Shown: piece after piece, positions 1 through 42,044 of the stretch | How the letters are laid out: each line of letters starts with the position of its first letter | Position numbering within the stretch: the stretch's first letter is position 1 | NCBI GenBank assembly: GCA_963788655.1 | Contig: CAWBHS010000067.1 | Coordinates: 1-42,044 of the forward strand | DNA from: an uncultured Verrucomicrobiae bacterium | GTDB lineage: Bacteria; Verrucomicrobiota; Verrucomicrobiia; Limisphaerales; JAFGQR01 | DNA length: 42,044 bases | Direction: 5' to 3' | Notes under the pieces: generated by a model | Database searches by the model: none | What the model was told of the DNA's origin: nothing | Seen by the model: only the letters and a program-made list of their open reading frames with translations | Position numbers and translations under genes: made by a program

Positions 1-1
1 G

Positions 2-262
2 GACACTGGTGGTGCCGCCAATCTATGGCAGTTGCTGGCGCGGCCGATCCTCAGTCCCACGCCGTACCGCACCCCCTTGGCCGGTGTCTATCTCTGCTCG
101 GCTTCGACCCCGCCCGGCGGCGGCGTTCATGGGATGTGCGGCTTCTACGCGGCTGAAGCGGCCTTGCGGGAACGCTTCCAATGCACGGAAGGTCACCGGT
201 TACCCTCGCGAAGTCGATTTTCGATCTCGGAATCGAGTTCGGCGCCCAAAAGCAGCACGTAG
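2..262 (+). CDS. 3' end of NAD(P)/FAD-dependent oxidoreductase, phytoene dehydrogenase-like (partial, runs off window start)
   Basis: Frame open from base 2. C-terminal motif RP...[29 protein letters not shown] is typical of this family. Overlaps the convergent yihY end by 70 bp. Confidence 0.85.
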
Positions 263-1068
263 GCCGTGAGATAAAACCACAGGAGCAGGACGACCACCGC
301 GCCCAATGATCCGTAGATTTTGTTGTACATGCCGAAGTGCGAAACAAAGAACGAGAACAATATCGAGGCGCCAATCCACACCGCCGTCGCCAACCCGCTG
401 CCCCAGGTAATCCAACGCCACCGGGCGCGCTCCCGGTTGGGGCCGTAGCGATACAACAGCGCCAGTCCCGCGGTAAACAGGCCTATGAGCAGCGGCCACC
501 GCAGGGCCGACACCACGGCGCGCGATGTTTCCGTTACGCCCACCAATCGCAGGGCGGACGGCAGCAGCATGATGGCGCCCACGACGAGCAGCGCCATGAG
601 CACTGCCCCCACGGTGAGCAGCAGCGAAAAGAGATTAAACCGCAGGACGCTGCGGCGTTCCTCCAGATCGTAAACGATGTTCAGGGCCTGGATGAGCGCC
701 TTCATGCCATAAGAACCGCTCCACACGGCCATCAAGAAACCCGACATCGCCCCGAAGCTCACCAGGTTGGAGGAACTGAAGATGGGCTTCAATTGCGCCT
801 CCAGCAGGTGCTTGGCGTCCGCCGGAATCACCGACCCCAACGCCTCGATCTGTTGCTGCACCACCGTTGGGTCCAAGATCAAACCGGTGATCGAAATCAA
901 GGCAGCCAGACTCGGAATGACGCCCAGCAACAAAAAGAACGCCACTCCCCCCGACACGATAGCCACGTTGTCGTCGCGCAGTTCGTGGCGCGTCCGTCGC
1001 AGGATGATGCGCCAGTCGCTCCATCCCAGCCGGCGGCTGGTGGATGTTCCTCTTGGTTGTCGTTTCAC
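193..1068 (-). CDS. YihY/virulence factor BrkB family membrane protein
   Basis: [17 protein letters not shown]...[35 protein letters not shown] motifs; about six hydrophobic helices. Confidence 0.95.
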
Positions 1069-1480
1069 ATTGTTGGTTCATTCGTCCGCGTCGGCCGAGC
1101 CGCGCAAACTCGAATTTAATTTTAGCCAAAAGCGTACCGATCCGCCGCCAAACCCGGGCGCCACTTCGTCGCGTCTTGCCATTCCGCCCAAGCTGCTTGG
1201 CCCTGAGGCGCCTCGGACGAGCGCTGGTTTCGCCTTATCGCCACCGGCGCCTTGGGTGGGCACTTGCAGAATGCACCCGCGCGTCGGGCGGTTTGCACGG
1301 AAAGCGCCCTTTGACTCGCCCGCATCGCTGCTCCAGCTACCGGATAATCCCGGCATTGCTCGAGTTGAGCTGACAGCTCAGGCTCAGAAAACGAATGGCC
1401 TGGTTTTAGCTGAAGATGGCGCCAGGCTGGGCGAATGGTGTCGCTCAGCACGGTCCACGTTCCCGGCCGGCCGGCCGTGC

Positions 1481-3729
1481 ATGAAAGCAAAAACTTCACT
1501 TAAAATTGGCCGCCGCCCCGTCCAGGTGAGCAACCTGCACAAGGTGATGTTTCCCGCCACCTCGTTTACCAAGGCGCGGGTGATTGATTACTACATCCGC
1601 GCCTCGGAATTGCTGCTGCCGCACTTGCGGAACCGTCCGCTCACGTTCAAACGCTATCCCGATGGGGTGAGCGGCGAATATTTCTACGAGAAGAACGCGC
1701 CTTCCCACACGCCCGATTGGGTCAAGCGTTTCGCCGTCGCCCGACGGAGTCGCGCTGCCGTGATTAATTACGTGCTCGTCAATGACCTGCCCACCCTGGT
1801 GTGGTCCGCGAACCTGGCCAATCTGGAACTGCACACGTTCCTGGCGCGCGCGCCCGGATCGAGCGCCCGACGATGGTGGTGTTCGACCTCGATCCGGGTG
1901 AGTGCGCCGACATTCTTCATGCCGGGGAAGTGGCCCGGTGGGTGAAGGAGATTCTCGACCGGCTCCAGCTCGAATCGTTCGTCAAAGTCTCCGGCTCGAA
2001 AGGCCTGCACCTGCACGTGCCGCTCAACACCCCGACGACTTACGAGGCCACCCAACGGTTTGCCAAACGGCTGGCCGAACTGGTCGCGCGCCAACACCCG
2101 GACGACGTGGTTTCCCAAATGGCCAAGGGCTTGCGCCGCGGCAAGGTTTTCATCGATTGGAGCCAGAACCATGATCATAAAACTACGGTGTCCGTCTATT
2201 CGTTGCGGGCTAAACGCGAACAGCCGTTCGTGGCCGCGCCGATCACCTGGGCCGAGTTGAATCGCGCGCTGAAGCGGGGCGACCCGGACGCGCTGTTCTT
2301 CGAGCCGGACGAAGTATTGGCCCGCGCCGACAAGCAGGGTGATCTCTTCGGGCCACTGCTGAACTGCCGGCAGCGATGCCCGCCCAAACTGGCCGACGCG
2401 TTGGATCAATTCGAAACCGCGCCCAAGAAATTCGGCCAAGCCCGGCGCAACCCGCAACCGAAATCCGGTAGCCGCGCCCACAAGCCGCTGGCGGCGTACC
2501 GAACCAAGCGCGACTTCCGCCAGACGACCGAGCCGCCGCCCCCGCCGGGGCCGCCGCCGCCGACCGCCGACGAACCGCTTTTTGTGGTGCAAAAACATCA
2601 AGCCAGCCATCTGCACTACGACTTTCGCTTGCAAGCGGAAGGCGTGTTGTGGTCGTGGGCGGTGCCCAAGGGCGTGCCCACGCAGACCGGCGAAAAACGA
2701 TTGGCCATGCGCACCGAAGATCACCCGGTCGAGTACGCGCGTTTTGAGGGCGTCATTCCTCCCGGCAACTATGGCGCCGGCACGGTGATGGTCTGGGACC
2801 TTGGCCGTTACGCGCTCCGTCGCGGCACCCCGGCGAAGGCGATGAAGTCGGGCAAACTTTCCCTGACGCTCCACGGCAAGAAATTGAACGGCGATTGGAC
2901 ACTCTTCCGCGCGCCCAGCCAGCACCGCGACGACGACCGCGAAACCTGGTATTTGCTCAAAGCCCATCACAACGCGCGCCCGCTGGGAGCGCGGCGTGAT
3001 GACCAATCGGCCTTGAGCGGGCGCACGATGAAGGCGATTGCCGCCGATCCACAGGCGCAATGGACCAGCAACCGCGCGCCGCCGAGGCAAGCACAACCCC
3101 GGCGCGTCGATGAACGGAACCAGGCGCGCCTGCGCCGCCAGCTCGCCCGGCTGCCCAAGGCGACGCCGCGGTTGGTCAAGCCGATGGCTTATCGGACCGC
3201 CAGGACGCTCCCGAAAGGCAAGGACTGGATTTACGAAATTCCCTTCGACGGCTACCGCACTTTGGCGCTCAAAAAGGGTGCCGTGGTGACGCTGCATTCG
3301 CCGGACGCCGCCGGATTGGAAAAGCGATTTCCCCATGTCGTCGAGGCCGTTGCTCAACTGCCGGTGAACAAGGTGTTGCTGGATGGCGCGCTTGTGGCGC
3401 TGGACACCCAAGGGCGCCCGGCCCCGAAACGGCTGCGGTCGAAGAGTCGATCACCGGTGTTTTATTACACCTTCGACCTGCTGAACTATGATGGCCGCAA
3501 TCCGACCAAGTTGCCGTTGGTCGAGCGCAAAGCGTTGTTGCGCGCCCTGCTCGCCGACGCCAGCGACCCGCTGCGACTCTCGGCCCGCTTCGCGGCGGCC
3601 GCCGCCGTCGCAACTGAGTTCCAGAAGCAAGGCTTGCCCGGTGTGATCGCCAAACGGGCCCGGTCCAAGTATGTGCCCGGCCAACGGAGCAGTGCCTGGA
3701 ACCGATACGAGTTTCCGGCATTCGGATGA
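1481..3729 (+). CDS. ligD: NHEJ LigD-like protein with polymerase, 3'-phosphoesterase and degenerate ligase domains; one frameshift near 1855
   Basis: Polymerase: SNLHKVMFP, KRYPDGV..EYFYEKN, VFDLDPG, KVSGSKGLH, FIDWSQN, YSLRA. PE: Y..KRDF..T.EP, FVVQKHQASHLHYDFRL, SWAVPKG, KRLA..TEDHP..Y..FEG.IP.G.YGAG.V.VWD. Ligase-like: YEIPFDGYR, FDLL, L.ERK. Joins ORFs 767..1945 and 1801..3729 at a C run. Confidence 0.9.
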
Positions 3730-4192
3730 GACCGCCGAAGCGGCCACAATTGCCGTAGCGCAGATTTGGCGAGACGTTCAGAAGCACCATTTCCAATCTC
3801 CACATTAAGTCAGGGGTCGGTCCCGACAATTGGTAATTCCTCGGAAACGATAAACGGGTGTGCTGGCGACTTTGGGGCCATTGAATTCGCTTTGTCACTC
3901 CTTCTGGTCAGGCGGCGCCGACGGCAGTTCTGCCTTCACGGCAAGGTCGGAAGCGGCTTCGTGCCGCTGCTCCTGGTCCGCTACGTAACGGCGCAGTTCC
4001 TCCGGAGACCGAATTAGCGGGCCCGGCTTGGGGATAGAGATCGACCCGGCTTAAGTGATCAAACATCAGGCGGTAAAAACCTGACGAGGCAGAGTCCAAG
4101 CCAAATCCAAACGCACTGAAACCCGAATGCGGCGTACCACCGCGCGCACTCCCAAGCCTGGCTGAACGGGGGTTATTTTCTGGAGCTCGCGC

Positions 4193-5506
4193 TTACGCCG
4201 GCGCGGGTGCCGCGTCTTCGATCTTGGCGTTGTCTTCCAGAAAATCGATCACTTTCTCGTGGACGATTTGTTGGACGATTTCCGAGAGCCCGTCGCGCTT
4301 TTCCAGTTCCTTCAGGAATTTGGCGGGCGCCATTTTGTACGACTGGGCCAGCACCACCACCCGCGCATTCACTTCTTCCGGCACCGCCCGGATGCCTTCC
4401 TTGGCCGCTATCTTTTGGAACAGAAACGCCACCTTCACCCGTTCCCGCGCGTTTTGGGCGGCCGCCGTATAAATCTGGTCTTTTTGCTGTTCTATGACCT
4501 CACTCGCCACCCCGCGCTGCTGGTTCTCGCTCACAATCTCATACACGAAGTTGCGCGTCTCCTGTTGCACGATCACGTCCGGCAAATCGAATTGCACCCG
4601 GTCGAGCAGCGCGCGGACAATCTGGCCCCGCACCGCGCGCTTGTTCTTCGTGTTCAGTTCGTTTTGCAGATCCTGGCGCACGCCCTCCCGCAATTTGTCG
4701 AGCGTCTCCGTCCCGTAGGTGGCCGCGAACGCATCGTTCAATTCCGGCAGTTGCCGTTGCTTGACCTCGACCACCGTCACCGCGTAGTCGCCCTTTTTGC
4801 CGGCCAATTGCGGCGTGACGAAGTCGGCCGGGAACTCGACCGTCACCGTGCGTTGCTCGCCCGCCTGGGCGCCGATCAATTGCATCGCAAATCCCGGAAT
4901 GAACGAATCGGGTTTCACTTCCACCCAAAAATCCTTGTGTTCGTTCAAGCCGCGGGCGGCCGGCGCGGTTTCGAGGATCGGTTTGCCCTCGCAGGTGCCG
5001 GTGTAATTGACCACCGCATAGTCGCCTTCGGCAATCGCCCGCGCCACGGTCTCGAACTTGGCGGCCTGGCCCTGGAGCGCCGCGAGCGCCCGGGTCATGT
5101 CCTCCTCGGACACGGTGCGGCGTTCCCGCCGGGCGGGCAGCCCCCGGTATTCGGGCAACTCGAATTCCGGGGAGGTTTCCATCGTGGCCGTGAAAATCAG
5201 CGGCTGGCCCTGGGCGAACTGGACTTCTTCGACGTCCGGCGAACCCACCACGTCGAGGTGGTGTTCCTGGACGGCCTGACGGTAGCTGCTGCCGATCAGC
5301 TTGCGTTTGACTTCCGTGGCGATGCCCTCGGCATGTTGCTTGACCACCATGGCCTGCGGCGCCTTGCCGGGCCGGAAGCCGGGCATGGCCGCATGTTTGC
5401 AGAATTCCTTCGTCACTTCCACGAAGGCTTGGTCCACCGCGGGGGCCGGCACTTCAAAACGGGCCAGCTTTTTGCAGGGGCCGAGGTTTTCAATTGTCAC
5501 ATTCAC
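4193..5506 (-). CDS. tig: Trigger factor
   Basis: Signature MPGFRPGKAP, FKBP-like centre (FIPGF..QL.G...GE, FP.D....LAGK), C-terminal chaperone domain. GTG start at 5506 (VNVTIENL) is more likely than 5665. Confidence 0.97.
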   Translation of the reverse strand: MNVTIENLGPCKKLARFEVPAPAVDQAFVEVTKEFCKHAAMPGFRPGKAPQAMVVKQHAEGIATEVKRKLIGSSYRQAVQEHHLDVVGSPDVEEVQFAQGQPLIFTATMETSPEFELPEYRGLPARRERRTVSEEDMTRALAALQGQAAKFETVARAIAEGDYAVVNYTGTCEGKPILETAPAARGLNEHKDFWVEVKPDSFIPGFAMQLIGAQAGEQRTVTVEFPADFVTPQLAGKKGDYAVTVVEVKQRQLPELNDAFAATYGTETLDKLREGVRQDLQNELNTKNKRAVRGQIVRALLDRVQFDLPDVIVQQETRNFVYEIVSENQQRGVASEVIEQQKDQIYTAAAQNARERVKVAFLFQKIAAKEGIRAVPEEVNARVVVLAQSYKMAPAKFLKELEKRDGLSEIVQQIVHEKVIDFLEDNAKIEDAAPAPA

Positions 5507-5601
5507 GGGCGAAATCTTTCCATCAGGTTTGGTCAACACCGATCCACTACGCGGCGCGGCTCCGGGGTGGGATCGAATCCCGCGAAGCCGCGAGCGTGAG
5601 A

Positions 5602-5631
5602 AACCTAGAGGAGCCGACAACTGAGCGTCAA
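5602..5631 (-). promoter_or_regulatory. Candidate sigma70 promoter for tig
   Basis: TTGACG-18 nt-TAGGTT on the minus strand, about 95 nt upstream of the start. Confidence 0.4.
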
Positions 5632-5792
5632 GTCTGGCTTCAATGGAATGCGCCGGCGCGCTCATTATGCATGCTGGAACAATCTTGACATTGCATCAGC
5701 AATGCGAGTTAATGCTCCGGGAATGTCCAAGAATTACAGCCAAGGCCCTGATGGTTTGGCCGGAAGTTTGGGAGCAACACACAGGAAGCACC

Positions 5793-8700
5793 ATGAATAC
5801 GCAAAGCCACTGGAATCTCTTCGGGAATCCCAACCAGGGATCGGATGTTCAAAACGTATCCGTCGCGCGAGCGGGTCGAACGCGATTCCGCGCAGGCCGG
5901 CGCCTCTTGCGTCCTTGGGCCAGTTTGGTGTCGGTCTTGGCAGCCGGCTGGGCCTGCCGGGCCTCCGATTGCACCTTGTTCCAGACTGCGCCCAGCTACA
6001 CCTCGACGAATGGACTGAATCTGGTGGCGGCGGCCGACCTCAACCGCGATGGCAATCCCGATCTCGTTGCCGCTGGTTGGGACGGTCTGCCGCTGACAAC
6101 GATGTTGGGCAACGGCGACGGAAGTTTTCAAGAACCGCGTGGATTCCCCGGGATCTATCGTCCTACCGCCATTGCCGTTGGCGATGTCAATAATGACAGT
6201 TGGCCGGACGTGGTGGCGGTGGACCAGCAGTCGGACATAGTCACATTTCTTGGACAGGGCGACGGCACGTTGCAGTCGGGTCTCACCACAGGCAGGCCAG
6301 GCCAATCGGCAACATCAGTGGCATTGGCTGATTTCGATAAGGACGGCAAACTCGATGCCGTGGTGACCGATCCGGGTCATTACCCGCACGTTCAGATTTT
6401 TCAAGGCCAGGGCGATGGCACCTTCACCTATCTCAGCACGTGCGATGCGGGAAGCAGTCCGACAATTGCCATGGCCGGTGATTTGAACGCCGATGGCATG
6501 CTGGATCTGGTGGTGGGGAATCTCGATTCGGCTGACGTGTCCATCGTGTTGGGGTTGGGCGACGCCACGTTTGCCTCCCCGGTGCAATATGGCGTCGGTA
6601 CAGGATCCCGTGGCCGTGGCCATCAGCGACTTTAACGCCGACGGCCACCCGGACGTGGCGGTGGCGAACCGGAATTCGGCTTCCATTTCCGTGCTGTCCG
6701 GCAATGGCGACGGCACGTTCCAGGCGGCCGTCAGTTACCCGGTGGAACCCTATCCAGTGTCGATCGCTGCGGGCGATCTCAACGACGACGGATACCTCGA
6801 TTTGGTAGTGGCGAGTTCCGGCACGGTCTCGGTACTGCGGAACAACGGAGACGGCACGTTCCAGACGGCATTTGATTACAACTCCCCGCTTGGAGCGCTT
6901 TGGTTGGCCACCGGCGACTTCAACGGCGACCGCGCCCTGGACGTGGTGGTGGCAGGTCACCACCTGTCGGGTACTGTTCGGCAGTGGAACAGGTAGTCTG
7001 GCGGACGCGCGCAGCTACCGGGTCGGCGACACCCTGCGCCGGATGGTGACGGGGGATTTCAACCGGGATGGTTGGCCGGATCTGGCGGTGTCCGGCAACG
7101 AGTTGGGATCCCTGTTCCTTTTGTTCAACCGGGGCGACGGCCAGTTCCAGCCGCCGGTGACCTGTCCGTCCGTTTCTAATTGCACCGCCATGGTCACCGC
7201 CGATTTCGACCGCGACGGCACCCTGGATCTCATCGTCGGCACGTCGCTACAGACGAACCTCTGGCTGCTGCTGGGCGTCGGCGATGGCACATTTCAAGAC
7301 CCGACGAGTCTTGTCGTTGGATTTGCAGCGAACCAAATGGTGCTCGGTGATTTCAATGGCGATGAGGTGCCGGACGTAATCGCCGTTGGTGCGAATGCGA
7401 CATCGTTATCGCTGTTACTGGGCCATGGAGATGCCACTTTCCAAGCGGCTCAAGCCCGCGAATTGGGCTTCTATATTCATCGCCTGGAACCGGTCGAAGT
7501 GAACAACGATGGCCGGCTCGATCTGCTGATCTCTGGATCTGAGTATGCGACGGAGAGGGTCTATCTGCTCCTCGGAAAAGGGGACGGTACGTTTCAGACG
7601 CCCGCTGTTTTATCCTTCGCCGAGGAATATTACGATACGCCGGGGTGGACGACGGGCGACTTCAATCAGGATGGCAACGTGGACATCCTGGCCACCTACA
7701 GCAACCACGACCGGCAATTCGTGTTCTTGGGCGACGGCAACGGCTCGTTCCAGCCCACTCCGCCCCGGGAACTGGGATCCCATTCCTGGAGTGTCTCCCG
7801 GGCGCTGGACCTGAACGAAGACGGCCGCCTGGACTTGGTGGCGTTGGACAGTCGCGCGTACACGCTCATCGTCTGCCTGGGCAATGGCGACGGCTCGTTT
7901 CAGTCGCTGCGCGATTATCCGATAGGCGCGTACCCTGACGCGCTGGTGGCGGCTGATTTCGACGGGGACGCCAAAATCGATCTGGCGGTGGCGAACCGGG
8001 ACGCTCGGTCGGTGGTCGTGCTTTTACGCAAGGATTGCAATACGCCGCCGTTCGCCGTCTGCACTAATGTGATGCTGGTCACGACCAACGCCGACGCGTG
8101 GGCTTCCATCGATGCGGGCTCGTTCGACCTGGATGTGGGCGACACCATCACGACCTTCCAGACTCCGCCCGGCCCGTATCCGCCAGGCAGCAATTGGGTG
8201 ACGCTGACCGCGACGGACAATCACGGGACCTCGTCAACGAACGGCGCCGCCATGGTGGTACGCCGGTTGGCCCAGTTGCCGTCGCTGATTCCCACCGGCA
8301 GTGTGTGGAAGTATCTCGACGACGGCTCGAATCAGCGCGAAGCCTGGCGCGAACCCGACTTCGACGACTCCCACTGGCTCTCCGGTCCCGGCCAACTCGG
8401 CTACGGCGACAGCGACATCGCCACGTTCGTCCAAAGCAATCGCACCGACGGCTCGCGCATTTTCACCTTCTATTTCCGGCACACCTTTTGGCTGGAGAAC
8501 CCTTCGCTGGTAACCAATCTCGCCGTCCGCCTGCTGCGCGACGATGGGGGCATCGTGTATTTGAACGGCGTGGAAGTGTTTCGCAGCAACATGCGGGAAG
8601 GGCCGGTTTACTACGACACTACCGCCATCACCGGCATTCCCAACGCTGACGAAGATAAATACTTCCCGACGCCGGTGCTGCCAGCCTTGCTGACGACCGG

Positions 8701-11673
8701 CGCCAACGTGGTCGCGGTGGAAATCCACCAGTGCAACGTCACCAGCACCGACGTGAGCTTCGATTTGGAATTGGTCGCCAACTCGCCCTTCGGTTATGTC
8801 CCGCCTGATCTGCTCAGCTTGATGCCGACCAATGGTTCGGTTTTGCATCTCGGTGAATCCATTCCATTGACAGCCAACACGGACGATCCAAACCGTCCGG
8901 GCGCTCAAGTGGAATTCTATTATCAAGCCACGAACGTATTGGGCACCGTGACCGAACCGCCCTTCGTGCTGGATTGGCTGGATGCTCCGGCCGGTCTGGG
9001 TTCTATCGCCGCCCAGGCCCGCACTGAGTTCACCCTGGGAACAGCTTTGACGAATGTCGTTTTCGTCGCCGATCGGCACACCTGGGTGAAGTTCTTCCCG
9101 GAGTTCACCTCCAGCAGCGGGTTGGTGTTGCAAACCGACGCAATCGTGACCGACGGCCGACTGCGCGTCTCGCAGTCCTACAGCTCGACCGGCGGAGCAT
9201 GGCTCGATCAGCGGCAGCCGCTGGCCGACGGCTTTGAGACCGTGTTCCAGTTTCAGATCAACGAGGTTTACGGTGACGGCGCCGACGGTTTTGCATTGGT
9301 CATCGAGGGCCATCCTTCACCCACGCTCGGCGGCGGCGGCGGCGGTCTCGGCTACGATGGCTTGACGAACAGCCTGGCCGTGGAGTTCGACACGTATCAG
9401 GCACCGGACAACGGGGATCCGAACAACTACCACATTGGCATCCACACGCGCGGCCCGTTGGCCAACGATCAAAGGGAGTCCGCCGCCATCGCCCGCACTT
9501 CCAGTGTGGCGGATTTCACCGATGGCAAAATCCACACCGTCAAAATCAGCTACGTGCCGGGAATTATGCGCGTCTTCCTCGACCGTTTCGATACGCCGGT
9601 GATTTCGACCGGGCTTAACTTGACCAATACTCTCTACCTGCCCAACGGCAGTGCCTGGGTGGGCTTCACCGCCAGTGGCGGTGGCTGGTATGAAAACCAT
9701 GACATCCTGCGGTGGGCATTTACCCGGCCACGTCGTCCTTCGGAAGTGCGGCTGGTGTTTCCCCGGGATGGAGCCACGTTCGTCGCCCCGGCCTCAATTC
9801 TATTGAGCGCGGCCGCTGACAGTCTGGATGGCGCGATCCGTCGGGTGGAACTGTTCGCCAACAGCACCCTGCTCGCCACCGTCACCAATGCCCCCTGGCT
9901 GTTCCGCTGGACCAACGTGCCGTCGGGACGATATCAATTGATGGCCGTCGCCATCGATGACCTCGACGAGAAGATATCTTCTGCTCCCGTCACGGTGACC
10001 GTCAATTCCCACCCCGTCGCCCAGTGTCATGACGTGACCGTGTCCGCGGAAGCGGGTTGTGTGGCGAACGCTTCCGTTGACGAAGGCTCCTACGATCCCG
10101 ACAGTGGCGACACGATTGTTCGTGTCCAGGCGCCCCCGGCCCTTATCCGCTCGGCACCAATCTGGTGATGCTCACCGTCACCGACAATTTCGGAGCCAGC
10201 AGCACTTGCAACGCGACCGTCGTCGTTGCGGACACGACCCCGCCGCAGATCACGCTACCGGGGGATCTTGTGGTGAGCACGGCCGAACGCACTTGCGCCA
10301 GCAATGTGGCCTTCAACGTTTCCGCCCACGACGATTGCGGGACCACGAGTGTGGACTGCCAGCCGCCCAGCGGCAGTTCCTTTCCCAAGGGCACGACGCT
10401 GGTGAACTGCACCGCCGTCGATGACGCCGGCAACCAAACCAGCAGTTCGTTCAATGTCACAGTGCTGGACAACGAGCAGCCGGAAATAAACTACCCGGAT
10501 AACTTCGTGGTTGATGCGGACGTCGGTCAGGGCGGGAAGAGCAACGTCACTTGGACGGTCACCGCCACGGACAATTGTGGTGTGGCCAAATTGGGGTGCC
10601 TACCACCCAGCGGCTCCAATTTGCCCGTCGGTGAGCACGAGATCGTTTGCACGGCAACGGACGCCAGCGGCAACTCAACGTCGTGCAGCTTCAGCATTCG
10701 CGTCAACGATCCGCCGGCCGTACAAATCCTCAAACCGGTTGACGGAACACTTTTTGTTCAACCGGCCAACCTTGCGATCAACGCCGAGGTTACCGACACC
10801 GACAGCAAAATTCGGGCGGTGGAAGTGTTCGCCGGCTCCAACCTCATCTTTTCGACTTCTATTGCACCTGAGCCCCAGGAACTGGCAACGCTTGCATCCG
10901 CGAACGTCGCGGCTTCCAGGGGGAGCGGAATGTTTCTACTGCCGTTGAACGCCATGGCCGACGTGTTGCCGATTGGTTCGGTCTGGTCCAACGCGCCGGC
11001 GGGCGAGCACGCGCTGATGGCCAGGGTGACCGATGACCACGGCGCCACCGGCACTTCCAGTGTGGTCAACGTAACCGTCCTGGCGCAGCCGCCCCTCGCC
11101 TACGCCCCGGTGACGATCGCTGATCTCGATCCCGCGTCCGGCTTGTTTCTGCAAACCATCCAAATCACCAATCCAACGCCCTACGCGTTCAAGGCACTGC
11201 GACTCTCAGTGCAACTGGATGCCGACAGCCTTGCCAGCGGCGTGGGCATTGGGAATGCGACGGGCACCAACAACGGCGTGCCTTACGTGGAGTGGAACTC
11301 GCCGCTGGCGGCCGGTCAAAGCCTTGACCTCGAGCTGGCTTACGACATCCCCGACCCGCAAACCATGCCCGACCCTGCGTTCACCGTCGAAGTAGTGCCC
11401 GCGGACCCGGCTTCCCCACCAACCGGCCCGGTGCTGATCGTGGACCATGTCGTGCAGTTGACCAACCGCGTGATCCGTGTTGGGTTCACCACCTTGAGCA
11501 ATCGAATCTACTACGTGCAATACAGCCGGAACCTGGTTGCGTGGAAGACCGTCCATCCGCCCATCATGGGCACCGGCGAAGACCTCCACTGGCTCGACCT
11601 CGGGCCGCCAGAAACCGAAACCCCGTCAGAAAGTGAGCCCAATCGGTTTTACCGGCTGCTGGTGTTGCCTTGA
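5793..11673 (+). CDS. Large exported protein: FG-GAP/VCBS repeats, galactose-binding-like domain, Ig-like domains, legume-lectin domain, HYR domains, C-terminal FYRL domain; frameshifts near 6600, 6965 and 10138
   Basis: More than ten D(F/L)NxDGxxDL...GxGDGTF repeats; lectin motifs GADGFA and SLAVEFDTY; HYR motif DTTPP..C.PPSGS.FP.G.T.V.CTA.D.AGN. ORFs 5643..6635, 6493..6996, 6872..10168 and 10165..11673 join seamlessly. AGGAAG precedes ATG 5793. Confidence 0.85.
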
Positions 11674-11780
11674 GCAATGGGAAGCGACCGCAGCACACGA
11701 TTGGCGAAAGCAATTACTGCATCCCCAACAACGTCTGCGGCAGCCACCTGCGACCCAATAATCCAAAAGCTCGTTGAAGT

Positions 11781-12983
11781 TTACTTTGGAGCAAGAGTCG
11801 GATACTCAGCAGCTTTCAGGCGATAAAAATACCGGCTTTTGCCTGCAGCCTCACGGTGACGGAATATCGCGATTCCGGTGCCGTTGGTGACTGAAAAGAT
11901 TGAAGCCCAATCCCAGAGGTTCGTCGATGATTCAACACTGTAGCTGGAAGAAGGCATCGCCGTTGATTCAATGCAGGGTCCTTCAAGCCCATCATAATCA
12001 CAAAGCCGGAGTGCCAAAGCGTCCAGCACGGTGGTCAGAGTGGTACCGTCTTGCCCAACCGCAACAAAGCGCCCTTCTCCGTAGGTAATACCTCGCAAAG
12101 GGCTATAGGCGATTCTCTTTGGAACGATCCGTCGCAACCAGTTTGTTGCGTCAGGAGATGTGAAAATGTTGCCATCAAAGTCGGTAGCAAACAGAACTCC
12201 ATTCTCAATTCGGAGCGACGACACATAGGCCGGAGATTCGCTGACGAATTGCCATGCGAGATTCTCATTGGCTGTCCAAATTCCGCCACCCCAAGATGCG
12301 CCTACATACACTCCGTTCGCAAACGCGACCTGGGTGAACAATGGGCCTTGCTGAAATGTCCAGATGACTCCGTTGGTTGAACTGAAGGTTTCTCCGTACT
12401 CCGTGACAAACACAATTTGTCTTCCACTTGAAGTAATGCTCGCAGCTACGGAATCGCCAAACTCATTTTGCGTAACGAACCAATCAATTGCATTCGACGA
12501 GACGGCGATGCCTTTCCTTTGTGACAATACCACATACATATCCTGAAAGTGCGTAATACCAACGATGCCCGATACGAGCCCAGAGTCATATTCTGACCAG
12601 ACACAATCCTCTGCCGAGACAGATATTTTTCCACCCAGTCCCCCGCCTACAAATAATCCGTTGGCAAAGATAAGACAGTATGGAGGGACAGGCACGCAAG
12701 CGCTCCGGTCCTGCCACGATGTTCCGTTGGAGGAAACAATTAGGGTACGAGGGGTGTCAAAGAATCCTCCCGTTGCAACCCAGGTTCCATTCCCAAATGC
12801 CACATCAGACAGCGGAGCCACAACGCCGGTATCATTGATGAACCAATCATCAAGAGCGTTCCCAAAGTCGTGCGTCATTCCATAGTCTCGTAACTCTCCG
12901 ACGCCTGTGATTAGGCAGAGCACGAGCAAAAAGATGCGTGACTGCGAAACTTTGGTTTTCTCTATTTCAGGCGGACGTTTCAC
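11781..12983 (-). CDS. Exported beta-propeller-like repeat protein with C-terminal FYRL domain
   Basis: N-terminal hydrophobic segment; repeats of V.(F/Y)GNG.FV..G..G.I..S.(D/N)...W; ends YSVESSTNL.DW...RYFYRL. Visibly lower GC than its neighbours. Confidence 0.85.
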   Translation of the reverse strand: MKRPPEIEKTKVSQSRIFLLVLCLITGVGELRDYGMTHDFGNALDDWFINDTGVVAPLSDVAFGNGTWVATGGFFDTPRTLIVSSNGTSWQDRSACVPVPPYCLIFANGLFVGGGLGGKISVSAEDCVWSEYDSGLVSGIVGITHFQDMYVVLSQRKGIAVSSNAIDWFVTQNEFGDSVAASITSSGRQIVFVTEYGETFSSTNGVIWTFQQGPLFTQVAFANGVYVGASWGGGIWTANENLAWQFVSESPAYVSSLRIENGVLFATDFDGNIFTSPDATNWLRRIVPKRIAYSPLRGITYGEGRFVAVGQDGTTLTTVLDALALRLCDYDGLEGPCIESTAMPSSSYSVESSTNLWDWASIFSVTNGTGIAIFRHREAAGKSRYFYRLKAAEYPTLAPK

Positions 12984-13214
12984 CGAAGTTCATCTAACAC
13001 GCTAATGCGTGTTCATCAAGGATGATCGCTACGCGTGGCGACCGAACCCGGCAACTGATCGATCACGACCGCGATCTAATTGCCGGGACATTTCGCGGTC
13101 AGGGTGCGTGCCCTGCATGCGCTGCCACAGAAGGATCAAGCACATCGACCATTGTCGATGCGCAGGAAAACTGTGGGAACACTTACGCGAGAAGCTCAAC
13201 GCAGTCTTCGTAGA

Positions 13215-13436
13215 GCGTCAACCGCACAAAGCGGTCGCGTTATTGCTCGAGCGGTTGAAACTCCACCTGCCCGAACAACCGCCGCCGCGCCTGAGCGCGG
13301 AACGCAAACTGACGACGTAAGTGCTCGGTCATTGGTAGTGAAGACCTTTGGCCCTCGGCCCCCCGGAAAACTGAGGAAATTCGCGGGTTGCCACGAAAAT
13401 CATCCGCCAGTACCGAGAGCAAGGCGAAGCTCGGGG
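13215..13436 (+). mobile_element. Probable 3' remnant of an IS1634-like element
   Basis: Peptide VALLLERLKLHLPEQPPPRLS* followed by GTAGTGAAGACCTTTG and GCGAAGCTCGGG resembles IS1634-type transposase C-termini and right ends. Recognised from memory, not by search. Confidence 0.4.
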
Positions 13437-13603
13437 GAAATCTCCAGGTTGGGGCGGCATCGAAGGCTAAAGCTTGCCGGTTGGCCCGGCGGCTGAGAAG
13501 TCACTTAATGGTGAGCCAAGCGGGTGATCGAAAATGGTTGGCGAGGCGCCAACCATTGCGTCCGGGGCGGGCGCGCTCCCGTTTCCTGCTGAATTGATGC
13601 GGG

Positions 13604-14686
13604 TTAGAAGCTGAAGGTCATGCCGGCGGTGATGGCGTAGAGCGTGTTCAAGTCGAGGGTGACTTCCCGGCCTTCGCCCTGGAACTGGAGCCGTTCCTGG
13701 TATTCAAAATCGCCGCCCACATAAGCGCCCCAATGGCGCGTGAAGTCGTATTGGAACCGGAATTGCGCATACGCGCCCGGCTTCCAGGACCGTCCGCTGA
13801 CGGTTCGGTCATGGTAATCGATGCTTGGAATGGCCGGACTGGTAAAGGTGATGCGCTCGCTGAATTGCAACCGGCTGTCCGCGTACATGGCCGCGTAGCC
13901 CGCGCTAAGATTTATCGTCGAACGCCGGGCCACCGGATACGACATCCACACGCCGAGCTTGAACGTGTGCAGGTTGTTTTCCAGTTTTCCGTTGAAGGTG
14001 CTCTGGCTGGGAGAACTGATCACGCCATGGACCGAAGGCTGGAGATTCAACAGCGGACCCGGTCCGGCGAATGTGCCCGCATACGGTGCTACGGGCGGGG
14101 CGGTGCCGCCGAGGCCGTAAGCGTCACCGGTATAAGTGGCGGTGCCGCCGGCGCTCGAGTTTTCATCCAGGGTGAGGTTGTTGTAACCGTAACCGATCTC
14201 GAAACCCAAGCGGGCTTCCCGCCGGTGAATGAAGAACCGGGCCAGTTCGGCGCCCACGATTATCTCCCCGCCCATGGCGGGATCGGAACTGTGATCGGTG
14301 AACAAGCCGGCCATGGGCAAGTCGGTCAAACGGCTGAAGTGCATCTGGCCGCCGGAGACTTGATTGGCGCGGTCGTAGCCCCAGTTCCACGTGCGGCCAC
14401 TGGCGGTGCCACCAACGTCGGGCAACACAAAGCCATCGTCATACACCCCGGGCGTGACGGTGGTGGGCAGACGGCTCACACTGGCCTTCGCGCCAAACAG
14501 GGCGCGCGCGCCGGCCCGCACAAACCAGCCATAGCCTTCGGAGTTCTCGAATTCCATGGCGGCCCGAACCGACGTAACCGTCAGCCCCAAAGCCAGGGCC
14601 GCCGCGCAGGTCCATGAATTTCGGAATCGTTGATTGGGGGAGTACAAATGCTTCATGATTTCTGGGTTCAGGAACGGCTGTCTCAT
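13604..14686 (-). CDS. Uncharacterised outer-membrane beta-barrel protein
   Basis: Signal peptide (AAALALGLTVTSVRA); amphipathic strands (WFVRAGARALF, RLGFEIGYGY, AYAQFRFQY, WGAYVGGDFEY); BAM-type end ITAGMTFSF*; ATGA overlap with the upstream Ig gene. Confidence 0.85.
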   Translation of the reverse strand: MRQPFLNPEIMKHLYSPNQRFRNSWTCAAALALGLTVTSVRAAMEFENSEGYGWFVRAGARALFGAKASVSRLPTTVTPGVYDDGFVLPDVGGTASGRTWNWGYDRANQVSGGQMHFSRLTDLPMAGLFTDHSSDPAMGGEIIVGAELARFFIHRREARLGFEIGYGYNNLTLDENSSAGGTATYTGDAYGLGGTAPPVAPYAGTFAGPGPLLNLQPSVHGVISSPSQSTFNGKLENNLHTFKLGVWMSYPVARRSTINLSAGYAAMYADSRLQFSERITFTSPAIPSIDYHDRTVSGRSWKPGAYAQFRFQYDFTRHWGAYVGGDFEYQERLQFQGEGREVTLDLNTLYAITAGMTFSF

Positions 14687-17600
14687 GGGGTTTCAATGAC
14701 CCGGTAGAGCCGCATCGTTGGCAACGGCGGCGCCGGAGTCTCCGGCGGCAACGTCTTGGGCGGTCCGGTGTCCACCCAACGAATGGTCGCGCCCGTGCCG
14801 TGGACGACTGGTTGCGCCGTGTTAAAACTCAGCTCGTTGCTCAGGTCATCCCACTGGTCCGCGTATTGAATGAAATAATCATGGTTGAGTTGAGTTGAGA
14901 ATTCCAACTGCCAGTGCCCATCCACATCATTCAAGCCCCGCACCGGCACCGGATTCCCGTATGCCGACGGCAGAATCAGGAACTGGTCGAGGCTGAGAAA
15001 ATAAATGGGTTCGGGCACCGTCAAGTGGTCCGCCACGTAGTATTCCATCGTCAATGGGATGCGCGCTCCCGGCGGCAGAGAGTCGATCTGCACATAATCC
15101 ACCGTCGTATCGTCCACCCCGTCGCGGTTCGTGTCCACGGAACCGATGCCTTGAGCGTTGTAGAGCCGGATCGGGTGGCCCAGTGAGTCCGTCCCCAAGC
15201 CGCGCACGCCGACCAGGAATTCATACAGAAACTCGGTACCCGGATTGGCCAGCAGGAAATAATCGGTCACCAAACCGGACTGCGTGTTGGTGTCGATCAC
15301 CCCGGGTAGCCCGATGAACGCCGGCATCACCCGGGCGTTCAGGAGCAGCGATGGTTGCTGGAGGCCACTGGCCGTGATGGGAAGTGGCGTGTCCGCAAAC
15401 GCGAATCCGCCGAACATCGGGTCCTGTCCGGGCATGACTTGAAATTGGAGCCAGCCAATCCCGGTGTTGGTCGCCGGGAACGTGCTGCCGGTGGTCAACT
15501 GAATGGTGACACCGATCACCGCGTTGGTGAACACATTGGTGACGGTGACGTCGGCATTGGTGGAACTGACGGTCAGGTTGGTCCGCACCACGGAATCGTT
15601 GGTCGTGGTCACCGTGGCCGGGAAATTGGGCACAAACATCGGGCTGGTCAGCACGTTCGAGTCGTAGCGCATTGAAAACGTCACCCCGTTCTCGACGCCG
15701 TTGCCGGTCAGCACAATCTCGACGGACACTTGGTTCACTGCTTGCGTCAGGAACTGGCCCGTCAGCAGCGTGCGCGGGACGTCTGTCACCACGGTCAGGT
15801 TTGCCGACGAACTCATGACGCTACCCTCCGCGCTCCGGACCAGCACCGAGTAAGGGCCGCTTTGCGCGAAGCTCAGGTCGTCCAACTCGAGCGTACGGTT
15901 CACTTCGCCCGGCAGCGGCGCTCCCTGGAAGTACCACTGGTAAATGATCGGTTGGCTGCCGGCCGCGGTCACGTCGAAGCGGAAGTTTTCGTGGAGGGCC
16001 GCTTGGCCGCCGACCGGTTGGAGCACTATGGCCGGATCATCGACCTGCAACCCCGCGGCGGCGCTGGTGCGGCTGCCGTTGGGATTGGTCACGCGCACCG
16101 AATAGCTACCGCTTTGCGCAGCGGTCAGATTGGTCAACATCAGGATCGGAGCCGCCTGATTCGTCAACGGCGCGCCGTTGAACAACCATTGGTACGTCAG
16201 CGGCGACGTTCCCGCGGCCGTCACGGTGAAGGTGAAGTTAGTGCCGGCCGAGACCCGGCCACCTGTGGGTTGGCTGAGAATGGCCGGATCATCCACAGTC
16301 AGCACCGCGTTATCACTGCGCAGACTGCCCGCCGCGGTGGTGACCACCACGTAATACGTACCGCTCTGGGCGGCCATGACGTTGGTCAATGGCAGGGAAT
16401 TGCTCGACAGCGAGGTGGTGGATTCGACCAGCGGCGCACCGTTGAAAAACCATTGGTAAGTAAACGGTGGATTGCCGCCGGCCACGACGGTGAAGGTGAA
16501 GTTGGTGCCGGCTTCGATTTCGCCGCCGCGCGGTTGGGTGCGAATCACCGGTTCGAAGACCGCCAGGCGGACCGTGTCACTCCAGCGGGTACCCGCACCG
16601 TTGCTTGCCGCCACCGCGTAGGTGCCGCTGTTGTCGGTGGTCACGCTGGTCAACGACAGGACGTTGCTGGTCTGGCCCGTCAACGGCGCGCCCTGGAAAT
16701 ACCATTGATAGGTCAGGGGCGGCGTCCCGCGGGCCTCGACGGACAGAGAAAAATCGTCGCCGCCGGCCACCCAGCCGCCTTGCGGTTGCGCGACAATCGC
16801 GAGGTCATAAACGGTCAGCGTGGCGGCAGCGCTCCGAACAACGCCAAATCCATTCCGCACGTCCGCGGCGTATTGGCCGGACTGGGCGGTGGTTACGTTG
16901 GTCAATGACAAAACGTTGTTGGTCTTCCCCGCGAGCGCCGCGTCGTTGAAATACCATTGGTAGGTCAGCGGTGGGCTGCCGACGGCCCCTACGGTCAAGG
17001 TGAAACTGTCACCGGCATCCACCGTGCCGCCCACCGGCGCCGCCCGGATGATCGGATCGTGAACTGTCAGCGCCGTGTTCAAGCTGGCGACGCTTCCCCA
17101 TTGGTTGGTGACGCGGACCGAATACAAACCGCTGTTGGCACCGGTGACGCCGGTCAGCACCAACGTGTCGGCGGTGGCGTTCGCGATCTCGGCGCCGTTG
17201 AAGTACCACTGGTAGCGCAGCGTCGGGGTGCCGGCGGCTTCGACGGCAAAGGTGCAGTCTTCGTTCCAATCGATGTCGCCGCCCAGCGGTTGAGTCAGGA
17301 TCGCCAGTTCATACACGGTCAACGAGGCCGTCGCGCTGCGGACGGTGCCCCATTCGTCGTAAACATCGACAAAATACGATCCGCTTTGGGCAACCGTGAC
17401 ATTGGTCAGCAACAAGGTGCCGTTGGTTTTTCCCGCCAGGGCCGCGCGGTTGAAGTACCATTGGTACGTCAGCGGGGCCGAACCTGCCGCCTCGACTTCG
17501 AAGGTGAAATCCCCCCCGGCGTCCACCACGCCGCCTTCCGGTTGAGTCACAATCAAGGGATCTTCCACCGTCAGGTTTGCCGAACTGCTGGTCGCCATTC

Positions 17601-18279
17601 CCATGGCGTTGCTCACGGTGACATAATAGTTGCCGGCGTTGGTCGCGGAAAGCGTGGCCACAACCAGCGTATTGCTCGTTTGGCCGGTCAATGGTTCGCC
17701 ATTGAAATACCACTGGTACGACAGCGGTTCCGTGCCGGCGGCTTCGACGGCAAAGGTGAAGTCTCCTTCCGCGGCCGCGGTGCCGCCTTGCGGTGGGGCG
17801 ACCATCACCGGGTCACTGACCACGAGGGTCGCCGGGGCACTGGTCACGCTGCCTCCGGCGTTGCTGACCACCACCCAGTAAGCGCCGCTTTGGCTGCTGG
17901 TGACGTTGGTCAGCCAAAGCAGGACATCGGTTTGGCCCGGCAACGCGATGACGTTCGTATTGCCTGCGGGCAGGGCGGCTTGAAAATACCATTGGTAGCT
18001 GAAGGGACGGGTGCCACCGGGCAACACGGCCAAGCCGAAGTCTTCACCGAATTGGCTCGTGCCGCCCTGGGGACCGACAAGGATGGCGGGATCGCCGGCG
18101 GCCGGCGCGGTCAACGCCGAAATCAAAACGGCCCCCAGCCCAAGTGCCAACGCCCGGCCGAACCGGGAGCGCCACTTGGCCAAAGGTTCACTGAGCCTTG
18201 CCGGCCAAGGTCCGCTTGCTCGGGCCAATGAGGTTAGCCTTGCAGGAATATCGCCACGCTCTGTTGCCTCGGTTTTCAC
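14683..18279 (-). CDS. Surface protein with nine tandem Ig-like repeats, a cohesin-like domain and a C-terminal YR(V) domain (start uncertain; the ORF extends to 18420)
   Basis: Nine P.I..QP.GG...F.V.A.G..PL.YQW(Y/F)F.G...L.L..VT...SG.Y.V.V.N repeats; signal-like ALALGLGAVLISALTAPAA; VSVEIVL.G.G.ENGVTFSMRYD segment. Confidence 0.9.
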   Translation of the reverse strand: MKTEATERGDIPARLTSLARASGPWPARLSEPLAKWRSRFGRALALGLGAVLISALTAPAAGDPAILVGPQGGTSQFGEDFGLAVLPGGTRPFSYQWYFQAALPAGNTNVIALPGQTDVLLWLTNVTSSQSGAYWVVVSNAGGSVTSAPATLVVSDPVMVAPPQGGTAAAEGDFTFAVEAAGTEPLSYQWYFNGEPLTGQTSNTLVVATLSATNAGNYYVTVSNAMGMATSSSANLTVEDPLIVTQPEGGVVDAGGDFTFEVEAAGSAPLTYQWYFNRAALAGKTNGTLLLTNVTVAQSGSYFVDVYDEWGTVRSATASLTVYELAILTQPLGGDIDWNEDCTFAVEAAGTPTLRYQWYFNGAEIANATADTLVLTGVTGANSGLYSVRVTNQWGSVASLNTALTVHDPIIRAAPVGGTVDAGDSFTLTVGAVGSPPLTYQWYFNDAALAGKTNNVLSLTNVTTAQSGQYAADVRNGFGVVRSAAATLTVYDLAIVAQPQGGWVAGGDDFSLSVEARGTPPLTYQWYFQGAPLTGQTSNVLSLTSVTTDNSGTYAVAASNGAGTRWSDTVRLAVFEPVIRTQPRGGEIEAGTNFTFTVVAGGNPPFTYQWFFNGAPLVESTTSLSSNSLPLTNVMAAQSGTYYVVVTTAAGSLRSDNAVLTVDDPAILSQPTGGRVSAGTNFTFTVTAAGTSPLTYQWLFNGAPLTNQAAPILMLTNLTAAQSGSYSVRVTNPNGSRTSAAAGLQVDDPAIVLQPVGGQAALHENFRFDVTAAGSQPIIYQWYFQGAPLPGEVNRTLELDDLSFAQSGPYSVLVRSAEGSVMSSSANLTVVTDVPRTLLTGQFLTQAVNQVSVEIVLTGNGVENGVTFSMRYDSNVLTSPMFVPNFPATVTTTNDSVVRTNLTVSSTNADVTVTNVFTNAVIGVTIQLTTGSTFPATNTGIGWLQFQVMPGQDPMFGGFAFADTPLPITASGLQQPSLLLNARVMPAFIGLPGVIDTNTQSGLVTDYFLLANPGTEFLYEFLVGVRGLGTDSLGHPIRLYNAQGIGSVDTNRDGVDDTTVDYVQIDSLPPGARIPLTMEYYVADHLTVPEPIYFLSLDQFLILPSAYGNPVPVRGLNDVDGHWQLEFSTQLNHDYFIQYADQWDDLSNELSFNTAQPVVHGTGATIRWVDTGPPKTLPPETPAPPLPTMRLYRVIETP

Positions 18280-18682
18280 TGGCGCGCAGCATATTTTGCC
18301 TCGATCCGAACACAAGGAAAAAAGCTGAAAGGAAATTGGCGCGATACTTTGCTTGGTGGTTTCGCTGCGCTTAATGGCCAATGGGCAAGGAGCAATTACC
18401 AGGGAAGACCCAAGTCCCAAGCACCAATCCGGGATTGAGTATTCGGGTTACGATAAGGAACTTGCGCGTGCGCCCGGTGTTTGTGAATTGGGGCCGGTTC
18501 GTGGAAATGAGGACGCCACTCTGGAAGTCGGGGGGCTCAATCTGGATTTTGTCCCAACCCGGTGGGATTTGGGCGGCAGCAAGACAAGCAAACATTATCC
18601 GCGCTCACGAAAATCCGCACTGTCCTAAATAGGTTCCAATGCGTATAGTAATGGCATCACTGGTGTGGCAGGAAACCGTTAT

Positions 18683-21600
18683 ATGCTCAGCAAACCGATC
18701 AAATTATTGGTGCTCGTCCCAATCCTTCTGGGATTAGCCGGCCAATGGTCGGTGGCGTGGGCCCAGCGGCTTGACGTGTGCGGACCGGAACAGACGTGGA
18801 AGTATTACGAGCCCACCGCCAACATTCTGGACGGTACCGGTTGGGCGGCTCCCGGCTACAACGATTCCGCCTGGCCGGTTGGGGCCGGTACTTTCGCGTG
18901 GGAAACCACTGACTCGACCCTCGCCTTCCTGCAAAACAATGCGCCCGTCAATACTACGCTGGAAGCGCCATCCGGACGGACGGATTATTTCCGAACCACG
19001 TTCCACTGGGAGGGGCCGATTGCGGGCGTGGTGCTCCTGCTCTCGAACCTGGTCGATGATGGCGCGATCATTTATTTGAACGGCGTGGAGCAACAACGCC
19101 TGCGTCTGCCCGCCGACGTTCCCGATGTCTGGAACCTTTTCGCCACGGGCAATCCCCCCGGAGGGGATGCCACCGCCTGGGAGATGGTGACGTTGGGTTC
19201 GTCCAACTTGGTGACCGGTGACAATCTCCTGGCCGTATCCGTGCATCAGAGCAGCGACATCAGTTCGGACGTGGTGTTTGCCATGCAGGTCACGGGCATC
19301 CGTCCGTTTGCGCCGATCCTGCTGGAGGCGACCCAGCCCACCAATGCCGTGGTGGGCCAGGCTCAGGCCCACACGCTGGCGGTCGCGGCCGACGCGTTTC
19401 CCGAACCTGAGCTATCAATGGTTCTTCCAGCCGGAAGGCGGCGGCAGTTTCGGCGCCATCTCCAGCGCCACCAATGCGGCCTACACGATCAGCGACATGC
19501 AATCAGGCAACGCGGGGCAATTACTATTGCCAGGTGCAGAATTCCGTCGGCATTACCTCCAGCCGAACCAACACCATCACATACCTGCCAGACGTAACTC
19601 CCCCGGCGCTGATTTCGGCCATCCGGCAACCCAACATCACCAATCTCATCGTGACATTCGACGAACCCATGGCGGCCAGCGCCCTGGACACTTACAATTA
19701 CCTCATCTGCACGGACGACCAGTTCCTGGATTGCCTGAGCGTGCTACCGACGTCGAGCGATGGCTTCTACCTGCGCTTTGTGGATGGTTCCGATGGCACC
19801 CAGGTGCTGCTGGCGAGCGAGATGCCGTTGGAGGTGAACCGGCTCTATCGCTTGTTCGTCCTGGGGGGTAGCGACCGGTTGGGTAACAGCATTTCCGGCA
19901 CGCTGGTCACCAATATTGTCGTGCCGAAAATTGCCGCCTTCCGCCAGGGCGTTAATGGTTACCTGGGCACGGCGGACACCCATCTGCGCCAGGACCGGCC
20001 CGATATTTCGTTTCCGGTCAATGTGCAGGTTCTGGTCGATAGCCTGAATCCGGTCAGTCACGGCCTGTTGCGATTTGAGAACATCATTGGCGGGGGGACC
20101 GGCCAGATTCCATTCGGGGCTGCCATTAGCTCGGCAACCCTGTCGTTGCGCACGGTCAATGCCACCCGCGACGGCGAATTAGTCGAGTTCCATCGCATGT
20201 TGCAACCCTGGCGGGACACCGACACCTGGAACACTCCGTGGGGCAACGGGCTCAAAGCCGATGACGTGATCGCCGCTGCCGCGGTCGCCGCCGAAATCAA
20301 CCCGGCCACCAACAGCATGACCCTCGACTTCGACGTCACTTCGTCCGTGCAAGCCTGGGTGAATGGCCAGTTGAACTACGGCTGGTTTCTGACCAACACG
20401 ATGGATGACGGCTATCAATTTGCATCATCAGAAAGCGCCACGATCGATTACCGCCCGTTGCTGACCGTCGATTATGAATTCGGTCAACCGGCGCCGGTGG
20501 CGCTGGTGGTCTTGCCGCCCACCAACCAGATCGTCGTGGACCAGGGGCAACCCTTCGCCATGGTGTACGGCGTGGCGGGGCCGAATCTCCAACTCCAGTG
20601 GTTCAAGGACAATGGAGGGTTGCCGGGCGAAACCAATGCGGCCCTCAGCCGAAGCGCGGCGACGCTGGCCGACACCGGCGATTATTTTCTGCGCGTGACC
20701 AATGATTATCCCAGCGCCACCAACAGCCCGGTCATCCAGGTAACCGTGGTGGCGGACACCACGCCCCCGGCGGTGGTTTCGGCAGTCGCTACCGGCACGA
20801 CCAATCTCACCCGGTTGACGCTGCAGTTCTCCGAACCGCTGGCGGCGGCGGGCCCGGGGAATGTGGAGCATTATCAACTGTCACCGAACATCCCGATTAC
20901 CGGCGTCACCGTCCTCAACAGCACTACCGTGGAATTGGAGCTGACCGCTCCGTTCGGACAACGGTATTACCTCACCCTCGATGGCGCCCTTCAGGATGTG
21001 CATGGCAATTCCGTCTCGCCCAATTATCTGGAAGTGACCACAGAGTTGGTGCTGGTGGACTGGCAGGACGACTGGAAACTCGACGCCTCAGACACGGACC
21101 TGATGGCGACGTTTGCGGATCCCGGTTTTGATGATTCTGCCTGGAGTTCCGGGCCGGGACTGCTGGGCACGGAGGCCGATCCACTGCCGGGAGGCTTGAC
21201 CATCCGAACGCCGGTGGCCGCTACCGGTTACACGTCCTATTACCGCAAACAGGTGAGCTGGCCCTACGCGACGGCCACACTGGATCCCGCGGTGGAAATT
21301 GCGGTGGTTCATGCGGTGGACGACGGGGTGGTCTTTCACTTCAACGGTGCCGAAGCGTTTCGTTTCAAAATGCCGACGGGAACCGTTACGCACGCGACGT
21401 TCGCTGACACCGCCGGTTTCGATACCGATGCGGTTGCGGCCACCAATACGCTGCCCCCCGACGTGCTGGCGTTCGGCACCACGACCATCGCGGCCGACCT
21501 GCACGCCATCAACACCACCAGCTCGGACAATGTATTCGGCGCCCGCCTGCTGGCGGTGCTGCCACCCAAGACCCCCGTTCGTTTTATTTCTGGTCCCACG

Positions 21601-24015
21601 ACCAATGTCCTCGTGGTGGCGCAAGGCCAGCCCTTCGGTATCGAGTTCGAAGTGGCGGGCTTCAGCCGGAATACCAGTGGTTTCACGATGGCGGAGTCAT
21701 TCCGGGCGCCACGACGACGGCGTACCAGGTAGCGCTCTCGACGTTGGCCGATGCCGGTGATTATTACCTGGCGGCCACCAACAGCCTTGGCCGCAGCAAC
21801 AGCCCGGTGATCACCGTGATGATCATCCCGGACACGAATGCGCCGCAACTGCTGACCGCCGTGCGCGAACCGGATCTGACCAATGTGGTCGTCACCTTTT
21901 CCGAAGCCGTCAATCCCGCCCAGGCCACCAACGCGGCCAATTACATGATCACCAACGCCGGCGGACCGGACGTGCCGGTTGAATCGGTGGTCCTGGCGCA
22001 CGGTAATTGGAAAGCGACCCTGCAAACAGCCTCCGAAATTGGTGCCGGCGCCACGTTGACGATCCAAAACGTCACCGACCTGGCGGGGAATGATTTGGCG
22101 CCGAACACCGCGTTGATCGCGACGCCCACCGGTTTCCAGGAAGGTTTTGGGGGATACTTCGGATCGGTGGACACTTACTTGCGGGAGTACGATCCCGACA
22201 CCACCTTCGACACACGCGGCACCGTGCTGGTGGACGCCGAAGATCCGGAAGGCGACCCTCACCACAATCAAGGTTTGTTGCGGTTCAACAACCTCTTTGG
22301 AACTGGCCCCGGACAGATTCCCTTCGGCGCCACCATTCATTCGGCCCACTTGCGTCTCCGCACCGAGAATGTCAGCCCGGGCAACATCCGTTTGCACCGC
22401 ATGCTCATGGCCTGGGACGGATCGAGCACGTGGAACTCCCTGACCGACGGCGTCACGCCGGATGACACCGAAGCCGTGGCCGCCGCGGACACGGCGATTG
22501 TCGCGCCCGAAGTCGAAGGGGAACGGCGCGAAGTGGACGTAACGGCGGCCGTCAGCTCCTGGGCCGGCGGAACTTTGAATTACGGCTGGGTGTTGATGAA
22601 TGACAGCGAGGACGGCTACCAATTCTATTCGACTGAGGCGACGGAAGTGACGTGGCGACCGGCTTTGCTCGTCGATTGGAGCCCGCCCACCAATTGCCTC
22701 AACGTCGCCATCCTCGAAGAACCGGCGGCGTGGCAGGAGGTGACCGAAGGTGAAGCGGTGACGTTTTCGGCCCTGGCGTATGGCACCGATCCCGTGTTTC
22801 AATGGCAGAAGAAAGGAGTGAATATTCCCGGTGCCGATCACCGCACTTACGTCATTCCCGCGACCTCCTTGACCGACGCCGGCACGTACCGTTGCGTGGT
22901 TACCAATGCCTGCCCCAGCACCGTCGTTAGCCAGGACGCGGTGTTGCGCGTCAATCCGGACACCGTCGGGCCGGCGCTGTTATCCGCCCTCGCCCGCAGC
23001 CACGCGGCCAGTCCGGATCTGGATCAAATCGAGTTGGTCTTTGATGAACCGCTGGAAATCACAGGTGCCCAGACGCCCGGCAACTACACCGTCACTGGAC
23101 CGGGTGACGGCTTGGTGCCGGTAATGGGAGCGACGTTGGCGGATGCCCAAACCGTGCAGTTGACGATGGGAACGCCTTTGACGTTTGGCGCCAATTACTC
23201 GGTCGAGGTTGGCCCGGGCGTCACGGATCCGGCCGCGGCACGCAATCCGGTGGATCCGAATTACACCAATATTTTGCAGCAGATTGTCCTGGTGGATTAC
23301 ACCGACGTTTGGGCTTACGACGAAAACCGGGATGCTGCGGACAACTATGACGCCACCGTGCCGGCCTGGTACACGGATGCGTTTGACGACTCGGCGTGGG
23401 CAAACGGTCCCGGCCTGTTGGGATTGGAGGATGACCTGCCCGTTTTAAACCTGCTTCCGGCGCCGTTGAATACTGGTTTGACGCAGACCAATCACACCAT
23501 TTATTTCCGCCGCACGTTTGCGAGCCCGCTGGGTCCGTTGCCCGCGGGAGCGGCTTTGGTGGTGAATCATGTCATCGACGACGGCGTGCGTTGTTTCCTG
23601 AATGGCACCGAAGCGTTTCGTTTCAAAATGCCGGAGGGATTGGTCAGCTTTGCTACGGAAGCCAGCGCGGGCGGGGAAGCCGGTACTGAGTTCGACCAAC
23701 CTGTACCCGGCCAACGTCCAAACGAACAATCTGCTGGCTTGCGACCTGCATACGTACGGCACGGACAGTTCGGACGCGATCTTTGGTTGGGAAGTGCTGG
23801 CCCAATACCCGGCGCCCAACCAGGGGCCGTTGCCCCGGCTTGCAATCAGCGGTCCGGTTGCTGGGCAGCTCACGCTCACTTGGGATCCGGAGGATGGCGT
23901 TTTGCAGGAGGCGTCCAACCCGGCGGGTCCGTGGACCGACGTGACTGGCGCCACCAATCCCATGACGATCAATCTGGACGTCGCCGACAGGAAGTTCTAT
24001 CGGCTAACTCGCTGA
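18683..24015 (+). CDS. Large exported protein: three galactose-binding-like domains, Ig-like domains, two DNRLRE-like domains, C-terminal FYRL domain; frameshifts near 19410, 19515, 21665 and 23690
   Basis: Signal peptide MLSKPIKLLVLV...AWA; DT(H/Y)LR...GLLRF....G.G.GQIPFGA.I.SA.L.L...DVT..V..W..G.LNYGW occurs twice; DDSAW..G.G...DDG...NG.E occurs three times. ORFs 18665, 19218, 19474, 21744 and 23602 join. Confidence 0.85.
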
Positions 24016-24119
24016 GAACCCGTATCTCAATCTTCAGGCGGTACCAGCGCAGCATCGCTGGAGTAACGGCAACCAGGCAAATACCACGACGAAGAAAGCG
24101 CGTGCGTTGATACTTTCAC

Positions 24120-24245
24120 GCATAACGACCAGGATCCATGTCCGCCACCGGAAACGGGCGCTGGTAGCGAATCCAGCGTTCCAGGAATCGGCTGCAATGT
24201 AATAGAAACGCGGAGTGGCGGTTTGTATGCATCCGCTGAGTGCGC
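24120..24245 (-). repeat. Degenerate attC site (attC4)
   Basis: GGATGCAT..AACCGCCAC...GTGGCGGACATGGATCCTGGTC-GTTATGC, same architecture as attC3, but the R'' box reads GCGCACT and lacks AAC. Confidence 0.6.
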
Positions 24246-24255
24246 GTTCTCATGG

Positions 24256-24561
24256 CTAGTTCAATCGCACTTGTTGGGCCTTCGGTCGAGATCCTGATCG
24301 TTGCATTCTGAGGAGACTGATCATCATGAATACCGCAATGGAGAGCAAGCATGTCATAGCAATAATCACGGCCAAGTCTGTCTGGAGCTTCAAAGGAAGA
24401 GCGCCGCAAAGGTACATCGCTGGAAGATGTGTGATGAACAAAACAAGGCTCGCAGGGCCGTCGCCTCCAATTCGAAGATCGAAGCCACCAATCATCAGGA
24501 GCATCAACTCCTCCACAACCCCAATCAGGAAGGCGATCAAGATTATCGGAATGCGTCTCAC
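24256..24561 (-). CDS. Integron cassette gene, small membrane protein (101 aa)
   Basis: GGAGG RBS and GTG start just after the attC3 R' box; about three hydrophobic segments; stops just before attC4. Confidence 0.7.
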   Translation of the reverse strand: MRRIPIILIAFLIGVVEELMLLMIGGFDLRIGGDGPASLVLFITHLPAMYLCGALPLKLQTDLAVIIAMTCLLSIAVFMMISLLRMQRSGSRPKAQQVRLN

Positions 24562-24577
24562 AATTCCTCCGCCCTCC

Positions 24578-24706
24578 GCCCAACGATCAGGATCACCGAT
24601 GACTGACCGGAAGCCGGCAACCGATGTCGGAGCGGGCAAACTGCCGACAGCGCCAGCAACTAAACTGAGAGGCGGGTCAGTCATTCGGTGCATCCACTTG
24701 TTCGGC
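24578..24706 (-). repeat. attC site (attC3)
   Basis: GCCGAAC-5 nt-GATGCACCGAATGACTGACC...GGTCAGTCATCGGTGATC-GTTGGGC; long imperfect palindrome with unpaired bases in the L box. Confidence 0.85.
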
Positions 24707-25054
24707 GCTTGAACTCGATCTGTATTCGGGAGGCGGTCGATCTCCGTGAAAAGTGTCGGCCACCAACACGGTAGTGACACCCCATGATCCAAGACACAGC
24801 ACGATGGCCAAGAAGGCTGCGCGTGCCCGTCCGAGGCACAGAGCAACGAGTGCGAACGGCACCACCCCCAATGTGAGATAACCATGCCAACCAAGAAAAC
24901 TGTTCAATCGCGTGTAAGCCTCGCGACCGGTGCCGAGCATAATGAACAGCACTACAGAGGTGACGGCCACGGCAACACTCGCCACGCCGATCACCAGTGC
25001 GGTGCCAGAGCAGAATCTGGTAAATCGAGACCTCATGGAACCATCCAGCGCCAT
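24677..25054 (-). CDS. Integron cassette gene, small membrane protein (~125 aa)
   Basis: ATG 10 nt after the attC2 R' box; three hydrophobic helices; reads into attC3 (AEQVDAPND*). Confidence 0.75.
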   Translation of the reverse strand: MALDGSMRSRFTRFCSGTALVIGVASVAVAVTSVVLFIMLGTGREAYTRLNSFLGWHGYLTLGVVPFALVALCLGRARAAFLAIVLCLGSWGVTTVLVADTFHGDRPPPEYRSSSSAEQVDAPND

Positions 25055-25063
25055 CGCACAAAC

Positions 25064-25160
25064 GCCCAACGCTGAGATCACCGATGAGCGGCACCCCGGA
25101 ACCGCTCGAATTTCAAACTGATGTGCTTGCCGCTCATTCGGTGCATCGATTTTGTTGGGT
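25064..25160 (-). repeat. attC site (attC2)
   Basis: ACCCAAC-5 nt-GATGCACCGAATGAGCGGCA...TGCCGCTCATCGGTGATC-GTTGGGC. Confidence 0.9.
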
Positions 25161-25381
25161 TTCATTGAAACTATTCTTCGCTGGCTGACGCTTACGGCAG
25201 CTTAACGACACGGTAAATCCTCTGCAACTGACCCGGCAGAATCACATCGTAGAGACAAGTGGTGCCCTCCGTGCCCTGGAGCGGCAAACCAAGTGGAGAC
25301 CAAGAGTCTGTTGTCAGTGCAGAGCGATACTCGACCTGGTAATGCCTTGAGATGCAACGGAATTTTGGACCATTTTCTCTC

Positions 25382-26236
25382 TTAATTTTTGCTTAATCTT
25401 TGGTGTTCAAATTGGTTGGGAGTTCGGTAGCCCAGCGCCGAGTGTTTGCGTTGATTATTGTAGTAGGCTTCGATGTATTCGAAGAGTTCGGTTTGCGCGT
25501 CTTGCGCGGTCTCAAAACAGCCGCCTTGCAGCATTTCTTTCTTGAGCGTTCCGATGAAGGATTCGGTCCAGGCGTTGTCGTAGGGATTGGCCCGGGCCGA
25601 CATGCTCTGGCGCAAACCCGCGCGGGCCAGCACGCGGCGAAAGGCGGTGCTGCCATATTGACTGCCCCGATCACTGTGGAAGATGGTTTGGTCGATTCCC
25701 GGACGCGAAGCCAACGCTTGGTGGAGCGCCGCCAGGACCAGTTCGGCGCGCAGGTGATCAGCCAGGCTCCAGCCGACGATGCGACGGGAATACAGATCGA
25801 TTACGACCGCCAGGTAAAGCCAGCCGGTCTGGGTGGGGATGAAGGTGATGTCGCCAGCCCAAACCTGATTGGGGCGATCGGGCCGCGGTTGGCCTGTCAC
25901 GAGGTTGGGCGAAGGCTGATTGGCTTTGCCGTCGCTGGTTTTGGGCACGAAGTTTTTCGGTTGGATGGCCCGTAAACCCCGTTGTTTCATGAGGCGGCGA
26001 ACGCGACTGGGAGCGCACACCACTTGCTGATCCCGCAGCTCCTGGCCGATGCGACGATAACCGTAGCGGCGGCGGTGCGCTTTGAAAACGGCTTCGATCC
26101 GATCGCTCAATTGCTGGTCGGCAGCCTGCGTGGCCGTGGCGGTGGCCGCGTGATAAAAGCTGCTGCGCGAACAGCCCAGGGTGTGACAAACCTGCCGCAC
26201 ACTACTGCCGGTTTTTTGTCGCAGAGTCAGGATCAT
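25382..26236 (-). CDS. IS3 transposase OrfB (DDE)
   Basis: YGYRRI, W.GDITFI, HSDRGSQY, DNAW.ESF...LKKE, YYN..R.HSALGY.TP. Confidence 0.97.
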   Translation of the reverse strand: MILTLRQKTGSSVRQVCHTLGCSRSSFYHAATATATQAADQQLSDRIEAVFKAHRRRYGYRRIGQELRDQQVVCAPSRVRRLMKQRGLRAIQPKNFVPKTSDGKANQPSPNLVTGQPRPDRPNQVWAGDITFIPTQTGWLYLAVVIDLYSRRIVGWSLADHLRAELVLAALHQALASRPGIDQTIFHSDRGSQYGSTAFRRVLARAGLRQSMSARANPYDNAWTESFIGTLKKEMLQGGCFETAQDAQTELFEYIEAYYNNQRKHSALGYRTPNQFEHQRLSKN

Positions 26237-26550
26237 TGCGCGTCGTTGAGTTGGGGTTTGGTTCCGAGAATAACGGCAGCCTTTTTTAAAATGTCATTCT
26301 CAATTCTGAGCTGGGCGATCTCCCGGCGGAGGCGGCGCCGCTCGTCCGCTGCGGGCTCCTCGCCTGCGGCTCGGAGCCCTGCGCTCCCGAGCGGCGCCGC
26401 CGGGGACGCTTGCCGGACCCAGCGGTAAAGGAGGTTGGCGCCAAAGCCAAAATCTTTGGCAACTTCCGGCACGGGTTTCCCCAAACTTACCAGTTCGACA
26501 GCTTGCGCCTTAAACTCTGGACTATATCTTTTTCGAGGCATTTCACTCAT
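26233..26550 (-). CDS. IS3 transposase OrfA (HTH) with a -1 slippery site
   Basis: RKRYSPEFK.QAV...LYRW...ENDILKKA. A-AAA-AAG at 26281..26287, and the -1 frame is open into OrfB. Confidence 0.93.
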   Translation of the reverse strand: MSEMPRKRYSPEFKAQAVELVSLGKPVPEVAKDFGFGANLLYRWVRQASPAAPLGSAGLRAAGEEPAADERRRLRREIAQLRIENDILKKAAVILGTKPQLNDAQ

Positions 26551-26668
26551 GATGTTCCTTATTCTCTTATGGAGTGGTCCAGGAATTTCGCACACTTCAG
26601 AAACTCCAAAAAAGTGTTAGCATTGTCGTTTTCATAGTCTTTCGTTTGGTGGTTTCCTCGTAGCTTTT

Positions 26669-26765
26669 ACCCAACGAATCAGCTCACCGATGGCGGCCCC
26701 TCCGTGACTCCCGAATTGCCAAGCTGCGTGGCGGGGCCGCCATTCGGTGCAGCGCCTGGTTCGCC
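26669..26765 (-). repeat. attC site (attC1)
   Basis: GGCGAAC-5 nt-GCTGCACCGAATGGCGGCCCC...GGGGCCGCCATCGGTGAGC-GTTGGGT; extrahelical G in the L'' box. Confidence 0.9.
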
Positions 26766-27497
26766 GTTCATGCCCTTCCCAAGGCAGCCCGCCAGGTCGC
26801 CCAACGTGGCCACTCCCGGCAAAACCAAAGAGCCGCGAAACAAAGGATGCGGAATCCAAAGGAGAAGAAGCGCGACCAAGCCCAAAACCATGCTCCATGC
26901 CGCAAGCGGAGACTTGAAAAGCCCAAGCACAACGCCGCCGACCAGCAGAACACCGAAGGAAATCAGCAACACCCGGTGAAATCTGCCGACATGCTTGAGT
27001 GCAGGCAGTGCGCCAGGCGCAAGGCGCAGGCACGGCGAGAGAAACAGCCAGCCGTATCTGGATAGCAATGGCGTGATCGGTGTGGTGCTCCGAATCTCCT
27101 CGCGTGCCATGCCAAGCCGGATCAGCGCCGCTCGGACAGCTCGAAGTGCTCGACCATCTGGCGAAGCGCATCCCAAAAACCCTGTATCCGGCAAACTCTC
27201 AATCTCCGCCTCACGCGAAATAGCATGGCACAGTGTGCGAAGTGTCCTCTTGTCGGGAGGCTCCAGAATCTCGCGCCACTCGGTCACGCTCAAGGACATC
27301 CCCCACTCGTCATTCAACGCTTGTCCAAGCCGGCGCCAGCCGACGAGATCACAAGCCAACCGCCAATCTGCAATCGAGGAATCGAAGGTCAGAACTGCGT
27401 TCGATTCGGCCTCGGGATCAACCTGCGACTGGTGCCTATGCTGATCTACCAAGATCGCCAGCACTTCGTCAGGCGTTGGATGGTGTCGAGGCGTCAT
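26679..27497 (-). CDS. First integron cassette gene, hypothetical protein with two C-terminal TM helices (272 aa)
   Basis: ATG 5 nt after GTTCGCC; reads into attC1 (EPGAAPNGGPATQLGNSGVTEGPPSVS*). Confidence 0.8.
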   Translation of the reverse strand: MTPRHHPTPDEVLAILVDQHRHQSQVDPEAESNAVLTFDSSIADWRLACDLVGWRRLGQALNDEWGMSLSVTEWREILEPPDKRTLRTLCHAISREAEIESLPDTGFLGCASPDGRALRAVRAALIRLGMAREEIRSTTPITPLLSRYGWLFLSPCLRLAPGALPALKHVGRFHRVLLISFGVLLVGGVVLGLFKSPLAAWSMVLGLVALLLLWIPHPLFRGSLVLPGVATLGDLAGCLGKGMNGEPGAAPNGGPATQLGNSGVTEGPPSVS

Positions 27498-27502
27498 CTC
27501 AC

Positions 27503-27584
27503 GGCGAACGCTGTTTAGGCGTACCAACGGATGAAATAACAGAATTAGGCAGAAAAACCGCTGGTCCTATTTCGTTGGGCAGAA
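27503..27584 (-). promoter_or_regulatory. Candidate attI site
   Basis: GCCTAAACAGCG/TTCGCC resembles attI1 GCCCTAAAACAAAG/TT; no attC hairpin precedes it; direct repeats TTCTGCCCAA and TTCTGCCTAA at 27575..27584 and 27545..27554. Confidence 0.55.
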
Positions 27585-27612
27585 TTTTTAAATCCATCAC
27601 GAATGAAGTCAA
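27584..27612 (-). promoter_or_regulatory. Candidate cassette promoter (Pc-like)
   Basis: TTGACT-16/17 nt-TAAAAA(T) pointing into the array. Confidence 0.4.
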
Positions 27613-27727
27613 GATCGTGTTCCGCAGCAAGTCAACTCCTGTTTCGCATAGCGAGCCGGGCGTCCCAGCAATGGGTTCCGTATTTGCCATAAGCTCTGGG
27701 CCTTTGCCTCCAATCGGGTTTGGAAGT

Positions 27728-27888
27728 GAGACTCTGTCGAGCCCAAACTTCCCCGCATCGCTTCCGCCTACCGGCAGCGTCCATGCGGGAAGCTTTTGGC
27801 GTTCGAAGGTCAAAGACTTCCCTCGGCGCGGTATTTCGTGAACGGACGCACCCAGGGAAATCAGGGCTCGACGGAGTCTCGCCCTACC
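27728..27888. repeat. Inverted REP-like pair
   Basis: GAGACTCTGTCGAGCCC (27728..27744) and GGGCTCGACGGAGTCTC(GCCCTACC) (27864..27888) are reverse-complementary at 16 of 17 positions. Confidence 0.65.
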
Positions 27889-30389
27889 TGGATTCGGACC
27901 CGGCTCTGCCTCTGCGTCGCTCGTTTCCAGCATCGATCAGATTCCGCCGATAATTCGACAGGCCGGTTGCCGGATCGTAGTCCAAAGAAACTTGTCGGCC
28001 GTTGACCTGCCACGATTGTGGCTGGACGCTGTTCCAGTAGGCGGCGTGGACTATTGGTTGTTCACTGCTCAATCCAATCTCAACCTCCGGTCGGCCAATA
28101 GTGAAGACAGTTTCCACTTTGGACAGAGAATCCAAAATAACTTTGCCATTGCGCCGTAGATAACTGCCACCCGCAACAAAGATGCGCTCGACGGATTCCA
28201 ATTTCTCCGGAGCCGCATCAACCGGCCGGGTGACTGCCAGCAAGTAGGCGTCCGTCTCCCAGCCGTGCAAAAGATTACAACTGTTCCGGTGCATCTTCCG
28301 GCCATCGGCGCGGAGATTAAGATAATACGTCCGTCACCCGATCCTGGCTTCGAATGGTGACGCCCAGCATGTCCTCGCCTTGGAAACGCGTGATCTCTGG
28401 CACCGGCAGTTTTTCGTTGGCCGGCAAGGGTACAATGGCGGTGATGAACTTGAGGTCGCGCACTTTGTTTGTCGGAGCAAAAGCGAGGTACGGGATCTTC
28501 GTGTCCGGATCATGATCTTTGAGCCCTTGCTTTTCGGAAATGGCCAGATGTTCCGGAAACAACGGAAGCACCCGCGCCCGGCTGTGAGGGCCATTCGTGA
28601 GCAACACCTCGCCGGCCTGTTGCTCTGCCGTGCCGGCGTAGTGCAGCAGCCATTCGAACTGACCCGCCTCATGGCCGCGGAGGTCGTCAATGATGAGGAT
28701 GACGCCATCCAGCCACAGGAAGTGCCGGTAGTTGCGCGAACAAATCCACGAGGTCGGTCCGGTGGCATCCGCCAGCACGTATTTGACGCCGGCAGCATTC
28801 AGCAAGTGATGGACTTCGCCCGGAATGGCCACTCCGCGATCGGGTCCGCCGCACGCTTCCGGATTCTCGCCTTTGCCATCCAACAGCACCACGTTGTGAG
28901 CTTGGCTCTGCCGGTAGTAACTGGAGTATTCGCGGCGACTGTAGGAACAATTTCCGGAATCAATGATCAATGGTTCACCGCCGTGAAAGAGAATGAAGGA
29001 GCCGGCGTCCGGATGGGCGTGGTTCCAGGCAAACCCGGACTTCACCGCCAGCAACGTGGCGTCGTTGTTCCACGAAGAACGCAGCATCGCCCAACCGATG
29101 TCGCCATACAGTTTTGTGGTCGGGACATGCTCGGGAGTTTTTTCCAGCGGTTTCGAATTGTCATGGTTGTAAACCAGCGTCAGTGGATCCTTCAGCCCGG
29201 AGTCCAACCGGCCCAAATACCAATGATAGGCTGGCGATTCAAAGCCGTTGGCCAGCAGCAAGCGCAGAGTTCGGGCGCCGTCAGCGTGCAAACTGCTGTC
29301 GCCAAAGTTCACTGACAGCAAACCGTCGGAACGTGGATAACAAGTGTCCACGAAAAAGTCGCCCACACGGGAGAGCAGGGGAATGGCGGGCGGATTGGAC
29401 TGGGGGAACACGTTGGCGTAAGCCAGTCGAAACAGAAGATATTCCGACAGCGCGTAGTTGGCGTAGTTCACGCTCTCATAGAAAGCGCCATCGCGATCGA
29501 AGTTGCGGCTCTTGTTCTGGAGGATATTGCCCAGGTAATAAAACCATTCGGGAAACGCCTGCACAATCCGTTCGCACCAGGCCGCCGCTTCCGGCACGTC
29601 ATCCACCAGCGCCAGCGAAGCAACCCCGGCCATCGCCACGCAGACGCTCCACCAGTTGTGACCCATCGAGTCGAGCGCGTGAATGCGGCTGCCCGGCAGC
29701 AGCCAATCGTCCAAGGTCGGCCGGATTCCCAAACGCACCATGGCCGCGGCGATTTCCTGGCGTTCGGCCGCGGTCAGCGTGTCGTGAAGGCAATCGTAGC
29801 CCACCGCATAGCCGAAGCAGAAGCGGGCGGTGTTCAATTCCGAATGCCACGGCGGATCGTTTCCCGCATCGCCCGCCCAGCGCTGCAAATGGCCGAAGTG
29901 CAGCAACGCTGTCTTCAACTTCTCGGCATAACGTTCGTCACCGGTCAGGCGGAAGGCCAATCCCAGCGTGGTAGCCATGCCGCTGATTTGTCCGCTGGGG
30001 GCGCCGTAGTTGCCATGCTGCCCCCGACCGCTTTCCGCGTAATCGAGTGAGACAAGCTTTTCATTCAGATACCGGTCGGCGCGTTGCTGAATTTCTTCCC
30101 AAGCCGTTCGGATGGATGGTTCCTGGCTGATCCGTTCCTGCAACCGGGCGATTCGCTCACGAGTGAAAAACAAGCGTGGACGCTCCTGCCGGGCGGTCGG
30201 CATCGAACTGGACGTCGTGGTGGCTGGCCGAGGTGAGCTTTGGGTGGTGCTTACGGGTGTTTCGGCTGCCACCAGGGGCAATATGGCACCAACGTTCAAG
30301 CCCAACCCCAGCCCCAACGCCATCCAAACTGCAACTGAGGAGGGCAGGGCCGGGGACCGCCACAAGTGAACCGGATGTTTGTGCTGCAT
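27884..30389 (-). CDS. Heparinase II/III-family polysaccharide lyase (alpha/alpha toroid plus beta domain); frameshift near 28325
   Basis: RPRLFF, HNW, DG.FYES.NY..Y, NFGDS, GW.MLRSSW, H.H.DAGSF.L...GE.LI.DSG, AHNVVL.DG; signal-like N-terminus. ORFs 28317..30416 and 27884..28294 join as DV/YLNLRADGRKMH. Confidence 0.88.
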
Positions 30390-30485
30390 AATTTCAAGCG
30401 CATTGTTGGACAACACTCCGATTTGACAAAGAAAAATTGCATAGGCAGGTCCATTCCCCTGGAGTAAGGTCCGTTTGACGAAACT

Positions 30486-31289
30486 ATGAGTGCCAGCGAT
30501 TCAAACACCACCATGGCGGTATTCCTCGACCTCGAGAATATCGCGCTCGGAGCCATCAATGCCCATTTTGCCCGGTTCGACATCAAGAAGATCCTCGAAC
30601 GGCTGTTGCTCAAAGGGCACATCGTGGTCAAGAAGGCCTACTGCGATTTTGACCGGTTCAAAGCGTTCAAACGCGATCTGCACGAAACGGCCTTTGAACT
30701 CATCGAGATTCCGCACGTGCGCCAGTCCGGCAAGAACTCCGCCGACATTCGCATGGTGGTGGACGCCCTGGATCTCTGTTACACGAAGAGCCACGTGGAC
30801 ACGTTCGTGATCATCAGTGGCGACTCGGATTTTTCGCCGCTGGTCAGCAAACTCCGGGAAAACGCCAAAACCGTGATTGGCGTTGGCGTGAAGAGTTCGA
30901 CGTCCGACTTATTCATGAACAATTGCGACGAGTTCCTGTATTACGATGACTTGGTGCGGGTGAAGCCTTCCAAAGCGCGCCAACGCAGCGCCGCGACGGC
31001 CTCAACCGCCAAAGCTGGCGCCGAGGACAATCAGGAATTGGCGCCGGCCAAAGGGCTCGACTTGGTCGTGGCAACCTTTGAAGCCATCAGTGAAGAACGC
31101 GACGAAGACGGCCGCATCTGGGGATCCATGATCAAACAAGCCCTCAAACGGCGGGACCCGGGCTTCAACGAACGGGCTTTTGGTTTTCGGTCCTTCAACG
31201 ATCTGTTGCTGGAGGCTCAAAAACGCAAGTTGATCAAATTGGAGCCCGACGAAAAATCCGGTGGGTATTTGGTGCGGCCGGCCGAGTGA
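30486..31289 (+). CDS. NYN domain (LabA/DUF88) protein with C-terminal OST-HTH/LOTUS domain
   Basis: AVFLDLEN, GKNSADIRMVVDA, ISGDSDFSPLV.KLRE; C-terminal P.F.ER.FGF.SF.DLL. Confidence 0.95.
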   Translation: MSASDSNTTMAVFLDLENIALGAINAHFARFDIKKILERLLLKGHIVVKKAYCDFDRFKAFKRDLHETAFELIEIPHVRQSGKNSADIRMVVDALDLCYTKSHVDTFVIISGDSDFSPLVSKLRENAKTVIGVGVKSSTSDLFMNNCDEFLYYDDLVRVKPSKARQRSAATASTAKAGAEDNQELAPAKGLDLVVATFEAISEERDEDGRIWGSMIKQALKRRDPGFNERAFGFRSFNDLLLEAQKRKLIKLEPDEKSGGYLVRPAE

Positions 31290-31369
31290 GTTTTCCTCTT
31301 GCCTCTGCCGCTACCCAACCTTTCAGGCATCAACATCTGGCATCCGGCATCAATCTTCCCTCTCCTCCT

Positions 31370-32984
31370 TTAAGGCCTGCTCAATCGATAAAACCTCCTC
31401 CCGTCCGATTTCGGCACCACGACTACGTTTGATAAGTCCGATACTTCGGGGGTATCGGCATTGGTCGTCCATGTGGCGTCCAGTGACAGATTGGTTGAGG
31501 ATTCGAGATAAAAATCAGTGGCCAGCACGGACCACGACAGGCGTACGCTGTCGGCTTGTGGGGTTATGCTCAACGGTGGGGCAGTTGAAGTATCAAGTTT
31601 GGCCAGGAAGACTTCCGGCGCCGGCGGCCCCGAGGTGCTTAACGTCATTTCGTCGAAAGTCAAAGTGTTTTGGAACGATCCCGAGATGTAGCAATTGCCA
31701 ATTGCGTCAGCCCTTAAATGATAAAGCATCAAGTTTTGCGGCACCTGCCGGGACCAAAGCGGAATGCCTTCTCGAGCATACTTCGCATAGAGCACGTTGC
31801 CCGCTTCGAGTTCGGCCGCCAGATAACAATTCCCGGCCGCATCCATCGCCACGGCTGAGCGCGAGGCGGAACGCGGTTGACTGGTTTGCCTGGCCCAAGC
31901 CACGTTGCCCGCGGCATCGTACTTCGCAACAAAGAAATCGTAGTTGTCAAACGAGCCGGGATCCAACGTGTTGCTCAGCGTGAGGCTGCCAAAGTTGGCA
32001 CGTCCATAAAACATACCATTTACCAAGCAGCTTCCTTCGCAATCAACCGCCAAACGATTAGCGTAGTCGTCGCCGGTTCCCCCACCACAACGGGTCCAAA
32101 GCAATTGTCCGTGAGGGTTGTACTTGGTTAGAAAAACATCGGTGCCACCGCCGGCATCGAACTGAAGGTCATTCAGTATCAAGGCCGGTCCGTACAGTTC
32201 CGGCCACATAAACGTTGCCGGCCGGATCAATGGCGATATCCGCTCCTCCATGGGCGTTACCAGCGTCGATGGTATTGATCCAAACCGGGCGCCCCTGGTC
32301 GTCATACTTTGCTACGATGCTGCTGCCCGTCACATTGGTTTCGGCCGAGTTTGCCGTAGTTTGAAAGACTCCGGTCCAGTAACAATTACCCGCATCATCT
32401 ACCGCCAAACCGCTGGAATAGATCCAGTCACTCCAGAAAATAAGGTTGGCCCAAAGCGGTGCCCCGCTGCTGTCGTATTTTGCCAGCACAACGCTCGTGG
32501 CACCTGGATTGGTCAGCGTCAGGCCTCCGAAAACGGCGGTCGGTGCGTCAAAATTGCAGAGCACATACACATTGTTTGCAGCGTCCAAACCGAGTCCCAT
32601 GGGTGAAATGCCGTAGAAATATTGAGTTTCACCATCCTGGGTGACCCACACGAGTTCGCCGGTGCGGTCGTATTTGGCCACAAACAATCCTGGTTTGGTC
32701 AGGGAAGTATTGCCGAATTGGGCGTTCCCACTGATGCTGCCCGCTTGGTAACAATTGCCGGCCGCGTCCACCGCCAAGGCGAAGCCGAAATCCGGATAAC
32801 CATCCGGAGCCCCCGCTTGCCTGGCCCACCGGAATGAGGGAGCGACCTCGGTGGCAATTATCGAACCGGCGAGCCAAACCGTTGCCAATACCGCCCCAAT
32901 CCATTCTCGCCCAAGATGCGAGTAACGTCTTAGTGATTGGGTTGAATTGCCAGGATTGGAGTTGCCGAGAATTGTTGTGCTCAT
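31370..32984 (-). CDS. SBBP-repeat beta-propeller exported protein with C-terminal FYRL domain; frameshift near 32195
   Basis: Repeats of AVD.AGN.Y..G...F.AKYD..G...W; signal-like N-terminus; ends LSW...F.LESSTNL...W...RRFYRLSRP. Confidence 0.87.
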
Positions 32985-33337
32985 ATAAACGTCCTATGGC
33001 CTTGGGTATATTGCCACGCAATGGTGCCAAGCACGGAAAGTACCAGTTTATACCAAACGCTGCATTCCGTCCGCTGGCAGGAATTCACTGGCACGCTGAC
33101 GGTGGCGCTGGTGTAAACGAGGAAGCACTTGTGGGAAGATGAGCATCACGAGTCGTGGCTGGACATTAGTGGCATACCGGATCAGTGCGGGTGATTTTGA
33201 CCGAAGTAGAAACCGGGGAGATATCCGAAAGCCGCTCCCACATCGAACCACTGCCAGGTCAAACTTCTTTGGGCTAGAACGCCTTGTGCCAGGTGCCAGC
33301 CTTGACTTGACGGCATCGCATTTGCGCATCAAGGACG

Positions 33338-35314
33338 CTAGCCCGAGCCTGAAGTGGCCAGTACCGTGATTTGGTCGCGGATCGCCCGGGTCAGTTCCGC
33401 AACGTCGGTCGCATCCAGTCGGCGCAAAACGCATTCCCACCGATAAGCGTAGCTGCCCGCCGGATCATATTTGCAATGTCTAAAGAGAGTGTGGAAGGCC
33501 CGGCGTCGTTCGCGATAATCGCCTTGCACGTGCCGAAACCAGTCCGCAAAGGTTTCCAGATATGCTTCGGCAAACTTCCGCGGATTGGGAACCAGCGCCA
33601 GCCGCGCGTTGATCGGGCGGGCGTAGTCTTTGGCAAACTCGGTCAACGGCCGGCGGTATTCGTCAAAGGCTCCGCTGTGATCGGCGACAATTAGCTCGAC
33701 CGGCAGATCCGCTTCTTCCATCAACACCTCGTCGCCGTCATCAAATACCACCTGGGTTCCATTTTCGTAAGTGCGGCCGATAATCAAGTTCGAGGCCGCG
33801 GCTTTGCCCAGCAACCAAGCCACGCGCAAGGCATAATCCTCATCACTGAACTTCCAGGGTGGCAGTTTGTCGGTGGCAGTCCCGTACAGGTAGTCCCGTT
33901 CAAAATAGCTGGCTCGAATCCGGCAGCCGGCATACGCGTGGTTCGTACCGTGGTAAACTTCCCCGATCCGGCGTAGCGTGACCCGCGGAATCAGGTTCAT
34001 GCCCAATTGTCGGCAGCCCAGGCGGCGATCCAGGATGTAGTCCGCATATTCATCGCTTTCGAGAATGGCCTGGAGTAATGGTTTGCCCTGGTCCAGCCGT
34101 TCGGCCACATCCCATTTTTGCATCCGCAGGAAACGGACCATCGGCACGGCTTCATGCCGCGCCTTGAACTCGGCGATATAGACGCCGCGTTTGCCGCGCT
34201 TGAGCGGGCGGCCCGAAAGCGATTGGGGGATGCGCCCGACGTTCACATACTCCAGGTCCCAGTATTCCCGCACAAAGTTGTAAATGAATCCCCGGGCGCG
34301 GGCGTCGCAAAGAAGTTGGAGCGATTCATCGTTCGCCCGTTGCTCGGCTTCATCGAAAATGGTGTCCAGGATGAATTCGCCCTCTTCAAACCGCCCGCCG
34401 GGCAACCATTCGATTTGCAGGAAGAAGTCCGGGCTCAAACCGTGCAGGACCTCCTCGGCAATCGTCTCATCTTTCTGGCGGACGAGCACAACGAACATCT
34501 CGTTGCGCCATTGTTCCACGCGCACGTCATCTTCCCGGAACGGCGGTTCCACCGCGGCGGCGAACTGCGCCTTCAACGCCTCGTGCTGGGCGCGCGCTGC
34601 GGCTTCGGTCAGTTTCCCCCACGGCACCCCCACAAAATGCGACGCGCCAAAACGGGTGGGCGCCGCCATGAAGAAGTCCACTTCCGGATTGCCCAGCCGG
34701 TTGCGGCACTGCGAGTGTTGGGCGATTTCGTCCAATTGGCGGACCAGCGCGGGCCCATCCAACCGGTCCAACCGGGCAAATTCGTGAAACGTCAGGTAGC
34801 GGGTGCCGCTGGCCCGGCTGTAGTAATAAATCGGTTGTTCATGGATGGGGACATGGGACTGCTGAATTAACTGGCGCATGCCTTCGTGCGACTGGGGCAG
34901 CGCGCTGATGCGCCAGTATTCCCCCCGTTCCTTGATCGCGTTTTGCACCTGCTCGTTGAAGACGAACATGAATTTGATTTGCCGCTTCGATACCAGTTCC
35001 TGGAGCGCCTCGTCGGCCTGGAAGGCCAATGGCATGTGCGCCGGATCAGGGCGAATCAGCACGTGGTCCGGTTCAAAAAACAGGTCCACCGACTGCGCGC
35101 ACTCCAATTCTTCATCTGCCCGCGTCAGCGGCGGCTTCCCCTGCACCGCCCGTTGCTCATTCAAAAGCTCGATTAACGCGAGGCGCTGGGAGGCATGGAT
35201 GCCGGGCAGCGTGACCAGCAATTGGTGTGCGGGAAAAACGGTGCCCACCCGCGATTTCAATTGCCCTTGGGCGTCGCGTTCGAACAACTTAGGTCCACGT
35301 ATCTGGAGTGCCAT
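33338..35314 (-). CDS. Conserved hypothetical cytoplasmic protein (658 aa)
   Basis: Long uninterrupted ORF with host-like composition; no family confidently recognised. Confidence 0.85.
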   Translation of the reverse strand: MALQIRGPKLFERDAQGQLKSRVGTVFPAHQLLVTLPGIHASQRLALIELLNEQRAVQGKPPLTRADEELECAQSVDLFFEPDHVLIRPDPAHMPLAFQADEALQELVSKRQIKFMFVFNEQVQNAIKERGEYWRISALPQSHEGMRQLIQQSHVPIHEQPIYYYSRASGTRYLTFHEFARLDRLDGPALVRQLDEIAQHSQCRNRLGNPEVDFFMAAPTRFGASHFVGVPWGKLTEAAARAQHEALKAQFAAAVEPPFREDDVRVEQWRNEMFVVLVRQKDETIAEEVLHGLSPDFFLQIEWLPGGRFEEGEFILDTIFDEAEQRANDESLQLLCDARARGFIYNFVREYWDLEYVNVGRIPQSLSGRPLKRGKRGVYIAEFKARHEAVPMVRFLRMQKWDVAERLDQGKPLLQAILESDEYADYILDRRLGCRQLGMNLIPRVTLRRIGEVYHGTNHAYAGCRIRASYFERDYLYGTATDKLPPWKFSDEDYALRVAWLLGKAAASNLIIGRTYENGTQVVFDDGDEVLMEEADLPVELIVADHSGAFDEYRRPLTEFAKDYARPINARLALVPNPRKFAEAYLETFADWFRHVQGDYRERRRAFHTLFRHCKYDPAGSYAYRWECVLRRLDATDVAELTRAIRDQITVLATSGSG

Positions 35315-35731
35315 ACCGCTGGGCCAACGATAGGCCGGCCGGACAATTTGTCGATACCAACCCGCCGGAGAAATTCAGACTGCGGCGCCGCGTCAGGTTG
35401 TCGGCGCGCAAGCATCCTGGGCGAAATGAGTGCAGTGGGTTTGACCGGGCCTTGGCGTTTCGGGAAGTAACCCGCTGCCGTTGGTGCGGTCGAACTCGAC
35501 GATGCCCTGGGCACCGGTGCGGCCGTCAATGTTTTGCCCAGCACCGGTGAGGAATCCTTGGCCTGCTGTATCCCATCGCTTGGCGACATGCAAGCCGGCA
35601 GGGAATGTTCAAAATCGAGCGGAGAATTTGAACGAAGACAACAAGAGAGTTTTGACGATTTAATGGGTGGAACGACCCAGATCAATCATGGTGAATGAGC
35701 ATAGGCGTTTTCCCAGTTGTTCAACGAGTCA

Positions 35732-35806
35732 TGGAGCCAATGGTCGGGATTGAACCGACGACCGACGGTTTACGAAACCGTTGCTCTACCGCTGAGCTAC
35801 ATTGGC
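35732..35806 (-). tRNA. tRNA-Thr(CGT)
   Basis: GCCAATG/CATTGGC acceptor stem, GCTC/GAGC D arm, ACGGT-TTCGTAA-ACCGT anticodon arm, GTCGG-TTCAATC-CCGAC T arm, encoded CCA; 75 nt. Confidence 0.98.
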
Positions 35807-35913
35807 TTTCCATTCGGTTTTATAGGTATATTTGTTGGTTTTTGAGCTTGTCAGGCCCAAACTATTCCAACAGGATTCCAACATGTTTTGCGGGTCAAAC
35901 CCTACATAACCCT

Positions 35914-37173
35914 ATGAAAACCATCCGGAAAGATTGGCCCAAGGTCAGCCAATACGTCAAGGCGGGAAACACATATTTTTCTGTGGACCTGCGGCGCAGG
36001 CACTACCGGGGCCAGAAGTGGAAAAACTTCACGAGTCGAGACGAGGCTCTCAAATTCGCAGCCGACCTTGGGAAGAAGGTCGCCAAGTCAGGAATCGATT
36101 CCATCCAGGCGGTTCATGAAGGTGACAGGGTGAAAGCGTGGGGCGAACAATGTGCTCTCTACGGAAAAACTGTCGAGCAGGCGATTGATACTGCTCTGAA
36201 GTTGTGGGAGCAGGAACGTAAAATCAAGGAGTCGCCGTTTATGTCGGAACTGCTGAGCCTTTGGATGCTCGACAAGATCGAGAACCCCTTGAAGCCTCTT
36301 CGTCCAAGAACATTGAAGTCGATTCGCTTCATGGCCAATACGTTCAAGGCCGATTTCAAGGACGCAAGGATCAAGCAGATCGACCGGGCACGCCTTGAAA
36401 AATACCTTCGCGGCAAGGATGTCTCCAATCAGACCCGCAAAAACCTTCGGAACTACCTTGGTCAGTTTTTCAATTGGGCGATTCGCAACGGTCATTGTGA
36501 AAAGAATCCGGTCGAGCAAATTCAAGTCCATGTTCAAAATGGCGTGCCCGAGTATTTCAAAATCGAACAATGTGTGTCGATTTTGCAGGAGCTGCTCAAG
36601 GAGGAACACGCTTCAGTGAAAGCCTACTTCGTCCTCTGTCTGTTCGGTGGGATTCGTCCAGAGGAAGCCCAACGATTGGCTTGGGAAGCAAACGTGAAGA
36701 TGGATACTGAAGAGATTTATATCCCTGCCACCATCGCGAAGACCAAACGTGATCGCATGTTCGCAATGCCGCCAATATTGAAACTTTGGTTGGAGTTTTG
36801 TCCTCAGGACAAACCGCTTATTCCTGCAAACCTCCGGAAATTAAAAGACAAGGTCATCAAATCCCTTAACTTCCCTTGGATTCAAGACGGATTACGACAC
36901 ACCTTCGCTACTTTCCATTATGCCAAACATAAGAGCCTTGATGAACTTCGACACATTATGGGCAATTCTCCAAACGTGATTGAACGATTTTATAAGGGAG
37001 CCATTTCACCCAAGCTGGTTGATCTTTTTTGGAGCCTCACCCCTATGGCCCGCAGGAAGGTTTGCCAGTCTTCTTCCGTCGTTCTTACGGCTCTGGTTGC
37101 CTGTGCGGACTGCGTTGATCTGTTGGCCCCTTCACCAGCTTCGGGGCTTGCGCCTTGCTGCTGGCTACTGTGA
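35914..37173 (+). CDS. Tyrosine recombinase/phage-type integrase; the native C-terminus probably ends near 37043 and the rest is read-through into intron DNA
   Basis: SAM-like domain (FFNWA...NPV), GGIRPEE, AKTK, DGLRHTFAT, MGNSP....FY; lower GC; adjacent to the tRNA. Confidence 0.9.
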   Translation: MKTIRKDWPKVSQYVKAGNTYFSVDLRRRHYRGQKWKNFTSRDEALKFAADLGKKVAKSGIDSIQAVHEGDRVKAWGEQCALYGKTVEQAIDTALKLWEQERKIKESPFMSELLSLWMLDKIENPLKPLRPRTLKSIRFMANTFKADFKDARIKQIDRARLEKYLRGKDVSNQTRKNLRNYLGQFFNWAIRNGHCEKNPVEQIQVHVQNGVPEYFKIEQCVSILQELLKEEHASVKAYFVLCLFGGIRPEEAQRLAWEANVKMDTEEIYIPATIAKTKRDRMFAMPPILKLWLEFCPQDKPLIPANLRKLKDKVIKSLNFPWIQDGLRHTFATFHYAKHKSLDELRHIMGNSPNVIERFYKGAISPKLVDLFWSLTPMARRKVCQSSSVVLTALVACADCVDLLAPSPASGLAPCCWLL

Positions 37174-37606
37174 ACCAATCCGACTCCCGAATCGCCAGGA
37201 GGTACTCCTTTGGGTTGCGCCTCCCTTCCTGCTTGGCTCTCGTAGTTAGTGCGGCAGGGACTCTTCGGGTCTCCTTCGTTCCGTGTGTTTCCTTCGGCAC
37301 GCGCCACGCTCTCAGACCCCGGCAAGCCCTCCCCATCCTTACCTTTAACGGACGGGTCGGTTTTGGATTCGGACAGTAAGACGTCATCTCCACTTGCAGT
37401 TGAGCTTCTCGAGGCTGAATTGCTTAAGCCGGATGCGGGTCCAGCTTGCGGCTCGCGCTTTTCCGTGGATACGCTTCTCGACGGCCGTTCGTTCCGGTAG
37501 AACTTTAAATCCACCGGTTCTCCTGCCGTCAAGCAACCCTCGGTCTTGGGTGGTTGGTTAGACCTTTCCATTCATTGTTTTCACGTTGAATCCGGCGGTT
37601 TGAGCA
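37046..37606 (-). mobile_element. 5' fragment of a group II intron (domains I-III and start of IV, class E-like); RT and domains V/VI absent
   Basis: Ordered motifs GAAAGGTCTAACCAACCAC, GAAGCGT, CAGCCTCGAGA, CCGGGGTCTGAGAGCGTGGC, GGAAC....GAGACCC, GGGAGTCGGAT....ACAGTAGC, GAAGGGG, then a WQTFLRAI RT-like start. Confidence 0.7.
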
Positions 37607-37920
37607 TGCGTTCGCAAACTGATGGTGAAGTTAGAACGGTAATTGATGGAGAGGAGCATTGATGGTTGGCGGATCGCCTGGGGGACGCTGTCCCCCAACC
37701 CCCCTGGGATTTTTCGCTTTGGCGCTACTCCAGCAGAACAGGGATGGGCCGGGCAGCCTTTGGACAAAGCCACCCGGCCCTTCTGCTGTTGGCAGCTCCC
37801 CAGTCGGCGCTCAGGTTGCGTCCCCGCAGAGCCCTATCCTCCGCTGGGGTAAATCCGCTCAGGGTGACGGGGCCGGCGGCGCTGGATTCTGCGGTTTCCC
37901 GTTTCCGTTTCCCTGGGGGT

Positions 37921-38891
37921 CTATAGGGTGGGAAAGGGAAACGAGTTGATAGCCGCCGGCCTTGCATGCGGCTGATCAGCCCGGCTTGGGTCAGTTCGGC
38001 CAAGCGGCGCAGAGCGTGGCGGTGCGTATGCGGCAGAGTGGGCGCAGGTGTTGCACCGAGGCCGGGGCGTCCAGTGGCGCCAAGGCGTCCAGCACGCGTT
38101 GTCGCGGCGAGTCCGCAGAAGGACCAGCAGCGGAACCGGCGGAACCGGCGGCCTCACTGAGCACCGATAGGGCCAGTGCGTCGCCGGTGGCCTGCAGTTG
38201 CAGGGCGATGTGGTCCTGAGAAGCGGCGGCGCGATGCTCGGTGGAGAGGGTCAGTTGCGAGCCTTTGCGGCGCATGTAGAGATTGGAGTCGCCCCAACCG
38301 TGGAGTTCACTGGAACCGCGCAAGGCCTGGCCCGGGCGGCTGATGAGAGTCCTTGCGGGCGTGATGCACCAGGAGGATGGCCAGGCCAAAGCGCCGTTGG
38401 AGTTCCCGCAGATAGGATAGCAGGGCGGCGACTTGGCTGGCATCGTTCTCATCGATTCGATGAAGCCGGATGAGGGGATCGAGGACCAGGAGGATGGGTT
38501 GGCGCTGCTGGATGGTGTCGGCCAGGCGCTGGCGATCGCTCGCGGTGTCCAGTCGGAGTGAGGGGGCCATGATGACCTCGACGGGGAGCGAAGGGAAATC
38601 GACCTGAGCCATTATCGCAATGCCTTCCAACCTCTGGCGGACGATGGCCAGGGAGTCTTCAGCCGGAAAGAGCAGCACCTTGCCGGTGCGCCGAACCGGG
38701 AACTGCCGCAGACAGGCGGCGCCCGAAGCGACGCTCACCGCCACATCCAGGGCCAGGAAGCTTTTGTAGCACTTGGGTTCGCCGCCCAGAATGCCGACGG
38801 CTTGCTCGGACCAGAGTCCTTGAACTAACCACTGGGTCTGGGGGCCAGCGGTGGAGAGTTGGCTGGCTCGTTGCACGGGAAGCGGGTTCAT
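37921..38891 (-). CDS. AAA_25/RecA-like ATPase with C-terminal winged-helix-like segment; frameshifts near 38345 and 38005; 3' end approximate
   Basis: WLVQGL, GEPKCYKS (Walker A), LF.AED, LLVLDP (Walker B), LVHHARK, RGSS. Confidence 0.8.
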
Positions 38892-39715
38892 GGTTTGCGA
38901 ACGGGTTTGGGATCCAGCGCAAAGACCTCGAAGAAGAGCTTTTCGTCGATTTGCTCCCGTTCCTGATGCAGCGCGGCGGCCAATAACTCATTGGCCATAT
39001 TCATCAACAGGCGCAGGTTGCCGGCGGCATGTTCGCACAGGGTCTGGAGCAACGGGGCGTTGAGAAGTTTGGGATTGCCGGCCATTTTGAGGAGGTGGTT
39101 TAAGCACTGGAGCAGTTGCGGGGCGCTCAAGGGCTCGGCACGCAGGCGCGAGCGGATGCGGCTGGCAATGGGCAAAAGTTCCACGCCTTCCAGTCGGTTG
39201 GCCAGGCGACGATCCCCGGCCAGGATGGTGGTCAGGATCGAGCGCGAGTCCAGGTCGGCGCTGGAGAGCAAGCGCAACTCGGAGAACACCGGCGGGCTCA
39301 TTTCCTGGGCCTCGTCGATCAAGAGCACGGGGCGAAAGAGCGAGCTGTCGATGTGATGGAGCCATTTTTCCCGCAGCGCTTTGGCGCTGGCCCAACGGTT
39401 ATGAGGAGACAAGGCAACCGCGAAGAGGTGACCCAGTTCGCGATAGAAGTCGGCCAGGGAGGCCTGGGGCCGGCTCAATACACCGACTTGCACATCGCGC
39501 AGGTTGCCCAGGCGTTCGGCCAGGAGGCGCAGGGCGGCGCTCTTGCCGGTGCCGGGTTCGCCGATGACCAGGGCAAAGCCGCCTTCGCCGATCTGTTGTT
39601 CGATGCGCCAGCAGAAGCTCTCGGTGGCCGGAGAGGGCCACAGCGCCGAGGTCGGCACTTCTGGGGAAAAGGGGTTGAACTTTAAGCTGAACAGGGAGAG
39701 GAGTTTTTTGTTCAT
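38888..39715 (-). CDS. ExeA-like AAA+ ATPase (transposition helper)
   Basis: L..NPF, GEPGTGKS, LLIDEAQ, ILAG, SRI, GNLR. Confidence 0.92.
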   Translation of the reverse strand: MNKKLLSLFSLKFNPFSPEVPTSALWPSPATESFCWRIEQQIGEGGFALVIGEPGTGKSAALRLLAERLGNLRDVQVGVLSRPQASLADFYRELGHLFAVALSPHNRWASAKALREKWLHHIDSSLFRPVLLIDEAQEMSPPVFSELRLLSSADLDSRSILTTILAGDRRLANRLEGVELLPIASRIRSRLRAEPLSAPQLLQCLNHLLKMAGNPKLLNAPLLQTLCEHAAGNLRLLMNMANELLAAALHQEREQIDEKLFFEVFALDPKPVRKP

Positions 39716-41209
39716 GGAGCGTCGGGTGATTGGGTGGTGGTTTTGGGCAGATAAGCCGGAGGCAGACCGGTGAGGGCGTATTGCTGGATGAGTTTTTGGA
39801 GCAGCGGCGCCAGGCCCGAAGGCGGCGGGACCGGCGTGGCGGGTGTTTGCAGTGGACCGTTGCGGGCGGCTCGGTGACCTTCCGCGTTCTTGTGTTTATC
39901 CAGGGGAAAAAGCCGGCCGAGGATCGTGCCGGTGGTGGGATCGGCCAGGTGCACCTGGCTCAAATCCCAGGCCGCCACCCGGACCTGGACCTGCTGGAAA
40001 TGACCGTAGCGGGAGGGCACCTCAAAACGAATCCCTCCCAGGCTGATGGTGCCGTCGGAGCGGCGTTGGGTGCGCTTGAGTTCGGCGGTAAAGGCCAGTT
40101 TGAGTGCGGCGCTCTGCGGACAGGGCCGGCCCACGTCGCGGTCGTGGAGATAACGGTTGAGGGGAGTCGTTCCCAGTTCGGAATGCTCGGCCCGGTTGTA
40201 TTCCATCTCCACCCAGGCCAGGGTAGCCTCGTTGAGCTGAGCCAACGTCAGATCGGCGACTCCCTCGAGCATGGGTAAGAGCCGGCCTTCGATCTGGGTC
40301 CAGAAGTGCTCTTGCTTCCCGTTTTGGAAGGCGGCGTAGGGCAAAATGGTTTCATGAACGATGCTCAGGCGGGCCAAGCCCTCGGTGGGTTTCGTGGGCG
40401 AGCATGGCGGCGCCATTGTCGGTCATGAGGGCCCGTGGCAAGGAGCGCTTTTGGAAGGCTTGGCACAGGCCGTGACAGAGCTCCTCGGCCGCCTCGCTCA
40501 GATACCATTGGGTGTGACAGCAGAGGCGGGAACAATCATCCAGAACCCCCAGAAGCAGCGGGTAAACCCATCGGCCGTTGTCGAGCAAGACACGGACTGA
40601 GCCGTGATGAAAATCCAGGTGCCAGAGGGCATTGACATACTGGCTTTCGTAGCTGCGCACCTCGCGGCTCTCCAGCCGATGCTCGGCGGCTTGAGCGCCC
40701 GGGCTGTGAACCGGACCGCGTCGCGGGCGTTTGATCAGCCCGTGGTCTTTCATGTAGCGCCGGACCGAGGCGTAGGAAGGAGACGCTCCCAAGGCCGGAT
40801 CCTTTTCCACCAAAACCGCCAAGTTATCGGCGTGAAGCTGGTAACTCCAACTGGGGTGCTGGCGGTATTGGCTCAGCAGCAGGTCGCGGACTTTGGGACC
40901 CACCGCCGGGTGCTGACCCTGATCGGAGCGGATCTTCCGGCGCAAGGCCTGGACCGGGTCCCGCTTTTCATTGCGGGCGGTGTAATACCAGCCCTCGATG
41001 GTGGAGAAGCCAAACTGCGTCCATTGGCCGGTTATGGGATGGCGCCATTTTTTGGCGGCCAGGCCTTTGAGTTGTTCCTGGAGCTGGCCCGACTCGGGCG
41101 GAGCGGCCAGCAAAGGGCCGACCACGCTGAAGCGAAAGCGGGCCCAGCGTTGGTGAGAACCGGAGGATTTCAGAGTTGTTAGCCATATCGTTTTTCGGAT
41201 TTTCGTCAC
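39712..41209 (-). CDS. DDE-type integrase/transposase with Mu-like C-terminal domain; frameshift near 40388
   Basis: WHLDF (D), MTDNGA (D), NGKQEHF (E), YN...HSELG.TP, R.DGTISL.G.RFEVP. Confidence 0.9.
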
Positions 41210-41287
41210 CGTTGTGGCGGACGAATGGCTTGTATCACGCGCCCGGGAACCTGTCTACGGCCATCCTGTGCGCGAGCTCGCTGGCCC

Positions 41288-41860
41288 TCACATAACCTGG
41301 GCTTCCCAGGCGCCCGGCACCGTCATCGGCGCCAAAAATTTCAAGAGATCCATGAAGCGGTTCCGTTGCTCGGCGCCGTAGGCTTTGGCCAAGGAGTTCG
41401 GCAAGCTCTGCTCACACACCGGGGGCATGAAGAGGGCGCGAGCCGCTCGCCAGAACGAGCCTGGACAAAGGTGTCCAACCACCATTCGCGCCAGCGCTGC
41501 AGTGTGCGGCGATCCATCTGAAGCACTTTGCGCAAGCGATGGACCCGCTCGGCGTTCAGGCCGTGAACCATCGAGCTCAAGAGCACGACGACCAGCCCCG
41601 CATAGACCCGCCGGCCCAGGAAACGCACCGAGGCCGGGGTGCAACGCCGCCGGCAATCCTCTTCGCGAACAACAGAAACTGAAACGCAAGTCCCACTGTG
41701 GCCCGCCACGGGGCTTGCGATCGTAATCGCCTCGATGCAACGTTCCGCCGCAAAACCGACAGCCCTCTTGGTGGGTTTGCTGCGGCAAAATCGTCGTCGA
41801 TCTTCTCAAGCAGTTGGAATAAGGTCTGATCAGCCAGATGGTTCTGGCACCAATGCACTT
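41288..41860 (-). CDS. Transposon-associated Cys-rich hypothetical protein; several frameshifts, start approximate
   Basis: Pieces in three frames join as LEKIDDD..GCRFCGG.LH..DY.RKPRG..RFSFCC..CRRR.TP.SVRFLGRRVY..RRTL.RWR.WW..F. Confidence 0.65.
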   Translation of the reverse strand, partial: KCIGARTIWLIRPYSNCLRRSTTILPQQTHQEGCRFCGGTLHRGDYDRKPRGGPQWDLRFSFCCSRRGLPAALHPGLGAFPGPAGLCGAGRRALELDGSRPERRAGPSLAQSASDGSPHTAALARMVVGHLCPGSFWRAARALFMPPVCEQSLPNSLAKAYGAEQRNRFMDLLKFLAPMTVPGAWEAQVM

Positions 41861-41898
41861 CGTTTTGGGCCTTCACAACCGAAAGCGAAGAGCAAAAG

Positions 41899-41926
41899 AC
41901 CCCCGCGGGGCAAGCTCCGCGGGGGT
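41899..41926. other. Strong GC-rich hairpin upstream of the transposon operon
   Basis: ACCCCCGCGGGG-CAAG-CTCCGCGGGGGT. Confidence 0.6.
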
Positions 41927-42044
41927 TCCACTTCCGAAAGCTGGGTTGATCGCGTAAGCCGAGGGACCGAAACGCGTTTCCCTCAGCAAGTCTGATCAAA
42001 GCCGCCCGATCTTCCGTCACTTTTCGGCGCCGCGCTCAGAGTGC

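Follow-up and report, generated by a model that had tools for sequence, protein, structure and literature searches.

A stretch of 42,044 nucleotides from an uncultured soil Verrucomicrobiae bacterium, referred to here as the window, encodes proteins that differ in their domains and yet share a similar C-terminus, which raises the question of what this common ending does for its carriers. The original prediction held that six such tails represent a lineage-specific signal for outer-membrane export or anchoring. We scanned the window in six frames for the motif [FYLIW]YR[LVI] at most 15 residues before a stop, and all six tails proved real, with stops at 11673(+), 11781(-), 14683(-), 24015(+), 25192(-) and 31370(-); the scan returned one further, unrelated chance match in a 51-residue frame. 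The tails, the passengers that precede them and one adjoining gene are arranged as follows.

5643..11415, + strand: passenger of tail 1, with FG-GAP repeats, legume-lectin, Big_7 and HYR domains
11416..11673, + strand: tail 1, W-x-D-x-G-P-P-E/K-T subtype, the C-terminus of the large FG-GAP / lectin / HYR protein
11781..12038, - strand: tail 2, ordinary type, with an unusual 11-residue extension beyond FYRL
12039..12983, - strand: passenger of tail 2, a signal peptide and a PF25852-type propeller
13604..14686, - strand: outer-membrane barrel gene, 360 aa, ending ...MTFSF, with a signal peptide and a predicted 8-stranded OmpW/OmpA/NspA-like barrel
14683..14955, - strand: tail 3, W-x-D-x-G-P-P-K-T subtype, translationally coupled to the downstream barrel gene
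14956..18420, - strand: passenger of tail 3, a signal peptide, nine Ig_3 / I-set repeats and then about 400 residues that have no Pfam match
18665..23757, + strand: probable passenger of tail 4, a signal peptide at 18665 followed by CBM96, Big_5 and Ig domains
23758..24015, + strand: tail 4, ordinary type; its 137-aa frame does not share the register of ORF 21744-24110
25192..25371, - strand: tail 5, ordinary type, a 59-aa remnant that has no N-terminus
31370..31627, - strand: tail 6, ordinary type
31628..32984, - strand: passenger of tail 6, a signal peptide and SBBP beta-propeller repeats

As had been proposed, the tails are attached to different passenger domains (FG-GAP, legume lectin and HYR; a PF25852-type propeller; nine Ig_3; CBM96, Big_5 and Ig; an SBBP propeller), and the trigger factor, LigD, NYN protein and transposases of the window, taken as its cytoplasmic proteins, carry no tail. 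Across the family, the passengers include Ig, FG-GAP, HYR, lectin, CBM96, SBBP, DUF11, cadherin-like and Calx-beta domains. Several of the tail genes in the window are broken by frameshifts. The gene of tail 1 occupies four overlapping frames (5643-6635, 6493-6996, 6872-10168 and 10165-11673) and therefore contains three frameshifts or assembly errors, and the gene of tail 6 is split into two overlapping frames (32169-32984 and 31370-32305). The passenger of tail 4 likewise lies in four frames (18665-19597, 19474-21732, 21744-about 23650 and 23602-24015), and the order and shared domain types of these pieces suggest that they form one gene from 18665 to 24015. The remnant of tail 5 abuts the ORF of an IS3-family transposase (25382-26236), for which a search for terminal inverted repeats found none.

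An HMM built from the six tails recovered all of them at the first round and, when iterated over the 101,079 stop-to-stop frames of the 9-Mb genome, grew from 12 to 46, 133, 158 and finally 167 matches, which places the family far above chance; the final list holds five of the six window tails, the 24015 tail being absent. Arg, Tyr, Arg and Trp residues are invariant or nearly so across very divergent copies. The resulting family of approximately 80-residue beta-sandwiches is very large and uncatalogued. Searches with the window proteins, the aligned tails and public representatives found no curated Pfam or NCBIfam model for the tail, so that the concern that such a model might already assign it an unrelated function did not materialize, and literature searches listed nothing on this domain. 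The family is also restricted in its distribution, in keeping with the predicted lineage specificity: of 31 genomes belonging to the order, 30 have the tail, on 18 to >140 proteins each as compared with approximately 150 proteins here, as do 60 of the 151 genomes of a phylum sample, and the closest clusters in the ESM Atlas, which are unnamed, come mostly from Verrucomicrobiota.

Strict C-terminal placement, also part of the prediction, describes most copies. Within the genome, 154 of 167 matches end no more than 20 residues from a stop (131 within 5 and 23 at 6-20), whereas the remaining 13 (approximately 8%) are internal or N-terminal, which indicates that the domain can work away from the C-terminus. 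Some of these copies precede domains that, by motif, are putative formylglycine-generating enzymes. The spacing from YR to the end is 4-6 residues in 117 of the 154 terminal tails, and a terminal Pro is found in 84 of them vs 538 of 5199 control frames, an enrichment of more than 5-fold. The tail also occurs in tandem arrays of 2-10 copies, the last of which is flush with the C-terminus, and among the 150 best public representatives, 100 of 143 tail-positive proteins end at most 10 residues past the last copy. Tandem arrays are typical of binding modules and not of translocation signals. The existence of tandem and internal copies indicates that the tail is not a bare signal.

We next consider the fold. 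An AF2 model of the tail contains six strands and is of middling confidence (core pLDDT 67-88, mean 67.6). Foldseek returned no match to this model in the PDB at E <= 0.001, and the best structural matches by VIA were the FN3 domains of cytokine receptors (Z 5.7-4.0). The PDB sequence matches of the tail profile included FN3con 4u3h (E 1.3e-3) and the Clostridium thermocellum Fn3-like protein 3mpc (E 0.033). The alignment with 4u3h pairs tvtlsW with VTLSW, YrveY with YRVEY and RFYRV with YEFRV, which we take to be the F strand of FN3con, and it stops at residue 84 of 100, 16 residues before the chain end. The tail thus has FN3 core positions in the FN3 strand order, namely the B-strand W, the C-strand Y (as Y-x-V-x-Y) and the F-strand Y/F-x-V (as Y/F-R-V), and to judge from its sequence it is an FN3-like domain whose last strand is F, RFYRV. 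The G strand appears to be missing, because the domain ends 2-6 residues past the F strand, also inside arrays, where the A strand of the next copy comes after a short Pro-rich linker. Relative to FN3 (PF00041), the tail is further distinguished by an invariant extra W in C', by R-x-x-R around the F strand and by its strong C-terminal preference. The fn3 model itself matched no tail of the six window proteins, and its threshold was reached by none of 25 aligned tails (the sole match, in one of the 25, had E 0.14); among tandem-tail proteins, P0001, P0017, P0092 and P0059 had no fn3 match and P0006 had one only in a separate N-terminal FN3 domain.

All six proteins had been predicted to begin with a signal-like peptide, and this was seen for five when the genes were read across their frame breaks: RRLLRPWASLVSVLAAGWACRA in the 5643 frame, near residue 85, for tail 1; IFLLVLCLITGVG for the 11781 protein of tail 2; RALALGLGAVLISALTAPAAG for the 14683 protein of tail 3; KLLVLVPILLGLAGQWSVAWA at 18665 for the probable gene of tail 4; and WIGAVLATVWLAGSIIA at 32984 for the gene of tail 6. 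The claim fails for the 25192 remnant, in which the N-terminus is missing. In better assemblies from other genomes, tail genes encode a signal peptide in 13 of 20 cases under a strict rule, or in 17 of 20 on visual inspection, and the same rule passes 355 of 1500 control frames. The tail frames of this genome showed no enrichment under that rule (29/112 vs 355/1500) or under a laxer one (46/112 vs 708/1500), which we attribute to the breaks in these frames and to the crudeness of the control set. Of 52 M-started public representatives, only 17 satisfied a signal-peptide rule.

We also looked to the neighborhood of tail genes for a partner. For the approximately 150 ordinary tails, neighborhood clustering revealed no general partner or machinery, and clustering of the immediate downstream ORFs gave none in common. 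Enrichment around 131 tail genes of this genome, with two crude genes taken on each side, was mainly of other pieces of surface-protein genes. One WD40/kinase family lay next to tail genes in 5 of 11 cases (uncorrected p 2e-4), and we do not regard it as machinery.

One subtype of the tail is paired with an adjoining gene. Window tails 11673 and 14683 carry an insert, W-x-D-x-G-P-P-K-T, between strands E and F, and the TGA of the tail 3 gene overlaps the ATG of the barrel gene (ATGA). The AF2 model of the barrel protein (pLDDT 90) consists of an N-terminal helix at residues 19-39 and strands only thereafter, and all of its listed Foldseek matches are outer-membrane barrels. By VIA, it resembles OmpW 2f1t (Z 16.2, 173 residues aligned), NspA 1p4t (Z 15.8), OmpA 3nb3 (Z 15.7, rmsd 1.8), OprF 4rlc and PagL 2erv, with Z scores from 16.2 down to 13.8 and 131-173 residues aligned. 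Pfam gave no match to the window protein itself; two of its homologues carry PF13505 / PF13568, which we take to be outer-membrane beta-barrel families. Based on the signal peptide, the all-beta fold and the C-terminal Phe, the partner gene is predicted to encode an 8-stranded OmpA/OmpW/NspA-like outer-membrane barrel, putatively an anchor-type protein. It departs from these small barrels in that the mature protein, at approximately 315 residues, is roughly twice as large and has very long strands, and in that, within this order, it is tied to an upstream tail-bearing gene.

The pairing of this barrel with the W-x-D-x-G-P-P-K-T subtype is a new finding. This genome has only three barrel loci, each of them immediately downstream of a subtype tail. 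Of the 24 barrel loci in 18 related genomes, 23 are closely preceded, in the same orientation, by a tail gene (20 recognized by HMM and 3 more by eye), mostly with gaps of about 10-30 nt as judged by eye from signal-peptide starts, and 22 of those 23 tails carry the insert, locus L036 having an ordinary tail. Presence or absence of the subtype matches that of the barrel in 30 of 31 genomes (barrel in 19, subtype in 18): 18 genomes hold both, and one further genome has a weak barrel match only. In other families, 3 genomes likewise have the two genes side by side. When the places of subtype tails were matched to those of barrels, 7 of 32 subtype tails in the order had no adjoining barrel match, among them window tail 11673, which has no barrel gene 3' of it and is followed by a convergent gene. 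The phylum's other families also hold barrel homologues that have no upstream tail gene (6 of 6 such loci examined). In one family, frames of 563 and 592 aa gave the appearance of a barrel fused to a passenger; we rejected these as upstream read-through, as the true starts carry signal peptides. A complex prediction for barrel residues 44-360 (39-row alignment) with a 100-residue subtype tail (23-row) scored 0.00 in two runs, which counts neither way.

How a terminal domain of this kind would serve its carriers can be read in several ways. One is that the tail acts as a signal for outer-membrane translocation with its own translocon, perhaps to be cleaved later. The model for this reading is the T9SS CTD of Bacteroidota (type A, TIGR04183 / PF18962; type B, TIGR04131), likewise a small C-terminal beta-sandwich of similar size found on many unrelated Sec-exported proteins of one lineage, at tens to hundreds per genome, and it would accommodate the flush C-terminal position, the fixed spacing and terminal Pro, the more than 100 cargo proteins per genome with their unrelated passengers, and the signal peptides seen in other genomes. 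However, the tail has no sequence match to the T9SS CTD and differs from it in occurring in tandem and sometimes internally. No tail matched the type A CTD model TIGR04183, whose single row (17.9 bits against a cut-off of 23) falls within the Ig repeats (residues 660-699) of the 14683 protein; a search for SprA_N (PF14349), a domain of the T9SS translocon SprA/Sov, found it in 0 of 5 genomes, but control genomes likewise gave 0 of 14. Moreover, no recurring neighbor or machinery was found, and the sole conserved partner is a barrel too narrow for folded proteins. Autotransporter and two-partner translocators are 12-stranded barrels (type Va) or 16-stranded Omp85 barrels with POTRA domains (type Vb), whereas the best matches of this barrel are 8-stranded, it has no POTRA or Omp85 Pfam match, and the AIDA-I transport unit appears among its Foldseek matches at rank 42 with TM 0.14. 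We consider translocation improbable. Export is thus the weaker half of the original prediction, because the tail is folded, tandem and approximately 8% internal, has no common machinery, and is accompanied by a barrel that is too small for a translocon, with 8 strands only; anchoring, in contrast, fits the dedicated barrel of the subtype. PEP-CTERM features (PEP motif, basic cluster and transmembrane helix) are absent from the tails, which end in a beta strand and x3-5-Pro and have no hydrophobic helix, and a crude regex found no ORF with both a tail and a PEP-CTERM-like end. Separately, we observed exosortase homologues in genomes G000, G001, G004 and G005 and not in the tail-less G009.

Two other readings assign the tail no part in sorting. 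The tail could be an ordinary structural FN3-like end-cap or spacer that became C-terminal through modular recombination of genes, as would suit its cross-matches to canonical FN3 arrays (in P0002, 23 stretches match Pfam fn3), its tandem and internal copies, the want of a general partner, and the homologues of the tail 2 passenger, among which an HMM finds a tail of this kind at the end of 49 of 92 and some have no tail. We regard this as rather unlikely, given the extreme C-terminal bias that persists to the last copy of arrays, the enrichment of terminal Pro and the near-invariance of the Arg, Tyr and Trp residues; a specific partner is also favored by the subtype-barrel pair and the parallel distribution of its two members. 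Alternatively, the tail might bind a polysaccharide of the environment or of the cell's own surface, as CBMs do, and serve substrate capture or adhesion. The tail profile has matches (E 2e-4 to 2e-3) to 2rv9, 4zxe and 4zy9, chitosan-binding modules from a Paenibacillus glucanase/chitosanase, CBM56 modules are among the VIA rows (Z 4.4), conservation is highest at aromatic and Arg residues, repetition in tandem is a usual feature of such modules, and the passengers include CBM96, lectin and heparinase-type neighbors. All of these carbohydrate-module matches are weak, however; carbohydrate-binding modules are not normally confined to the extreme C-terminus, and the conserved partner of the subtype is a protein, which together make this reading quite unlikely.

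Because one subtype is consistently encoded beside a small outer-membrane barrel, we tentatively prefer a reading in which the tail is a surface-docking module that holds its passengers on the outer membrane, with the barrel as receptor of the subtype, a possibility to which we give somewhat less than an even chance. Tail-bearing proteins are exported by Sec, and the tail, an autonomous six-stranded beta-sandwich of approximately 80 residues derived from the FN3 fold minus its G strand and with the invariant R-[FY]-[YF]-R-[VLI] as its F strand, would then be the cell-proximal docking module for large adhesin-like and enzyme-like passengers. Docking would occur through non-covalent binding of the tail to an outer-membrane component. 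For the insert subtype, this receptor would be the 8-stranded OmpW/OmpA-like barrel whose gene lies 0-30 nt downstream; for ordinary tails, either a surface glycan or an outer-membrane protein common to them might fill this part, and tandem copies would raise avidity. By analogy, the tail would most likely work like SLH, LysM, GW and choline-binding repeats or the cohesin-dockerin pair, which are also terminal modules, single or repeated, that dock diverse exoproteins non-covalently to the envelope. It differs from them in that its fold and sequence are unrelated, its organism is diderm, and the only receptor candidate is the barrel of one subtype. A broader and more doubtful version is that Verrucomicrobiota have a general surface-display system in which the G-strand-less FN3 tail docks more than 100 exported proteins per genome onto outer-membrane receptors, possibly by edge-strand complementation, the subtype and its co-translated 8-stranded barrel being the first matched tag-receptor pair.

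Verrucomicrobiota are abundant in soil, water and guts, and to our knowledge no T9SS- or sortase-like display route has been described for them. The phylum also encodes many giant exported proteins. The tail offers a strong handle on the question of their surface route, because a single end-domain marks so many proteins both here and in nearly all relatives, and it provides a convenient means of cataloguing the group's surface proteome. It is also a candidate tag for surface display, and the barrel-paired subtype supplies one concrete protein pair for binding work at the bench. Even without a targeting role, the tail is a large family that ought to have a model in domain databases, since these protein ends now stay blank in annotation.

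Scanning the window in all six frames for [FYLIW]YR[LVI] at most 15 residues from a stop recovered all six C-termini of the original prediction, with stops at 11673(+), 11781(-), 14683(-), 24015(+), 25192(-) and 31370(-), along with one further, unrelated match in a 51-residue frame. The window is the complete contig C67 of a draft genome of 8.96 Mb in 115 contigs, and the genes of four tails are split across frames or reduced to a remnant, as follows.

Tail-bearing genes of the window that are split or reduced
5643-11673, +, gene ending at 11673, spread over four overlapping frames
18665-24015, +, gene ending at 24015, four frames, probably one gene
31370-32984, -, gene ending at 31370, two overlapping frames
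25192, -, tail in a 59-residue remnant that adjoins an IS3-family transposase ORF

The three multi-frame genes are either assembly errors or genuine frameshift pseudogenes. When read across the frame breaks, five of the six proteins carry the predicted signal-like N-terminus, which leaves out the 25192 remnant, a fragment without an N-terminus, and all five differ in passenger (the remainder of the protein N-terminal to the tail), as had been claimed. The IS3-family element (25382-26595), composed of an rve/HTH_21 transposase ORF (25382-26236) and a small upstream ORF (26233-26595), seems to have cut short a gene that carried a tail; a search for its terminal inverted repeats found none. Elsewhere in the window, a 658-aa ORF at 33338-35314(-) lacks a Pfam match at E <= 0.001, and 35695-41209 is a mobile-element-like block with raised GC skew that contains the following.

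Features of the mobile-element-like block
35695-37173, phage-integrase-like ORF
38888-39715, AAA_22 ATPase
40352-41209, rve integrase-core ORF

Following the original prediction, an HMM was built from the six tails and iterated over the 101,079 stop-to-stop frames (at least 50 aa) of the genome, which yielded 12, 46, 133, 158 and finally 167 domain matches, the last in 166 frames. The strict C-terminal position expected of these matches held for 131 that end within 5 residues of a stop and, more loosely, for 23 that end at 6-20 residues, but not for one at 21-60 residues and 12 further away. Among the 154 terminal tails, 84 end in proline, compared with 538 of 5199 control frames, and in 117 the YR lies 4-6 residues from the end. 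Upstream extension of 135 tails showed that conservation spans a unit some 80 residues long, featuring v-L-s-W, Y-x-V-E-Y-S-x-x-L, W-t-p-L, f-t-D and R-F-Y-R-V. A TSP3-like calcium-binding motif lies within 110 residues upstream of 25 of 130 tails, compared with 4 of 3000 random windows, and Pfam TSP3_bac matches 4 of 25 aligned tail regions.

Internal copies account for 13 of the 167 matches in this genome. Tail-like domains lie N-terminal to other domains on contigs C49, C78, C26 and C63; two of these copies precede F-x-M-G-S-P ... E-V-T-Q-x-E-Y, which we take to resemble formylglycine-generating-enzyme-like domains, and two precede K-L-D-T-D-P-P-E-V-W-R-A. The genome-trained HMM also matches 143 of the best 150 public representatives, most with 2-10 tandem copies, and in 100 of these 143 the last copy ends no more than 10 residues short of the C-terminus. 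Another 40 representatives count as "internal"; they include canonical FN3 arrays, recognised by how they end and by the fn3 match on one of them, P0002, which has 23 Pfam fn3 stretches. Because the domain repeats, although the protein still stops right after a copy, the tail is more than a bare signal.

We also examined how widely the tail occurs. Using a 26-row alignment, all but one of the order's 31 genomes gave matches, at 18 to 144 per genome with at most 150 candidates scored in each, and the remaining genome (2.6 Mb, 94% complete) gave none. An even sample of the phylum gave a match at E <= 1e-5 in 60 of 151 genomes. In the ESM Atlas, the clusters nearest to the tail have neither names nor Pfam families and come mostly from Verrucomicrobiota. 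When 1.84 billion representatives were searched with the profile, 59,153 proteins matched at E <= 1e-3, a figure that is inflated because the profile also picks up canonical FN3 arrays.

No curated model in Pfam or NCBIfam matched the tail, whether queried with the six proteins, 25-26 aligned tails or tandem-tail proteins, and the tail falls outside Pfam fn3 as curated. Against PDB sequences, the profile gave weak matches to designed and natural FN3 domains (4u3h, E 1.3e-3; 3mpc, E 0.033). When aligned to FN3con, the L-s-W, Y-r-v-e-Y and R-F-Y-R-V segments fall on VTLSW, YRVEY and YEFRV, which we assign to strands B, C and F of FN3. The alignment ends 16 residues short of the FN3con end, the unaligned remainder presumably being the FG loop and G strand. 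An AlphaFold2 model from a 25-row alignment has six strands (mean pLDDT 67.6, core 67-88); Foldseek found no match to it at E <= 0.001, and the best VIA-align matches, cytokine-receptor FN3 domains at Z 5.7-4.0, indicate no more than a common sandwich. Our reading is that the tail is a sandwich derived from FN3 that lacks the G strand.

Signal peptides were not enriched among the frames of this genome, either by a crude rule (46/112 tail frames vs 708/1500 control frames) or by a stricter one (29/112 vs 355/1500). Because frames are broken in this genome, 20 tail genes from better assemblies were examined at their 5' ends. The Sec signal expected of tail proteins was found there in 13 of 20 by the strict rule, and inspection by eye gave a classical signal or signal-anchor for 17 of 20, the N-termini of the other three not being captured. 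Seven giant tail proteins of 2300-3000 aa (P0009, P0019, P0035, P0050, P0069, P0086 and P0117) share an N-terminal signal-anchor with the conserved pattern M-R-x-x-x-R-T-W-F-L-x-S-L-L-x-F ... F-W-x-L-G. At the C-terminus of P0284, a homologue of the 11781 propeller passenger, the tail is replaced by a Gly-rich stretch followed by a Cys, a hydrophobic helix and R-R-R, so that this passenger family also occurs with another type of C-terminal anchor.

Downstream of the 14683 tail gene lies ORF 13604-14686(-), whose ATG overlaps the TGA of that gene. It has no Pfam match, and its 46 public homologues are all "hypothetical", two of them with PF13505 or PF13568. After a signal helix, its model (pLDDT 90) consists of long strands only, and among known structures it most resembles 8-stranded outer-membrane barrels (OmpW, Z 16.2; NspA, Z 15.8; OmpA, Z 15.7, rmsd 1.8); every match listed by Foldseek was an outer-membrane barrel. 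The family has three loci in this genome, each directly downstream of a tail gene with a W-x-D-x-G-P-P-K-T insert, and window tail 11673 is a fourth member of this insert subtype, with no barrel adjoining. This barrel family is present in 19 of the 31 genomes of the order. In DNA taken upstream of 24 barrel matches from 18 other genomes, a tail was found in 20 by HMM and in 3 by eye, on the same strand throughout; 22 of these 23 tails carry the insert, and the one at locus L036 is ordinary. The signal-peptide starts of the barrel genes lie mostly about 10-30 nt past the tail gene stop, as judged by eye. The subtype profile matches 18 of the 31 genomes, which are the barrel genomes minus one with only a weak barrel match, and, in a tally by matching listed places, 25 of 32 subtype tails adjoin a barrel match and 7 do not. 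Three genomes from other families also have the two genes side by side, and none of six barrel homologues from other families of the phylum had a tail gene upstream. The barrel-paired genes differ in passenger, with Ig, propeller, DUF11, Calx-beta and cadherin-like domains among them. Ahead of barrel-paired tails (window 10800-11400 and 15000-15600; locus L027, about 3400-3800) lies another conserved stretch, about 100 residues long and without a Pfam match (G-L-F-x-Q-x-x-x-I-x-N-P-T-P ... N-A-T-G-T-N-x-G-V-P-Y ... P-L-A-A-G).

Among known systems, repeated anchoring modules and dockerins are probably closest in mode of working, and T9SS C-terminal domains are likewise positioned, but the tail belongs to neither because it matches no model and is not always single or terminal. 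A search for SprA_N of the T9SS gave no match, and the controls were equally without one. PEP-CTERM features were not found on the tails; exosortase homologues occur in four genomes rich in tails and not in the one that gave no tail match, and secretins occur in all five genomes examined. This genome as a whole has eight secretin (PF00263) and two exosortase (PF09721) matches, and a crude regular expression found only two PEP-CTERM-like ORF ends. In the portions of the literature returned by full-text search, no description of the tail domain was found. The present analysis adds the subtype-barrel gene pair and the matching distribution of its two members, an explicit alignment of the F strand, statistics on terminal proline and spacing, and a check of signal peptides in better assemblies.

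Of the readings considered, docking to the outer membrane has the best support, from the terminal position, the tandem copies and the exported adhesin-like passengers, and three others rank below it. A search for a partner of ordinary tails found none. That the tail is a structural end-cap without a targeting role is unlikely, if the strongest of these three. A translocation signal is improbable; an 8-stranded barrel is too small and cannot pass a folded protein. The profile also weakly matched chitosan-binding modules of a glucanase (2rv9, 4zxe) among PDB sequences at E about 1e-3, and a carbohydrate-binding module is about as improbable as a translocation signal. Small barrels of the OmpA, OmpX and NspA type serve as surface platforms. 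Taken together, we tentatively propose docking as a candidate role, for which we infer the binding: the tail would hold exported passengers non-covalently at the outer membrane, and the barrel may be a dedicated dock for tails of the insert subtype.
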